A stretch of 62,728 bases of DNA from Clostridia bacterium (GTDB lineage Bacteria; Bacillota; Clostridia; Oscillospirales; CAG-272). The DNA lies in assembly GCA_017461745.1 (NCBI GenBank), contig JAFTXE010000125.1, positions 1 to 62,728 on the forward strand. The letters are read 5' to 3'. Within the stretch, counting starts at the first letter, position 1, and each line of letters begins with the position of its first letter. A program made the position numbers and the translations under genes. Shown piece by piece: positions 1-62,728 of the stretch. The notes below the pieces were generated by a model. It saw only the letters and a list, made by a program, of their open reading frames with translations. It searched no databases and had not been told where the DNA came from.

Positions 1-338
1 CTGAACTCAACCGTATAAACAGAGCTTCCTGTGAGAGGCAGTCCTGCTACTTCTCCGCCAACAGTGTGGTACGCAGCGCTTGTAGTATTTGATTTCAAAG
101 TGAGAGTGCTTCCGTCCGTGGAAGCCTCAGTGGTTGCAGTGGTATTGTTTATATAGCTGTACGTATATTTGTTTTCGTTGAAATTGATCTTATACAGCAA
201 ATCTCCGTCTGCAGCCTCAGCGTATGTAGGGTATGTAGTCGATGTTGCTTCCACAGCACCGACCATAGGAATGCTGAGTGACAGTAACATAACAACTGTC
301 AGTAGTAGTGCAATTGTTTTTTTCATTGTTTTTCGCAT
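1..338 (-). CDS. Secreted protein, N-terminal part only (runs off the window); shares a domain with the 1098-aa phosphoesterase
   Basis: GGAGG RBS, then MRKTMKKTIALLLTVVMLLSLSIPMVGA signal peptide. The following YPTY..DGDLLYKINFNENKY...LTLKSN...GGEVAGLPL...YTVEFS matches the repeated N-terminal domain of 416..3712. Confidence 0.75.
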   Translation of the reverse strand, partial: MRKTMKKTIALLLTVVMLLSLSIPMVGAVEATSTTYPTYAEAADGDLLYKINFNENKYTYSYINNTTATTEASTDGSTLTLKSNTTSAAYHTVGGEVAGLPLTGSSVYTVEF

Positions 339-415
339 AATTTTCCTCCATGTAATTTATTTTTAGCGTCTGCGACGCAAATGGATTATTATTCAACTTA
401 AATTATGGGTAACGG

Positions 416-3400
416 CTATTTGTTTTTCTTTTTTCGGGTTTCGACTATCGCTGCCGTAACACCGACAGCGATGGTAAGTGTGCCGACGGTTGCCACTATC
501 GCGATAACAACGCCTTTTTTGTTGCTTTTGGGAGTCTCTGTGGGGGGGGGCGTTTCCGTGGTATTGTCCGTTTCTGTATCACTGGTATCTCCCGTATCGG
601 TGCTATCGCCTGTGCCGTTGTTATCTTCATTGCCATTGGTAGTACCGTTGTTTTTATTTTCTTCGTCCGTATCAGGCTCAGAGTTATCCACAAGAGTAAA
701 TTTGTCAAGCACGAGACCATCAACCTGTTTAATCGTAACGACTATCTTGTTATCCTCAACCTCAACCGACGTATACGTGGGCTGTTCGCTGTACGGAGTT
801 AGCATATTCATAAACATCTCGGCACTTGGCATATCCGTCGTTTTATTATACGTATTCGAGCCTATCGTAACATAAGTCGTACCGCTTCCCTTAGTTATTA
901 AATCGGGAGAGATTTTTGTGGCTATCTGACCGTTCTTCATCGGATAGCTTCTCGAAAGGTTATGCCAATGCCCCTGAAAAACAAGGTCAACGCCGTATTC
1001 TTCAATGAGGTTAGAAAGCCAAGAAAGATTGCTCTCTCCCGAATCCAAATCGTATATATTCTGATGGGTTATGAGTATAGTCCATCTAGCGTCTGCGTTT
1101 GCCTGCAGATCCTTAACAAGCCAATTCTTCTGCGCGTTTAACGTAGCTTCGTATTGACCTTTAACAACCTGATAATTAGCTCCTGAATTAAGCACTATAA
1201 AATGCACGTCGCCATAGTCGAAGGAGTATGTCGTTTCATCAAGATTATTTTTGACAGCAGCTGTTACACCGCCGCTTGCAAGCATACTTTGGTTGAATGC
1301 GGCACTTCCACCATTATTTGGATGATTGAAATGAGCGTCAAAGTATTCGGGAGCGAGACACTCGTGATTTCCCAGTGTCGCGAAATGAGGTATACTTGCC
1401 GTATGCTCTCCCATTGCCTTAAAAAACCAATTCCATTGATTGATAGCATTTGGCGCCGCACTCTCAGCCATATCTCCCACGTTCATAATAAATGCGGGAT
1501 TTACTGTCTCTATCGCTTGGTCTATCGCAGTCTGGGTATACATATACCCGCCCTTCGTGGCGTTGGTTCTGTTACCCCAGCTCTCGGATTGATTATCGCC
1601 TGTCATAATGAATGAAAAATTATTGACTTTTTCCGCAGCGGTTTTGAAGGTGTATACTTTACTCCAATCGTTATCGTAATTCGTGCTGTCCTTTTTGCCT
1701 ATTTGATATTCATAGGTCGTGTCTGCCTTGAGCTGAACAATATCAGCTTTAAAATAGGCTTCTACATCATTCGAAGTTGAAAGCGCTTCTTTGGTTGCGG
1801 TCACTGTCTTCCATTCGCCGCCCTGTTCTCTGTAACGCACTGCCATTTCACCGTTTCCGATAAAGGAATCAAGTGCCGTCCAAGCAAACGCTCTGTCGTA
1901 CCGCGCGTCGCTGAATGAGGTCACGAGATTATAAACCTTTGCAGCAAATCCCTCATATTGAGGTTCGGTTACGTCAAAAGCATAATCGTTAAGGGATATA
2001 TCCTCATAGTTAACGGTGGAATTTGATACGCAAGCGGCATCAAGTGAGCTTACCGTTATCCGTGTCGAGCGGCTCACCGATAAATAATGACCTCTGCGAA
2101 TGATAGCTCCGTTCGGAAGCGTGATCTCGGCAATCGTCATTTTCTGCTCGGGGGCAATACTCAGCTTTAAGTGATAAGTTCCGTTTCCGTAGTTACCCGA
2201 AACCTGAAATCCGCAAAGGCAAATGGCATCACTTGAGATGGAAACTAGCTCGTTCATACCATGTGATACTCTTACGGGCTCGCCTTGATAGTTAATATCG
2301 GCCTCGTATATGGCTTTCTTTCCCTCGGGAATGTCAAGATCTGCCTTACTTATTTCGGTACAAAGGTCACCCTTATAAATCGAAATGTCGGAAATTTCCG
2401 TATCATTTTTAGAGTAATTGCCCAAGCACAAATACAAATTATTCGTGACTTGTTTGAAGCCCTCGCCCGTTACGTTCAGCTTTATCCATACATTGCTTGT
2501 ATTGAGATAATAGAGGGCAACGGTTTTATTTGAACCGTCTATTACGAGCCTGAAACTGTATTTGCCGTTTGTATTGGCAATATTGGTAATGGTATCCCAA
2601 GTACTCATCTTACCGTTAGAGAAATCGGAAGTTTCGCGTTTTGCGCTTCCGGATTTAAGGGCAAAGCCGTATCCGCCAATCAAGCTTGTAGTATCAGCTG
2701 CGGGAGCTAATCCCACAAAGCCAGTACTGGGTAAGCTCGTGCTGAACTCAACAGTATAAAGGCTTTTACTATCAATCGGCAGTCCGTTTATCTCTCCGCC
2801 TATACAGTGAAATTCGTTGGTTGTAACATTAGATTTCAAAGTAAGAGCGCTTCCGTCGTCGGAGGGGTTGGATGTTGCAACGTTATTATTTATATTGCCG
2901 TAAACGTATTTGTTTTCCTTGAAATTCACCTTATACAGCAGATCCAAATTCTCCGCATTGTCATATTCGGAGAACTGATTGCCTTTGTATATCCTAACGT
3001 CTGAAAATATTGCCTTTTTGTTTGCCGTATAAGCCCCAAAATACAAATTCAGAGTATCGGTATCAGGGGTAAAGTTTGTTCCTATATCGGTCAATACCCA
3101 AACACCGTTTTTATTGAGATAATAGAACCGTACTGCTTTGTTAGCACTATCTACTATTGCTCTGAAATTGTATTTATTAAAATTTCTGCTCTCTACCGTT
3201 AAGGCTTCTGAAGCAATAGGGTCTCCGTATGTAATCCAGCCGTTATATTCAAAAGAAAAAGCATAACCTTTACCCTCGATAACCATTTTGTCTCTTCTTA
3301 TAGCAAATCCGTATCTATTATCGGGATCTAAAAACATATAATGTGTGGAAGATCCATCCTCCATAGCTATGCTGAAGTCAACGGTGTAGCACTGTCCCTC

Positions 3401-3712
3401 ATCAAGAGGTAGTCCGCTGATAGGACCTCCCGCGGTAGTGACCTTTCCTGTAGAACCGACAGTAAGCGTAGCAGAAGTCCCTGACAACGTATCAACTGCT
3501 CCCGTACTCTCTTTCAGCTTAAAATCATAGCGTCCATCGCCATTGAAATTGGCTTGGTATATCAATTCTCCGTCATTTATTTGGTCATACATAGGATAAC
3601 TCTTCGTGTTCGCATCATCGACATCGACGGCACCGACTACCGGAGCGGCAATTGAGCATAATGTAATAGCAGTCAATACCAAGGCAATTACTTTGTTCAC
3701 TGTTATTTTCAC
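416..3712 (-). CDS. Cell-surface purple-acid-phosphatase-like metallophosphoesterase (FN3-like + calcineurin-like domain, C-terminal membrane anchor)
   Basis: Signal peptide; motifs GDNQ, GDMAE, GNHE, THQ, GHWH; T/D/E-rich linker, then a hydrophobic helix and a KKKNK tail. Confidence 0.85.
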   Translation of the reverse strand: MKITVNKVIALVLTAITLCSIAAPVVGAVDVDDANTKSYPMYDQINDGELIYQANFNGDGRYDFKLKESTGAVDTLSGTSATLTVGSTGKVTTAGGPISGLPLDEGQCYTVDFSIAMEDGSSTHYMFLDPDNRYGFAIRRDKMVIEGKGYAFSFEYNGWITYGDPIASEALTVESRNFNKYNFRAIVDSANKAVRFYYLNKNGVWVLTDIGTNFTPDTDTLNLYFGAYTANKKAIFSDVRIYKGNQFSEYDNAENLDLLYKVNFKENKYVYGNINNNVATSNPSDDGSALTLKSNVTTNEFHCIGGEINGLPIDSKSLYTVEFSTSLPSTGFVGLAPAADTTSLIGGYGFALKSGSAKRETSDFSNGKMSTWDTITNIANTNGKYSFRLVIDGSNKTVALYYLNTSNVWIKLNVTGEGFKQVTNNLYLCLGNYSKNDTEISDISIYKGDLCTEISKADLDIPEGKKAIYEADINYQGEPVRVSHGMNELVSISSDAICLCGFQVSGNYGNGTYHLKLSIAPEQKMTIAEITLPNGAIIRRGHYLSVSRSTRITVSSLDAACVSNSTVNYEDISLNDYAFDVTEPQYEGFAAKVYNLVTSFSDARYDRAFAWTALDSFIGNGEMAVRYREQGGEWKTVTATKEALSTSNDVEAYFKADIVQLKADTTYEYQIGKKDSTNYDNDWSKVYTFKTAAEKVNNFSFIMTGDNQSESWGNRTNATKGGYMYTQTAIDQAIETVNPAFIMNVGDMAESAAPNAINQWNWFFKAMGEHTASIPHFATLGNHECLAPEYFDAHFNHPNNGGSAAFNQSMLASGGVTAAVKNNLDETTYSFDYGDVHFIVLNSGANYQVVKGQYEATLNAQKNWLVKDLQANADARWTILITHQNIYDLDSGESNLSWLSNLIEEYGVDLVFQGHWHNLSRSYPMKNGQIATKISPDLITKGSGTTYVTIGSNTYNKTTDMPSAEMFMNMLTPYSEQPTYTSVEVEDNKIVVTIKQVDGLVLDKFTLVDNSEPDTDEENKNNGTTNGNEDNNGTGDSTDTGDTSDTETDNTTETPPPTETPKSNKKGVVIAIVATVGTLTIAVGVTAAIVETRKKKNK

Positions 3713-3724
3713 AAATCGGCCTCC

Positions 3725-5401
3725 TTATCTTAAACAAAAATTTGTTACAACTGCAGGGTGGTCGGAAGGACGCATATCAACACCGCCGATATTTACCGTT
3801 CTCGGCATCGAGTAATGCTTTATAACATGTACGCTTTCGGGAGTTACGAACACAAAATCAAGTGTTGAATCGGTAACGCAGTCGCTTGTCATATCTATGG
3901 AGTTCCAATATCCCGCCTCGCGTATCTGAGTGTGGTATACCTCGGTTCTCACCGCGTTGAAATCTCCCGTAAGTACGATTGGGTAATTTATTTTATCAAG
4001 AAGCTCTATAAGATATTTCCAATGATGCGGTTTTTCCGCCGCCTCAAAGCCGAGATGCGTATTTGCATGGGCAAATGTCTTTCCTGTTTCCTTGTCTTTA
4101 AGCACCGCATAGGTCAATATACGGTATTGTACCGAGCCTGTATATTTAGACTTTATTGTTGGAGTTTTGGTAAGCCAAAGAGTTTTAGTCTCTACCAGCT
4201 CAAACTTATCCTTACGATAGAAGATCGGATTTCTCCACTTCTGTCCCTTTGGGTCGTTCATCTCGCCAACAACGCCGTATTCATCTCCAAGAGCCTCGCA
4301 AAGCGCACCGTACCAATATTCGGTACACTCCTGCGCTCCGAGAATATCGGGGCTGACAGTACGAATATGCGTAAGTACAGCTTCCGTTCGTTCCTCCGGT
4401 GTTCCGCACCAGCCATCGATCTTTTCAAACAGTAGATTGAAGCTCATTACGGTGTATTCCTTATCGGAAAATTCGCAAATCTTGTCTTCGGTAGATACAT
4501 TCAGTACGCCGTTTGCAGCTTTGTTTGAGTCAAGATACACTTCTTTGAAGGTAAGTATCGCTTCGCGTATCGCCGCATCACTGTTGCCAGTGAGCCATAT
4601 CTTTCCTTCGGCGAAGTATATAACACCCTCGTTATCAGAGCATTCTGCAAGGAGTGTCTCCAATTCTGTCGGTATGTCACGAGAAGCATTCTTTCCTACC
4701 ACTATCTCGCAATCCGTTGCAGCTGATTTGGAATTAAAAATTTTCAGTCCAAAGCCAAAATTGTCAACACAATAATTATGAAGAGCTTCCATATCATAAC
4801 TTACTGCCTGAGCCACACCGTCGGCAACTATGACTGCATAATCCTTAAGAAACCTATCACCGATTTTTACAGTCACATTTTTCTCGGTAAGATATTCCTC
4901 TATCAAAAGATCCGCTCTTATTTCAAGCGTCGTTCTTTCTTCCGAAAGATAATCGCCTATAAATCGCTCTACAGCTTCTTTGGTTTTATCAGAACAACCG
5001 CCGCAGATCACAAGGTCTTCACCGCTAACGGAAATGATATAATCGTTATAACCCAATTTCTCGGCTATATCACCTACCGCTTGGCGGCTGACTACACCAA
5101 CACATATCGCTTTTTTATCACTTGCTTGCGAATCGTCAACGATTTCAAGCGTTACGCCGCATTTTTCTTTAATAGCATTTCGCAAATCAAGGGCTGCCTG
5201 TCGCTCTGTGCTATCTGCGTTTACGGAGCGAAGAATCATATATTCACTCTGTCCTTCGCTGACGATCATCAACGAAGGAACAGAGCTTTCGGTTTCTTTT
5301 GTATCTTCCTTATCTTTTTTACATCCTATCAATGCGGCAGATAAGGTAACAATGACAAGCAAAAATGAAATTATCCTTTTGTATGTCTTTGAGAATTTCA
5401 T
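3725..5401 (-). CDS. Lipoprotein with C-terminal endonuclease/exonuclease/phosphatase (EEP) domain
   Basis: Lipobox LIGC; EEP motifs SFNL, GAQE, NTHL, GDFNA, SDH. Confidence 0.85.
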   Translation of the reverse strand: MKFSKTYKRIISFLLVIVTLSAALIGCKKDKEDTKETESSVPSLMIVSEGQSEYMILRSVNADSTERQAALDLRNAIKEKCGVTLEIVDDSQASDKKAICVGVVSRQAVGDIAEKLGYNDYIISVSGEDLVICGGCSDKTKEAVERFIGDYLSEERTTLEIRADLLIEEYLTEKNVTVKIGDRFLKDYAVIVADGVAQAVSYDMEALHNYCVDNFGFGLKIFNSKSAATDCEIVVGKNASRDIPTELETLLAECSDNEGVIYFAEGKIWLTGNSDAAIREAILTFKEVYLDSNKAANGVLNVSTEDKICEFSDKEYTVMSFNLLFEKIDGWCGTPEERTEAVLTHIRTVSPDILGAQECTEYWYGALCEALGDEYGVVGEMNDPKGQKWRNPIFYRKDKFELVETKTLWLTKTPTIKSKYTGSVQYRILTYAVLKDKETGKTFAHANTHLGFEAAEKPHHWKYLIELLDKINYPIVLTGDFNAVRTEVYHTQIREAGYWNSIDMTSDCVTDSTLDFVFVTPESVHVIKHYSMPRTVNIGGVDMRPSDHPAVVTNFCLR

Positions 5402-5414
5402 TATTTTATCCTCA

Positions 5415-6902
5415 TTATTTAGTAGAAGCAGAAATATTTGACAACATTGTGTTTATATTCTGCTTGATACCTGCAACATCGGACATCCACGTACCCGAAT
5501 TAGTGTTGATTGCAGAACGGAAAATTCCTGTGGGAGTGCCATTCCAACCATAGCTTGATTCAAAGACCGAATGGAATATTCTCGTTGAATCCACATATGC
5601 CCCTGCTCGGATGTAGTCGTACATTTCTGCATCAATGGAATCGCTGGAAAATCTACTCTTGAAAACTCTTTCAAAAAGAGCAGGTGAGGAAGATCTGTAA
5701 GCCTCGGAGTTCATACATTCAAGAACTGCCGCAGACATATCGGGATCTTTTGCATTGTTGGGTATGCTAAATGTCGTATAAGCGAAACCAAGTAAAGAAT
5801 AGTAGTCTTCCTGATCCGCTGTAACCTTGGGGTAAGGGAGAACACCGTATTTAAAGGGAACGTTTGCAAAATCGTCCATAACCTCTCCCGACACACCGCC
5901 AAATAAAGCATTTCCGCCTAATACAACACTCTTATCCGGCTTATTATACCAATCGTCAGTAGAATGCTTTTGGGTAGCAATATTTGTTATCAAAGTATGT
6001 GTTTTCTCACCCAAGAAATCATCTGTAAGACTCAAAACTCCATCACTGTTTTCGCTTGACATCTTCATTCCCGAAGCAGCCATCCAACAATCGGGCTCTA
6101 CTGATGAATAATAAGCATAGCCGTAAGCATCACCGGCGGTTTTTCCATCTTCATTGTCCAATTCCGCTCCTATGCCTTTGGTCATTTCTTTCATTTTTTC
6201 AAGAGTCCAAGTACCGTCCTTTACCATCTGGCGAGGGTCATCAAGATGATGCTGCTCGAGCATATTTAGATTTACTGTCAAAAAATGCAACGCATAAATA
6301 TAACTGTTTGCGATATCTCCTGTGGCAAAATAAAGCTTGCCGCCCAGCTCACTTCTTTCAATAAGAGAATCTGACCACCAAGGCTTTTCAAAATCCAAAT
6401 ATTCAAGATCGTAGAGATTGCAGATAATACCATTTGTCGCAAGCGTTCCGCCGCACATACTATACGAACCGATAAGATCAAAAGCATTATCACCACCGGC
6501 ATAAGCCGTGTTGATTACATATGCAACATAATCAGATTGGTTGTTAAAATTACCGGGAATAAATGTTGCATTGATTTTGATATTCAGGCGGCTTTCAACA
6601 GTTTTATTTCTCGCATACAAAGCAGAAGATACAGCAGATCCGGAACCTTCCTCCACCCAGAAGTCATCTACATATCCGTCATCCCAGCCAAGTATATTGA
6701 ATTCATATCCGCCAAAATCAAGCTCCGGAAGGCTATCTTTAAGATAACCGTTTTTGTCATAGAGATCATCAGATTCTGATACATCGGAAGAAATCGAGTC
6801 GCTTACCGAATCGTTTTCCTCATTGTCCTTTTTAGAACACGATATTACCATAGGTAAAAGCATAAGTAGTACTAAAGTAATTGCTAAAATTTTCTTGATC
6901 AT
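5415..6902 (-). CDS. Extracellular solute-binding lipoprotein (ABC-type, carbohydrate-binding-like family)
   Basis: Lipobox VISC; LPELDFGGY, GTWTLE, YGVLPYPK segments typical of clostridial solute-binding proteins. Confidence 0.8.
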   Translation of the reverse strand: MIKKILAITLVLLMLLPMVISCSKKDNEENDSVSDSISSDVSESDDLYDKNGYLKDSLPELDFGGYEFNILGWDDGYVDDFWVEEGSGSAVSSALYARNKTVESRLNIKINATFIPGNFNNQSDYVAYVINTAYAGGDNAFDLIGSYSMCGGTLATNGIICNLYDLEYLDFEKPWWSDSLIERSELGGKLYFATGDIANSYIYALHFLTVNLNMLEQHHLDDPRQMVKDGTWTLEKMKEMTKGIGAELDNEDGKTAGDAYGYAYYSSVEPDCWMAASGMKMSSENSDGVLSLTDDFLGEKTHTLITNIATQKHSTDDWYNKPDKSVVLGGNALFGGVSGEVMDDFANVPFKYGVLPYPKVTADQEDYYSLLGFAYTTFSIPNNAKDPDMSAAVLECMNSEAYRSSSPALFERVFKSRFSSDSIDAEMYDYIRAGAYVDSTRIFHSVFESSYGWNGTPTGIFRSAINTNSGTWMSDVAGIKQNINTMLSNISASTK

Positions 6903-6928
6903 TTCTAAAATTCCTTTCTAAATTTTAA

Positions 6929-7879
6929 TTATTTTACAAGCTCGAAAATATCGTCATTTGTAATTCCAACAGCCTCCGCGATTGCATCGCCTTTGTTTAT
7001 GGTAGGAAGCACATCAACACGATGCGCGTCTGTGCCAAATGCAAATTTTACTCCGCACTCTTTAGCGAGCCGCATAACCTTTACAAGAGGCTCTCTTTCA
7101 AGATCGTCAATAAGTCTATATGTATTTACATTTACGTCAAACGCAATTCCCATTTTAGCTGCTTTCAAAAATGCTTGACGCATACGTTCTTTATCAATCA
7201 AGTTATATTCCTGTTCAACGCGACCAATCGTTCCACAAGGATAAAAGGGATGCGCGATTATAACGGGAATCGTGTGTGTCAGCTTTTCAAGCTCGGGATT
7301 TTCAAGAAGCTGCTCAAAGCTCTTCATCATGAACTCGGCAACTACCTCGTCGTATTCTTCCCAGCTATAATCGAGTGCAGGCATCGTATCGGGAAGCTTG
7401 AAGGTGTTCGCTATAGCTTGAGCTTTTTTTTCCGACATCCAAGGAAAAGCCTCACGCAGCTGATTGGGAAAGGTTGCTCTGAATTCGGCAAGCTTATCCG
7501 TCATAGGAATAACAAAGCCTTCCATATGAGTGTGCGTATGTGGTATAAGCACATAATCAAGCACCGAGGCGTTCTCCGCTCGAAGCGCCAAGGTGTCGGA
7601 TTTACCGCAATATTCAACCTCTGCGCCGAACAGTATTTTCATTCCACAGTTGTCAGCGGCAAATATCCGTTCTTTTTCGGGAAGAATATGCGCAAAGGTC
7701 TGTTTATGATAAAAGTTACTCTCTCCCTCAACAGATTCGTCCCAAAGGTGATTGGAAAATCCGAACATCGTGTGTCCAAGCTCTGCGGCGGCTCGAATGA
7801 AATTTTCGGGAGTTGCCATTCTATCGGAGCAACAGCTCGATATCTCCGTATGTGTGTGAATGTCGTGATGAAATTTCAT
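6929..7879 (-). CDS. PHP-domain phosphoesterase
   Basis: DIHTHT, SNH, AHP and GTDAH metal-binding motifs. Confidence 0.85.
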   Translation of the reverse strand: MKFHHDIHTHTEISSCCSDRMATPENFIRAAAELGHTMFGFSNHLWDESVEGESNFYHKQTFAHILPEKERIFAADNCGMKILFGAEVEYCGKSDTLALRAENASVLDYVLIPHTHTHMEGFVIPMTDKLAEFRATFPNQLREAFPWMSEKKAQAIANTFKLPDTMPALDYSWEEYDEVVAEFMMKSFEQLLENPELEKLTHTIPVIIAHPFYPCGTIGRVEQEYNLIDKERMRQAFLKAAKMGIAFDVNVNTYRLIDDLEREPLVKVMRLAKECGVKFAFGTDAHRVDVLPTINKGDAIAEAVGITNDDIFELVK

Positions 7880-7903
7880 ATTTTTCCTTCTCTATAAAAT
7901 CAC

Positions 7904-8680
7904 TCAATCGTTAAATTTTGAGTGAAATTCTTTAATTGTTCTACCTGTGTGGTATCTGTAGTATTTGTTTAACGCATTCGGATTCGGAAACCCGAATTTT
8001 TTTGCAATAGCGCTTGTCGAAGCGTTGGTTGACATAAGACATTCTTCTATGCGCTTTATTCTAAGCTCATTGATATAAGCTTTTACAGTAATATGCTCTG
8101 TAGCTAAAAACAACCGCTGTGTATGCTGAACAGAAAATCCGAAATGGTGGGCAACATCGTTTAGCGTGATACGGCGGTGTATAGAATTGTCTATATAGAC
8201 CTTTATCTTTTCTACTATGGTAATATCTTCTTTGGGTACAGTATAGCCTTCTCTACTGTGCTGATATGATATCTCATAAAGCAATGAGCTGAGCAGGGCG
8301 TTCTTTATTTCCTGACTATACCCCACGTTTTTAGAAACATCTGTCAATAACGCATACAAGACTCTTATATTCGCCGTATTGGCAACAGTAAAATGGCTCA
8401 AAAAATTCGGGGGAACATCTGCCGAAAAAATGACATGGTAAAAGCACGTAGGTTTTTCAGAGCCACGGTATCCCCTGCTTATACTTCCTTGAGGCATAAA
8501 TAAAAACTCATTTTTTTTAACGGTATATCTCGTATCCTCAAGCTCCATATAGAGTACGCCCTCGGTTACAAAAATCATATTGTATGGCGATCCGCGGCGA
8601 CGCTCGGCATATTGCCACGATGGGGAATCAACGTAGAAAAAATTGGCAACGCGAAGATTGCATTTTTCAATTCCTTCCAT
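7904..8680 (-). CDS. AraC-family transcriptional regulator
   Basis: N-terminal cupin-like domain; C-terminal double HTH (ITLNDVAHHFGFS ... IAKKFGFPN). Confidence 0.85.
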   Translation of the reverse strand: MEGIEKCNLRVANFFYVDSPSWQYAERRRGSPYNMIFVTEGVLYMELEDTRYTVKKNEFLFMPQGSISRGYRGSEKPTCFYHVIFSADVPPNFLSHFTVANTANIRVLYALLTDVSKNVGYSQEIKNALLSSLLYEISYQHSREGYTVPKEDITIVEKIKVYIDNSIHRRITLNDVAHHFGFSVQHTQRLFLATEHITVKAYINELRIKRIEECLMSTNASTSAIAKKFGFPNPNALNKYYRYHTGRTIKEFHSKFND

Positions 8681-9020
8681 ATAGTGTTTCCTTTCTTTTT
8701 TGATTACGATATACAGTTATTCGCATTAAAAGTTTATCATAATTTCTGTTTGTTTTCAATATCGCCGATACTTCAAGTTGATTTTTGGTATTAAATGTTC
8801 ATTATTTGCCGTTGACATAATCATTTCATAATCATTTAGTATAAATTCACCATAAGCAATATCGGTTTTTATTGGAATTATTCTGATTTGAAGAATTACA
8901 TAATGTCATCATTTGTTTTTCAAAATTTGATTCTTGCAATATTGATTATATTTTTATCAATATTATTGGCATAATTCACCGCCGCATACGCCCCGCCTTT
9001 TTCTCGCTCAATATAACAAA

Positions 9021-9524
9021 TTACGAAATCTCTTCATCACCCAATACTTCCGCTCTCATAGCTAATTCATGTATTGTTTTAAAATAGATTTCCGGAGAGA
9101 TTGTGTAAAAGAACATCTCAAACAGTACCTTTTCTCTCCATTCACTACTATGTACAGTGCTCGGTCTGTAAAGCTCCATAGTCCCCTGCTCAATAAAGTA
9201 ATCAGCCCCATCTTCATATTTGATTTTGAGCTCTACCAAGAAATCAACCGTTTTGCCAATATCTTCGTATGATGAGTCGGAATGATTACGCCCGTAATAC
9301 CTTATCTGTATATCACGCACTTTATCATATATCTCTTGGTTGTTATTGACAGCAAGAACTTCGGGATTGGCACTCAGATACACCAAAATATGAAAAGCCA
9401 AACGCCGCCAAGATTTCATCATGTCTATCCGTAAATTTCTCTCTGTCTTGCTATCGATTTTGTACCCAATCTTTCGTATTTTTCTTAGCTTTCTTAACGC
9501 TTTTCTCCTACTTATTTTCCTCAT
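9021..9524 (-). CDS. Hypothetical protein
   Basis: Long ORF overlapping the end of the upstream gene; start uncertain. Confidence 0.5.
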   Translation of the reverse strand: MRKISRRKALRKLRKIRKIGYKIDSKTERNLRIDMMKSWRRLAFHILVYLSANPEVLAVNNNQEIYDKVRDIQIRYYGRNHSDSSYEDIGKTVDFLVELKIKYEDGADYFIEQGTMELYRPSTVHSSEWREKVLFEMFFYTISPEIYFKTIHELAMRAEVLGDEEIS

Positions 9525-9993
9525 TTTCAATATCCTCGGCACTTCCAATATTAACAACTTTTTTATTTAGTTTCTTTGCGTATTTAACTGCGGAATATGC
9601 TCCACCTTCTTCATGTTCTATGTAGGCAATAACCAAATCCGCGGTGTCAACCATCCAACGATTTCGGAGCGTTATCGCCGCCTTGGGGTGCGCTCTGCCT
9701 ATTGCATCGGGAATAACTATTTCATCGTAATAATCTGCATAGTATTCAATGTCCTTTACGGTGTATGGCAGTGTCAGTATCATCACGTTGTTGTCTCTGT
9801 CCAACTGCTTTTGCACTCGCTTTATGACAGACGCGACAAACTCGTCAAAGTCGCCGTTTCTGCCTATGTAAAACTCCACGTATTCCTTTGTCAAGATAAG
9901 CTCCTTTAGTATCGGGACGAGCTTTTCTTCTATCTCTCTGAGTCTATCTATTCTTCTGTGTCCGAAGAATGCGACACGGTATATATCGGTCAT
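9508..9993 (-). CDS. SLOG/YspA(DUF1273)-like small protein
   Basis: FFGHR, GRNGDFD, RNRWMVD..D.VIAY and GGAY.AVKYA motifs. Confidence 0.7.
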   Translation of the reverse strand: MTDIYRVAFFGHRRIDRLREIEEKLVPILKELILTKEYVEFYIGRNGDFDEFVASVIKRVQKQLDRDNNVMILTLPYTVKDIEYYADYYDEIVIPDAIGRAHPKAAITLRNRWMVDTADLVIAYIEHEEGGAYSAVKYAKKLNKKVVNIGSAEDIENEENK

Positions 9994-10215
9994 ATTAGAT
10001 GCACCTTTTCCTTCGACAAAATTTCACCTATTAGTGTATTAGGCGTACAACATAATTGCATTTTGTTCCGCTATTATCCGTAAATAGAAAAAATACATTG
10101 AGAAAACTTCAATGTAAAGCGGTTTTATTGACTTTTTGCGGGTGTTATGGTACAATATTTATGGTGAATTTGTCCTCTAATACACTAATAGATGGTTGTT
10201 CAAAAGCCCTTGAAA

Positions 10216-11145
10216 CTAAAGGATTTTACCGACCTTATCCATCATCGCTCGCTTGTGATCCATGAGCGAATGGACGTATCGGTTCAGCGTTACCATAGGG
10301 TTCTTGTGGCCGAGTATTTCGGAGAGGGACTTGATGTCCATTCCGCACTCTATCGCTCGTGTAGCGAACGTGTGGCGGAGAGCGTGAAAGCCTTTTCTTT
10401 CAATACCGAGACTTTTTTGTAACAGCTCGAAGCTCCGCTGATAAGAACGGACAGAAACAACACCCTTTCGTCCTGATATAACCAGAGGCGATTGGCTTTT
10501 CTTTTTCATCTCCTTGAGCAGAGGCAGGAGCTGCTTCGGCAGAGGAATGACCCTCCTTGAGTGACTTGTCTTAGGAGTATCGGTTATACGGCAGAACATG
10601 CCGTTTTTATTTTTGCCGTCATGACAGGTCTTGCTTACCGTCAGCTCGGCTTTCTGAAAGTTTATGTCCGACCATTCAAGAGCGAGAAGCTCTCCGATGC
10701 GAAGCCCTGTATAAAGGCAGACAACAACACCTTTCATCTTCTCTCGCCTGTCCTTCATCACAGCCTGTTCTATGAGCTTTTGCTCCGACGGAGTAAAGCA
10801 TTCCACGGGCTTCTCACGGGATTTTGGACGCCTGATCTTATCCATCTCGTATCTGTCGGTAATTCCAAGCATATTTGCCGTTGCCATAGAGCCTTGAATA
10901 ACGGTAATTATAGCGTTTACGGTGCTTGGAGACAGACCTTTGCCTGTCTTTATATTACCCGATTGAGACAGCTCGGTCACGAACCTCTGAACGATGAGAG
11001 GCGACAGCTCGTCTATGCTGTATTCTCCGAGCTTGGGGATCAGATGGTTGAAGACGATATCTCGGTAGCTGTTGTAGGTCTTATCCTTTAAGGACGGCAT
11101 CACGTAGTTTTTTAACCAGTCCAATAGCCAATCTTTATATAACAT
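10216..11145 (-). CDS. Tyrosine recombinase/integrase
   Basis: Catalytic set TGLRIGE (R), PKT (K), HALRH (HxxR), LGH, and Tyr in RYVH; SAM-like N-terminal domain. Start placed at MLYKDW after an AG-rich RBS. Confidence 0.92.
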   Translation of the reverse strand: MLYKDWLLDWLKNYVMPSLKDKTYNSYRDIVFNHLIPKLGEYSIDELSPLIVQRFVTELSQSGNIKTGKGLSPSTVNAIITVIQGSMATANMLGITDRYEMDKIRRPKSREKPVECFTPSEQKLIEQAVMKDRREKMKGVVVCLYTGLRIGELLALEWSDINFQKAELTVSKTCHDGKNKNGMFCRITDTPKTSHSRRVIPLPKQLLPLLKEMKKKSQSPLVISGRKGVVSVRSYQRSFELLQKSLGIERKGFHALRHTFATRAIECGMDIKSLSEILGHKNPMVTLNRYVHSLMDHKRAMMDKVGKIL

Positions 11146-11254
11146 ACCTTTCCTTTCGTAAGTTGTTTTTTCAAAAACGGAGAGCGGGACCATTGATGTC
11201 CGACTCTCCGTCTCTTTTCTTTATGATGCCTTTTGCATTTTGCTCCGCACTCAA

Positions 11255-11283
11255 ATTATATCATTTTTCGAGTGCTTTTTCAA
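11255..11283 (-). promoter_or_regulatory. Sigma-A-like promoter upstream of the integrase
   Basis: TTGAAA-17 nt-TATAAT with TG extension; GCACTC/GAGTGC inverted repeat surrounds the -10 box. Confidence 0.55.
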
Positions 11284-11388
11284 ATTGTAAATATTTCCTT
11301 CTGCTATGATTCTGCTATTAGTTCTACTGTATAAGTTAACCTTGTGGGTTCACTGTGAACCCACCCACGGTCCAGCATATAGGCATAG

Positions 11389-11673
11389 TTATCCCTTGGC
11401 AGGTCGGTATTTTTCAAAATCTTTTACAGTAAACAGCAGTGAGCTTTTCGCGCCGCTTTGGCGGTATCTCTGCTCCACCTTAATAAATCCGTGCCTTTCA
11501 AGGTCATCGATAGCGCGCTTTACCGTTGACCTTGACATAGACAGATCCATAGCAATCTTACGCTCGGACGGCCAACATTTGCCGTCCGAGTTTGCTCTTT
11601 GTACGAGGTAAAAATACACCGATATAGCTCTGTTTGGAAGTCCTGCTGCGTAAATTGACTCGAAGTAATTCAT
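11389..11673 (-). CDS. Winged helix-turn-helix (HTH_36-like) protein
   Basis: CWPSERKIAMDLSMSRSTVKRAIDDL; directly downstream of virD4. Confidence 0.8.
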   Translation of the reverse strand: MNYFESIYAAGLPNRAISVYFYLVQRANSDGKCWPSERKIAMDLSMSRSTVKRAIDDLERHGFIKVEQRYRQSGAKSSLLFTVKDFEKYRPAKG

Positions 11674-13502
11674 TGAGGGCTGTCTCCGTTTTGCCTACGG
11701 TCAACTACACGCCTGTCGGGACTTAACTTACGGTTCTTATCCTTGAGAGTCTTTGGTGTCCTTCCCATTACCTGCTCCACGTAGATAGCTCCCGACATAT
11801 CGCCCTCGTCTCGTGTTCTTTGTTGGCACAGATGAGGGTATTTTGCTTTTATTGCCGCTACGAGCGTATCTCTGCTCGCATATTTGATGGCGTTGCTGTC
11901 ACGGACAGGCACGCAATAGGGCTGTTTCTCGAACTCTATGCCCCATTCAAAGAACAGCTTCAGCTTTACTTTGATGGGATAAAAACCTGTTTTTGTGACT
12001 ATAAATGTTCCTTTTGGCAGAGACTTTAATTCGTCTGCGGTCATAAGCGGGCGTTGTATCATATCCAGAGAGCGTGACGGAGAGTCCTTGCTCTGACTTA
12101 TCGAGCCTGACATAACGGTCTTTACTCCCATAGACTCGGACAGTCTTTCTGCCGACTCGGAGTTGGGCGCAAATCCGCCGAATACTGTGAGCTGTGTGTT
12201 GTCAATAATTATCTCCGCTCCTTCCTCTCCGTAGTTCTTTTCGAGCTGTGCGAAGGACTGGATAATGGGAACTATGCTTACACGTCTCGATCTCGATGCC
12301 GAGAACATCATCTCCGCACTTTGTATAGGCGGGAGCGTACCGAACTCATCACAGTAAAATACCACTCTGTTTTTGAGCTTACCGCCGTTCTCATCGGCAA
12401 CGGCAAGTATCTCTCTGTATAGCTGCTGAATGATAAGAGAGACCATGAAATATTTGCTGCTGTCTTCCTCGGGCATTATTACGAAGATAATGCTTTTTTC
12501 ATTGCACAGCTTTTCGGCATCTATCTCTGTTTCCGAGCACATAATGGTTTCAAGCTCGGAATCGAGGAATGCGTTAAGCCTTGAGAGCGTGGTCGACATT
12601 ACCGACGCCATCGACTGCTCGGAGGTGTTGAGAGCCGCACCCGCAAACCACTTGGCTTTGTGGTCATCGGGAAGCATCTCCATGAGCTGTTGGAACTGAT
12701 TCCTTTTGTCTCTGCCGGGGGCGAGAAGCTCTTGGATTATCTTGAATACAGAGACGATATGTCTTTCCTCGGGATTGCAGAATTCCGCTACCAGAAGAAT
12801 AGAGGCTGTCAGCAAGCCCTCGGCGGCATCGTAGAAGTAGCTGTTCTGTCCGAAGTTACCCGATTCCATGCCCGAAAGGATTATGGTCTTTGAGATTATT
12901 TTTGCATATTTCTCGGCTTTGGCTTTGTATTGCAATTCGCCTGTTTCCTTATACTTGTCCATGTACTTGTTTACAAGGTGCAAAAGATTGTTTCCGTGAG
13001 AGCGCATAGGGTTTCGCAGGTCTATGACGGATACGTTATAGCCGTAGTATTTTGAGGCTATCGTGCCGTAATTTCTCATCAGATCCCCTTTGGTGTCGCT
13101 TGTAAGAATTGACATTCCGGAGGCGAGAGCGTACTCCAAATTTGGGTATAGCCAAAACGCGGTTTTTCCGACTCCCGCTGCTCCCACCATCATACAGTGT
13201 ACGTCACCTGTATCTACAAGAGCAATCGTCTCGCTTCCTTGCGTTTTACAGCCTACGACTATACCTTGCTCTGTCGGTCGGGTGTCGGGATCGTCACGCC
13301 ATTCTTTTGGCTTGAACGGTACGTGCTTGTACACGTCCTTTATTTCCTTGCGCGTAGCCCATCTCGCCGTTCCGTGCTGACCGTCACCTACGGTCTTATT
13401 TTTTATCCCTCGCATACTGTACATATAGGCAAGAGAGGAAATGAGAACAAAAATACCGCCCATAACGGCGGCTACCAATAATAAAATTTTTACGCCTTCC
13501 AT
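11670..13502 (-). CDS. virD4: Type IV coupling protein (VirD4/TraG family)
   Basis: N-terminal TM helix, QHGTARWA, Walker A GAAGVGKT, DTKG, Walker B YCDEFG, RSRR, QSFAQL. Confidence 0.92.
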   Translation of the reverse strand: MEGVKILLLVAAVMGGIFVLISSLAYMYSMRGIKNKTVGDGQHGTARWATRKEIKDVYKHVPFKPKEWRDDPDTRPTEQGIVVGCKTQGSETIALVDTGDVHCMMVGAAGVGKTAFWLYPNLEYALASGMSILTSDTKGDLMRNYGTIASKYYGYNVSVIDLRNPMRSHGNNLLHLVNKYMDKYKETGELQYKAKAEKYAKIISKTIILSGMESGNFGQNSYFYDAAEGLLTASILLVAEFCNPEERHIVSVFKIIQELLAPGRDKRNQFQQLMEMLPDDHKAKWFAGAALNTSEQSMASVMSTTLSRLNAFLDSELETIMCSETEIDAEKLCNEKSIIFVIMPEEDSSKYFMVSLIIQQLYREILAVADENGGKLKNRVVFYCDEFGTLPPIQSAEMMFSASRSRRVSIVPIIQSFAQLEKNYGEEGAEIIIDNTQLTVFGGFAPNSESAERLSESMGVKTVMSGSISQSKDSPSRSLDMIQRPLMTADELKSLPKGTFIVTKTGFYPIKVKLKLFFEWGIEFEKQPYCVPVRDSNAIKYASRDTLVAAIKAKYPHLCQQRTRDEGDMSGAIYVEQVMGRTPKTLKDKNRKLSPDRRVVDRRQNGDSPQ

Positions 13503-13509
13503 ACACACC

Positions 13510-14949
13510 TCACATTGTCATTTCCATTGATTCTTTTTGCTGAACCTGTGCTTCAAGCTCTATCGCTCCGTCAAGGCGCAGACACATCATTGCAAACTTC
13601 TGCATACTGTGGCATTGACTTTCGATTTCAACACGGGTAAAGGTATCCTTATCCGTAAACGACCTTTCGAGATTTGAAAAGTATTCCTTTAGATCGAGCA
13701 TCTGATTGACTGAATTCTTTGTATCTTTATGAGGCATATACCCCTTGAATATCTCCTTTATGACCTCTGCGGAGCTTGTTTCTTTCTCAATCTGCGAGCT
13801 TCTGCATACACAAAAAGCAATAGCAATTTTCGACATATTGAAGAGATGCTGTTGTTTTTCCGAATTTGAAACTGATTTATCCGCTTTATCAAGTAAATAG
13901 TCAAGTCTTTTAATTGTTTTGCCTATAATATAGCCTTTGCTTTCAAAAATACCCTTGCAGTTTTCATCACAATATAAGTCAATAGTCTGAAGTCCTCGGC
14001 AACGCATTTTTATATGCTCCATACGGGGATGCTCGGATGCGGGAATTGCTTCCTTTCCGTTCAAAGCTTTCAGGTCCTCATCCCAATCCTTATATGTGGG
14101 CATAGCTCTCCACAGAGAGTAATCTCCCACGCTTCTGATGTTTTCTGCTACACGGTAGGCTCCCTCAATACCCGCCCTGTCGTGATCGAGACAGAGGTAA
14201 ACGTTTTTTATATTCGGATAGCTTTTAAGCATACGTATTGCGGCAATATCTGCGGTAGAGCAAAGCGCAACGTAGGAGTGCTGTTCCCAATCCTTTTTGT
14301 GAAGCGAAATATACGCAAGCATATCTATAGGAGCTTCAAAGACGTACAGCCTATCCGATTCGCCTACATAATTGAAACTGTAGTTAGGATCGCTGCTTTC
14401 TGCGTTGCCTTTGAAGCTTGAATTTGAGGCTGTGGATCGCTTCTGTATATGCTTTGGAACACCGTTTTCGTCAAGCCCCACGAATACGGCGTTGTGGTAT
14501 TCCGCATCCTCGAATATCAACCCCTTGTGAACAAAGGCATCCACTACCTCTCGGTCAATAAATCTTTCGTTTAACAGGTACGCATATACACGGCGCATAT
14601 CCGCATTTTTAGGCGGTACTTCAAAAGGCTTCTTGGGCTTCTCATTTTCCCGTGGCTCTCTCGGCGCTCTTTCAATGACAGCTCCCGCGCCTCTGCCAAG
14701 CAATGCTTGAACGGCTTCGGGATAGCTCATACCAAAGAATTTTTGCACGAAGCTGACAGCCCCGCCGCCTATAAGCTCATATTGGCTGAACCATTCACAG
14801 CCTTTGATGGATACCTTGCCGGTCGGAGCTTCCCACCAATATTCGTTGCCGTGTTTTTCTACAGATTCGCCAACTGTACGCAAATATGATACGATATTTG
14901 CTTCATTTGCGCCTTTCTTTTCCTGTTCGCTAAAATGAATATATGGCAT
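13510..14949 (-). CDS. DUF3991 + Toprim domain protein (primase-like)
   Basis: YLLNERFID, NAVFVG, VFEAPID, LCLDHDRAG, KDWDEDL. Confidence 0.8.
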   Translation of the reverse strand: MPYIHFSEQEKKGANEANIVSYLRTVGESVEKHGNEYWWEAPTGKVSIKGCEWFSQYELIGGGAVSFVQKFFGMSYPEAVQALLGRGAGAVIERAPREPRENEKPKKPFEVPPKNADMRRVYAYLLNERFIDREVVDAFVHKGLIFEDAEYHNAVFVGLDENGVPKHIQKRSTASNSSFKGNAESSDPNYSFNYVGESDRLYVFEAPIDMLAYISLHKKDWEQHSYVALCSTADIAAIRMLKSYPNIKNVYLCLDHDRAGIEGAYRVAENIRSVGDYSLWRAMPTYKDWDEDLKALNGKEAIPASEHPRMEHIKMRCRGLQTIDLYCDENCKGIFESKGYIIGKTIKRLDYLLDKADKSVSNSEKQQHLFNMSKIAIAFCVCRSSQIEKETSSAEVIKEIFKGYMPHKDTKNSVNQMLDLKEYFSNLERSFTDKDTFTRVEIESQCHSMQKFAMMCLRLDGAIELEAQVQQKESMEMTM

Positions 14950-14973
14950 ATTTTTTCCTTTCTGTGATTTTTA

Positions 14974-16380
14974 TTATGTGTAAGTCATTTCCGCATTCTT
15001 CTTGTCCTCGATCTCCCGACGCTGACGCTTATCGATGAAGCTCTTGCCGTTATCATCATTGTCGATTTTATCCCTAAAAATATTGGCAAGGCTGCGGAAT
15101 AGACTTGTGACTGCAACGGCGCTCGGAGGCTTGCGCTGTTGGCTGTAATATTGCTTTCCGTTATGCGTATAGGAATGACTGCTCCCGCCGCCTTTACTGC
15201 CGCCTTTATCTTCACTTTTTTTCTGTTCTTCCTTTTGAGAGCTTATAGAGAAGCTCCCGCCGTTCTCACCGTGTATTCGCATAGCTTCACGGATTATCTC
15301 GTTCTTAATGCTCTTGAATTCCTTATTCTGCGATAGCGGGATCTTCGGTGGCAAGTCGCTTGTATAGGTCTTCAGTATCTCATATTTTTTATCATACCAA
15401 AGGTCGTAAAGCACGGCAATACGAGTATCCTTCGCAAGCTCATCGACTATGGAATCTATAAGCTCCTTAACGTCCTTTTGGAGATATCCGTAAACCTTCT
15501 TCGATTTGGTGGCTTTCAGTCTCTCGGACAGAAGCATCAGCTTTTGCTCTATGACGGGGTTATCATACGTTCCGTTATCTATGCGTTCCATGATGTCATC
15601 AAGCATAGCTTTCCAGTCATTTTTCAATGCGTCACGGCGCTGTGTTTGCTCACGGTAGATGTGCTGTAGGTCATCCTTGAATATGTCCTGACCGAGAGCC
15701 GAGCGCATCTTCCTCACACCTTCACGGGAGAGATATCCTCTTTGCGCGTTGGTAGAGTACGCTATGAGGTGTATGTGAGGATGGTGACTCTCATTATGAA
15801 ACGCCGCATACCATTTAAGCTCCGACATTGGTATCTTCAAGGCATCGGACAGCTCTTGCGTATGCTTACGGAGAGTATCTCTCCATTGGTATGCGTTATT
15901 GTATCCGAGACGCTCAGCATCCTCACGGCGCAAGGATACTATCATCGTCCAAAAATTTCCTGTGTGAGCATTAAGTTCCGCGGATACCTTCGAGAGAATT
16001 ATATCCTCGTCATCGGCAGAAAACAGACCGTGAGAGCCGTGCTTTTCGACTCTCGGACGGGTAGCGATATAATCGGCATAGGTTGTATTTTCCAACACAT
16101 TTTGCGCGTTATCTTCAAGAGCACGAGCTATAAACTCAGAAGCGTTCTTGGCGGTCGGTTTTGCTACATAATCCTCGTATTCGAGCATCTGAACGCTGTC
16201 GGGAAAGCGTTCCAAGATATCTTTTATTATTTCCGTCTGCTTTTTGGTGACAGAAACATTCTCCTTGACTTCATATAACTTTTCAACACCTTCCCGTGTG
16301 GCAATATACTTAACAAGCCCGCCTATATTTTTCTTTGAGGCGGGCTTGTAATATTTGAATTTTGTAACTAACTTTGCCAT
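14974..16380 (-). CDS. MobP3-family relaxase
   Basis: YIATREGVE and YIATRPRVE catalytic-Tyr motifs, HGLFS, SLRREDA, HUH motif AFHNESHHPHIH. Confidence 0.88.
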   Translation of the reverse strand: MAKLVTKFKYYKPASKKNIGGLVKYIATREGVEKLYEVKENVSVTKKQTEIIKDILERFPDSVQMLEYEDYVAKPTAKNASEFIARALEDNAQNVLENTTYADYIATRPRVEKHGSHGLFSADDEDIILSKVSAELNAHTGNFWTMIVSLRREDAERLGYNNAYQWRDTLRKHTQELSDALKIPMSELKWYAAFHNESHHPHIHLIAYSTNAQRGYLSREGVRKMRSALGQDIFKDDLQHIYREQTQRRDALKNDWKAMLDDIMERIDNGTYDNPVIEQKLMLLSERLKATKSKKVYGYLQKDVKELIDSIVDELAKDTRIAVLYDLWYDKKYEILKTYTSDLPPKIPLSQNKEFKSIKNEIIREAMRIHGENGGSFSISSQKEEQKKSEDKGGSKGGGSSHSYTHNGKQYYSQQRKPPSAVAVTSLFRSLANIFRDKIDNDDNGKSFIDKRQRREIEDKKNAEMTYT

Positions 16381-16787
16381 TTGACAGCGGTATCAAGAGA
16401 GAGCGTTCCGTTGATGCGTTTTACTTCTTCCTCGCATTCTCTGCGGAGCTTATCAAGGCTATCTTTAGGAATATCCATTGTGGCTGCCATTACGTTCATC
16501 AGCATACTCATCTCTATAGCTATGCGATAAAGATTTCTATTGTATCTGTTTTCACTGTCTCGAATTATACTTTTCATCGTAGCTATGACGATGCTTGGGA
16601 AGTAATCGGGATTGTGTTCAGAGGCAACGTATCCCGCATAGAAGCGTATCGCCTTTTCTACAAATTCGTTCATGGTAGTACAGTTATCTGCTTTATACCA
16701 TTGCTGAATAAGTATCATGGTATCATCCTGAATACGAAAATTATATCTTTTTTTGCCGTCGTTTTCGTCTTTGTTCGTGTTTTGCAT
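16368..16787 (-). CDS. Putative relaxosome accessory (MobC/ribbon-helix-helix-like) protein
   Basis: Overlaps the relaxase start; RYNFRI...NEFVEKAIRFY resembles a ribbon-helix-helix N-terminus. Confidence 0.6.
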   Translation of the reverse strand: MQNTNKDENDGKKRYNFRIQDDTMILIQQWYKADNCTTMNEFVEKAIRFYAGYVASEHNPDYFPSIVIATMKSIIRDSENRYNRNLYRIAIEMSMLMNVMAATMDIPKDSLDKLRRECEEEVKRINGTLSLDTAVKWQS

Positions 16788-16933
16788 TTTTTGTTCATTC
16801 CTTTCCGCTGCGCAAAAAGGGGATATCAGATCCAACCGATTACGTAGCTTTTAATATTTGACGTCATTGTTTTCTTCTGCCGAAGCAGAACTGTCGCTCC
16901 GGTGATAGTTTTTGAGTTTTTTGTTCAAACCTC

Positions 16934-16962
16934 TTGACAAAATATCACTTTAGTGATACAAT
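16934..16962 (+). promoter_or_regulatory. Sigma-A promoter with overlapping palindromic operator
   Basis: TTGACA-17 nt-TACAAT; perfect inverted repeat TATCACT-TT-AGTGATA at 16943-16958. Confidence 0.75.
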
Positions 16963-16991
16963 GGCAGTAAGCAGAATTGGAGGTAATTAAA

Positions 16992-17684
16992 ATGGATAAA
17001 ATAATCACATTGTTTCACGGTTCAAAGAAAATCGTAGAAGCTCCGACATTTGGAGAAGGAAAGAAAACCAATGACTTTGGTCTTGGTTTTTATTGCACCG
17101 AAACAGAAGAACTGGCAAAGGAATGGGCAGTTTCATCTTTGCAAGATGGTTTTTCAAACCGTTATACACTTGATACCGAATATATGAATATCTTAAATCT
17201 CAACAGTCCCGAATATACAATCCTTAACTGGATCGCAGTTCTTGTCGAGCATCGCATTTTCTCAATCAAAACACCTGTCGCACGAAGAGCTAAAAGATAC
17301 TTGATCGATAATTTCGGTATCAACGTTAACGCCTACGATCTGATTACAGGCTATCGTGCAGACGATTCCTATTTTGATTACGCAGAGTCTTTTCTTAATA
17401 ACGGAATATCCGTAGAACAACTTGCAAAAGCAATGAGGCTTGGCAAGCTCGGTGAGCAGATCGTTCTGAAGTCTCAATTTGCATTCTCTCGTATCAAATT
17501 TGAAGGCTTTGAGGTTGCCGAGAAGGAAGAATTTTATGTTCTTCGTAAATCACGAGATGATGAAGCTAATCAGCTTTATCTTGAAATGCTTGAAGAAGAT
17601 AGTGACGGATTGTATATACAGGATATCATAAGAGGGGGGATTACAAATGATGACCCGCGCATACCAAGAAATATATCTAAATAA
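16992..17684 (+). CDS. DUF3990-family protein (ADP-ribosyltransferase-like N-terminal motifs)
   Basis: LFHGS...DFGLGFYCT...AKEWA; YDLITGYRADD. Confidence 0.75.
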   Translation: MDKIITLFHGSKKIVEAPTFGEGKKTNDFGLGFYCTETEELAKEWAVSSLQDGFSNRYTLDTEYMNILNLNSPEYTILNWIAVLVEHRIFSIKTPVARRAKRYLIDNFGINVNAYDLITGYRADDSYFDYAESFLNNGISVEQLAKAMRLGKLGEQIVLKSQFAFSRIKFEGFEVAEKEEFYVLRKSRDDEANQLYLEMLEEDSDGLYIQDIIRGGITNDDPRIPRNISK

Positions 17685-18288
17685 AGCGCAATCTATATTG
17701 GGCGATGCCTTTGATTATGCCATAAACACTTGCGGAATACTCGGAAGCAACTTTATAAAGCTGTTTTTGGCAAGCACTGTCAGCAAGCGAATGGAAAACG
17801 GCGAACCCGCATATCTTGCCGGGAAAAGCGGCATAGAACTTGTGACAGAAATTGTAGCCGAAACAATGGGAAAAGAAATCGACCAAGTCCCCAAAGAACG
17901 CTTCAGTCGTTCTAAAGAATATTGGATCGGGTGGGCTGTAGCCTACTATCAATGGTACTCTTGCAGAAAATACAGCGAGATATTTAAGGCAATTACCTTT
18001 GCGGACTTGCAGCAAATGTACTACACATTACACGAATCGGACATTACAAAATTTGTGGACATTGCAGATGAGCGTGTAAGACTATTTTTTACCGATACCA
18101 ATCTCAAACGTATTCGGAGCGCATACGGCTGTACGCAAGCGGAACTCGCCAAAAAAGCAGAGGTTAGCTTACGTTCCATTCAAATGTATGAGCAACGCAA
18201 TAAGGACATAAACAAAGCAAGTGTTGAAACTGTATACCGTCTTGCAAAAGCACTTGGATGTTCTATGGAAGATTTAATCGAGAAATAA
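17647..18288 (+). CDS. XRE-family HTH protein, partner of DUF3990
   Basis: C-terminal LKRIR...TQAELAKKAEVSLRSIQMYEQ...LAKALGCSMEDL. Confidence 0.85.
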   Translation: MMTRAYQEIYLNKAQSILGDAFDYAINTCGILGSNFIKLFLASTVSKRMENGEPAYLAGKSGIELVTEIVAETMGKEIDQVPKERFSRSKEYWIGWAVAYYQWYSCRKYSEIFKAITFADLQQMYYTLHESDITKFVDIADERVRLFFTDTNLKRIRSAYGCTQAELAKKAEVSLRSIQMYEQRNKDINKASVETVYRLAKALGCSMEDLIEK

Positions 18289-18306
18289 ATGCTATCTTAA
18301 CCTACG

Positions 18307-18338
18307 AAAGCATCTGTCGGGAACGATGGGTGCTTTTT
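18307..18338 (+). terminator. Intrinsic terminator after the XRE gene
   Basis: AAAGCATCTGTCG/CGATGGGTGCTTT stem followed by a T tract. Confidence 0.65.
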
Positions 18339-18379
18339 CTGTTTTTATTACAATATTCTCCTTTGACATGGTTTATAAA

Positions 18380-18587
18380 AAAGGCGCCAAGAAAGGCGCC
18401 AGCAGAAATGCTTATATTACGTGGCATTGAAGGCATTTTTTAGAAAAAAGGCGCCTGTTTTGGCACCACCCCCTCAAAAAAGGCGCCAAAATATTTTTGA
18501 ATGCAAAAGCCCCGCAACCCTTGCAAACACGGCGTTCCCGGTCGGCTCTGCCGTCCGATGTGGCAAGGACAGGCGCAAAAAGGCGCC
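18380..18587. repeat. Five AAAGGCGCC direct repeats in a non-coding gap; candidate oriT or protein-binding array
   Basis: Copies at about 18380, 18392, 18447, 18479 and 18579. Confidence 0.7.
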
Positions 18588-18638
18588 AGTCCTTTCTCCC
18601 GCTTGAAAATCGAAGCATCAAATCTGCTCCTGTGACCC

Positions 18639-19736
18639 CTACATACCGCCCATGATCATTCCCGAATCCTCGGATTGCTGACGCTCAAAATTAAGCTCAA
18701 CACCCGCATCCTGGACGGCATCCAAAATGCGTTCCTGAATATCCTTAACGATATCAAAGCTGACAACAGCCTCACCGTCTTCCTTGATCATATGGATACC
18801 AAGATGTTCGCAATATTTTTCAACGAGATCCCAGCAGTCGTATTCGAGGCTATCGAAATAAGTCATCGATGAGCAGTCAATAGGTTCTTCGGGGAGAAGA
18901 ATTTCGCACTCGTCACCGAGATTTACGATTCGTCCTTGCTCTCGAAGCTCGTCAATAATTTCTTCATCGGTAAGCTTTCTAAAGGAGTCTTCGCCGGGGA
19001 CAAGAGCAAGAGTGCGTCCGTTATCCCACCTCATGTGTATCTGCCCCATATCATCAACGTAATCGACCGTACCTCTCGTTCCCGACGGTACGGGAGCAAA
19101 TGGATCGTTCATGACATTTAGCTCAATTCTTGTACCTTTAGGGTACATTTCTTTTTCTGACACAGATTGGCTCATATTCGCATATTCCTGCTCCATCTTA
19201 AAGAAGTATTCCTCGCCGTCAAACTCAACGTATTCAAATTCCGGACGAGTCTGCATGACGTTCAAAAAAACATTTTCATTGAACAGTGAGTCCCCGAATT
19301 CGGAACGGATATCATCGACAAGTAAACGGTAAATTCCGTCCTGATTGTTTGTCTTTGCCTGTTGAACATATTTGTCCACAGTGCGTTCCATATAGGTATT
19401 GAATTCATCAAGCTCGGGATACTGTATAAGTCTGTATATCTCTCTTGCGTAGGGGATATGCGCGGAATATGTGGCAAATGCCTGTCCTGCCGAATAAACG
19501 ATGATACCGTCCTCGCCGTTCTTATTCAGTACAAGAAGACAGTGCTTGATATTTGAGCTGTCGGTGTACATAGCGTTTGCGTTATCCGCAATAAAGTCAT
19601 AGTCAAGCAATAGATTTTTCTTGAAATGCTCGTATTGTCCGACGGGAAGCTCCACAGCCTTTTCCACGGTGCAATAATAGGTATTATGTTCCTCTTTTTT
19701 ATTTTGAAGCGGAACGTTTATGATGCTTGATACCAT
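18639..19736 (-). CDS. ICE protein with DUF6329-like and DUF4314 domains
   Basis: YPKGTRIEL..MNDP...GTRGTVDYVDDMGQIHMRWDNG is the DUF4314 signature. Confidence 0.7.
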   Translation of the reverse strand: MVSSIINVPLQNKKEEHNTYYCTVEKAVELPVGQYEHFKKNLLLDYDFIADNANAMYTDSSNIKHCLLVLNKNGEDGIIVYSAGQAFATYSAHIPYAREIYRLIQYPELDEFNTYMERTVDKYVQQAKTNNQDGIYRLLVDDIRSEFGDSLFNENVFLNVMQTRPEFEYVEFDGEEYFFKMEQEYANMSQSVSEKEMYPKGTRIELNVMNDPFAPVPSGTRGTVDYVDDMGQIHMRWDNGRTLALVPGEDSFRKLTDEEIIDELREQGRIVNLGDECEILLPEEPIDCSSMTYFDSLEYDCWDLVEKYCEHLGIHMIKEDGEAVVSFDIVKDIQERILDAVQDAGVELNFERQQSEDSGMIMGGM

Positions 19737-19738
19737 AA

Positions 19739-22700
19739 TCACATACTCATCGACATATCGAAGCCGTGGGAATAAGAGTTATCCTCGGATTCATCGTCAT
19801 CAAAATCCTCTGACTCCGTCTCGTCATCCTCGTAAAACTCTCCGTCCTCTATGTCATCATCGGTAATTTCTTCATCATCGGATTCCATATCCTCGTAGGC
19901 TTCTTATAGCGATAGGTAATCCTTTGAAGTTATCTTCAGATTTTCCCCCGCTCCACACCGTACGTGACCCTTTCGAGTCATACGGCGTTCCATCAATGAT
20001 ACCATTCCATTAGATTAATGCAAATTTACACATTTCGAGAAAACAAAGCAAATATTATTTTATTTCTGGCAGTTCTGCGCTTTTGCGCAGTTTATTCAGC
20101 TTTCGAAGCATTTTATCATTCAAATTTAGAATATCAAGATAGTAGGCGATAGTTTCGCTTTTACTTGCGTGTATAAGTTTATGAACATCGCAGTGTACAA
20201 TAATAAGGTTAGAGTATTTATCTGTTCCACCCTTAGATTTTGGAATAATGTGATGACAGTGTAGTTCGTCATAATCCAGTACATTCCCCGTAATCGCACA
20301 CTTACCCCATTGAGCCGCATATAATGAGATACGATTGTCGGAAAATTCGATATTTTCGCTCATCTCACTTTTTCTCATCAGCTCCCATAGAATATTCATA
20401 TTAATCTGTAAATTCTTATGGATTTCCTTGCGCCCCTCGGGAGTATATTTGCATATTTCCTTACGCTTATACATTGGGTGTTTTGTACGAATATATCCTA
20501 TCGGACACAGTGGTCGCTCATCTACAAATCGTAGTTGTTTTGAACCACCGTATCTGTCCTTGATATATCCTTTACCTAAATCACCCTTTTTCTTGATACG
20601 ACATTCTAACCTATGATTAAGCTGTGGTAAAACAGCTTTAGCAATACGGTTGCAATCTTGGCTGATATGGGTGGCGTATTGATAATAGTTATGAATACCC
20701 CATACTTTACAATTGTAATAGTAAACCCCGAGCCTCCCTTTCTTAGTGTTGGCTGGAGCTTCCATAAGTTGGATTTGCTCCAACAGCTTTGATGTTTCCC
20801 GTATTAACGCTTTATCCGACATATGAGAACGAACCACATAGGAATTTCCTTTCTTAACAGCCTTCATTTTGAAGCCGAGATAATCAGAGTAATTCCTTTT
20901 AAGATTAATAATTTTGGACTTGTCCTCGCTAATTTCCAGTTTAAGCCTCTCATTGAGCCACCGCTTAACGGCAATAAATACTTTCTTTGCATCTTCATAA
21001 CTACGGCAAAAGATTTTAAAATCGTCAGCGTATCTGATGATATACATTTCTTTTAAATTCGAAGTTGCCAAAGCACGTATTACTGGGCTTCTATCGGTAG
21101 TTCCGTTCTTCATAGTTCTTGTTTGGTAGTTGTGTTCAGTTGGAATAGTCTCCCATTGACTCGCAATCCACCAATCAAGCTCATTGAGGACGATGTTCCC
21201 GAATAGCGGAGAACATAAACCTCCTTGTGGCGTTCCTTTGGTAGGATAAACCTTGTTTCCACTCGGAAGTATTATCGGAGCTTTTAACATAGCTGTTATC
21301 ATGCTCAGTACCTTTTTGTCTCGGATACCAAGCGCCCACATCTGCTGTCTTAACTTTGTATGGTTCACATTGTCGAAAAAGCCTTTTATATCAACATCAA
21401 CAACATAATACAGGTGTTGCTTCTGTATCATTCGATAGCATTGCGCAAGTGCATTTTCAGCCGAACGATTTGGTCTGAAGCCATTGCTTCTTTCAAAGAA
21501 TTTTGCTTCACAAATCGGCTCTAAAACTTGCAAAATACACTGTTGCACAACTCTATCCCAAATGGACGGTATACCCAGCGGACGAGTTTTTCCGTCGTGC
21601 TTGGGTATTTCCACTCTTTTCACAGGCTTAGGTTGATAAAATGCCATTTTCCGTTTAGCAAGCTCGACAAACTTATCTTTCGGAATTGTTTCCAAGTCCT
21701 TGATTGTTTTCTTATCTACGCCTGCCGTGTTGCTGCCTTTGTTTCTTTTTATATTACGATATGCCAAAAGTATATTTTCCTCAGATATTATGAGGTCATA
21801 CAGTTTTGTGAAAACCTTGCCGTTTTTGCTCTCGGCGTATAACCTATCGAAAGTATCTGTAAGGTCATAATACTCTGCATGCCGTAATTTCTTTTGTTTT
21901 GGTGTTTTCTTCGAAATCAACTCAGTCAACGCCCCCTTTCAGGATTGTTTTTCTTTGTCATACTCGAAGCTGAATTTATTTGCATTTCATATTTGTTAAT
22001 ATCATTTGACTCGTGGCTGTTCCTCCACTCTCATTACAAGAGCTTCATCGGTCGTGCCACTACTTTCACTGTAATTAAAGACGCTTATTATTCTTCGTCG
22101 TCACCGTGCGTAAAGCACGTTATACAGCTTCCTACGTTCCGATAATCCTATCTGTACATATATCCTTAGGTGCCTACTATAAGCCAGTCAGCTTGAAAGT
22201 GCCTATAACACTTTAAGGTATTTCATAGTGACGAATTTTACTTTACCTCACTGACCCCACATTGTGGGACTACACATTTCTGTGCATTAATGCTCTTGAC
22301 TCCTTTTGTCGTAGGTTCGTCGGTACAGCCTTTTGTACATACTCACCATAGATATTTTATAGACCCCCGACATATAGGTTGCGCACTCCGCCTCCGGAGC
22401 GTTTTCGTGAATGAAATATCATTCTTACGGCAACTCTCTGCCGACTTCACCGAGCTTCTGAACATCTGCCTTTTGAGCAGAGCCAGTCGGAGAATTAGGG
22501 AAGCGTTTCAGGGCGTTACCCCCTCATTCCACTATTCGGATTATCAGTTCTCCAAGTACATATTTTTAAGAACTCCTTTCAATTTCTCTAAATTTGTGCT
22601 TGTGCCTAACCTTTTCAGTTAGGAACGTATCGCACCATCGCTCATTTCTTCCTCAGTGGCGGTAATGTCCTCGGACATATCCTCATCTTCCTCGGCCTCA

Positions 22701-23041
22701 GCCATTTCTTTTTCGGCTTTCTGCTTATCCTGCATCGCCTGATCTTCTTCCAAGACCTTAGTAATAAAGTCAAGGAAAAACTTGTTTTTCTTGAGTCCGT
22801 GGCGGTGGAGATAATCATTGAGCTTCTCAAAGATCTCGTCCGATGTCTGGAATGCGATAGTTCTTGTTTTTTCCATAGTAATTTCCTCTTTCTCATTAAA
22901 TTTGGGGTGTAGCGCGTCCTGAAGGGCGCGTTCAATAAAGTCTGACATTGTCATCTCATGGCTTTCCGCATAGGCTTTGACCTCGTCGTACAATTCCTCG
23001 AGTATCTTTGCGGATATGCCTTTTCTTTTACCTGTCGGCAT
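19739..23041 (-). CDS. Intron-split gene: tandem ribbon-helix-helix-like protein with a long acidic tail (exon 1 23041..22636, exon 2 19905..19739)
   Basis: Removing the intron joins GAT G|AA GAA GCC in frame, giving ...EMSDEEAYEDMESDDEE...NSYSHGFDMSMSM*. Confidence 0.85.
19906..22635 (-). mobile_element. Group II intron (probably bacterial class B)
   Basis: 5' GTGCG at 22635; domain V GAACGCCGTATGACTCGAAAGGGTCACGTACGGTGT; 3' end ACCTATCGCTAT at 19906; excision restores the host reading frame. Confidence 0.92.
20055..21929 (-). CDS. ltrA: Group II intron reverse transcriptase/maturase with HNH endonuclease
   Basis: RPLGIP, GFRPNRS, GTPQGG, RYADD; C-terminal CAITG..HCHHIIP..GG...NL...H. Confidence 0.95.
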   Translation of the reverse strand: MTELISKKTPKQKKLRHAEYYDLTDTFDRLYAESKNGKVFTKLYDLIISEENILLAYRNIKRNKGSNTAGVDKKTIKDLETIPKDKFVELAKRKMAFYQPKPVKRVEIPKHDGKTRPLGIPSIWDRVVQQCILQVLEPICEAKFFERSNGFRPNRSAENALAQCYRMIQKQHLYYVVDVDIKGFFDNVNHTKLRQQMWALGIRDKKVLSMITAMLKAPIILPSGNKVYPTKGTPQGGLCSPLFGNIVLNELDWWIASQWETIPTEHNYQTRTMKNGTTDRSPVIRALATSNLKEMYIIRYADDFKIFCRSYEDAKKVFIAVKRWLNERLKLEISEDKSKIINLKRNYSDYLGFKMKAVKKGNSYVVRSHMSDKALIRETSKLLEQIQLMEAPANTKKGRLGVYYYNCKVWGIHNYYQYATHISQDCNRIAKAVLPQLNHRLECRIKKKGDLGKGYIKDRYGGSKQLRFVDERPLCPIGYIRTKHPMYKRKEICKYTPEGRKEIHKNLQINMNILWELMRKSEMSENIEFSDNRISLYAAQWGKCAITGNVLDYDELHCHHIIPKSKGGTDKYSNLIIVHCDVHKLIHASKSETIAYYLDILNLNDKMLRKLNKLRKSAELPEIK

Positions 23042-23204
23042 CTTCTTTGCTCCTTTCCAATTTCTTTTTCAGTATCTCGGACACTATCTCGTCAACAGAT
23101 ATCCCCATTTGCTTTGAGAGCATCAAGAGCTTATCCGAGAACGGGGCGGGGATGTATATCTCCCGCAATATTTTTTCATCTGTGCCTTGTTCCTTTTTCT
23201 GCAT
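23028..23204 (-). CDS. Small 58-aa ribbon-helix-helix/CopG-like protein (not in the ORF track)
   Basis: AAAGGA RBS; MQKKEQGTDEKILREIYIPAPFSDKLLMLSKQMGISVDEIVSEILKKKLERSKEDADR fills the operon gap. Confidence 0.6.
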   Translation of the reverse strand: MQKKEQGTDEKILREIYIPAPFSDKLLMLSKQMGISVDEIVSEILKKKLERSKEDADR

Positions 23205-23215
23205 ATAAATCCTTT

Positions 23216-23932
23216 CTACATACTTTGTACTCTTATTTCCGAAAAGGTGTCCTCATCGTTATAATTCGGACAGTATGACGTAAAAAACATAAGGTCGAAG
23301 TCTTCATCAACTTCAAGGTCGGACACGATCTCCGAAAAATTGTGCAGATGGTCTTTTATCTTATTCAGCATATCCGTGTCCGAGGGCAGAGAGATACCAA
23401 AGCGTTCGTTGATCTCGGAGAACGGTATATGGATATTTCCGCTCATCGTATCCGCTGTGCCTTCGTCAATGATATACTCGGCTATGGTCTGCGCATAACT
23501 ATCTCTGTCAAAATAGCGGGCAAGCGATGTAAATCCCATTTCACGTATCTCATTATCGGTCATTCCTATAACCTCAGAAAGCGTAACGTAGAAGGCTTCT
23601 TCCGGTTCTGTTTCGTTCATCCAAGCCAAGGTTCTGCCAAGAAGGTCATATATACGATTGCTTTTAACATCGTTCTTTTCGGCAACAAGATCTTCGTACC
23701 AACCGTCCATGTATCCTATAATAGCGTCGTTGAGCGATCTTTCGGTAAGGTCGGGAATATCATATTTTTCCGCAAGGCAGAAATCGTCAAGCTGATTGGC
23801 ATAGCTGTCATCACCTGCGGGATATATCTGACAATAATATCCGTTACAGATATCGTCCTCACCCGTATTGTAATTGTGTCGAATGATACCTCGGTCTATT
23901 GTACTCGTTATCTCAAATCCCCTGTATCTCAT
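23216..23932 (-). CDS. Acidic hypothetical ICE protein
   Basis: ORF in the operon; start at MRYRGF after AAAGGA. Confidence 0.65.
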   Translation of the reverse strand: MRYRGFEITSTIDRGIIRHNYNTGEDDICNGYYCQIYPAGDDSYANQLDDFCLAEKYDIPDLTERSLNDAIIGYMDGWYEDLVAEKNDVKSNRIYDLLGRTLAWMNETEPEEAFYVTLSEVIGMTDNEIREMGFTSLARYFDRDSYAQTIAEYIIDEGTADTMSGNIHIPFSEINERFGISLPSDTDMLNKIKDHLHNFSEIVSDLEVDEDFDLMFFTSYCPNYNDEDTFSEIRVQSM

Positions 23933-24362
23933 AGCTAAATCCTTTCTCTTGATTCTCCGAGGGCTTTTCGTTATAAACATTTACTTTTGACCAAGTCAGA
24001 TAATCCTTAATATCCTCGAGCGTTCCTTCGGCTTCCATTTTGGGTATGTCATTTATGTCCCCGCCGTTTGCAAGATGCTCGGCAGCACCTTTTATCTCCC
24101 AAGGGAACGGACAGGCAGGGATTCCCGCAAGCATAATAATTTGCTTTGCTATTTCTTCTCCGTGTTCCTTACGGACTGTATCAATAGCGTAAGCTATCTC
24201 ACCGAGAAATGTTTCAGAGCTTTTAAATTCATAGGGATCGGTTTCCTTATCGGGATTGTCCATATCCTGCAATTCCTTTGCCCATTCATGCCATATATCC
24301 AGGACACCTTCCGAATTTGGAAATATGGACGTAATGAATATTGAAAAGTCATTAAAAGTCAT
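23913..24362 (-). CDS. Hypothetical ICE protein
   Basis: ORF in the operon with an RBS. Confidence 0.6.
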   Translation of the reverse strand: MTFNDFSIFITSIFPNSEGVLDIWHEWAKELQDMDNPDKETDPYEFKSSETFLGEIAYAIDTVRKEHGEEIAKQIIMLAGIPACPFPWEIKGAAEHLANGGDINDIPKMEAEGTLEDIKDYLTWSKVNVYNEKPSENQEKGFSYEIQGI

Positions 24363-24376
24363 ATCTATATTTCCTT

Positions 24377-25330
24377 TCACATCTCTAATGTCGGCTCATT
24401 GTTTTGATGAGAATTGTCGCTTGTGCTATTTACCCATCTGTCGTAATCTTTTTCCGATACGTATCCCGCAAGCATAAAGGAAAAATCCTTTACTCGTTCC
24501 GCATCGCATCCGCTGACCTCTATCTGAACTCCGTAATCGCCGTCATAGATACGCTCAACCTTTGCGCAGAGAACATCATCCCAATCCTGTTTTCCTTCCT
24601 CGGTCAGCGTGTCTCTGTTCAGCTCTACGATGGTCGCAAGCTCGTGTTCCTCGTCTCTGTCAACGAGATGTACATCTTCAAGGGAGCATTCTATAAGGTC
24701 TTTCAGCGTAAAGCTCTTATTTCGCTCACTTGCAAGACTCCTTTCAATACGGCATTCCTTACCCGAAAGCAGAAGAGCCATAACGTCGCTGCGTTCAATT
24801 TCCGAACGGACAAGAGCGAGCTTTGATTCTTCAAGCGCGTCAAGGATATCATCAGAGGTATAGACCTTTACCATATCTCCGTCGTGTACATATACATAAC
24901 CACATTCAAGGTTGTATTCCACCACTGCCGTGATACGTTCATCTTTGACAGCAGACGTTAAAAGAACCGAAAACACCTCAGCGCTTATGATTTCCGTTCC
25001 GTCCTCACCAAAATACTCGTGTACGATGGTATCGGGTGTCCAATGAAGATGTCCGTTTGCTTCAAGCTCACTATATATATTAGCGGAGCTGAACAGTGTC
25101 TTTATATTGCTGGACGTGAAATAAATAACGTCAACACCGTCGCTGATGCTATAAATTGCAAAGCTACCGTCGGGGAATTTCGGCTCTGTTTCTTGTTTGG
25201 GCACAAGTTCTTCATAGAGGGCTTCAATATGTCTGACGATTTCCTCGTCTATGTCTCTGCCTTGTTCGGCAAGAACCTTCTTTAAGGCATCGTATTTGCG
25301 GTCATCAAGGTTTATTGTTTTTTCTGCCAT
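24377..25330 (-). CDS. Hypothetical ICE protein (DUF6103-like N-terminus)
   Basis: N-terminus LDDRKYDALKKVL...LYEELVP resembles that of 25338..25991. Confidence 0.65.
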   Translation of the reverse strand: MAEKTINLDDRKYDALKKVLAEQGRDIDEEIVRHIEALYEELVPKQETEPKFPDGSFAIYSISDGVDVIYFTSSNIKTLFSSANIYSELEANGHLHWTPDTIVHEYFGEDGTEIISAEVFSVLLTSAVKDERITAVVEYNLECGYVYVHDGDMVKVYTSDDILDALEESKLALVRSEIERSDVMALLLSGKECRIERSLASERNKSFTLKDLIECSLEDVHLVDRDEEHELATIVELNRDTLTEEGKQDWDDVLCAKVERIYDGDYGVQIEVSGCDAERVKDFSFMLAGYVSEKDYDRWVNSTSDNSHQNNEPTLEM

Positions 25331-25337
25331 AATTACC

Positions 25338-25991
25338 TCACATACTCATAGACGGTTCGGTATCCTCGTACATATCCTCGTCATCGTCGGGATACAGCTC
25401 TTTATTGCTCAAATATATTTCGAATGCGGATTTTTTGGAATCGAGTGATGCATTCTCATTTTTCTCTGACGTATATACTGCCGTCAGCATATCCTCGAGA
25501 TCGTAACTGCGCCAAAGAGCATCGGGAGAATCGCATACGGATACGAGGCTGTTGTCGAGATCAAAATCAATAACGGCTGCGATCTGCTCGTCCGTTACAA
25601 TGTTTGCTCCGATTTTTACAAAATCCTCGGATTTTAGCTCATTTCTGCATCCGAAGTATTCGTAAAGCTCGTTCTTGCCGACCTCTCCGCTTACGTATCT
25701 TCTGTATGCGTTTGCCGCGCTGTAGAAGCTGTTCTGAAGCTCGGTATAAAAACAGGTGTCCTTTCCGTCCTTGCGAATACGGATATAGGCAAAGCGCATT
25801 TCATCTTCAAGCTCCTTTGCAATAATAAGCTCTATACGCTTTTGTTCTCTTATGGGGACGGTAGTCTCGTAAAATGTTTCCATAAGTGTGCGCATCTCGT
25901 TCTCGAAATTCAGACCTTTGTTGTTAAGCGTTTTTCGCAGAGCCTTATATTTGTGTTCGTCGAGATACGTTGTAATAATTCTGTCAGCCAT
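25338..25991 (-). CDS. Hypothetical ICE protein, paralogue of 24377..25330
   Basis: LDEHKYKALRKTL...FYETTVP; shared DE.I.AV motif. Confidence 0.65.
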   Translation of the reverse strand: MADRIITTYLDEHKYKALRKTLNNKGLNFENEMRTLMETFYETTVPIREQKRIELIIAKELEDEMRFAYIRIRKDGKDTCFYTELQNSFYSAANAYRRYVSGEVGKNELYEYFGCRNELKSEDFVKIGANIVTDEQIAAVIDFDLDNSLVSVCDSPDALWRSYDLEDMLTAVYTSEKNENASLDSKKSAFEIYLSNKELYPDDDEDMYEDTEPSMSM

Positions 25992-26006
25992 AATTACCTC
26001 CTGTGG

Positions 26007-26459
26007 CTATGAATATAAATTATTGAATTGCTGTCTTTCCTCATCAGTGAAGTAGATGCCGAAGGCAGAAGAGATATTGTCGAGAAGGTCGTTTTCCTCA
26101 CTCTGTAACAGAAAGCAGTCCGCGTATCTCTCATAAAAATCTTCTTCCGTCTCCTTACCGACAAGGCAAGATATATAAATAGTCTTGGCTTTGGATATAT
26201 CCGTATCCGAAAGCCCATTGACCTCAAAGACCGTCTCTATACGGTCAAGCTCGTTCTTATGCTGTTCCATAAGCTCTCGCTGCTCGGCGGGGAGGGTGTT
26301 CTTTATCTGCTCATAGCTTATGAATTCAGAGATGTCGCCTGACATACCGCCGAACAGTCCGAATACAGCGATAACGGGCAAAAGAGCTATAACTATCGCT
26401 ATTCCGATAACATATACTAAAAATTTCCGTCCTTTCTTATCGCCAAGAAGTATTGCCAA
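26007..26459 (-). CDS. Membrane-anchored conjugation-region protein (start uncertain)
   Basis: One N-terminal TM helix; lies downstream of virB4; frame stays open upstream without a canonical start. Confidence 0.55.
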   Translation of the reverse strand: MAILLGDKKGRKFLVYVIGIAIVIALLPVIAVFGLFGGMSGDISEFISYEQIKNTLPAEQRELMEQHKNELDRIETVFEVNGLSDTDISKAKTIYISCLVGKETEEDFYERYADCFLLQSEENDLLDNISSAFGIYFTDEERQQFNNLYS

Positions 26460-26517
26460 GACCTTTTTGGCAACCTTGGCTATTACTGCGCCTACTGCGG
26501 TAACACACCTTCCTTCT

Positions 26518-26925
26518 TTACATAGTCATATCCAACCCATCAATATGGGATTGCATTTCGGCTCTTATATTGCCTCGGTACATAAATTCACGCTCCCTCG
26601 AATGCAGTTCCTCTGCCGTAAGACCTATTGCTTCCAGCGCCTTGTCAAGAACGGGGCGTATGTCCGTATCGTCTATTCCCATCTTTGTAACGAAACCGCC
26701 GTAATCTGCGAAATATTCGGTTATACATTCATCTTCGGGAATACCGTACAGTTCCTCATAGGTGGCTATAAGATCGACGTTTAGAGGAGTAGCCAAACTA
26801 CAGTCATCATACTCAACGGTAGCAATGGGGATTACGTCATAGTTGCCGTTATCCCCAAGAAATTCGAGTATCTCCTTTTGCTTTGCTTCCGTAAGGTCAT
26901 CCCAATATATTTCGATTCTTTCCAC
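26518..26925 (-). CDS. Acidic hypothetical ICE protein
   Basis: GAGG RBS, GTG start. Confidence 0.65.
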   Translation of the reverse strand: MERIEIYWDDLTEAKQKEILEFLGDNGNYDVIPIATVEYDDCSLATPLNVDLIATYEELYGIPEDECITEYFADYGGFVTKMGIDDTDIRPVLDKALEAIGLTAEELHSREREFMYRGNIRAEMQSHIDGLDMTM

Positions 26926-26935
26926 AGTTCACCTC

Positions 26936-27385
26936 TTACATTGACATACCGATGTCCGCATCGTTATCCTCATCCAAGTCTTCTTGCGCACCTGTCATAT
27001 ACTGATCGTAAGCGTCACTGTAAATCTTGTAGGCTTCCTCTCCCATTTCCTTGAGCTTTTCCTCATCAAAGCACCATAACGGATATTCACAAAATCCGCT
27101 GTGTTTGCTCAGTCCTGTTGACGATGCCATTTCTTGCTGCAATAGCTGATCGTAGAAATCACAATTATTCGCATCGATGTATGCGCAGTTTTTCATTCCG
27201 ATGAACTCTCCGAAGGAAACTGTAAGCATACAGTAATCATCCGATTGTCCGTCGGTGATCTGATCGAGGGCAATAGCAATTCCGGGCATCGTTTTTCCCA
27301 TAAAGTCTCTTGTGGAGTATAGCTGAAGGCGAGGCTTGACGGTCAAGCGATTACCCATAAAATCGGTTATCTCATATGTCATCAT
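26936..27385 (-). CDS. DUF4313-like protein
   Basis: LTVSFG...AYIDAN...SGFCEYPLWCFDEEKL. Confidence 0.65.
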   Translation of the reverse strand: MMTYEITDFMGNRLTVKPRLQLYSTRDFMGKTMPGIAIALDQITDGQSDDYCMLTVSFGEFIGMKNCAYIDANNCDFYDQLLQQEMASSTGLSKHSGFCEYPLWCFDEEKLKEMGEEAYKIYSDAYDQYMTGAQEDLDEDNDADIGMSM

Positions 27386-29211
27386 CTACCTCCCGCGCTT
27401 CCAAAGAGCTTTGCCTTGTATTCGGGAGCTATGACCTGCAAGAGATATCTTTCATTTCCGCATTTAAACAGGCACGTACCTCTTTCGGGATACTTTATAA
27501 GCTCATATTCCGACTGCTCGAGCTGCAGAGCGTCCATAAACTCACGAGGATTTATGTTTCCCGCATTAAAGAGGAATTGATGTGTGGGGATGGAGAACAA
27601 GGGCTTTGTAAGCTCCTTCACCTCGGGCAATAAAAAATCCTCGATATTCTGACTTGCCAGAATGATCGAGGATTCCTTTTTTCTTACGCGCTTCATAGCG
27701 TTTCGGATATATTCGATTGCCGTGCGGTTGGTAAGGAAGAGATACAGCTCGTCAATGGATGCCGCCGTATGTCCTTTGGTAAGGAGCTTATGGTTCATAT
27801 ACGAAAGTATGTTGAAGAGCATAGCATCCTTGAGCTTCTTATTGGCTTCCATAAGTCCTTTTACGCCAAAGACGAGGAAGCGGTCATCGGAGATATTGGT
27901 GTGTCCGTTGAAGAATTTGCTTTCAGCTCCTACGCACATGGAGTTAAGTCCGAGGCACAGCTCGCGCAGAAGCTTCTCGGTAAAGAGCGAGTGAGAGCCT
28001 TTCTCATACTTTTGGTATTCGCACTTTACTATCTCGTAAAGGTCTTCCATGGTGGGATAGTCCGTAGGCTTCAGCCTGTCGTAATCGGTATTATCGTTTA
28101 TACCGTACTTTTCGTATAGCTGAGAGAGCAGAATCTCCAAGGCATCTATCTGCGCCTCATTGAAATTCTTATATACTCTGAAAAAGTCCTTGAGGTAGGA
28201 GATGTGCCGTGACAGTCTCGTTGCCCGTCTGAACGCTTCGGGAGCGTCCTCGTCCACGTCGGCGGTGTTTCCCGACCATTCCTTCGGTTCAAGAGGATTG
28301 ATGATATACTCGCCCGACATAAGGTCGACGTAACAGCCGCCGAGGTTATTGCAAAGATCCTCGTATTCCTGTTCGGCATCAAGGCAGATGACCGACTTGC
28401 CCGACATGCGAATATTGCAAAGCAGAAGCTTCAAGAGATAGGATTTGCCTTGTCCTGAATTCCCAAGAATGAGAATGTTGGAGTTGGTCTTATCGTCCGC
28501 GCGTCTGTCGAAGTCCACGATTATATTCGTGCCGAACTTATCCTTGCCGATATAAAAGCCGTTAGGATCGGTCTTTCCTGAGTAGTTAAAGGGATAGCAG
28601 TTGGCAACGGCAGAGGCGGGCAGAACTCTCTCGAACTGCGTTCCGAATACGTTGTATCCGCATGGCATACAGGCGATAAATCCGCCTTGCTGACGCATGG
28701 TAAGTCTGTCTACGGATATCTTTTCACGTGTCAGCTCCATAGCAACGTCGGACTGAAGCTCCTTGAGCTTATCCAGGCTGTTGGCGGACAGCTCAATAAA
28801 AACAGCGCAATGCAGAAGAGGCTCACGGTTCTTGCGAAGCTCCCCAAGAAGCTCCATAACGTCCACGAGGTTACCCTCGCCCATGACCATTTCCTCAATA
28901 TCGTTTGAGCTTGCCATCATCTTGTTTTTTCTGCCCGCATTCTGTACGATCTTGTTTTGCTCCGCGCCGTCAACGTAGCGGGTGTACATGTGAAGCGTGA
29001 CTGCTTCCTTGTCACCGAATCGGGCGAGAATGGCTTGGTCTGTGGTAGAGGGCGGATATTCTCTTATTGCCCACACACATCTGAAGCTGTCTCCGCATAC
29101 AAAATGGTCTATGTTGAATTTTATGGTCGAAGGCACGACCATATCAAAGAAGTCCTTGATGTAGGCTTCGCTCTGTACGGCATTAGCGGGAAGTTGTTCC
29201 TTTTTTGACAT
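27382..29211 (-). CDS. virB4: VirB4-like conjugative transfer ATPase
   Basis: NSNILILGNSGQGKS (Walker A), LDAEQEY, INPL, IDE (Walker B), RVRK, ASQ. Confidence 0.92.
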   Translation of the reverse strand: MSKKEQLPANAVQSEAYIKDFFDMVVPSTIKFNIDHFVCGDSFRCVWAIREYPPSTTDQAILARFGDKEAVTLHMYTRYVDGAEQNKIVQNAGRKNKMMASSNDIEEMVMGEGNLVDVMELLGELRKNREPLLHCAVFIELSANSLDKLKELQSDVAMELTREKISVDRLTMRQQGGFIACMPCGYNVFGTQFERVLPASAVANCYPFNYSGKTDPNGFYIGKDKFGTNIIVDFDRRADDKTNSNILILGNSGQGKSYLLKLLLCNIRMSGKSVICLDAEQEYEDLCNNLGGCYVDLMSGEYIINPLEPKEWSGNTADVDEDAPEAFRRATRLSRHISYLKDFFRVYKNFNEAQIDALEILLSQLYEKYGINDNTDYDRLKPTDYPTMEDLYEIVKCEYQKYEKGSHSLFTEKLLRELCLGLNSMCVGAESKFFNGHTNISDDRFLVFGVKGLMEANKKLKDAMLFNILSYMNHKLLTKGHTAASIDELYLFLTNRTAIEYIRNAMKRVRKKESSIILASQNIEDFLLPEVKELTKPLFSIPTHQFLFNAGNINPREFMDALQLEQSEYELIKYPERGTCLFKCGNERYLLQVIAPEYKAKLFGSAGGR

Positions 29212-29233
29212 TTGTTTTTCCTTTCTTCAAATG

Positions 29234-29264
29234 AAAAAACCGCATCCTTTTACAGATACGGTTT
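29234..29264 (-). terminator. Intrinsic terminator between the HipA-like gene and virB4
   Basis: AAACCGTATC/GATGCGGTTT stem plus T tract on the minus strand. Confidence 0.65.
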
Positions 29265-29283
29265 ATTTGTATTAAATTTGTTT

Positions 29284-30474
29284 TTAGAGCATTGTCATTC
29301 CGCTGTCCTCTGACTCGGAAGGCTCAATGCCTTGCGCTATGTCATCAAGCATATCCATTCGTGTGCATATTGCATCACAGAGCGCATCGACACGGTCTTG
29401 CGTGAGGTATTCGGATTGACTTAATAAGTCATATATTTCATTCTCGATGCCGTCAAGGTCAGATATATCAAACACTGACAGGTCGGTTACCAATTCCAAG
29501 TTCCCAGAAGGATTCTTTTTCCACAAGGGACACTTTATATTAGAATCGTCCTCAGCATTTATCTGCGAGTCTATCTTATTGAACCACAGTGAATTTCCGC
29601 AATCGTATATGGGAGCCATTCCTATCCATTCAAGCGTTACGGCATTCCTGATCAAGCCGAAATTATTCAAGTGCCTATCCTCATTTACCGTCAGATAATC
29701 GAGAATGAGCATCTTTTCCATCTGCTCTCTTGCATCCTTTATGCCGAGCTTTTCACAGCAGTCGATATAAAAATCGTACTCGGATACCTCATTCCTACGC
29801 TTGAATGCCATCATAACGTATGCGGCTGACACAAGCTCAGTTTCGGGTGTAATGAAATTCTCGCAGTAACAGCATACCTCATCGTGTTCATTTATAAGTC
29901 CGTAGGTAACGTGAGGAATACCGAGGCGCTCGGCTATCATAGACGCTATAACTTCATTGTACGCTTCCTGATGATAGGGTGCGCTTGAGCCTTTAACAAG
30001 TACGCGCTTACCGTTCAGTATCTTCCATTTCTTTTTCAGATTACCGTTCGCCGTATTATCGGGGGAGAAGAGGCTCATTGAGTCACTCGACTTGCCCTTG
30101 CCAAAGAGTACGTTTCCTATATCCTCGGAAAAATCGTTATCAAAGAAGTTGATGCTTTTCCAATCCAAAGGCGCATCTACGGGTGATATCCAATACTGAT
30201 CGGACAGACTGAGACCGAAGCATTTGTGTATAAGCTCCTGTGCAGAGGAAATATCCAACGTATCAAGCACATCACGAATTCCTTGACGGCTTGCGGGTAT
30301 GGATCGGTTCATCCACCACTTGTTGAGTATCTTACGGTCAACGCCGATCTTGTTATAAGTTCCAATGGGAAGATGCTCCGCGTGATATATCTTCCCAAGG
30401 GCAGTGATATTCGCAAACTCGTCCATTTCCACATCCATGACCTTAACGTCACGGTGCATAAGCGTATATAACAC
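29284..30474 (-). CDS. HipA-like protein kinase
   Basis: NGNLKKKW, NEVIAS, NEDRHLNNFG, APIYDCG; GTG start after AAAGGAG. Confidence 0.82.
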   Translation of the reverse strand: MLYTLMHRDVKVMDVEMDEFANITALGKIYHAEHLPIGTYNKIGVDRKILNKWWMNRSIPASRQGIRDVLDTLDISSAQELIHKCFGLSLSDQYWISPVDAPLDWKSINFFDNDFSEDIGNVLFGKGKSSDSMSLFSPDNTANGNLKKKWKILNGKRVLVKGSSAPYHQEAYNEVIASMIAERLGIPHVTYGLINEHDEVCCYCENFITPETELVSAAYVMMAFKRRNEVSEYDFYIDCCEKLGIKDAREQMEKMLILDYLTVNEDRHLNNFGLIRNAVTLEWIGMAPIYDCGNSLWFNKIDSQINAEDDSNIKCPLWKKNPSGNLELVTDLSVFDISDLDGIENEIYDLLSQSEYLTQDRVDALCDAICTRMDMLDDIAQGIEPSESEDSGMTML

Positions 30475-30505
30475 GGTATCATCTCCTTTTCGTCTTATTT
30501 TATCC

Positions 30506-30534
30506 ATTATACCACACTTTCTGCAAAAATGCAA
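30506..30534 (-). promoter_or_regulatory. Sigma-A promoter of the HipA-like gene
   Basis: TTGCAT-17 nt-TATAAT with TG extension. Confidence 0.65.
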
Positions 30535-30543
30535 TAGAAATAA

Positions 30544-31119
30544 TCAATCGGGGATTATCCATTTTCTTATAAGTCTCTCGCCGTCAACGTCATCTATGGA
30601 ATCCTCGCAGAGATGTCCGAAATAGCGTGAGAGAAATCTCTTTATATCGTCCTTGCTCGCGCGTTTGCAGTCAAAGCCTTGGTCGTTTATCTGCTTTTCA
30701 AGGCGGTTGAGCATAGCGAAGGTCTGCTCATTACCTGTTTTCGGAATGCGATAGCAGAACATAAACTCGCGGGCGGTGGACATCTGAAGCTGTATATCGT
30801 CGAGGAATTTCATATCCCGCCTAAGCAGTAGCTGTACCTTGAGATTCTGTTCCTTTTCCGCTTTTTTAGCAAGCGACAGCTTATTGTACTCAAAGTTCTC
30901 ACGAGCATCGGAACAGATTATCTCTATATCGGGCTGTACCGTGAGGAGCTGCATAAGGTGCTGTATCTTCAGCTCGATGTTCGCTTCCGACAGTACGGAT
31001 ATATTGCTCGGCTGCACGAGAAAGTATACAAGCTCACCGTGATTCTCGGTTTGAAGTCCGTTCCTCGAAAAATGGCTTATGCCAATAAGCTCGGCGGTGG
31101 ATAGCTTTCTTTTAGCCAT
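30544..31119 (-). CDS. Conjugation protein (TrsD-like, precedes VirB4)
   Basis: Position between the virB3-like gene and virB4; V.P.NISVLS, STAREF. Confidence 0.6.
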   Translation of the reverse strand: MAKRKLSTAELIGISHFSRNGLQTENHGELVYFLVQPSNISVLSEANIELKIQHLMQLLTVQPDIEIICSDARENFEYNKLSLAKKAEKEQNLKVQLLLRRDMKFLDDIQLQMSTAREFMFCYRIPKTGNEQTFAMLNRLEKQINDQGFDCKRASKDDIKRFLSRYFGHLCEDSIDDVDGERLIRKWIIPD

Positions 31120-31393
31120 GTCTTTTTCTCTCCTTCCATTCAAAGTATTGCTGTGTTCCAATAAAAAAGCTCCATGCCCGTTTTATAAAATCGAGTATGG
31201 AGAAATCGTCAAGCCGTATCGTGAGAAATCCGAATACAAGCGTTAAGGCGGCGGGAAATATAAGCCCCAGCTTTGCCCATGACACTGCTGATATCGCAAG
31301 GGCGATGCCGAGGATTATAATATCCCTGAGCGACCAGAACCATAGCTTGACCGACGTTCTCATGTTTTGTGGGTAGATATACTGTCTTTTCAT
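31112..31393 (-). CDS. VirB3/PrgI-like small membrane protein
   Basis: YIYPQNM..LWFWSLRD followed by two TM helices. Confidence 0.65.
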   Translation of the reverse strand: MKRQYIYPQNMRTSVKLWFWSLRDIIILGIALAISAVSWAKLGLIFPAALTLVFGFLTIRLDDFSILDFIKRAWSFFIGTQQYFEWKERKRHG

Positions 31394-31403
31394 CGTGTCT
31401 CCT

Positions 31404-32093
31404 TTACATGTCCAATGTAGGTTCATTACGGGTTATATTAAACGTCTCGTCATTTCTTATGTTGGGGCAGCACCACGGTTCATATTCAATAACAATTTCA
31501 TTTTCTCTTACGATTGCCGATATAACGTTATCTGAATAGGATTTCAGAATCTCCGTAACGATTAAATATTTGATATCAGTGTCATTAACGATATCTATAC
31601 CAAATCTGCCATTAAAGTAGTCTTCCGTAAATAATACCTTACTCGATGATGTAAGGCACTCTGCGCCATCAAAAACCATCTCACCTGAAATTAACCTTGC
31701 ATATTCTTTTTTGTCAATGTAGCTCACAAGACTTAAAGGTCTTAGCTCCTGTATGTCTTTACACGTCATGCGACACTGCTTCTTAAGTATGCTATATATT
31801 TCTTCGGCATTATGGTTATGAGAAAGGGTGTGTATCAAACTCTCAATAATATGATTTTTATGTTCAAGCATGAGCTTGTTGACTTTATCGTAAAGGTAAT
31901 GATAGTTATTATCGATATACTCGCATACGGTTTGCTTTAAATTTAAATTTTCAGTATAGCGGCGACGCATCGAAACGGATGTTATACATCTTCCTTTTGC
32001 TTCAATATTAAGTCTGTAATCATATCCTTGACAGTCGAATGATAATTCTTCGTAAGTTACTATAAACCCTCTGTATTTGAAAGTCTTTAACAT
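31404..32093 (-). CDS. Hypothetical protein (AT-rich, between the virB6-like and virB3-like genes)
   Basis: 229-aa ORF with AGGAG RBS. Confidence 0.6.
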   Translation of the reverse strand: MLKTFKYRGFIVTYEELSFDCQGYDYRLNIEAKGRCITSVSMRRRYTENLNLKQTVCEYIDNNYHYLYDKVNKLMLEHKNHIIESLIHTLSHNHNAEEIYSILKKQCRMTCKDIQELRPLSLVSYIDKKEYARLISGEMVFDGAECLTSSSKVLFTEDYFNGRFGIDIVNDTDIKYLIVTEILKSYSDNVISAIVRENEIVIEYEPWCCPNIRNDETFNITRNEPTLDM

Positions 32094-32105
32094 ATCCTCT
32101 CTCCT

Positions 32106-33032
32106 TTATTTTTTCGCTATCATTCTGCCTATATTGATTGCCGATGTGGTCGTGTGTACCGCGCTCATGGCGTTCACTCTCATGCTTGTATCAAGTCCGA
32201 ACTGCTGTGCAATGCGAGGCACTTCGTTTGCCGCAAGCATAACTCCGAGACCGAGCATCGGGTGTGTCTGCATGGTTATAAGCCCCATAAACAAGAGCGT
32301 GTTCTGCATAAAGGTGGTAAAGCAGATAGCAATTATCTGCTTACACCATCCCGTAAAGCCTTCGGTATATCCTCTCGGCAGACTGAACATGTGAAGGCTT
32401 CCCACGGCTATCTGCGTGAGCAGGATACCGCCGCGCTTTATATTGGCAAAGAAGCATTTTACTATACAATAGCCTGTGCAAATAAGTATAAGCAATGACA
32501 GCAAAGGGTTAGTTATCATCTGGGCATTGGGTACAAACATAACAAGGACGTTTTGCGCTGCTTCTTCTATGCTCATATTCATACCGGCAACGTTTATTGC
32601 AAGATCGTTCACAAAGGTGTTCTGAAGATTTACGCAAAAACGGAACAGCTCTACGGGGACTTTGGTAAACAGATTTACCGCAAGCAAGCCCCATATAAAC
32701 GGCAACACTTGCTTTTTTATGTTTACCCGCCCCATCGACTGATACTCAATGGCTATATCAAATATGGCAACAACAAGACCTGCAAGGAATAAGCCCCATC
32801 CGAAAAGTGAGAAGAATTCGAGGGCAGCTTCTACCCATGAGAGTCCAAAAAGCCCAGCGCCTATATCGGTCATCATTGTTATAAAATCCGCAAAAGCTCC
32901 GTATATGAGAGAATACAGCCACTCCATAAATTTGCCCCATATACTGTCCGAGATTCCTTCCCAAGCTGACGATAGTGCAGAGCCTATGGAATTACCTACG
33001 CCGCCTATAAGATCGGGGATCCAAGAAAACAT
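32106..33032 (-). CDS. VirB6/TrbL-like polytopic membrane protein
   Basis: Multiple TM segments; follows the VirB2-like gene. Confidence 0.75.
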   Translation of the reverse strand: MFSWIPDLIGGVGNSIGSALSSAWEGISDSIWGKFMEWLYSLIYGAFADFITMMTDIGAGLFGLSWVEAALEFFSLFGWGLFLAGLVVAIFDIAIEYQSMGRVNIKKQVLPFIWGLLAVNLFTKVPVELFRFCVNLQNTFVNDLAINVAGMNMSIEEAAQNVLVMFVPNAQMITNPLLSLLILICTGYCIVKCFFANIKRGGILLTQIAVGSLHMFSLPRGYTEGFTGWCKQIIAICFTTFMQNTLLFMGLITMQTHPMLGLGVMLAANEVPRIAQQFGLDTSMRVNAMSAVHTTTSAINIGRMIAKK

Positions 33033-33053
33033 TGTTTCACCTCTCTCACGATG

Positions 33054-33392
33054 CTACATTCCAAGGATATCCCAGATATAAAGCGGGCAGGTAAGCGAGA
33101 AGATAAGCGTCGCTAAAAGTATCGCAGGAGGCGCCCATTCAAATTGCCCATGCTTTCGGTAGTCCATATAGGATGTTGCTATCTTCACAAACAGCAGGAC
33201 GGCGAGAATAAGGTCTATTACGGGAAATACCACCTTATTGACAACGTCCTTTATTTGTCCTTTGGCATCGTTCCATGTATTCTCAACAGCTCCCGCGACG
33301 TCTCCCGTGGCTGCAAAAGCGCTTACGCTGAACAGCGAGAGCAGAAGAAGCGAAAGAAGTAGCATGGCTAATATTTTTTTGTTACATTTCAT
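33054..33392 (-). CDS. VirB2-like (DUF3852) conjugation subunit
   Basis: Signal peptide ending AFA, GDVAGAVENTW, two hydrophobic helices. Confidence 0.7.
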   Translation of the reverse strand: MKCNKKILAMLLLSLLLLSLFSVSAFAATGDVAGAVENTWNDAKGQIKDVVNKVVFPVIDLILAVLLFVKIATSYMDYRKHGQFEWAPPAILLATLIFSLTCPLYIWDILGM

Positions 33393-33738
33393 GTGTCATT
33401 GTCCTTTCTGTTTTATATTGTTCATAGAGGTGTTCGGGAATATATTTCACCCTGATACCGTGTTTGAGCGCAAAGCATATTTCATTTGTCATTCCCCGTG
33501 TTACTCTATCACCGAAATACCACAGCTCGTCGCATTCCGAAAGCAAAGAGAGTCCGGCGTTTATGCCGAACTCTCTGTCTTGGCTGTTGTTATCATCGAG
33601 AAACTGCGTAAAGTATATGTGCGGGGCGACAGGAATGTGTCCAAACTCTCTGACAACGTATTCGCAATAGATACGGGCAAGCTTTATGTTTTCCTCTTGA
33701 TTACCGCGAAGAGCAGAACAAACATATACTTTCCTCAT
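33382..33738 (-). CDS. Nucleoside-deoxyribosyltransferase-like (DUF4406-type) protein
   Basis: VYVCS.LRG, PVAPH.YF.QFLDD, CDELW.FG...GM..EI. Confidence 0.7.
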   Translation of the reverse strand: MRKVYVCSALRGNQEENIKLARIYCEYVVREFGHIPVAPHIYFTQFLDDNNSQDREFGINAGLSLLSECDELWYFGDRVTRGMTNEICFALKHGIRVKYIPEHLYEQYKTERTMTHEM

Positions 33739-33739
33739 A

Positions 33740-36064
33740 TCAGTTTCCCACGTAGTAATCGTCGAATATATTGCCTTCAACCATGACGCAATCGGTGTTT
33801 CCTACAGCGGTTATCATTCCCGCAGGTGTCCATATATCCATAGCTGTCACAGATATAACGTAGTCTCCGTCATCACACCAAACAGGAATATAATGGAGTC
33901 TCTCGTTTTCGTCTGCGCCTTCGTTTTCGACAAAGCTCCAAGTACCGTTTACATTTTCAAGAACTCGGTATTTGCCGTCCTCACACAGATATCTGTATTC
34001 GGGGAAGGTTGTGTAAACTGTCTGTATATCGGTGTAGCAGTAATCATCGGGAAGCTCATATCCTGAAAGGCTTTCAAAAAACGGACAACCGTATATGGAT
34101 ATTCCGTATCCCGACTTTATGTTCCACTTGCCGTTCTCATATACAGCGGTTTTACAGGTGCTTGCGGGGGAGACGTAGATCTCTGAGAGGTTTACTTTGA
34201 CACCGTACTTTTTCAGTACAAACCTTCCGTACTCATACTCCCACATATTCCAAGACGCGCTGCCCGCATTTACAGCAGGAGCGTTTGTTGGAGCGTAGTC
34301 GCTCGGTCTGCTCTCGCTGTATGAGGGGTTCTCGGTCTGCGAGGTGCGTTTTGGAGCTATGACAGTTTCAAGTGTGGCAACGTTATTATCGAGGACAGGC
34401 TCTTTAAGCTTACCGTCGGTATTTATAGAGCATTCGCAGTAAACCGTAACGTCAGCCAATCCGTCGGGGACAGTCCATCTGAAATAAATGAGATTTTGTT
34501 CCTCCGCGGGAACTACGTAATGCTCCCACGCCTGTTTACTTATAGTTACAACAGCATCGCCGTCATAGTAATACACGAAGAAGTATGCCGTTGCATTTGT
34601 TGTAGGATACACGTTTCTCTCGCTGTCGTTGGCTATGAGATAGCTTGTTGTTACCTCTGTTCCTTCGGTGTATCGGGCGTTACCCGTAAGCAAAATAACG
34701 TCAAATCCAAACTCATCCTTTTTGGTGTATATTTCAAGCGTCACTCTGTTATTATTTGGATTAACTTCTTTTGATCTATCATTCCAATTTATTCGGGCTT
34801 CAAGCGTATGCGTACCTAACACCGTACCTACATCAACCGTATATGTCAGATATGCCACTCCGTATTCTTCAAAGTCCACATAAGAACGAGCTACAAGGAC
34901 GTTGTCAAAGTACAGCTCTACGGGGATATCGTAATAGGCTTTGTCGTAATCCCAATTATCCGTTCGCACCGATACGGTTATATCCGAGTTTGCGAAGATT
35001 TCTTCTTCATCCACAGTCAGATCAGAGATTGAAAACTCATAGTCTTCCCATATCGCATACAGCGTTTGATTCAAGCCCATCGTATAGGTATCCCCGGGCT
35101 GATAATTAGGCGTTGTATCGCTTGAATACGTTCCCCAACCGCGGAATACATATCCCGAACGAGTAGGAACTTCGTTGCCTATTGTAACAGTATAATCGTA
35201 GTATTGTGTTTGCGAAGCGGGAACGGCTCCTGTGCCGCCATTGGCATCAAAATACACGGTATATTTGTTTCGGAGGTACTCGAAGTCTACGTTCATCGTT
35301 CTATTGTCGCAATAAGTGAAGTAGCCATCCTCATCTTCATCAAACTCATTATAATACTTATCTTCACAAGTACCGTTTATAATATCCCACTCCATACTTG
35401 TTATGGGAGATGCTATATTCTCGTAATCATCAACCCACTTATATGTGAAATTTCCGGATATATACTGTTTCCATCCGCTTCTTATGGTAAAACCCGTGTA
35501 AGATCTGCCCATCGACACATATCGTCCTGTATTTGTTACAATTTCTCTGGAATAAGTAACAGGATAATAAGAATACGAAAGAGTATTTCCGTAAGGTTCT
35601 TGTTTTATATGTCTTTCAATAAGCGTTATATCGTTGAACTTATCCATATAGACGGTAACGTTCAGCTGATCCTTGCTCAATGCAGTTCTGAAATAATATT
35701 TAATATAAATATCTCCGTAGATCTGCAAACCGTGACTATCACCAAGCTTACACGTCTCCCATAGCCCTTGATCGCTTGAAAAAGCTGTGGTACGATATCC
35801 GTATATCTTGACTATTGTTAATGTTTCCTCACTTTTCTTTGTTTTCAGATTAACAGTTTTTATGAGTGATCCCGTATCCTCATCGTAGCAATTTACTACT
35901 ATGGTTCTGTCGCATTCAGCGGAATCGAAAAGATATCTTGTAGAAGAAGTACCATCGGGTTCATAGGGTACAGAAGTTCCGTAGGCGCTTGCGGATATAC
36001 CGAGAACGCAAAACAGAATGACCATCAGCCCAAGCGTGAGAAATATTTTAAACCGGTTCTTCAA
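33740..36064 (-). CDS. Large secreted/surface protein with InlB-B (Flg_new) repeat and Ig-like domains; candidate mating adhesin
   Basis: Signal peptide; YTVYFDANGG...PTRSGYVFRGW...TLYAIW; CARDB-like E....NN motif. Confidence 0.7.
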   Translation of the reverse strand: MKNRFKIFLTLGLMVILFCVLGISASAYGTSVPYEPDGTSSTRYLFDSAECDRTIVVNCYDEDTGSLIKTVNLKTKKSEETLTIVKIYGYRTTAFSSDQGLWETCKLGDSHGLQIYGDIYIKYYFRTALSKDQLNVTVYMDKFNDITLIERHIKQEPYGNTLSYSYYPVTYSREIVTNTGRYVSMGRSYTGFTIRSGWKQYISGNFTYKWVDDYENIASPITSMEWDIINGTCEDKYYNEFDEDEDGYFTYCDNRTMNVDFEYLRNKYTVYFDANGGTGAVPASQTQYYDYTVTIGNEVPTRSGYVFRGWGTYSSDTTPNYQPGDTYTMGLNQTLYAIWEDYEFSISDLTVDEEEIFANSDITVSVRTDNWDYDKAYYDIPVELYFDNVLVARSYVDFEEYGVAYLTYTVDVGTVLGTHTLEARINWNDRSKEVNPNNNRVTLEIYTKKDEFGFDVILLTGNARYTEGTEVTTSYLIANDSERNVYPTTNATAYFFVYYYDGDAVVTISKQAWEHYVVPAEEQNLIYFRWTVPDGLADVTVYCECSINTDGKLKEPVLDNNVATLETVIAPKRTSQTENPSYSESRPSDYAPTNAPAVNAGSASWNMWEYEYGRFVLKKYGVKVNLSEIYVSPASTCKTAVYENGKWNIKSGYGISIYGCPFFESLSGYELPDDYCYTDIQTVYTTFPEYRYLCEDGKYRVLENVNGTWSFVENEGADENERLHYIPVWCDDGDYVISVTAMDIWTPAGMITAVGNTDCVMVEGNIFDDYYVGN

Positions 36065-36648
36065 GAGGATACCTCCGCGCTATACACATAGCTGAAATCT
36101 GTATTCTCATCGAAGCCGAATTCATCGCAGACTTTCTTCGTAAATTCATTGGCATTAAGTCCATTTGAAGATATACACTCTGCAAGTCTGTCGCAAAGGG
36201 TATCGAACTCTACATCTCCTATATTCTCAAAAAACTCGAAATAAAATCTCTGTACCTGACATATTGCCAAAGCAGAATATTCTCTATCGACAAATTCGTT
36301 TATGAGTAAGAGCATAGTATCGAGAATGAGGTTTACCTCATATTCCTTACCTTCATTCTCCATAGCTTGAAGTTTTTCAACTACATCCATATCCAGATAC
36401 ATCTCGTTTCCTTCATCAAGGTCGGGGATAGGTGTATGTCCTTCGGGCGGAGATGTGAGTTCTTCTTTTCTTCCTTCTGTTTCTGTAATACTTGTGTCAG
36501 ACTCATACGATGTTTCCTCGGCTTTTTGAATATCTTCAGTTTCTATCGTCTCATCATTATTTCGGGGAATGATAGCGATAACCACTCCCGCAATACTTGC
36601 CAGTGCGAGAACGATGCAGATTATCGTTACAACTATTTTTTTATTCAT
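36061..36648 (-). CDS. Single-TM membrane protein
   Basis: MNKK plus hydrophobic helix and an acidic extracellular part. Confidence 0.6.
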   Translation of the reverse strand: MNKKIVVTIICIVLALASIAGVVIAIIPRNNDETIETEDIQKAEETSYESDTSITETEGRKEELTSPPEGHTPIPDLDEGNEMYLDMDVVEKLQAMENEGKEYEVNLILDTMLLLINEFVDREYSALAICQVQRFYFEFFENIGDVEFDTLCDRLAECISSNGLNANEFTKKVCDEFGFDENTDFSYVYSAEVSS

Positions 36649-36979
36649 CTTCTTTTCCTTCCTTTGTTCCGTATTCAATTTTTGTGTCAATAAGTTCGGG
36701 ATCGGTGTCTCGCTCTATCTTGCTTATATCAAGCTCAACGTCAGCCTTTTCTTCAACCGTCTCTCTGTCGGCGGTATCCTGCGTTATAGGCGGGACAGTA
36801 TCGGTTTGTGCTTCCGTAGTAATAGCATCACCGCCTATTTTATCGGGTGCAGCATCGGAGGTTTGCTGTTCATTCGCTGCCGTTCCTTTTCTTACAACGC
36901 CAAAAATAATAAGACCTATAATAATGGCTGTTACTACCGCAATAATAATGGGTATAACAAGCCGTCGTTTGTTTTTCAT
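36641..36979 (-). CDS. Single-TM membrane protein with low-complexity tail
   Basis: MKNKRR plus TM helix. Confidence 0.6.
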   Translation of the reverse strand: MKNKRRLVIPIIIAVVTAIIIGLIIFGVVRKGTAANEQQTSDAAPDKIGGDAITTEAQTDTVPPITQDTADRETVEEKADVELDISKIERDTDPELIDTKIEYGTKEGKEDE

Positions 36980-36988
36980 ATTGCTCTC

Positions 36989-37450
36989 CTATTTTAATTT
37001 GTAGTAGCTGGTCACGGTTACGGGAATCTCCAAATCGGTATATACGTTGCCGTTCCATACGACAGGAAATATTGCCGTGTACTCGGCGGTGATCCCGCAA
37101 CCGTTTCCTTTGAGGACTGTGAGCGTTGGGCGTGTCATCGTGCAGTTGCCGTAGCTGTATTCTGCTGTGGTATCACTCTCAAACCCAAGCGCCTTATATG
37201 CTCCTTGCTCGAAGGCTTCCCAATCCACGTATGTCTCGTATGCCGAGCCTTGCTTGAGCGCGTCATACACTTCGGGAGAGAAGTCCGCAACGTAGCTGTC
37301 GAGCTTTAGCTGCACGTCTCGCTTTTGCACCTGAATCTGCGCTGTAAGCCCCATATAGAGAATTACAACGGAGACGAGAAGAGATATAAACAGCACTATG
37401 ACACAAAGGTAAATATAGGAGTCACCTCTCTTATTCTTCAAAAAGGTCAT
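36989..37450 (-). CDS. Tad pseudopilin (TadE/G-like)
   Basis: Class III signal KNKRG|DSYIY plus hydrophobic stretch. Confidence 0.7.
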   Translation of the reverse strand: MTFLKNKRGDSYIYLCVIVLFISLLVSVVILYMGLTAQIQVQKRDVQLKLDSYVADFSPEVYDALKQGSAYETYVDWEAFEQGAYKALGFESDTTAEYSYGNCTMTRPTLTVLKGNGCGITAEYTAIFPVVWNGNVYTDLEIPVTVTSYYKLK

Positions 37451-37458
37451 AGGCTGCC

Positions 37459-37863
37459 TCACTTCCAATATACCCTCGAAATACCCGAGGATGCGGCGTT
37501 TACGGATATGGGGTGAATAGCTTCTCCAAAGCCTATAATGCTTATGTTATAGCTGACTCTGCATACTATCTTGTCTCCGAGCTGTACCTTACCCGATTCG
37601 TCTATAAGCTCGCTTTCCTCAAAGGAATAGGTGAAGTCCACGCCTATCTTTTCTTTAAGCTCATCGGCATAATCGCCTATCGCCGTAGTTCCTTTTTGAG
37701 AGGCATATTCCACGAGCTGATCGGACACCGTCTTTATATTCTGATTGAGAGCCACGAGAGACACCATATTGACGGCGAACAGCAGAACAAAGGCAACGAT
37801 CATTACCGTAACGGCAACGTCAACGTATCCCTCGCCGTTTTTTCTTTTCAATACGTTTCTCAT
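37459..37863 (-). CDS. Tad pseudopilin (DUF4320/TadE-like)
   Basis: KRKNGEG|YVDVAV plus hydrophobic stretch; C-terminal SGISRVYWK. Confidence 0.75.
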   Translation of the reverse strand: MRNVLKRKNGEGYVDVAVTVMIVAFVLLFAVNMVSLVALNQNIKTVSDQLVEYASQKGTTAIGDYADELKEKIGVDFTYSFEESELIDESGKVQLGDKIVCRVSYNISIIGFGEAIHPISVNAASSGISRVYWK

Positions 37864-38738
37864 GTTATAAACCCTCCGAGAGAGGAGATAAGCACCTGAC
37901 CGATAACGGCAACGTATATAAGCATAAAGCAGATAAGCAATACCATAGACAGCTTACGCACCTTCTTGGGAGCTTTCTCGGCTTCTGCCTTGAGGTTCTG
38001 CCTTTGATAGTCCGAGAACTTCAAGTTAAGAGAACCCCAATAAACGCTTGTCTCATCTCCGCGTATAACGCTTATAAGACCTCTTGTCACGTCGGAGAGC
38101 ATTGCAGAGCCTACACGGGATTCAAGTCTTGTCAGAGCTACCTCGTAGTTACCCGAACGCATATCCGCAACGGTTATTTCAAGCTCTCGTTTCAGCTCCG
38201 GTCCGGCGCCTTCCTTGTAGTTATCGAGAATACCGAGAACGTCACGGTTGTGTATGAGCGTCTTTTCAATAGTCGCTACAAGCCTCGGAAGCTCGTATTC
38301 TATCATTTTACGCTTGTTTCTTATTCGGTTTGCGACCTTTTTGGAGTTGTTGAAGTAAAGGATAACCGCGCAAAAAACGATAAGCGCGGCTATGAGCTTA
38401 TTGAAAAAGAATACGGGAATAGCAAATACCCCTATAAACAGCGACTTGATAATGTTATCCGCAACGTACATTTCGGGTGTCATATCCATGTCGGCGGTTT
38501 TAAGGTCTGCGTCAAGCTGCATTCGTTTATACTCATTGAGCCTCAGCTTGCCAGACAGCCAATTGGCTATCTCCTTCAGCCATATTTCAAGGGGATTGAT
38601 CTTCTTGTTCTGCCTTTTACCGAGATTATGGGTTGCCTTGGATACAGCGTAGGAGGGGACTTTGAACCTATCCAGCAGAATGAGCGCAAGGCCGACAGAG
38701 GCAACAAGCGCCGTTATAATTGGAATTACATATTTCAT
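37860..38738 (-). CDS. tadC: Tad inner-membrane platform protein TadC
   Basis: T2SSF-like layout, ELPRLV, G....AL; second of the platform pair. Confidence 0.75.
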   Translation of the reverse strand: MKYVIPIITALVASVGLALILLDRFKVPSYAVSKATHNLGKRQNKKINPLEIWLKEIANWLSGKLRLNEYKRMQLDADLKTADMDMTPEMYVADNIIKSLFIGVFAIPVFFFNKLIAALIVFCAVILYFNNSKKVANRIRNKRKMIEYELPRLVATIEKTLIHNRDVLGILDNYKEGAGPELKRELEITVADMRSGNYEVALTRLESRVGSAMLSDVTRGLISVIRGDETSVYWGSLNLKFSDYQRQNLKAEAEKAPKKVRKLSMVLLICFMLIYVAVIGQVLISSLGGFIT

Positions 38739-38745
38739 ATCTGCC

Positions 38746-39672
38746 TCACTTTCTGTACTCGATAGGCTTTGTAAACTTGGTCATAAAGATATACGTGATG
38801 AGTATAGCCATACCGCAAACCGCAAGAACTATCTTACCAAGCGTTGTAAACATAAGGGCGTTATACCAATCCTTATTGAGCATATATAAAAGCGGGATAT
38901 TGGCTACCACCATTCCCGCCATCATATAATATTCCACTCTCGCTGCCGAGAGCATTGCCTTGATCTCTCCGTTTGCAAGACGCACGTCGGTGAGCTTTGC
39001 GACAATGGGCATAAGAGTTTCCTTTAAGGTTCTGTCATCCTGACATGCAATGAGGGTGTCGCACCATTCGTGAAAGATATTGTTATTTATCTTTTCCTTC
39101 AGATGCTTGATCGACTGCTTTATGTTGGCGGATATAAGTGTGTTTTCAGCAATGAAGCCCGAAAATATATCCTTTACGGGAGGCTTGAGATAGTCTATGT
39201 TCTCCCTTACCGCCGTTACGATATCGTCGTTTCGCATATAGGACGTGGTTATGATAGACAGCGTTGTTTCAAGCTCCTCTTGAATGTGTTCCTCGTAGTA
39301 TTTGATGGTTTTCTTGGCGTATCCGAATGGGATGAGGGCAAAGGCGAGAGCAAACACGGGAATAAGAAAGACGTTGTCGATAGCAATAGCCAAGACACAG
39401 CCCACGATCATAAGAAGCAGTGAGGCGGCGCAGGATACGGCAAACATATTGCCTTTTCCTGTGGTTTTGAGAGCGTCTCTTATGCGATTAAGTTCCACTG
39501 TCAGCTTCCTTGATTTCTTTCTTCCTTTTGCCAATAGAACTCGCTCACGTAAAGACGGCTCGGATGCGGACATACGCATGATATCGTTTGTTATATTGTC
39601 GGGTGTGAGTCCGAGCAACAACACGATACCGATGGTAGCCACGATAAAGCAGATTAGATATACAAAGGTCAT
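38746..39672 (-). CDS. tadB: Tad inner-membrane platform protein TadB
   Basis: TM pair, cytoplasmic T2SSF-like domain, C-terminal L..T..GK TM. Confidence 0.75.
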   Translation of the reverse strand: MTFVYLICFIVATIGIVLLLGLTPDNITNDIMRMSASEPSLRERVLLAKGRKKSRKLTVELNRIRDALKTTGKGNMFAVSCAASLLLMIVGCVLAIAIDNVFLIPVFALAFALIPFGYAKKTIKYYEEHIQEELETTLSIITTSYMRNDDIVTAVRENIDYLKPPVKDIFSGFIAENTLISANIKQSIKHLKEKINNNIFHEWCDTLIACQDDRTLKETLMPIVAKLTDVRLANGEIKAMLSAARVEYYMMAGMVVANIPLLYMLNKDWYNALMFTTLGKIVLAVCGMAILITYIFMTKFTKPIEYRK

Positions 39673-39746
39673 AATTCACCTTCTTTCGAGAAAATAAAAA
39701 AGACGAGTGTGTTTCAACTCGTCCTGATGTGGTTTGTATTTAGTTA

Positions 39747-39775
39747 TTGACTTTTGTCATAAAAAGTAGTATAAT
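39747..39775 (+). promoter_or_regulatory. Sigma-A promoter of a putative type I toxin mRNA
   Basis: TTGACT-17 nt-TATAAT. Confidence 0.75.
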
Positions 39776-39935
39776 AATCGGTGGATACTTATGTATCCCA
39801 GAGGAAAGCCATAAACGGTGGCGGTTGCTCCTGTCATGATTTTTGTGAAAGGAGCCATGTTTCTTTGCTCCTTTCAACATCTTATGAAAGGAGTGGTGCT
39901 TATGTTTTACTTAAATTTGCACCGTGTTATCCCAA

Positions 39936-40010
39936 ATGGTAACTTTCGAGATGCTTATAGCATTTACCGGACTTATCATAATGATTGCTTCTTTCTTCAA
40001 GAAAGACTGA
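39936..40010 (+). CDS. Putative type I (holin-like) toxin peptide MVTFEMLIAFTGLIIMIASFFKKD
   Basis: 24-aa single hydrophobic helix with charged tail, between convergent promoters. The best RBS (AAGGAG, ~39888) leads to an out-of-frame ATG at 39902. Confidence 0.55.
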   Translation: MVTFEMLIAFTGLIIMIASFFKKD

Positions 40011-40019
40011 TCTTGATAA

Positions 40020-40105
40020 CAAAAAGAAATAACCGCCTCACGACCAATAAAGCGGTTATTTCTTAACTTGCTCGATGGGAGGAACCGTCATCGGTTTTCC
40101 TCTGT
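40020..40105 (-). ncRNA. Putative antisense antitoxin RNA (ends approximate)
   Basis: Minus-strand promoter TTGACA-17 nt-TATAAT (40140..40112) reading into the hairpin AAGAAATAACCGC/GCGGTTATTTCTT (40024-40064) and a T tract. Confidence 0.6.
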
Positions 40106-40336
40106 ACCATTATTATACTACGATTTCCTTCGCTTGTCAATACTTTTTCGAAAATTCCGCGGGCTGTGCGTTACAGCTCGCTATCTTTTTTGCAATCTCC
40201 ATTACAGAGAGTTGTGATTTCAGCATTAAGCGTTCCTTGTTCAAATGCTATTGCTTGAGCTATGCCGTTTTTTATTTCATCAAATAGTTTTTCGTTATCC
40301 ATAATATCACCTTTTTGAGATTTGTATGCGATACAG

Positions 40337-40972
40337 TCAAAATTTATTTTTGTTCTGTAATTTCATTGCTTCTACCAACTTATGTACGTTGGTGTAGGAA
40401 TTCCAATCACAGATTGGGTAGTTGTCATCTTGACGTTCCCTGCGATGCTCCAGCACTCTCTTTTGATGAACCACATCGGCATTATGAGTCGCATCATCCA
40501 GAAGAGGAACAAATATTGATTTAAACACATCGGCGTCGTCTTTCGAATAGCCTTTCGGATACCCGTGCTTTTGCAATATAGAATCAAGTTCTTTGATCAA
40601 TCTGTCAACAGTCTTTTCGTTCTCGCATTTTGCAAAATGATCCATGAGCCAAACCTCAAACGATATATTGGAGAAAGCAATGCCTATACCGTATTGTTTT
40701 GCAAGCGCTATAGCCTGATAGATGGATTCTTTTGAGAATTGATCCTTGTCAAAAACACACCAAACGCGGTTTGTCTTGCTTTTTTCATCAATTGCGTGAG
40801 ATACCAATGTTTCGGGGGCATCATTCATGAATTTGACCTTTATTTTATATATGGTCTTAAATTCAGAGCGTAAGGCTTCAAAGTAATTCTTTTCACTTCT
40901 TTTTCCATTTGTGAGAATAAGAAATTCATCACGAACAGGAATTTTCTTTGTAACTTCTTGGCATAGCAACAC
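40337..40972 (-). CDS. rloB: RloB-family protein (start uncertain)
   Basis: SEKNYFE, VWCVFDKD, SN.SFEVWL..HF, YTNVHKLV. Confidence 0.8.
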   Translation of the reverse strand: MLLCQEVTKKIPVRDEFLILTNGKRSEKNYFEALRSEFKTIYKIKVKFMNDAPETLVSHAIDEKSKTNRVWCVFDKDQFSKESIYQAIALAKQYGIGIAFSNISFEVWLMDHFAKCENEKTVDRLIKELDSILQKHGYPKGYSKDDADVFKSIFVPLLDDATHNADVVHQKRVLEHRRERQDDNYPICDWNSYTNVHKLVEAMKLQNKNKF

Positions 40973-40973
40973 C

Positions 40974-42275
40974 TCACATCTTTCTGTCGAGGTCGGGAAG
41001 CGATGCATAGAATCCCGCAAGATATCGTTTACTGAACAACTCATCCTTGCGTACTCCGTTGTAGTCGGCAAGGGATACTAAAGAGCTTTTTCCAAAACTA
41101 TCTTTACTGGTGAAATAAATTTGATCTCTGCGTAAGCCTTCATCCATAAGCATAACGTTATGAGCTGTGCATATAAGCTGTGCATTGTGGGGGTTGTGTT
41201 CGATAGAGTTAAACAGTCCGATAATATAATCGGCTACAAGGAAGTGGAGTTTTGAATCAATTTCGTCAATAAATATAATGCCACCATGATCAAGAACTGA
41301 CAGTATCCATCCAAGATAGCAAAGCAAGCGAACAGTTCCTTCAGAATTAAATCCTGTTTCTTTATAGAGCATAACCTGTTTTTTGCCAACTACATTATCA
41401 TTCTCATCATAGATATCGAAATCTGTTCTCATATCAATTTGATAGAGGGTTTCGTTTTCTCGCTTTAACTGCCCTGTTATGAAGGAGGGATTTATTTGCA
41501 TCTGTCGATTAAGATTTATAACGTCCTGCGGATTCTTAACATTTGCAATCTTATCCTTAATAACCTCAAAGTTAGATATTCCAATATCAGCTTTTTTGAG
41601 AATTTCAAGGGCCTGTTCTTTGTACTTATCGTTTTCCAGCGTATAAAACTCGAGTGAATTTGCGGAGTTTTCAAACACAATCATTACACGCATAAACCAA
41701 TTCATAACGTCACTCAGATATCTGTTTATATCCAAATTGTAATTGTTTCCAATTGACAAAAATAAGGTTACGTTCGGAATTTTTATGAGATTGATAGCCT
41801 GACTACCAACTCCCATTATTTCGAGTTTATCGTTTTTACGTTCAAAAACTTTTATTAAACGTTCTTCTCTTTTGTATAGCCATTCGTGAACGACTACACC
41901 TTTTTGAAGTTCAAATCCATATTTATAATAAATTCCGTTTTGAATTATCTCTACTTCATAAAGACTATCTTCTATGTCTGTTCCCGTGCGGAATGCAAAA
42001 AATTCATTTGAAGCTACCACGGGATACTGTGATGAAGAAAAGCCAATTACATTCAGCATATACGCAAACGCTTTCAAAATGTTGGATTTACCCGATGCAT
42101 TACTACCAAAAACAACCGCAGACTTTAAAAGCTCATTATCGCCTTTGGGCATAGCTTTTTCATTCACAAAAAACGTGTTGATTTCGCTTTTTGTAGTATC
42201 GCTTGTAGCCTGCATAGAGAGGTTAGCCTCATCATAGAACGAACGACAGTTTTTAAATCTGAAGTTAATTAACAT
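40974..42275 (-). CDS. AAA_21/RloA-like ABC-type ATPase
   Basis: GSNASGKS, SEGT signature, IDEIDSKLH, QLICTAH, LRRDQIYF, YLAGFY. Own promoter TTGACA-17 nt-TATAAT at 42345..42317. Confidence 0.85.
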   Translation of the reverse strand: MLINFRFKNCRSFYDEANLSMQATSDTTKSEINTFFVNEKAMPKGDNELLKSAVVFGSNASGKSNILKAFAYMLNVIGFSSSQYPVVASNEFFAFRTGTDIEDSLYEVEIIQNGIYYKYGFELQKGVVVHEWLYKREERLIKVFERKNDKLEIMGVGSQAINLIKIPNVTLFLSIGNNYNLDINRYLSDVMNWFMRVMIVFENSANSLEFYTLENDKYKEQALEILKKADIGISNFEVIKDKIANVKNPQDVINLNRQMQINPSFITGQLKRENETLYQIDMRTDFDIYDENDNVVGKKQVMLYKETGFNSEGTVRLLCYLGWILSVLDHGGIIFIDEIDSKLHFLVADYIIGLFNSIEHNPHNAQLICTAHNVMLMDEGLRRDQIYFTSKDSFGKSSLVSLADYNGVRKDELFSKRYLAGFYASLPDLDRKM

Positions 42276-42387
42276 ATCTATTGCCTTTCATGTGTTAGAA
42301 TTGTTTCTGCACTAATATTATACTCAATTTTCTTCAGAATGTCAATCCTTAATTCAACATTTTGCAAAAAATTCACAAATATCATCG

Positions 42388-43686
42388 TTAAGAAGCCAAA
42401 AACTGCTTTAAGACAGCCTGTGGCACACCGCTTCGCGTCAGAAGCATCTGCAAATGCTCGGACGGCTCGTTCACCTTTATGAAGTCTCCCTCAATATGAT
42501 GTCTTCCGTCAATATACTCATTCTTGGTAATGTTATAACGGTAAAGGCATCTGTACTCGGTCTTGCCTTCGGGCGTTACCGCGCACTCGGATATGTCCAT
42601 TATCTTTCTCGAATTATCCTCGCACTTATGAGCGAAGACCACAAGCGGAAATGCCTGACGGGATTGTGCAAGGGATACTTCCATACCGAGTTGGAAGCGC
42701 CTTTGGCAGAGCAGAGAGATTCGTCCATGCGCCGATTCTGCGGGACCTGAGTGTACTGTTGTAACAACAGTATGACCTGTAAGCGATGCTTCGACTGCCG
42801 AGTTTGCTTCGGCATCTCTTATTTCTCCGACAACAACGATATCGGGATCGAATCGAAGGGCGGCAACTACAAGGTTTTCTTGCGTAATGTTATATGCCGT
42901 GTTCTCGCTCGGTCGGGACAGCGTGTGTACCACGTTGTTTTGTACCTCTCCGAAACGGTTGCGCCTTACAAGGAACAGCTCTCTTGCTCCCGACTCAATG
43001 CTGTATATACGCTTATCGTCGGGGATGCTTGAGAGCAGTGCGTTGAGTAGCGTTGTTTTACCCGATGAGGTTCGTCCGGCTACCACAAGTGATACGCCGT
43101 AGCGGATACACATCTCCAAGAATGACACCATTTCTTCTGTAGCCATTCGGTTGGTTATAAGGCACTTTCTGTCTATCTTCTGCGGGTGGAGCAGACGGAT
43201 AGATACCGCGATACCGCATTCATCGTCAACGATGGGAGCTTTAAGAGCTGTGATACGGGTATTATTCGGCAGATGCCCCTGTGCTATGGGAGTTGCGTTG
43301 TCGATTATCATTCCGCTGTGGTGCAGAAGCCTTTTGACTATATCCACGGCGTGCTGCGGAGAGTTGAAATGCTCCGCCAGCTTCTCCATGTGTCCGTCCG
43401 AGTATGTGAGCGTTACGTCATCCCAGGAGTTGACGTTTATCTCGTCAAGGTCGGGAGAGCCGAGAAAGGGAGTAAGGATGGAGTATTCCACCATCTCGCA
43501 GTAAAGACGGTCAATGAGCTGCTCGTCCGTCATTCCGTCCACCATATATCCGTTATCAAGAATATATTTCTCTATATAGTTCTTCAGATCCTCACGCTTT
43601 GATTCGTCTGTAAGAGCCGATGCGTAATATTTGGATATATATCTCTGTGTAAGAGTCAGGACGTCATACAGCTTAATACGCTCCAT
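42388..43686 (-). CDS. tadA: Tad pilus assembly ATPase CpaF/TadA
   Basis: EINVN, GRTSSGKTT, ALRFDPD..VVGEIR..EA, TGH..VTTVH. Confidence 0.9.
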   Translation of the reverse strand: MERIKLYDVLTLTQRYISKYYASALTDESKREDLKNYIEKYILDNGYMVDGMTDEQLIDRLYCEMVEYSILTPFLGSPDLDEINVNSWDDVTLTYSDGHMEKLAEHFNSPQHAVDIVKRLLHHSGMIIDNATPIAQGHLPNNTRITALKAPIVDDECGIAVSIRLLHPQKIDRKCLITNRMATEEMVSFLEMCIRYGVSLVVAGRTSSGKTTLLNALLSSIPDDKRIYSIESGARELFLVRRNRFGEVQNNVVHTLSRPSENTAYNITQENLVVAALRFDPDIVVVGEIRDAEANSAVEASLTGHTVVTTVHSGPAESAHGRISLLCQRRFQLGMEVSLAQSRQAFPLVVFAHKCEDNSRKIMDISECAVTPEGKTEYRCLYRYNITKNEYIDGRHHIEGDFIKVNEPSEHLQMLLTRSGVPQAVLKQFLAS

Positions 43687-44434
43687 AGGTTACCACCTTT
43701 TCCGCAATCTCCCGCATTCGGTTGTCAAAGGCTTTGTCTCCTGTAGGCTCTACAAGGCTTCCTGTCTGCATTTGAACCTTGACTGCGGTACTAAACGGTA
43801 CAGTAAATCGAACGTCCTTCAGATGCGCCTTAGCTTCTTCTACGGGCATGAACACGTCGGCGTTTGGAGTGTTAAGCCCTTGGATATGCTCACCGAGCCT
43901 GTATTTGCCGTCAGCATAGACGGGTAATTGCGACAGGTAGTAGCTTATGCACTTGAGGTCGGGAGAAGCCAATCGGATTATCTGATCTGCCATCTCTATT
44001 GCCGTTGCGGACAGAACGCTGTTTTCGAGATTACTTGAGCAATCCACGATAACGTAATCGGCGTTATGGCAGAGTATATTGATAAGGTTTTCAGCCTTAG
44101 CTCTGCCGTATCTCGGGAAGGTAAACTTGTTATCTCCCGCGCGGTATCCGAAAAACACGAGATTTCCTCGGTTCTTGACGGTAACCGCGTTTCGCTCAAT
44201 ATCCTCGGCTTCGATCTCGGTCTTTGACAGCGGAACTCCCACGGAGCCGACGTCCTCGTGCTTCTCGTTGGGGAAGATTATGGGAAGAACGGGAGCTTCA
44301 AGGTCGCAGTAAAGGACTATTACAGTTGACTGATAGCGGTCATAGATAGCCGTTGCCAGCTTTGTCGCAATGGTTGTCTTACCGCTGTTGGGCGAACCCC
44401 ATACGGCAATGATCTTGGCTTTCCTTTCTTCCAT
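43673..44434 (-). CDS. CpaE/TadZ-like MinD/ParA ATPase
   Basis: IAVWGSPNSGKTT, DYVIVD; lies between cpaB and tadA. Confidence 0.8.
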   Translation of the reverse strand: MEERKAKIIAVWGSPNSGKTTIATKLATAIYDRYQSTVIVLYCDLEAPVLPIIFPNEKHEDVGSVGVPLSKTEIEAEDIERNAVTVKNRGNLVFFGYRAGDNKFTFPRYGRAKAENLINILCHNADYVIVDCSSNLENSVLSATAIEMADQIIRLASPDLKCISYYLSQLPVYADGKYRLGEHIQGLNTPNADVFMPVEEAKAHLKDVRFTVPFSTAVKVQMQTGSLVEPTGDKAFDNRMREIAEKVVTYGAY

Positions 44435-44435
44435 A

Positions 44436-45179
44436 TCAAGCACCTGCCTTTACAAAATATGCCGCTTGCTCGTCGAGATATTTTTGCGCCTGTCCTGCTT
44501 CGCCTCTGTATTCGAGAGCAAAGTGCATTGACGAGGTCTTTTCGTATTCGGCAAGCAGTTCAGCCTGTGTCTGATTTACAAGAAGTGTTACGGTTACGGG
44601 CTGTGTGTTATCAGTAACGTCTGCCTTGTCAATACCCTTTGAGGTAGTGGAGGTAATGACCTTAACGTACTGAAGCTCTTCGGGAGTAAAGGCACCGCCT
44701 TGCTTTGAGTCATAGACAATGACCGAGATAATATCTCCTGTTTCCAGCTTTCCCGATACGCCTTGAGCGAAGCTGCCGATAGTCACGCTTATGACCTTCT
44801 GATCTCCCGCAAGGCTTCCGAGAATGTCACCCGCCGTATGCATATCCGACGTTATCTTGGCGGACATGATGTAGTCTCCCGCATACATATCCACGTTTGC
44901 GAATTTGCCGACAACGTCCTCTTTCTTGGTAATGAGGTTTTCGGGAACGTTATAGCTTCCTACCTTTACGACCTCGACCACGTCCTCGGTGATCATGCTT
45001 CCTTGCGGTATAGTCTCCTTGACTCTCACTACCTCTGTCTTACCGTCGGACACCTTATTTACAAGAGGAGCTACGCCAAAGCAGATAGCAAGCGCCGCAA
45101 TAATGCAAATAATGCCGACAATGGTTCGGTTGCTCAATGACTTTGAGCCAACCGATCTTGTTTTATTCTTATGCTTCAT
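44436..45179 (-). CDS. cpaB: Flp pilus assembly protein CpaB/RcpC (SAF domain)
   Basis: TM helix, SAF domain (IPQG..IT...V), GVSGKLETGDIISV, VTLLV...QA. Confidence 0.85.
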   Translation of the reverse strand: MKHKNKTRSVGSKSLSNRTIVGIICIIAALAICFGVAPLVNKVSDGKTEVVRVKETIPQGSMITEDVVEVVKVGSYNVPENLITKKEDVVGKFANVDMYAGDYIMSAKITSDMHTAGDILGSLAGDQKVISVTIGSFAQGVSGKLETGDIISVIVYDSKQGGAFTPEELQYVKVITSTTSKGIDKADVTDNTQPVTVTLLVNQTQAELLAEYEKTSSMHFALEYRGEAGQAQKYLDEQAAYFVKAGA

Positions 45180-45201
45180 TTGTTTTCCTTTCCGTCCTGA
45201 A

Positions 45202-45843
45202 TCATATCAGAAACATTATCATAGCGCCTACGGAGAGAAATGGCACGAGAGCAAAGGGCTTTTTCTCGGTCTGCTTTGTGACCTTATTGTAGATGCACAT
45301 AAATATAACGGCCACAAGAAGCCCCAAGAGATACGCGCATATTCCTTTCCAACCGCCAAGCAGAAAGGCGAGAGCAGTTGACAGCTTTATATCCGCGCCG
45401 CCAAGTGTCTTATGCGGTGGCAACAGAGCCATTGCCATCTGCGGAATAAATACGCAAAGCGCTCCGACTACCATTGACGTCATACCTATCTTCTCTACGT
45501 TAAGCAGTGCAAGTGCAAACACGATCACCCATATATAATCGTCAACTATGTGATAGTGTATATCCGATATGGAGGCGTACAGCAAAACAAACATAAGGAA
45601 TACACCCTGAATTGCCGTAACGGATAGTCCGAACCGAGCGAAAAGCAGAAGAGCTGTGATAGCCGTTATTGTCATCGTCAGAGGCATATTCGCCGTCTCT
45701 CCCTTTGCTCTTATGATCTTAACGAGCGTTGCTCCTACAAGCATTGACATTCCCACGAACAAAAGCATGGAAAGAAGCGTCGTGAATAGCTCTATGTCAA
45801 AGCTGTGTCCTATGGGAATCATAGGTCGTATATAAGAAACCAT
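45202..45843 (-). CDS. Prepilin peptidase (A24 family)
   Basis: SISDI and GGADIKL catalytic aspartates; PFALVPFL; multiple TM helices. Confidence 0.88.
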   Translation of the reverse strand: MVSYIRPMIPIGHSFDIELFTTLLSMLLFVGMSMLVGATLVKIIRAKGETANMPLTMTITAITALLLFARFGLSVTAIQGVFLMFVLLYASISDIHYHIVDDYIWVIVFALALLNVEKIGMTSMVVGALCVFIPQMAMALLPPHKTLGGADIKLSTALAFLLGGWKGICAYLLGLLVAVIFMCIYNKVTKQTEKKPFALVPFLSVGAMIMFLI

Positions 45844-45856
45844 TGTGTATACTCCT

Positions 45857-46387
45857 TTAGTAATTCTTTGTGGATGTCATCGTCCAATTAAGTCCGTCAC
45901 TGGTTACAAACGACATACCGTTTCCGTAGCTCAGATACGCGCCTTTGCCCGAATTGGTGCTTGACAGACCAATAGAAGAGGTGGTTGTTTTTACAGGAAC
46001 CCACTCCTTGCCGTCAAGACTGCGGCATACCAGCGAACGAGACGGATTCCGGATAGCTATTAAATGAATTAAGGTTTCTCCGTTTTGGATAGTAATATAT
46101 CGCGTTACGCTGCCTGTTTCTTCAAGTTCAGCAAGCTCACATTCCACCCATTCTTCCTCATCATAGGTATAGAGTAGCTTTCCGTCCTCTAACTTCATAG
46201 ACCTTTCGCCGCCCGTATTGGACATATCGTATATCTTGTCGTTCAGTCTGTCAAATACTCCGTTGTTTCCCGCAAAGAGCATATAAAGACCGCCGAGAAT
46301 AAGTGCGCCTACTACAACGGCAATCACGATAATGATGGCCGTATTGATATGCGTCTCGCCCTTTTTATCAGTTAAAATGCGTTTCAT
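45857..46387 (-). CDS. Pilin with globular C-terminal domain (minor pilin 3)
   Basis: MKRILTDKKG|ETHINT plus hydrophobic helix; Asp-box-like SLDGKEW and TSDGLNW. Confidence 0.72.
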   Translation of the reverse strand: MKRILTDKKGETHINTAIIIVIAVVVGALILGGLYMLFAGNNGVFDRLNDKIYDMSNTGGERSMKLEDGKLLYTYDEEEWVECELAELEETGSVTRYITIQNGETLIHLIAIRNPSRSLVCRSLDGKEWVPVKTTTSSIGLSSTNSGKGAYLSYGNGMSFVTSDGLNWTMTSTKNY

Positions 46388-46408
46388 ACAGTTTCCTTTC
46401 TTTATCTG

Positions 46409-47014
46409 TTAGTTCGGTCTGATAATATCTGACCAACCACTGGTAGACCACGACAGTCCGTTACTTACCATGGTGTAATAATTACCTGATTTTCGTCTGA
46501 TAACGAATTTTTCTCCGCTAAACGATCCGGATTCGGACGGCAATGCATCATCTGTTCCATAATAAAAATGGGTTATAGCTGTGGCTGAAAATGTTCCTTT
46601 TTGCGTCCATGTGATACCGCCATCGGTAGATGCAAGGATATAATACTGCGATCCGTCTTGCATGAGAGCAACTTCTATCGGTTCACTCTCGGAGTTGTTT
46701 GACATTACTCCGTAGACCGTTGTCGTTTCGCTGAAGGTCGGCACATCGGCATCATTCCAATGCTTTCCATCGTAGGAGTATCTGAGAATATAGGTATTGC
46801 TTTCCTCATCGTAGTGACGCTCATATCGAAGCTCCTGAGTGTAGTCCATCATACCTGCTACCTCACCGTCGAGCTTATCCATGATACCGCCCTCGCCCGC
46901 AAAGAGGAGGTACAGACCTCCGAGAATAAGTGCGCCTACAACTACTGCAATCACGATAATAATTGCAGTGTTGATATGCGTCTCGCCCTTTTTGTCAGTT
47001 AAAATGCGTTTCAT
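46409..47014 (-). CDS. Pilin with globular C-terminal domain (minor pilin 2, chimeric)
   Basis: First 35 aa identical to 45857..46387; body similar to 47032..47604; STDGGITW. Confidence 0.72.
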   Translation of the reverse strand: MKRILTDKKGETHINTAIIIVIAVVVGALILGGLYLLFAGEGGIMDKLDGEVAGMMDYTQELRYERHYDEESNTYILRYSYDGKHWNDADVPTFSETTTVYGVMSNNSESEPIEVALMQDGSQYYILASTDGGITWTQKGTFSATAITHFYYGTDDALPSESGSFSGEKFVIRRKSGNYYTMVSNGLSWSTSGWSDIIRPN

Positions 47015-47031
47015 ACAGTCTCCTTTCCTGA

Positions 47032-47604
47032 TTAAAACGGAACGAGATCCGACCATGTGGGCATTGTCCAGGTTTCACCATAACTGTTAATAGTAAAATA
47101 TGTCTGTCCGCCTTGCCATACACGAATAACGAATTTGCCATCCGCCTTGCACTGAAATTTGTCTATACCTTTTCCGGTAAAGGTAAGTTTAGAATTCCAC
47201 GTTATACCGCCGTCCGTTGAAGTAATAACGTGATATGTCGTTCCATCTTGAATAAGCGCAACCTCAATCGGATTTTCTTCCGAACGATTGGACATTACTC
47301 CATAGATGGTAGCTGTATCACTGACTGTCGGTACATCGGCATCATTCCAATGTCTACCGTCATAAGAGTATCTGATGATATAGGTATTGCTTTCCTCATT
47401 GTAGTAGCGCTCATATCGAAGCTCTTGAGTGTAGTCCATCATATCTCCGACCTCACCGTCGAGCTTATCCATGACGCCGCCCTCACCCGCAAAGAGGAGA
47501 TACAGACCGCCGAGAATCAGCGCCCCGATAACAACGGCAATGATAATTTTTACGCCTGTGTCGATATGACCTTCGGCGCGGTTATTTGCAATTACATTTT
47601 TCAT
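47032..47604 (-). CDS. Pilin with globular C-terminal domain (minor pilin 1)
   Basis: RAEG|HIDTGVKIII; SYDGRHW and STDGGITW. Confidence 0.72.
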   Translation of the reverse strand: MKNVIANNRAEGHIDTGVKIIIAVVIGALILGGLYLLFAGEGGVMDKLDGEVGDMMDYTQELRYERYYNEESNTYIIRYSYDGRHWNDADVPTVSDTATIYGVMSNRSEENPIEVALIQDGTTYHVITSTDGGITWNSKLTFTGKGIDKFQCKADGKFVIRVWQGGQTYFTINSYGETWTMPTWSDLVPF

Positions 47605-47635
47605 ATTGCTTTATCTCCTTTACGTTAAATTTGCC

Positions 47636-47660
47636 CCAAGGCGGCATTTCTGCCGCCTTG
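47636..47660. terminator. GC-rich hairpin directly after the major pilin genes
   Basis: CCAAGGCGGCA-TTTC-TGCCGCCTTGG. Confidence 0.55.
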
Positions 47661-47673
47661 GATTGTTTCGGGA

Positions 47674-47907
47674 TCAAGTTCCCGAATAGTTGAACATCTC
47701 ACCGATCTTGGTGGTGAGAGTGGGGATGACTGTGGAGTTGAAGAGGGTGTAAAGACCTGCGAGGATAACGCCGCCGATAACGACACCGATAATGATCTTG
47801 ACACCTGTGTCGATATAGCCTTCAGCATTCTTGTTTTCGATTGCGAGCTTTGCGGATACAGCCGCGCCTGTTACCTTGTTTCTGATGTTCTGAAAAAATT
47901 TCTTCAT
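47674..47907 (-). CDS. Flp-like major pilin, copy 2 (DUF6133-like)
   Basis: 77 aa; KNAEG|YIDTGVKIIIGVVIGG. Confidence 0.8.
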   Translation of the reverse strand: MKKFFQNIRNKVTGAAVSAKLAIENKNAEGYIDTGVKIIIGVVIGGVILAGLYTLFNSTVIPTLTTKIGEMFNYSGT

Positions 47908-47943
47908 GTTATGTTTCCTTTCTGTTTGTGTTATTTGTTTTGA

Positions 47944-48177
47944 TTAGGTTCCGGAGTAGCTGAACATCTGAGTGATCTTGGTGGTCAGCGTGGGGATGAC
48001 CGTGGTGTTGAAGAGGGTGTAAAGACCTGCAAGGATAACGCCGCCGATAACGACACCGATGATGATCTTTACGCCTGTGTCGATATAGCCTTCAGCCTTC
48101 TTGTTTTCGATTGCGAGCTTTGCGGAGATGATTGCGGAATTTGCCTTGTTCTTGAGATTCTTAATAAAATTTTTCAT
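47944..48177 (-). CDS. Flp-like major pilin, copy 1 (DUF6133-like)
   Basis: 77 aa; mature region nearly identical to copy 2. Confidence 0.8.
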   Translation of the reverse strand: MKNFIKNLKNKANSAIISAKLAIENKKAEGYIDTGVKIIIGVVIGGVILAGLYTLFNTTVIPTLTTKITQMFSYSGT

Positions 48178-48232
48178 GTTTGTTTTTCCTTTCGATTTTT
48201 GAATTTAAGATTTTGTTTTGTGTTTTTTTGGG

Positions 48233-48646
48233 TTACATTTTTTGTACGGGGATTTCTTCGTTTTGGGCGGTATTGGTTTGTACGCTTTGAGCCTGTTCGA
48301 GTGCTTGGTCATACTTTTCCAATACCGCCTTGCCGAGTGCTGTGCGTTCCTCGGATGTGGTGGGGTGGAACGTGTCGTGATAGGTTTTGTTACCTTCTGC
48401 GTCCTTTGTGGTGTACTGCGGCATCTTTATCCATCTGCTGCCGTCTTTTTCGTAAACAGCAATACCGTGGACTGCGTATTCGTCAATGTTAATGCTTGCG
48501 AACGCTTTAAGGGGACGGTTAGGATCATTCAAGAGACTGTCGATGCGTACGGATAACTTGTGCTTTGACACGTAAGGCTCTTTCTGTTCCTGCTCCGCTT
48601 TTTCCTTGGGAGACGCCATAGCAGCACCGCCTTTCTTTCCAGCCAT
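48233..48646 (-). CDS. SpoVG-family nucleic-acid-binding protein
   Basis: LKAFASINID..AVHGI.V......WIKMP......Y.D.FHP.T.E.R. Confidence 0.75.
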   Translation of the reverse strand: MAGKKGGAAMASPKEKAEQEQKEPYVSKHKLSVRIDSLLNDPNRPLKAFASINIDEYAVHGIAVYEKDGSRWIKMPQYTTKDAEGNKTYHDTFHPTTSEERTALGKAVLEKYDQALEQAQSVQTNTAQNEEIPVQKM

Positions 48647-48679
48647 ATCGGTTTACCTCCTTTCTTTGATTTGTTATAT

Positions 48680-48718
48680 AAAAAGCCAAGAGACAGGCAT
48701 TTGCCTCATCTCTTGGCT
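48680..48718 (-). terminator. Intrinsic terminator inside the backbone
   Basis: AGCCAAGAGA/TCTCTTGGCT stem plus T tract on the minus strand. Confidence 0.7.
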
Positions 48719-48731
48719 CTTTAACAGGATA

Positions 48732-49616
48732 TTACATTGCGATAAAAGTAAAACCGCAATCGTCTTGTACTTCATCTTGACTTATGTCTTCGGGCTGTTC
48801 AAATCTTCTTGAGTATTCCGTGACCTGCTCATCGGTAAGATCGCATAAATTACCGTGGTCATCGTCGTTTACGATAAACATCGGCCCTGCGTATATCGAG
48901 TTTCCGATTCGACGGTTTCCTTCCATGCCAATGAGCTTTGCTTCCTCATTGCTGACGACAACGGCGCTGTCATCAAAGGGATACGTTATCTCCATGAGCG
49001 ACGGCTCTCCGTTACGGCTGACAGCTCTTTGCCACATTTTATAATCGTCCACAACACGTATTTCCACGGGCTTTCGATTCGGCAGTATCATAAGAGCGCG
49101 AATACCGTCCATGTCCTCACACAGTGAGGAGTCAAAGTCTATCTTTTGCCAACCTGTTATCGAGTCGCAAAAGAAAAAGCCTTCCTCGGCAAGTCTTATG
49201 TGCTGACCGGCAAGGTTTTCGTACTGTATCGGAGTATTCTCGTCTTGGCATTCCCGCAGCATATCGTAGAAGTCATCGGAATCGGTATAATAAACCGTAT
49301 CGCCTACCTTTGCCACGTGATCCTCGCCCGCATACAGAAAATCTATCTTCCCGTACACCTCGGGAATATCGTCGATAACCTCGACCACGTCGGATACAGA
49401 CAGCGAATGTCCTTGATACGTTCCGATATAGTCCTCTCGAAATCCATTGAAAATGTTAAACACATTATCAAGGTGCATAGCCTTCACATCGCCGTGATAT
49501 ACGCATTTGTAAGCTGCGGGATCGATGCCGCCATGCTTCATAGTAAACTCATGGCTCATGAACTTTACGCCGTTCTTATCCTTTTCGCCGTCAAGCTGAT
49601 ATATCTTTATTCGCAT
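48732..49616 (-). CDS. YodL-like + DUF3846 domain protein
   Basis: IYQL...GHSLSVSDVV; NEEAKLIGMEGNR..AGPM...DLTDEQ. Confidence 0.7.
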   Translation of the reverse strand: MRIKIYQLDGEKDKNGVKFMSHEFTMKHGGIDPAAYKCVYHGDVKAMHLDNVFNIFNGFREDYIGTYQGHSLSVSDVVEVIDDIPEVYGKIDFLYAGEDHVAKVGDTVYYTDSDDFYDMLRECQDENTPIQYENLAGQHIRLAEEGFFFCDSITGWQKIDFDSSLCEDMDGIRALMILPNRKPVEIRVVDDYKMWQRAVSRNGEPSLMEITYPFDDSAVVVSNEEAKLIGMEGNRRIGNSIYAGPMFIVNDDDHGNLCDLTDEQVTEYSRRFEQPEDISQDEVQDDCGFTFIAM

Positions 49617-49763
49617 TTTCTTTCTCCTTCATTAAAATGTTTATTGTTTTTTATGTGCGGAGCGTTTGAAAAAATTTTTATAATTTTCTCAAAAAGGGTT
49701 GATATTTTTTCTTTTTTAGGCTATAATAATATTAAATATTAAATCAGACAAAGGAGTGATATA

Positions 49764-50987
49764 ATGTATAGAAACAGACACGCCGAGCCAACCGTAAAAA
49801 CTCTTTCGCAAATGTTTGGCGCAATTCTTGTTGCGGGACCGCGACAGGTCGGAAAAACGACCATGCTGAAAAACATAACGCAAAATATCGGATACACCAC
49901 ACTTGACGATATTATAGTGAGAACTGCCGCCCAAGAGCAAAGCGGTACTTTTTTCAAAGACAACCCACCCCCCGTTTTTATTGATGAAATTCAAAAAGCT
50001 CCGGAGTTATTTGAGCAGATAAAAATGTATATAGATCGAGATCACCAAAAGGGACAGTTCTATATGTGTGGCTCTCAGCAATTCAAAATGATGAAGGGAG
50101 TAAGCGAATCACTATCGGGCAGAATCGGTCTTATTACCTTACTCGGCTATTCCTTGCGAGAGATAAAAAGCATAGATTTCAATACTCCGTTTATCCCTAC
50201 TGATGAATATTTTGCTGAAAGAAAGAAACAGCTTTCAGAAGTGAGCTACAACGATATATGGAATATCATTCATCGCGGCAGTATGCCTGAGCTTTGCGAA
50301 AATCCTGATTTTGATTGGCAAATGTTTTACGGTGCTTACCTTCGCACCTATATTGAGAGAGATGTCAGAGATTTAACAGAAATAGGTGATACTGTGAAAT
50401 TCTCAAAATTCATGGTTGCTGTTGCCGCCATGACTGGTAATCTTCTCAATTATGCATCCCTTGCCCGAGATGTTGGAATAAGTCAGCCAACAGCGGAAAG
50501 ATGGCTTTCTATTCTTGTTGCGTCAAATATTGTATACCTGCTTCAGCCGTATTCAAATAACGTAACTAAAAGAGCAGTAAAAACTCCAAAGCTATATTTT
50601 CTTGATACAGGACTCGCAGCATATCTCACAAAATGGAACACTCCGGATGTATTGAAAAATGGAGCTATGGCGGGAGCATTCTTTGAGAGCTTCGTTATTT
50701 CTGAAATTATCAAAAGCTATTACAACAAAGGAATTCTTGAGCCACCTATTTATTTTTATCGTGATAAGGAGATGAATGAGATAGATCTCATTATTGAGAA
50801 TGCGGGTATATTGCATCCAATAGAGATAAAAAAGCACGCTGATCCGACGAAAAAGGATGTTGAGGCATTCGATGTGCTTGACAAGATAATGGGTGTTGTT
50901 CGAGGCTCGGGTGGTGTAATATGTCTATATGACAATCTCATCACAATGAGAGGCAATGACCGTGTTATTCCTATAAAATATATTTAG
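49764..50987 (+). CDS. AAA_14 ATPase with DUF4143 domain
   Basis: GPRQVGKTT, IDEIQ, ESLSGR, KTPKLYFLDTGL, EIDL..E.K. Confidence 0.88.
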   Translation: MYRNRHAEPTVKTLSQMFGAILVAGPRQVGKTTMLKNITQNIGYTTLDDIIVRTAAQEQSGTFFKDNPPPVFIDEIQKAPELFEQIKMYIDRDHQKGQFYMCGSQQFKMMKGVSESLSGRIGLITLLGYSLREIKSIDFNTPFIPTDEYFAERKKQLSEVSYNDIWNIIHRGSMPELCENPDFDWQMFYGAYLRTYIERDVRDLTEIGDTVKFSKFMVAVAAMTGNLLNYASLARDVGISQPTAERWLSILVASNIVYLLQPYSNNVTKRAVKTPKLYFLDTGLAAYLTKWNTPDVLKNGAMAGAFFESFVISEIIKSYYNKGILEPPIYFYRDKEMNEIDLIIENAGILHPIEIKKHADPTKKDVEAFDVLDKIMGVVRGSGGVICLYDNLITMRGNDRVIPIKYI

Positions 50988-50991
50988 TTTT

Positions 50992-51025
50992 AAAACCCCA
51001 AACGGAGAATTTATCCGTTTGGGGT
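50992..51025. terminator. Terminator between convergent genes
   Basis: AACCCCAAACGGA/TCCGTTTGGGGTT. Confidence 0.75.
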
Positions 51026-51031
51026 TGACTT

Positions 51032-51316
51032 TTATGCTTCCTCCGACTCGGTCAGCTTCTTTGCAAGATAGCGGAAGACTGCTTTCTGCTCGGAATCACC
51101 AAGGCTGTTTATAACGTCAAAGAGCGATGCTTCCTTGGATACCTTGGTCGTGTTACCGCAACCGTCGCATATCTTCTCTCTGTGGAGAACGATGGTATCC
51201 TTGTCCTTTTCCTCAATGGAGAATAGTGTGTTCTCGTCAATATTCATTCTTACGCGCATTCCGAATGGGATGGTAATGCGCCCCTTGCGGTCGGGAAACT
51301 TATATCTCGAATTCAT
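51032..51316 (-). CDS. AbrB/MazE/SpoVT-family DNA-binding protein
   Basis: DRKGRITIPFGMR..MNI; start at MNSRYK after AAAGGA. Confidence 0.75.
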   Translation of the reverse strand: MNSRYKFPDRKGRITIPFGMRVRMNIDENTLFSIEEKDKDTIVLHREKICDGCGNTTKVSKEASLFDVINSLGDSEQKAVFRYLAKKLTESEEA

Positions 51317-51335
51317 ACTGTTTTCCTTTCTTCCT

Positions 51336-51644
51336 TTATTCGTTGTAGCTTGGGTTACGCTGACAGATACCGCATTTGGAGGTATATCCGTCGTTAAAGC
51401 CTTCACGGAAGCCTTCCTTGTAGCCATCGATATGACCGTCATTGTAGCCCGCGATGTATTCGTCTCTGTTGCTCTCGGACTGCTCGTTAAGGTCAACCGA
51501 TTCGACCTCGCTTTCGTCAACTACTCTTATGAGTATCTGACCGTCATCGTACCATGCGTCAAAAATGGAATCCTCGTTGATCCCAAGCGCATCCTGCTGT
51601 TCTCTCGATAGGGGACAGCCTATGATTTTTGAATTTCTTTCCAT
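51336..51644 (-). CDS. Small protein, AbrB-like N-terminus and GY..G repeats
   Basis: DALGINEDS......DGQILIR; overlaps the methylase stop codon. Confidence 0.55.
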   Translation of the reverse strand: MERNSKIIGCPLSREQQDALGINEDSIFDAWYDDGQILIRVVDESEVESVDLNEQSESNRDEYIAGYNDGHIDGYKEGFREGFNDGYTSKCGICQRNPSYNE

Positions 51645-52495
51645 ATAATTTTTCTCTCCTTTAATATTCTTTCTGCTTCGTAGAAGTCATCAAACAGCGT
51701 CAGCTGTCTGGCAAGGACACCTTCTTCATAGGTATCATAATTGGATATAAGCAATTCGGGATATTGTTTTCCCGCATCGTAACGTTGGGCTATGTTTGAA
51801 AGCCTTGTGGTGCTTTCTATCATGATTCCGGGTCTTGAATAAAGCTCCCGTATTTCGGGGCAGTCATTATATGACAGTAAAAATTTTCCCTTGATTCCCA
51901 TAAGCGCGTTCCTCAATCTTATATGATCTTCTTTTGTAAAGCCTACGTCCTCGTAATAATCCTCGGTTTCATAATAGGGAGGATCGAAATAGAACATAGT
52001 ATTCGGACGGTCATATTGGTCTATAATCTTTTCAAAATCCTTGTTTTCGACTATAACGCCCTGAAGCCTTGCGGAGGCTTCGTGGATAATTGGAAAGTTG
52101 CGCCACATATTATGGGGTTGCGCTCCGAAGGAGTCAAGACCTGAAGCGTAGCTCTGCCGTATGACCTGATAGAAGTTTGCCGCCCGTCTTATGTCGGGAA
52201 GCTCTGCTTTGGTTCTCATGATGTGCCGTATATACTCAAAGTCCTCACGGGAATTGAGCGTATAGGTAAGCTCTCGGCACAGCTCGTCGGGACGGTCGCG
52301 CACACAGCGATAAAGATTTGCGAGATTTGAATTGAAATCGTTATATACCTCGAATTTGCCAACGGGCTTGTGGAAGAGTACCCATCCACCGCCGCCGAAC
52401 ACCTCAACGTACCTATCGCATTTTCTGTTGAGTCTTACGGTGATAGCCTCTCGCAAGGCTTTCTTACCGCCTACCCAACTCATAAAGCTGTTCAT
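51620..52495 (-). CDS. DNA adenine methyltransferase (D12/Dam family), no cognate nuclease seen
   Basis: WVGGK, EVFGGGG, YND, FYFDPPY, LLSYND. Confidence 0.9.
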   Translation of the reverse strand: MNSFMSWVGGKKALREAITVRLNRKCDRYVEVFGGGGWVLFHKPVGKFEVYNDFNSNLANLYRCVRDRPDELCRELTYTLNSREDFEYIRHIMRTKAELPDIRRAANFYQVIRQSYASGLDSFGAQPHNMWRNFPIIHEASARLQGVIVENKDFEKIIDQYDRPNTMFYFDPPYYETEDYYEDVGFTKEDHIRLRNALMGIKGKFLLSYNDCPEIRELYSRPGIMIESTTRLSNIAQRYDAGKQYPELLISNYDTYEEGVLARQLTLFDDFYEAERILKERKIIWKEIQKS

Positions 52496-52526
52496 CTTTT
52501 CCTTTCCCGAAGCGTCTGCGCAAAAG

Positions 52527-52567
52527 AAAAAGGTCGTTCTGCTTTTATCTCTTACGCAAAACGACCT
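52527..52567 (-). terminator. Intrinsic terminator inside the backbone
   Basis: AGGTCGTT/AACGACCT stem plus T tract on the minus strand. Confidence 0.6.
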
Positions 52568-52588
52568 CGTAATTTTTATTTGATTTTT

Positions 52589-52924
52589 TTAGCACATGCT
52601 CATACCCTCATCTTCACTTGGGTATATAGTGGCGCTTTCAGTGGCATCACGACCAAGCTCCGCTAACAGCTCATTAAAGTCATCTACAGACTCACAATCA
52701 CGGATACCGAAATCGGCGCATAGCTGCTCGTATTCCGATACATCCTCGCCGTCCTCTACCAATGATCTGTTAAGTTCAAGCCAAGCCTTACCGTCTGCCC
52801 AACAAACAGAGGTCGGGAAGCCCTCGGTCTGATCGCATTGAAAGTCGGGAGAGCGATGGACATTAAAGAATCCCGCCTCACGCTCTATGTCGCTTGTTTC
52901 CTTTTTAAAGACTTCATAATTCAT
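52589..52924 (-). CDS. Acidic hypothetical ICE protein
   Basis: ATGA overlap with the upstream gene. Confidence 0.65.
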   Translation of the reverse strand: MNYEVFKKETSDIEREAGFFNVHRSPDFQCDQTEGFPTSVCWADGKAWLELNRSLVEDGEDVSEYEQLCADFGIRDCESVDDFNELLAELGRDATESATIYPSEDEGMSMC

Positions 52925-54309
52925 AGGCTCATCTCCATACCGTCAGATAAATCCGACATATCCGATTCTGCAAACTCCTTTACCGTCATAGACTCTCCGA
53001 GAAAGTTAGGGCTTGTATCCTCAGTGAAGTGTATCTCTCCGTCATCTCCCAGGTCAATAGGCTCTTTGGTTATGACGGTACCTGCATGTTCTGCGTAAAC
53101 AAATGGCTTTAACGCGCAGATATAACCGTCCTCGTCGTATTGAAGATCGTATTTATAATGACCTTCGGGTACTTCTTCGGTTTTTATTCGCTGTATCAGA
53201 AACAATCCCTTTTTATCGCATACCTCAATGACATCGTATTCAAACGTATCGTGCATGAGATCAGCGGGAGTGAATTCTATGTTGAAAATTGAGCCGCCCT
53301 CGGTAGATATAAGTCCGTATTCCGTAGCTCTTGCGCAGGTTCTGTCCATAAGGGCATTACCAAGAGCACACAGATTGGCTGTTTCAAGCAGTTTTCTGTC
53401 AAAATTCTCAGGTAAGTATTTCAAAAGATATTCCTTTGCAAATGCCTCTGGCGTGGGAGCATGATAGCAAAATTCATACTTATCCATGTTGTACATAAGC
53501 AACATACATGCTCTCACATTATCGGGATGCTCTGCTTCAAGCGCCGCCTTAAAAGCTATTTGCTCTCCCGCATTCATCTCCGTCCATTTGGCTTCAATTC
53601 TTTCCAAAAATACCGCATGCTTTGGATTCGTTATCTTTATTGAATCCAAATACGGAATAGGGGATATGACCGTATTGTCCTTGGATATTTCAAAGGTGGC
53701 ATGGTCCGGCATCAGCTCGTCGGGAAGTGTTACGCCATCATAAATGAGTTTACTTGGGAAATCTCCTAAAGCAAAATATGAGTCTCTATAGAAAAATCCG
53801 TTGTCATTCACTCGCTGTATAGCTCCTATGATTTTTTTATCAAGCAATTCAAGAGCTTCATCGGGGAGCTTTAGCACTGTGTCATTCATACCCGTCTCAA
53901 TTACAAGCGCTCCGAGCTGTTCGTCATTGCCTATGTTTTGAGCTATACTTATGCTATCCAGCTCATAAGTCATATTTATGAGATTCTTTACCGAAACATA
54001 TTCGGGTTCGTCAGCCATTTTTCTTGCAACTACCGCGCGGAACACACGAAGTTCTTCGCTATTCAATACAGACAGGCGCTTGGCTAAAGCATTGTATTCT
54101 GTAAGCGTTCCTTCCGTATTTATATCTGCGAGCATTGGGACAGTAGTGCAAGATATGATATCTGCCGACGGTTCTTCGCCAAACACGCATCGGAGCTTGT
54201 GCTTTGCGTCGGTTATTTCCGCATCCGTTGCGGGGAGTAACAGGTCTGCATAATAGCCTTCGCCTTTGACCGAGTGATACAATTCCAAAGATAAGGTTTT
54301 GGGTGACAT
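52921..54309 (-). CDS. ArdA-like repeat protein with C-terminal LPD28-like domain
   Basis: L.LPAT..EI, EYNALAKRL; C-terminal YKYDL...HAGTVITKEPI. Confidence 0.55.
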   Translation of the reverse strand: MSPKTLSLELYHSVKGEGYYADLLLPATDAEITDAKHKLRCVFGEEPSADIISCTTVPMLADINTEGTLTEYNALAKRLSVLNSEELRVFRAVVARKMADEPEYVSVKNLINMTYELDSISIAQNIGNDEQLGALVIETGMNDTVLKLPDEALELLDKKIIGAIQRVNDNGFFYRDSYFALGDFPSKLIYDGVTLPDELMPDHATFEISKDNTVISPIPYLDSIKITNPKHAVFLERIEAKWTEMNAGEQIAFKAALEAEHPDNVRACMLLMYNMDKYEFCYHAPTPEAFAKEYLLKYLPENFDRKLLETANLCALGNALMDRTCARATEYGLISTEGGSIFNIEFTPADLMHDTFEYDVIEVCDKKGLFLIQRIKTEEVPEGHYKYDLQYDEDGYICALKPFVYAEHAGTVITKEPIDLGDDGEIHFTEDTSPNFLGESMTVKEFAESDMSDLSDGMEMSL

Positions 54310-54319
54310 TTTCTCTCCT

Positions 54320-55336
54320 TTACATATCCATAGTTAAGCCTTGCGGTTCTTCTATGTTATTTTCACTTTCGCTTTGCACAGGTGGTTCATATTCATAAAG
54401 GATACGTCTGCCGTACGTTACTTCACGGATGTCCTCTACGGTGTAGTCAGCGCCATTACCGAACAGCTTCTCAAACTCACGTCTGTCGGGAGCCGCCATA
54501 TAATAAGCGCTATAATAGGTGCGAAGACCTTTCAAATGCTCGGCTGATGTTTTAAATCTGAATTCTTCGCCGCATTTATTGATGGTTACCGTAACGGTTT
54601 TTGCTTTCGATACGTTTATTGCATCGGTAAGCTGCTTCATTTTATGATAGGGATGCTCTGTGTTCTCCATAAGCTCCTTGAAGGTTTGGCGAAGAACCTC
54701 ATTTTTCTTCAGCTCGTAAATTATCCTCTGTTTTCGGTCGCCGATGTAACAGACTACCTCTTTTTGAAGGTAGGCAGCTCTGTCACGAACATATTCAAGC
54801 AATGATTCCTCATTCCATTGTTCAGACTCATATTCGCACTCGTATATGATATCCTCATCGGTCTGACCTTTAAAATAGGCCATAGCCGAAAGCTCCATAG
54901 CGTTTCGCTCTCTGATACGGCTGAGTTGGTTTCTGTAATAAAGATCTGTCAGTTCCTCACTCATAAGCTTATCTGATATAGGGCGTATCACGTTTTCTAC
55001 CGACTCCTGAAACTGCGAAACATATTGGTCGTGCAATACACCTGTGCTTCTTGCGTTATCGTACTCCCAATCCTCAACAAGATCGGATATCCGTCTGTCC
55101 TCACAGTACATAAGTCCTTCGGGAATGTAGTACATACCGCAGAAATCAAAGACATCACCGCGTATAACGCTGTTTCCGTGGTATGCGCTCTGCGCGAACA
55201 CATAAACAAAATCTTTGTCTTTTGGAAACCTCACAAAGGCGTGGTTATATCCGTTCCTTTGGCACGAAAGCGGAGCCGTACCGCCGTTCTTCAGCCATTC
55301 GTGGAAATCCTTATTGCTTATCTTTTTGCTATCCAT
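54320..55336 (-). CDS. Hypothetical ICE protein
   Basis: 338-aa ORF in the operon. Confidence 0.65.
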   Translation of the reverse strand: MDSKKISNKDFHEWLKNGGTAPLSCQRNGYNHAFVRFPKDKDFVYVFAQSAYHGNSVIRGDVFDFCGMYYIPEGLMYCEDRRISDLVEDWEYDNARSTGVLHDQYVSQFQESVENVIRPISDKLMSEELTDLYYRNQLSRIRERNAMELSAMAYFKGQTDEDIIYECEYESEQWNEESLLEYVRDRAAYLQKEVVCYIGDRKQRIIYELKKNEVLRQTFKELMENTEHPYHKMKQLTDAINVSKAKTVTVTINKCGEEFRFKTSAEHLKGLRTYYSAYYMAAPDRREFEKLFGNGADYTVEDIREVTYGRRILYEYEPPVQSESENNIEEPQGLTMDM

Positions 55337-55347
55337 TTTTCTTTACC

Positions 55348-56463
55348 TCACGCTACTATTCTGAATTGTCGGTTAAGCTCGGCAATACGTTTTCCTATCG
55401 CCGTTACTACGGTAGTCGTTACCGAGTTGCCCGCCATTTTGTATTGCTGTGATTCGGGGATGCCCGCAAACTCTATGGTATAGAACTGCTCGTCGCTATA
55501 TCCTTGCAGACGGAAGCACTCTTGGGGCATAAGACGGCGTACATAGCCGTTGTACATAACTCCGTGCTTATCCTGCGCCGTAAGCGTAAACATAGGCTCA
55601 TCGGGTTCTTTCATCCGTCTGCCTTGCTGTCTTACGCTTAATCTGTCGGGATTTATAACAGCTCTTGCTCCCGTGATAATAACACCCGAATGCTCACCTC
55701 TGTGATGGCTGATACCCGAATCCTGTCTTGCGGTTATACAGCGGGCTTCATGAGTAACCAAAGGGTTCTCGTTCATGTCAATGAAATAGAGACCTGTCTT
55801 TGCGCCCCATCCGCCGCCCTGACTTGTCAGACAGGTGCTTGCGCCTTTTACGGAGTAGACTCTTTGTCCTTGTCCGCCCGGGATAAGTTGGATGAGAGGC
55901 GTTCCATCGCTCGTCTTGAGAGGAAATATTTCGCCGGACAGTCGCTTATCAAGATATCCGATAATGTATACCCGCTTTCGCTGTTGGGGGACACCGAAAT
56001 TTGCGCTGTTACACATACACCATTCAAGACTATACCCCAGCTCATGTATTTCCTTGAGGATCGTTTCAAAAGTTTCCCCTTGCTCGTGATTGAGTAAGCC
56101 CCCGACGTTTTCAAGGAGAAGATACTGAGGGTATCGGGCTTCAGCCACTCGCGCGATTTCATGAAAGAGCGTACCGCGCGTGTCAGCGAATCCGAGTCGG
56201 AGTCCACTAACAGAAAATGGCTGACAAGGAAAGCCGGCGCAGAGGAGGTCGAAGTCGGGTAGCTCCTTCGTGTCGATCTTCGTTGCATCATTACAAAAAT
56301 ATTCACCTTCCGTTTCGTATAAGGCTCTGTAGGCTCGTTGGGCGTATTTGTCTATCTCGCACCAGCCCACAGGCATAAAAATATCGCCGGCATTGGCAAG
56401 TCCTGTCCTGAACCCGCCCGCACCGGCGAACATATCAAAGTATTTGATTTTTCTTATTGGCAT
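55348..56463 (-). CDS. DNA (cytosine-5) methyltransferase, no cognate nuclease seen
   Basis: FAGAGG, GFPCQ, DTRG.LF, ENV, PQQRKR, RRL.P.EC.RLQG, AGNSV. Confidence 0.92.
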   Translation of the reverse strand: MPIRKIKYFDMFAGAGGFRTGLANAGDIFMPVGWCEIDKYAQRAYRALYETEGEYFCNDATKIDTKELPDFDLLCAGFPCQPFSVSGLRLGFADTRGTLFHEIARVAEARYPQYLLLENVGGLLNHEQGETFETILKEIHELGYSLEWCMCNSANFGVPQQRKRVYIIGYLDKRLSGEIFPLKTSDGTPLIQLIPGGQGQRVYSVKGASTCLTSQGGGWGAKTGLYFIDMNENPLVTHEARCITARQDSGISHHRGEHSGVIITGARAVINPDRLSVRQQGRRMKEPDEPMFTLTAQDKHGVMYNGYVRRLMPQECFRLQGYSDEQFYTIEFAGIPESQQYKMAGNSVTTTVVTAIGKRIAELNRQFRIVA

Positions 56464-56491
56464 TTGTTCTCCTATCCGTATTTATTTTTCA

Positions 56492-57664
56492 TCATAGCTC
56501 CATCTCTCCCATTGTTTGCGTTGATTGTACCGAAGTCAGCATTTCTTTTATTTTATCGGGGCAATCGTCCATATCCGTATGGATATCTCCGTCGTACCGT
56601 ACCGTGTACCAATACTTATACGGGAACGCTTCCTTCATATACTGCTGTGCCTTGTGGTTGTTATTTTCACTGCTGTCGTATATGCCGTAGGGAGTGAAAA
56701 ATTGAGCATCCCACAGCTCTCCCGATGATGATACGTCAATGGTGAGCAACGCAAGATATATTTTGTCATTCGCACCGAGAACGACGGCGGGGACGGTGAC
56801 AAAGTCCATGTCCTCATATACGCTGTCGCTTTCATATGCGGATACGAACTCATTATGGAGAGACCTCAGAACCTCGGTCATATACTGCATATCCTGCGTT
56901 TCATAGGCTTTTCCAAGAGCTGACAAGCTCAATGACGGGACGACGTTGCGGTTTATTCCGTTGATAAACTCCGCTTGCATAACGTCATATTTTTCGTCGT
57001 ACAGTTCCTCGGCGGTCAAAATCTTGAAGTCATCCTTATCGGGATCAACGGGCAGTATCCGTCCGTCATCCCACTTGACGACCACGTACCCTATGCTATC
57101 CACCCTCAATACGCTTCCGCGTATCCCTTGGGGTAGGGCATAAGCCGTGGACTTTACGTCTTGCGCTTCGACTCGCATATTATAAAAATATTGCTGTTTC
57201 CGCTTTTCCGCATTTTCTTTCCAAGGTGTTTCGCTGCCCATGAGGACGTCTCCAACCGACAATATTTCGTAGCTTGTAAACCGAAGATCTCCGCGGTAGC
57301 CTATTTTGCTGTTTGAGAATTCCTCGGCTTGGGCTTTCATCTCGGCGCTTGACTTGGGCGATACCACCTGCATCCACCTTACCCATCTGTCCTGACGGGA
57401 GCGGGGGACAAGGCGGAGTACCACGTAATCGTCTGCTTCAAAGCGAGGATACTTTTTTGCCGTCTGATCCTTGTCGATATAATACTTTCCTTCTTGCAGA
57501 ACGGTATATTCCATATAGGTCTTCAGATTTTTCAGCGTGTCGCAGAACCAACACTCCGTATCCCCGAAGCGTTTTATTGCTTTCGCCTTTATAATAGCGT
57601 CGAGATTCTTCTTCGGTGTTAAATGATACACCGCCGACGGTGCTTTTGCATTTACGTATCCCAT
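56492..57664 (-). CDS. Multidomain ICE protein with central DUF4314-like segment
   Basis: GIRGSVLRVDSIG.V.VKWDDG; N-terminal VYHLT motif. Confidence 0.6.
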   Translation of the reverse strand: MGYVNAKAPSAVYHLTPKKNLDAIIKAKAIKRFGDTECWFCDTLKNLKTYMEYTVLQEGKYYIDKDQTAKKYPRFEADDYVVLRLVPRSRQDRWVRWMQVVSPKSSAEMKAQAEEFSNSKIGYRGDLRFTSYEILSVGDVLMGSETPWKENAEKRKQQYFYNMRVEAQDVKSTAYALPQGIRGSVLRVDSIGYVVVKWDDGRILPVDPDKDDFKILTAEELYDEKYDVMQAEFINGINRNVVPSLSLSALGKAYETQDMQYMTEVLRSLHNEFVSAYESDSVYEDMDFVTVPAVVLGANDKIYLALLTIDVSSSGELWDAQFFTPYGIYDSSENNNHKAQQYMKEAFPYKYWYTVRYDGDIHTDMDDCPDKIKEMLTSVQSTQTMGEMEL

Positions 57665-58083
57665 TACATACCTCCCATTGATTGACCGCCGATGTCCATA
57701 TACATATCTTCATCAGCGAACATTTCTATATAGCCTTCGACTGCCGACTGTATTTTTTCATAGTCACTGTCTGTGGGCTTATATCTGTACCAATCGATCT
57801 TATTGATACTGCATTGCCAGATGTGCGGGGCAACCTCGTTCTTGATGCCCAGGAGTTCTACAAAATTGAACCTCTGCTCATCTATAACACCGTCGCGGCG
57901 GTTTATAATTTTAACCATCAGCGCGTCGTAATTGTCGGCAACGCTTGTTGTCGTGAAATAGATTTTTGCCCGTATATCCTTTCCTATCTTGCTTATCAGC
58001 ATTTTGCCCGATGACACGGTATCGGCAGAGAGGACTTCCGAATCTCCGAATATTGTCATAAGCTCTTTTTCAAAGAATGTCAT
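57664..58083 (-). CDS. Hypothetical ICE protein
   Basis: GAGG RBS; operonic. Confidence 0.65.
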   Translation of the reverse strand: MTFFEKELMTIFGDSEVLSADTVSSGKMLISKIGKDIRAKIYFTTTSVADNYDALMVKIINRRDGVIDEQRFNFVELLGIKNEVAPHIWQCSINKIDWYRYKPTDSDYEKIQSAVEGYIEMFADEDMYMDIGGQSMGGM

Positions 58084-58092
58084 ATTGTTACC

Positions 58093-58443
58093 TCACATTT
58101 GAATAAAATCCTGCCCGAAAAGTTCTTCGGGACAGTGTGTAAACTTAAAGTCACTTGAGGATATTTTCTTACAGCGTTCAAGGAACGTGGGATCATCGCT
58201 ATGTCGGATCGTAAAGTATGCTATCTCCGTAGGTGTGGCGACATTCAAAAAGCCTTCGCCGTAAAGATAGGAGTCTGTATGAACGCATACCTCGGTTTCC
58301 TCGCAGATATCCTCGATAAATTGATTGTACATTACGTAGTTTTCAAGGTCAGTGGATTCCTTGGGGATTCCGCAAGCAAAAAAGCGGACGGTACAGTCGT
58401 TGACCTTTACGGTCACGTGCGAAAAAAGAAGGGACATACTCAC
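58093..58443 (-). CDS. Hypothetical ICE protein
   Basis: Operonic ORF. Confidence 0.55.
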   Translation of the reverse strand: MSMSLLFSHVTVKVNDCTVRFFACGIPKESTDLENYVMYNQFIEDICEETEVCVHTDSYLYGEGFLNVATPTEIAYFTIRHSDDPTFLERCKKISSSDFKFTHCPEELFGQDFIQM

Positions 58444-58943
58444 ATACCTCCCATTCCCATATCCGGACCGAGCCTGTCGCTGAATTCATCTTCATTGTCT
58501 ATGAAGTAATCATCACCGCTGTGCCAGAAGCTGACGTACATTTCTCCGTCGGATATTTCTATTGCGCGTTGCTCAAAGCCCTCGCCAAGACCGTCTGAAT
58601 TTTGTCCGCTTACCCAGTCCTTGAATGTTTCTTCTTCCTCATCGGTAAAGTAGTCCGTAAGCGTCGCTGTGATGCATCCGTACAGCGTACCGTCAACGGA
58701 CTCGACATCCCATTTGACCTCTTTCAGCTTATGGATATTCTTGTGGTCGGCATTAAAATATTCAGCCATATCCAAGTCGTCGCAATATTCGGTCAGGCGT
58801 TCACGAATCTCATATTCATAGCTGTCGGCAAATCTTCCGTCAAGCTCGTATGAGTCCGACTCATCAATATCTCCGTATTCGTTTTCTTCATAAACGAGAA
58901 CCTTTAATGGGCAGTAGTATTTCATTTCAACTGTGTTGCTCAT
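58440..58943 (-). CDS. Highly acidic mobile-element protein
   Basis: DWVSGQNSDGLGEGFEQR motif. Confidence 0.65.
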   Translation of the reverse strand: MSNTVEMKYYCPLKVLVYEENEYGDIDESDSYELDGRFADSYEYEIRERLTEYCDDLDMAEYFNADHKNIHKLKEVKWDVESVDGTLYGCITATLTDYFTDEEEETFKDWVSGQNSDGLGEGFEQRAIEISDGEMYVSFWHSGDDYFIDNEDEFSDRLGPDMGMGGM

Positions 58944-60088
58944 AAGCTCATCTCTCCCATTCCTTGTTCGTTGCAGTCAAGTATATCCGATAGCCTCATA
59001 TCGCAGTCAAGTCCGACAAATCCATAATTATCTACGTATTCGCCGTTCTTGTCTCTGTATACGTCCTTACCGTATTCCTCAAAATCGATATAATCCTGAA
59101 GCTCGGGAGAGTAGGTGTACTCATCGACCTTGTCTATCCAATATTCTCCAAGCTCGTAATCGTCGTACACGTCTTTGGCAAATACGAATACATCAAGGCT
59201 TTGCGCTATAACTATGACCGAGTCGGCATCATTAACGTCTGCATAGCATATAGCGGCGGCAAGATTTCTCGGATCGTCGCAGTTATCTATTTCCTTCGCT
59301 ACGAGATTGGCTTTGTATAAGCCTTCGTTTTCGATGATATCGTGAAGCAGATTTGATAAGGTTTCCTCACTCAAGTCGGTTATTTCCATGCGGACAGAGC
59401 ATTCGTCTATGCTACTGCATCCCAATCTTTTTATCGCCTTTGTGATTGCTCTGTATTCTTCGGGAAGGTACAGACACTCTGTCTGCTCACCGTGTTCGAG
59501 ATATATGGTCGCAATACAAGGGCGGTATTGGTATTCGGGAAAGGCAGTACTGTTATACACGGTTTCATACGGAATGTCCTCGTTTATAAAAACAAGACCG
59601 AACTCTGAAGCAAGACCTTTTCCGCTGCATATAAGCTCCTTGCCGACCTCTGCCATTCGGGGAGATTTTGTCTCGTCTGCAGTCAAAAGCTCTCCCTTGT
59701 TCAGCAGATGGGTAACTCCGACCTTTTGCAGATTTGTCATGTCACGGATAAGGGTGTACCTTTGAAGATTGAAGGTAAGGTTTACAAGGTCACGGGGTGT
59801 CAGATGATCCTCGAAGCGAGAGGCTGCGAGAAACTGATAATACTCTTGTCCCGAGAAGCTGTCCATTCGCTTGGCAAGATAGTTTATCTCATCGAGGTCT
59901 ACGGATTTGCCCTCAAAGAAATCCTTTAGCTCGACAGGCTCCAGAACCTTCTCAACTAAAAAAGGATCACCTTCGTGATCCGTGGCGTGAAGCTCAGCGA
60001 GCTTGGCATATAGAGGACTTTCTTCAATAGGGAACTCGATGTCGATACAGGTATCGTTGTGCTTGATTCTTAATACTATTTCTGTCAT
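58940..60088 (-). CDS. ArdA-like anti-restriction candidate
   Basis: Acidic; DEINYLAKRM repeat unit; C-terminal ELGEY...YIDFEEYGKD...GFV resembling ArdA. Confidence 0.6.
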   Translation of the reverse strand: MTEIVLRIKHNDTCIDIEFPIEESPLYAKLAELHATDHEGDPFLVEKVLEPVELKDFFEGKSVDLDEINYLAKRMDSFSGQEYYQFLAASRFEDHLTPRDLVNLTFNLQRYTLIRDMTNLQKVGVTHLLNKGELLTADETKSPRMAEVGKELICSGKGLASEFGLVFINEDIPYETVYNSTAFPEYQYRPCIATIYLEHGEQTECLYLPEEYRAITKAIKRLGCSSIDECSVRMEITDLSEETLSNLLHDIIENEGLYKANLVAKEIDNCDDPRNLAAAICYADVNDADSVIVIAQSLDVFVFAKDVYDDYELGEYWIDKVDEYTYSPELQDYIDFEEYGKDVYRDKNGEYVDNYGFVGLDCDMRLSDILDCNEQGMGEMSL

Positions 60089-60138
60089 TGTTTTTCCTTT
60101 CTGTTTTTGTTTATTTGGGGAGGTGAGCGGGCTTTCAT
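60085..60138 (-). CDS. 17-aa leader ORF MKARSPPQINKNRKEKQ
   Basis: AAAGGAG RBS; its stop overlaps the next start (ATGA). Confidence 0.55.
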   Translation of the reverse strand: MKARSPPQINKNRKEKQ

Positions 60139-60263
60139 TTTTTCTCCTTTAGTGTTGACTTTTTGGCTCTTTTATGGTACAATAAAGCATACGGTTTTGA
60201 AATAAAAAAGCCCTTCGCTGTTTAGGCTATACTGCCCAAAATCTCGAAAGGCTTGTGAGAATC

Positions 60264-60291
60264 TGACCACTTTTGACCACAATTTTGACCA
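60264..60291 (+). repeat. Three TGACCA direct repeats; probable integrase arm-type sites
   Basis: TGACCAC-TTTTGACCAC-AA-TTTTGACCA, about 120 bp from the tRNA-derived att core. Confidence 0.6.
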
Positions 60292-60406
60292 GAGTTGGAA
60301 GCGGAGCAGATGGAAATAATGGAATTATCGGGGCAAAAAAGGGTTTTAATCGGACAAAAACGGGCTAAAAAGAGCGTTTACCACCTAAAAAATGTTAATT
60401 CGGTTC

Positions 60407-60451
60407 TTTGGGACGTCGATGCCGCAGGTTCGAATCCTGTCACTCCGACCA
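60407..60451 (+). tRNA. 3' half of tRNA-Pro(UGG); att-site duplication, not an intact gene
   Basis: TTTGGGA anticodon loop, T arm GCAGG-TTCGAAT-CCTGT, acceptor strand CACTCCG-ACCA; the 5' half is absent. Confidence 0.85.
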
Positions 60452-60471
60452 AAATTTGTGCTTTATGCACT

Positions 60472-60510
60472 AAAAATCAGTCCTTTTCGCAAGATCGGGA
60501 CTGATTTTTT
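60472..60510 (+). terminator. Terminator following the tRNA 3' fragment
   Basis: AAAATCAGTCC/GGACTGATTTT stem plus T tract. Confidence 0.75.
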
Positions 60511-60731
60511 GTTTATTATCTCCAAAGCGTTCGCTTGTCAAAAGACCACATTTTTTTACAAAACGCTTTCTTTCGACACAGGACACCGGTTTTGCAGATT
60601 TTTAAGCTATTTTTGAAGTGTTTTTTGAAAATCCCTTTTCTTTGCTTTCTGCGACTCAAATTTTGAGGGCTGACAGATTGATTTCTGCCAGCCCTCTCTC
60701 TATATCATCATCCCGACAAATTGGAATTTGA

Positions 60732-61517
60732 TCAATTCTTTTTGTATTCAAACAAGCGATACAGTTTTTTTGAGAAACCGCCTGCATAAAGCTTCGCAAA
60801 TATGAACCTTTCAAAACCTTTCAACTTGTCTATATATTTCTGCGGTATCATCGTGTGTTCTTTTACGAAAGCAAGCTTCTCGCTTTGATAAGATCGTGGG
60901 TTGTCTATACCGTAAACCTCTGTAACGCCTACGTCATTTATAGGGTTTCTTCGCTTTGACATTTTAGCGGCAAAAGAGGTATAGGCATCCACTAAAAGCA
61001 TAATGCTTTCAAAATGAGTGCAAAGGCTATCTGTTAAAGTTCGCATTTCATCTGTGGTCAAATACATACTCACGCCTTCCATAACGACGATGGCAGATTT
61101 CTTCTCCGGGATAGCTGTCAGCCAACCGCAATCTCTTGCATCGCCTGCAATCATTTTATAGTTATCCGTTTCGGCATAGTAGCGTTTTCTTTCTTCAATA
61201 ACTTCTGGAAAATCCACGTCATACCACTTGTGATCTCTATCTCCGACTCTTATGACGCGGCTATCCATTCCGCACCCGATGTGTATGACCACGGCATCCG
61301 ACGCATTTGACATTTGCTGCTTTACCCATTCATCAAATACGGCAGAACGAACTCCCATATAATAAGCAAGCCATTTGGATTTGGATTTACCCTTCAGCGA
61401 AAATCCTTCTGCCTCCCAAATCTCTTCGGCTTTTTTATCATCAAGGAACAAACCCTTCTTGCTCACGTAGGACTTACCGTATAAGGGGATGTATAGTGTT
61501 TTGTTTACGCTATTCAT
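60732..61517 (-). CDS. Class I SAM-dependent methyltransferase (LCM/TcmP-like)
   Basis: TLYIPLY, HIGCGMDSR, DVDFPEV, EGVSMYL. Confidence 0.85.
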   Translation of the reverse strand: MNSVNKTLYIPLYGKSYVSKKGLFLDDKKAEEIWEAEGFSLKGKSKSKWLAYYMGVRSAVFDEWVKQQMSNASDAVVIHIGCGMDSRVIRVGDRDHKWYDVDFPEVIEERKRYYAETDNYKMIAGDARDCGWLTAIPEKKSAIVVMEGVSMYLTTDEMRTLTDSLCTHFESIMLLVDAYTSFAAKMSKRRNPINDVGVTEVYGIDNPRSYQSEKLAFVKEHTMIPQKYIDKLKGFERFIFAKLYAGGFSKKLYRLFEYKKN

Positions 61518-61748
61518 ATATACTCCTGCAAATTCTTATTTATCGATGAGTTTATTATATCATATTTCTATGAATATTTCAATCGTTTACTTGACACATA
61601 TCTATATTTATGGTATAATAACTGCGTTGAATATTTGTCACCGGAGGCTGTGTACCGTAGTACCGTAATGCCGGATTAGGTGTCCAAGTGAGCTTGGGTT
61701 ATTGCATTTGCAAAGCTTGAGCTCTATTTTTATTTTCGGAGGTGTTTT

Positions 61749-62303
61749 ATGAAAAATACGAAGGTTACTCTTGTTCCGCTTACGGCAGACGACCGTGAGC
61801 AATTTATCATTGACAATCAATGGGCGTTTAAGTATGGCGCAATGATGGAGTTCGGTGAGCGTGACGACCATATGGATTTTGACGGTGAGATCATCTCTCG
61901 CAAAACCATCGAGCGTTGCATCGACTCGCCCGATAGCGAGACCTACCGCATCGTTTTGGATGGCAGACGAGTTGGAGGTGTTATTCTGAAAATCAACAAA
62001 GAAACGCATCACAACGAGCTGGAGATCCTGTTCGTTTCCCCCGAGGAGCACACCAAAGGCATTGGCTACGGCGCGTGGCAGGAGGTCGAGGCTCTGCACC
62101 CTGAAACGAAGGTTTGGGAGACCTGTACTCCCTATTTTGAAAAGCGCAATATTCATTTTTACGTAAACAAGTGCGGTTTTCAGATCGATCAATTTTGGTG
62201 CGAGTATTTTCAGCCAGAGCATGATATGCCCGATGCAGACGAGCGTGATTCCGATGAAGGCCCTGACGAAATGTTCCGTTTTATTAAGGTGATGAAGCCG
62301 TAA
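61749..62303 (+). CDS. GNAT-family N-acetyltransferase
   Basis: LFVSPEEHTKGIG, RNIHFYVNKCGF; promoter TTGACA-17 nt-TATAAT at 61591-61619. Confidence 0.88.
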   Translation: MKNTKVTLVPLTADDREQFIIDNQWAFKYGAMMEFGERDDHMDFDGEIISRKTIERCIDSPDSETYRIVLDGRRVGGVILKINKETHHNELEILFVSPEEHTKGIGYGAWQEVEALHPETKVWETCTPYFEKRNIHFYVNKCGFQIDQFWCEYFQPEHDMPDADERDSDEGPDEMFRFIKVMKP

Positions 62304-62494
62304 GGCTGTTTTCTTTGTTTCCTCTGACGCAAATTTTGAGGGCTGACGAGTATGTTTCGTCAGCCCTCTGTGCGTTTAAGCTTTAGCCGCTTTTTTCTTC
62401 TCGGCTGCGATTTCCGCTTTCATGGTTTTTATCAGCTCTGCGAGCTTTTCCTCGCATTCCTCTACACAAGCGGCAAGCCCTTTAGAATTTGTCT

Positions 62495-62728
62495 TTACTT
62501 CAACAGCGAAATTGCATCGCTGATATTTTTTTCATGTGCCTCGCGACCGTATTTATCAACCTCGGCTTTGTTCTTTTCTCCGTGGGTGAGGCATCCTGCA
62601 CCGCCGATACAACCACCGATACACGCCATACCCTCAATAAAGTTGCCGTCGAGAATACCCTTGTTCAGCTTGAGAAGTGCCATACGGCAGGCTTCAATAC
62701 CGTCACATACAACAGGCTTGATCTCAAA
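62495..62728 (-). CDS. C-terminus of an [FeFe]-hydrogenase-like/4Fe-4S protein (starts outside the window)
   Basis: FIEGMACIGGCIGGAGC motif. Confidence 0.8.
   Translation of the reverse strand, partial: FEIKPVVCDGIEACRMALLKLNKGILDGNFIEGMACIGGCIGGAGCLTHGEKNKAEVDKYGREAHEKNISDAISLLK

Follow-up and report, generated by a model that had tools for sequence, protein, structure and literature searches.

About twenty otherwise unrelated soluble proteins of a conjugative element from gut Clostridia share a C-terminal tail, first acidic and then rich in methionine. The element was studied in a stretch of 62,728 nucleotides, hereafter the window. It is found strictly at the C-terminus, belongs specifically to this family of elements and has persisted through deep divergence. 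Judged from its sequence and distribution, it may well be a docking or translocation tag, probably read by the coupling protein, that would load its carriers for delivery to the recipient. Our search found no published description of an acidic-linker/Met tail.

The initial annotation had listed 16 clear and five weaker tails, and each was found at its stop coordinate on the minus strand. One of them, at 19739, had been described as spliced; a group II intron does split this RHH gene, and the tail lies at the end of the downstream exon. The carriers and the intron are as follows.

58940..60088, minus strand: ArdA-domain protein, 382 aa (Pfam ArdA PF07275, E 9e-8), first gene of the tail-rich operon; tail ..NEQGMGEMSL
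58440..58943, minus strand: acidic protein, 167 aa, without Pfam match; tail ..GPDMGMGGM, its GG codons (GGA GGT) forming the next gene's ribosome-binding site
58093..58443, minus strand: 116-aa protein; weak tail ..GQDFIQM (G002 orthologue, ..SPVMSM)
57664..58083, minus strand: 139-aa protein; tail ..GGQSMGGM, with GGA GGT as the next gene's ribosome-binding site
56492..57664, minus strand: DUF4314 protein, 390 aa; tail ..TMGEMEL
54320..55336, minus strand: 338-aa protein; tail ..PQGLTMDM
52921..54309, minus strand: LPD28-domain protein, 462 aa (Pfam PF18843, E 1.5e-25); tail ..SDGMEMSL
52589..52924, minus strand: 111-aa protein; tail ..EDEGMSMC, then non-coding DNA (G004 orthologue, ..EDSGMNMQ)
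48732..49616, minus strand: YodL + DUF3846 protein, 294 aa; weak tail ..GFTFIAM (relatives, ..FMIYPM and ..FKIIGFNM)
48233..48646, minus strand: SpoVG-like protein, 137 aa; weak tail ..EEIPVQKM (orthologues, ..VQVQKM, ..PIMQKM and ..AFGQSM)
31404..32093, minus strand: 229-aa protein; tail ..NEPTLDM
29284..30534, minus strand: HipA_C-domain protein, 416 aa (Pfam PF07804, E 5e-10); tail ..SEDSGMTML, then non-coding DNA (G005 orthologue, ..ENYGMKFDM)
26936..27385, minus strand: DUF4313 protein, 149 aa; tail ..DNDADIGMSM
26518..26925, minus strand: 135-aa protein; tail ..IDGLDMTM
25338..25991, minus strand: 217-aa protein; tail ..EDTEPSMSM
24377..25330, minus strand: 317-aa protein; tail ..NNEPTLEM (orthologues, ..NGIITM, ..GAMIM, ..DVGIVM and ..ALTMKM)
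23216..23980, minus strand: 254-aa protein; weak tail ..SEIRVQSM (orthologue, ..ENISLNM)
22619..23041, minus strand: first exon of the RHH gene, with the RHH domain
About 19889-22620: group II intron in the RHH gene (Rfam RF02004 at 22356-22552, RF00029 at 19906-19990), with an RT/HNH ORF at 20055-21929
19739..19888, minus strand: downstream exon of the RHH gene, highly acidic; tail ..HGFDMSMSM (in G002 an orthologue of 235 aa, not interrupted, ..EGFGLSM)
18639..19742, minus strand: DUF4314/DUF6329 protein, 367 aa; tail ..EDSGMIMGGM, with GGC GGT, which is not a ribosome-binding site
14974..16380, minus strand: MobL relaxase, 468 aa (Pfam MobL PF18555, 109 bits); basic helix, then ..NAEMTYT
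13510..14949, minus strand: DUF3991 + Toprim primase-like protein, 479 aa; tail ..KESMEMTM (orthologues, ..PLAMTM, ..KITIGGI and ..TAINM)

The carriers, each encoded by its own ORF, measure 111-479 aa and contain one or two domains. None has a predicted membrane segment, and all have net charges between -7 and -46, except the weakly tailed SpoVG-like protein (-1). Solo domains of the polyvalent-protein type (ArdA, YodL, LPD28, Toprim) are among them, as are the primase-like protein and, weakly, the relaxase. That the carriers are mutually unrelated was largely borne out: with the last 12 residues removed, BLASTP at E <= 1e-3 linked only three pairs among 20 carriers (18639/56492, 23216/31404 and 24377/25338). 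The tail was absent from proteins with membrane segments, ATPases, Tad proteins and both methylases. Tail-less genes named in the initial annotation proved to be so for the Tad genes and the following six.

11670..13508, minus strand: VirD4-type coupling protein, 612 aa (Pfam PF02534, PF12696)
27382..29211, minus strand: VirB4-like ATPase, 609 aa
32106-33032: TrbL/VirB6
51620-52495: Dam methylase
55348-56463: Dcm methylase
10216-11193: integrase

Enrichment at C-termini was measured on greedy non-overlapping ORFs of at least 80 aa on both strands, spurious ORFs included. The last residue was Met in 14/65 window ORFs vs 28/2087 in the rest of the genome (p = 3e-12), and at least two Met among the last six residues occurred in 13/65 vs 14/2087 (Fisher p = 7e-14). 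These window counts are an undercount because the ORF set omits two true carriers, the gene at 26518-26925 and the exon at 19739. The comparison with the host and with related elements revealed a strongly enriched tail specific to the element and its relatives. Its description as Met-rich stood only in part: the tail is real and enriched, but among relatives its residues are hydrophobic without always being Met (M > L > I, sometimes F).

Related elements were located using the VirB4-like ATPase as an anchor. In five of them, fetched whole, 31/186 ORFs inside the element ended in Met, vs 1/133 flanking ORFs. A tail matrix was then applied, trained on 16 window tails and with its threshold at the host 99.5th percentile. 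In 80 distant metagenome loci, where identity of the ArdA-like gene is just 34-41%, it matched 207/511 downstream ORFs on the same strand, compared with 3/347 upstream and 3/179 opposite-strand ORFs, and 11/2087 host ORFs. Hundreds of carrier relatives share the tail, which is widespread in human-gut and rumen metagenomes. One orphan carrier (G000:C78:9253-9507) sits away from any T4SS.

For the ArdA-domain protein, 103 of the 120 homologues listed end in a Met-rich or phi-x-phi-GG-phi tail. The relaxase end is kept in orthologues as ..NAELTIT, ..NAELTMT, ..GQNLTM or ..GMKLEL, and a phi-T-phi-x end related to the tail was present in 9/9 relaxase orthologues examined. Aligned DUF4313 sequences all keep the last Met, behind a linker that varies in length and sequence; the AF2 model of the window protein has a confident domain fold, with residues 139-149 below pLDDT 50. 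DUF4313 homologues with the same domain fell into several tail classes: 30 had phi-x-[MIL] at the end, 11 had one extra residue, 21 were KMDEMQGW-like, 24 had KMPPxE without the acidic linker, and 34 had other ends. We saw no element-specific tail 'dialects'; in a single element, ends in M, L and I occur side by side, and therefore no co-variation points to a co-evolving reader.

The motif consists of a flexible acidic linker, almost devoid of basic residues, and then G-[M/F/I/L]-x-M-(x or GG)-[M/L/I], 0-2 residues before the end; one or two residues can trail the last Met (..MGGMQL, ..GMGMRL). Hydrophobic residues, Phe included, occupy positions -1, -3/-4 and -5/-6. D/E make up 36-62% at positions -7 to -12. 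Over positions -20 to -7 of non-redundant Met-ended tails of the element family, 43% of residues were D/E and 2% K/R, vs 12% and 13% in the host, and the clear-tail carriers in the window have net charges of -2 to -8 over their last 25 residues. Among 716 distinct proteins, M.MGG[MI] was found 71 times within two residues of the end and never internally; it does not occur in the host proteome. GM[STNDEQ]M lay within three residues of the end in 59/75 occurrences.

Met has a single codon, so its conservation cannot be separated from that of ATG by synonymous-site analysis. That selection on the tail acts at the protein level is shown instead by the substitution pattern. Position -4 of GG-type tails holds M (49), I (5) or L (4) and never Thr, Lys or Arg, though each of these is one base change from ATG, and codons at the x positions vary (ACA, ACT, AGT, TCA, AGC). 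There is a good chance that the tail is a portable C-terminal short linear motif that has been added to soluble proteins of more than 17 unrelated families in one large family of gut-Clostridia conjugative elements.

As an address tag, the tail would be bound by a single reader encoded on the element. The likeliest reader is the VirD4-type coupling protein, which would stand where substrates enter the type IV secretion channel. It would pick up the anti-restriction and establishment proteins along with the primase-like protein and the relaxase, all to be delivered to the recipient together with the DNA. It is the only T4CP in the genome, with one N-terminal membrane segment and a C-terminus that is basic and variable in the alignment. 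The element would then carry the equivalent of a 'polyvalent protein' broken up into about 20 separately tagged pieces. The relaxase, the one certain T4SS substrate, speaks for such a tag by its related C-terminal end. Points against it are that the relaxase tail is a weak match and follows a basic rather than an acidic segment, that both methylases would be useful in the recipient, yet lack the tail, and that the orphan carrier has no T4SS near it. More tentatively, Gram-positive conjugation systems may use family-specific C-terminal 'zip codes'. The tail would then be the code by which, in this family, the coupling protein sends the primase-like protein, the relaxase and some 20 separately encoded proteins for anti-defence and establishment into the recipient.

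Tight translational coupling could in principle produce such tails at the DNA level, as a by-product of ribosome-binding sites and ATG-rich junctions and with no peptide function. Met having one codon only is in keeping with this, and so are the distinct GG[MI] tails, 59/64 of which spell a ribosome-binding-site core (GGAGG-type) with their GG codons and 62/64 of which are accompanied by a start codon between -8 and +25 nt relative to the stop. M-x-M tails without GG behaved differently: none of 29 had a ribosome-binding-site core in the last five codons, and 12/29 had no start within 25 nt. Four window tails (29284, 52589, 48233 and 48732) adjoin non-coding DNA downstream, and host genes ended in Met about as rarely with a start codon close downstream (14/871) as without one (14/1216). 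Coupling also leaves the acidic, basic-free linker unaccounted for, and tail substitutions are confined to hydrophobic residues. As an explanation of the tail it is very improbable; it is refuted for the M-x-M core and the linker and holds only for the GG pair, the restriction that the initial annotation had anticipated. The GG pair would be the next gene's ribosome-binding site (GGAGG) placed at a position that the motif tolerates, not a protein signal.

The remaining alternatives grant the tail a function other than export. Of these, the least improbable, though still unlikely, is that the tail serves as a shared docking peptide whose hub is not the secretion channel; it would gather the accessory proteins into one complex in the donor or the recipient. 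Candidate hubs are the relaxosome, the primase complex or a host protein at incoming single-stranded DNA. The architecture is that of known hub-binding tails (acidic linker, hydrophobic tip, free end), and one and the same element accepts M, L or I at the end, as expected of a shallow hydrophobic pocket. The class II PDZ-type pattern phi-x-phi-COOH fits many tails (MSM, MTM, LEM, LDM); GG insertions and trailing residues (..MGGMQL, ..GMVLS) break this register, and no PDZ or other known C-terminus-binding family was matched at E <= 0.01 in Pfam scans of 50 element ORFs. Nor do the tails imitate that of the host SSB (..DDDLPF). A C-terminal degron, which would make establishment proteins short-lived and restrict them to brief action after transfer or induction, is less probable again. 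Proteases are known to recognise non-polar C-termini as one class of signal (ssrA, ClpXP, FtsH), and the ArdA and HipA-like proteins, being anti-restriction and toxin-like, plausibly need transience. The host ssrA tag ANDRNVALAA is unlike the M-x-M, MGGM or M-x-L ends, and the host's own SpoVG (98 aa) lacks such a tail, both of which count indirectly against the degron and the docking peptide alike. The tail is also essentially absent from host proteins (11/2087), versions of it are borne by the relaxase and the primase-like protein, and the same domain has different tail classes across lineages, which fits an element-owned reader better than a conserved host protease. Soft metal binding by Met-x-Met (Cu(I), Ag(I)), or a role of these residues as sacrificial antioxidants, is barely credible. 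MxM and MxxM 'Mets motifs' do bind Cu(I) in copper-handling proteins. The carriers, by contrast, are cytoplasmic, mutually unrelated and involved in DNA conflict, the element has no copper genes, and Ile, Leu and Phe freely substitute for Met, which is incompatible with thioether ligation. In favour of the docking peptide, the carrier domains also occur fused in polyvalent proteins, as described in the accessible part of PMC5512222, and physical co-assembly would therefore mimic the fused state.

The proposed address tag has partial counterparts in known systems. Effectors of the Legionella Dot/Icm (type IVB) system carry a Glu-rich C-terminal 'E-block', bound by DotM of the coupling complex. 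Both signals have an acidic stretch within the final 20-30 residues and a hydrophobic residue close to the end, and both sit on many unrelated proteins; recognition of the E-block is believed to take place at the coupling complex. Here, in contrast, the system is a monoderm conjugative T4SS with a MobL relaxase, and the conserved part is the hydrophobic tip (M-x-M) at the very end; general Pfam scans of 50 element ORFs listed no type IVB parts, DotM or IcmS/W. Substrates of Agrobacterium VirB/VirD4 and RSF1010 MobA have positively charged (Arg-rich) C-terminal signals. Read by VirD4, as we propose for the present tail, these portable signals form the very C-terminus of soluble proteins with a function in the recipient; the present tail has the opposite charge (net -2 to -8 over the last 25 residues). 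The SSB C-terminal tail (..DDD[IL]PF) is a hub-binding tail, acidic with a hydrophobic tip, and has the flexible acidic linker and free carboxyl end in common with the tails described here. The host SSB ends ..NTDDDLPF, whereas the present tails end in M-x-M and none in the window ends in PF. Moreover, SSB is one protein with many partners, and here many proteins would have one presumed partner.

In the F plasmid, the C-terminal tail of TraD docks on TraM and so couples substrate and channel, according to the accessible part of PMC8406263. A short C-terminal peptide is common to both cases, docking on a partner being only proposed for ours; in F the coupling protein itself bears the tail, in a single pair, and here there are some 20 carriers. 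The same part of that source describes coupling-protein-dependent cohort transfer by the pED208 F-type T4SS (ParA, ParB1, SSB, ParB2, PsiB and PsiA). Delivery of an element's own maintenance and anti-SOS proteins to the recipient would be a common trait, which for the present element we infer; the pED208 system is Gram-negative, and that part of PMC8406263 describes no peptide signal shared by the cohort. Closest in domain repertoire are the polyvalent proteins found in phages as well as conjugative elements (Iyer et al. 2017, PMC5512222): the accessible part of this paper names ArdA, YodL and LPD28, lists DNAG primase for conjugative elements and proposes a role in the recipient. There, 2-15 domains are fused in one giant polypeptide, as opposed to the separate genes with their own tails found here, and 'methionine', 'C-terminal tail' and 'secretion signal' have no occurrences in the paper.

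Whatever its function, the tail is a clean example of dual coding, with a ribosome-binding site at a permissive position of a peptide motif. We know of no defined protein-transfer signal for Gram-positive conjugation systems. A 2025 review notes, in its accessible part, limited experimental evidence on substrate recruitment in Gram-positive systems (PMC12857230). The candidate tag, which is short and sharply defined, marks proteins whose expected site of action is the recipient (ArdA, polyvalent-type domains, the primase-like protein and the relaxase), and it provides a sequence rule for listing candidate conjugative protein cargo. If the proposed function is true, a protein-translocation signal would for the first time be defined for a monoderm T4SS, and the tail by itself would suffice to predict which proteins thousands of gut conjugative elements carry as cargo.

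One complete contig of the 2.54-Mb gut-Clostridia genome makes up the window, and an integrative conjugative element spans ~10.2 kb to 60.1 kb of it. Nearly all of its genes lie on the minus strand. The main ones are:

10216-11193, tyrosine integrase
11670-13508 (-), VirD4-type coupling protein
27382-29211, VirB4-like ATPase
DUF3991/Toprim primase-like protein
MobL relaxase
TrbL/VirB6, DUF3852 pilin-like protein and large surface protein
Tad/Flp pilus module
Dam and Dcm methylases
many small acidic proteins

The Tad-like module, here within a Gram-positive conjugative element, is headed by two tandem Flp-type pilin genes of 77 aa each (47674-48177, minus strand). A related element carries a VirB3-like 205-aa ORF and the VirB4-like ATPase as one 798-aa ORF (G004:C105:79870-82266, given as genome, contig and position). 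The gene flanking the element end (60732-61517, minus strand) belongs to the Pfam family PF04072, "leucine carboxyl methyltransferase", which is odd company given the common C-terminal tail of the element's proteins. None of the five related elements has a counterpart beside it, which makes coincidence the probable explanation.

The initial annotation had proposed that about 20 element proteins end in an acidic linker and a Met-rich tip, and each of its tails, 16 clear and 5 weaker, was found where it had been placed. This observation is real and extends to a large element family. ORFs were called mechanically over the entire genome, giving 65 in the window and 2087 elsewhere. At least two Met in the last six residues occurred in 13/65 window ORFs vs 14/2087 elsewhere, and Met was the last residue in 14/65 vs 28/2087. 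By position, Met reached 21.5% at -1 in the window (1.3% outside it) and 10.8% at each of -3 and -4 (~2%). The carriers are mostly unrelated, as had been claimed, with only three similar pairs among 20. One tail had been described as spliced, correctly: a group II intron at 19889-22620 (-) interrupts the RHH gene 22619-23041, as indicated by Rfam matches at 22356-22552 and 19906-19990 and an RT/HNH ORF at 20055-21929. The second, downstream exon (19739-19888) bears the tail ..HGFDMSMSM, and an orthologue without the interruption ends ..EGFGLSM. Two further genes, 33054-33392 (-) and 33382-33780 (-), encode a DUF3852 pilin-like membrane protein (..IWDILGM; relatives ..IWNILGM) and a DUF7768 protein (..TMTHEM), both with a terminal Met and without an acidic linker.

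The tail occurs only on soluble proteins with accessory or DNA-processing roles. Membrane segments are predicted in none of the carriers. They are acidic overall, with net charges of -7 to -46; only the SpoVG-like protein, whose tail is weak, falls outside this range, at -1. Among the element's other proteins, those with membrane segments, the three ATPases, both methylases and the small DNA-binding proteins have no such tail. Carrier domains are ArdA, YodL+DUF3846, LPD28, DUF4313, DUF4314 (two proteins), HipA_C, SpoVG-like and DUF3991/Toprim; NCBIfam offered no model for the carriers, one sub-threshold DnaG match apart. The 98-aa SpoVG of the host is tailless, whereas the element's SpoVG-like protein has a tail. 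The relaxase has a related end, in its case after a basic segment, and this end is kept (..AE-[MLI]-T-x-x, ..QN[LI][ST]M, ..GMKLEL) in 9/9 orthologues examined. In Iyer et al. 2017 (PMC5512222), ArdA, YodL and LPD domains are named as parts of "polyvalent proteins", a DNAG primase domain is given for those of conjugative elements, and the proteins are proposed to act inside the newly invaded cell. The words "methionine", "C-terminal tail" and "secretion signal" do not occur in that paper.

With the VirB4-like protein as anchor, 33 related loci were collected from gut and rumen Clostridia genomes. Carrier orthologues there still finish with an acidic linker and a hydrophobic tip (such as ..NGIITM, ..GAMIM, ..NISLNM, ..ALTMKM, ..PLAMTM, ..IGMGGM, ..GMKFDM and ..IQEISL). 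When five related elements were fetched whole, 31/186 in-element ORFs vs 1/133 flanking ORFs ended in Met. The strongest test of the tail as a family trait is a scan of 80 metagenome loci, found with the alignment of ArdA-like proteins (only 34-41% identity to the window protein). The position matrix had only the 16 window tails as its training set, and hits had to exceed the host's 99.5th percentile.

Matrix matches among ORFs of the 80 metagenome loci and the host
Same-strand ORFs, ArdA-like gene onward: 207/511
Upstream ORFs: 3/347
Opposite-strand ORFs: 3/179
Host ORFs: 11/2087

The most frequent ends at these loci were MTMGGM, GPVMGM, MGGMQL, ITMGGM, MQMGGM and GFGMTM, and the two methylases in the operons never had the tail. 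It is a trait of a large element family, not a quirk of the window element, and specific to that one family of conjugative elements. In a second conjugative element from a related host (G001:C9, coupling protein 30% identical), 0/11 T4SS-module ORFs ended in Met, a weak contrast because this element has few accessory genes. One distant metagenome relative (L075) has kept the tails, and no Tad-like module was seen inside its 10-kb flank. An orphan acidic ORF of 84 aa (G000:C78:9253-9507, plus strand) with the end ..DNEDNSMGMGMTM is surrounded by metabolic genes. No T4SS is close by, and the collected sets contain no homologue; the ORF is perhaps a leftover or a hitch-hiker.

Single carrier families showed how the tail varies. 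Among 120 listed homologues of the ArdA-like carrier (33-97% identical), 103 had a Met-rich or phi-x-phi-GG-phi end (phi, hydrophobic residue), and M, I or L was last in 114. The DUF4313 family was found in only 5/399 genomes of the class. Its domain closes at a conserved ..Y-D-x-Y-M, followed by a linker variable in length and sequence and then one of several tail classes; three contigs with other classes were short (4-10 kb) and gave no information on gene context. Element-specific tail "dialects", which would have hinted at a co-evolving reader, were not found, with M, L and I ends mixed within elements.

Motif statistics were drawn from 593 non-redundant C-termini of the 80-locus operons. 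In the 171 that ended in Met, Asp/Glu made up 36-62% at positions -7 to -12, and the linker (-20 to -7) was 43% acidic and 2% basic, vs 12% and 13% in the host. GG-type tails (..MGGM-like ends) had M 49, I 5 and L 4 times at position -4, and a hydrophobic residue at -6 in 51/58. Across 716 proteins, M.MGG[MI] lay at most two residues from the end 71 times and internally 0 times; it was absent from the host proteome. A leftover inter-domain linker of a fused ancestor was rejected as the origin of the tail, since the motif was not found internally. The AF2 model of the DUF4313 carrier (mean pLDDT 85) falls below 50 at residues 139-149, which indicates a flexible appendage. The tail is under selection as a peptide that is flexible, portable and confined to the C-terminus.

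The initial annotation had cautioned that GG-containing ends could be overlapping ribosome-binding sequence. It was right, and more widely than expected: the Gly codons of GG[MI] tails are GGA GGN, spelling a GGAGG core, in 59/64 distinct cases, and a start codon lies -8 to +25 nt from the stop in 62/64, so that the GG pair is the next gene's ribosome-binding site. Such dual coding was seen at metagenome loci L069-L148 and at window positions 57664-57680 and 58440-58456, where the next gene starts 1-3 nt past the stop of the ..MGGM tail. That the entire tail is a pure by-product of translational coupling is very improbable, and beyond the GG pair a ribosome-binding-site origin was rejected. 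M-x-M tails without GG had a GGAGG-type core in 0/29 cases, and 12/29 had no start nearby; Met-ended host genes were 14/871 when closely coupled vs 14/1216 when uncoupled; and Met positions were substituted only by I, L or F, never by Thr, Lys or Arg, though each is one base change from ATG. In addition, non-coding DNA follows four window tails. Because only one codon specifies Met, synonymous-site tests cannot be applied at the Met positions.

A degron, one of the alternatives raised initially, is improbable: comparison with the host ssrA tag, on which an ssrA-like degron was rejected, and the lineage-specific tail classes both weaken it. Metal binding is a negligible prospect. Docking on a hub other than the coupling protein is unlikely, with a somewhat better chance than a degron. 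Mimicry of the SSB tail was rejected, the host SSB ending ..DDDLPF; that tail is an architectural analogue.

We would place the tail among the known C-terminal tags for docking and translocation. In function, its closest analogue is the acidic E-block signal of Legionella Dot/Icm effectors. Both share an acidic stretch and a hydrophobic residue near the end; the secretion system differs, and in the element's tail it is the tip that is conserved. Signals of the Agrobacterium type are oppositely charged. No description of the tail was found in the literature searched (main texts in a subset of journals). TraD-TraM tail docking of F is a further architectural analogue, and an F plasmid has been shown to pass on a cohort of its proteins during conjugation (PMC8406263). 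For Gram-positive substrate recruitment, a 2025 review (PMC12857230) describes the experimental evidence as limited.

A natural candidate for the reader is the VirD4-type coupling protein. T4CPs are known T4SS substrate receptors (PMC8406263), and this genome encodes no other T4CP. A complex prediction that paired its soluble part (residues 35-575; alignment of 44 rows) with the C-terminal 45 residues of the DUF4313 carrier (17 rows) scored 0.00 without controls and counts neither way. We give roughly even chances to the proposal that the tips are bound by a single reader, with this protein as candidate. The hydrophobic tip would be what is bound, and the acidic linker would serve as a flexible leash, possibly DNA-like. 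The original suggestion that the tail marks proteins for translocation is plausible, and such a reader should recognise the cargo proteins, the primase-like protein and the relaxase.
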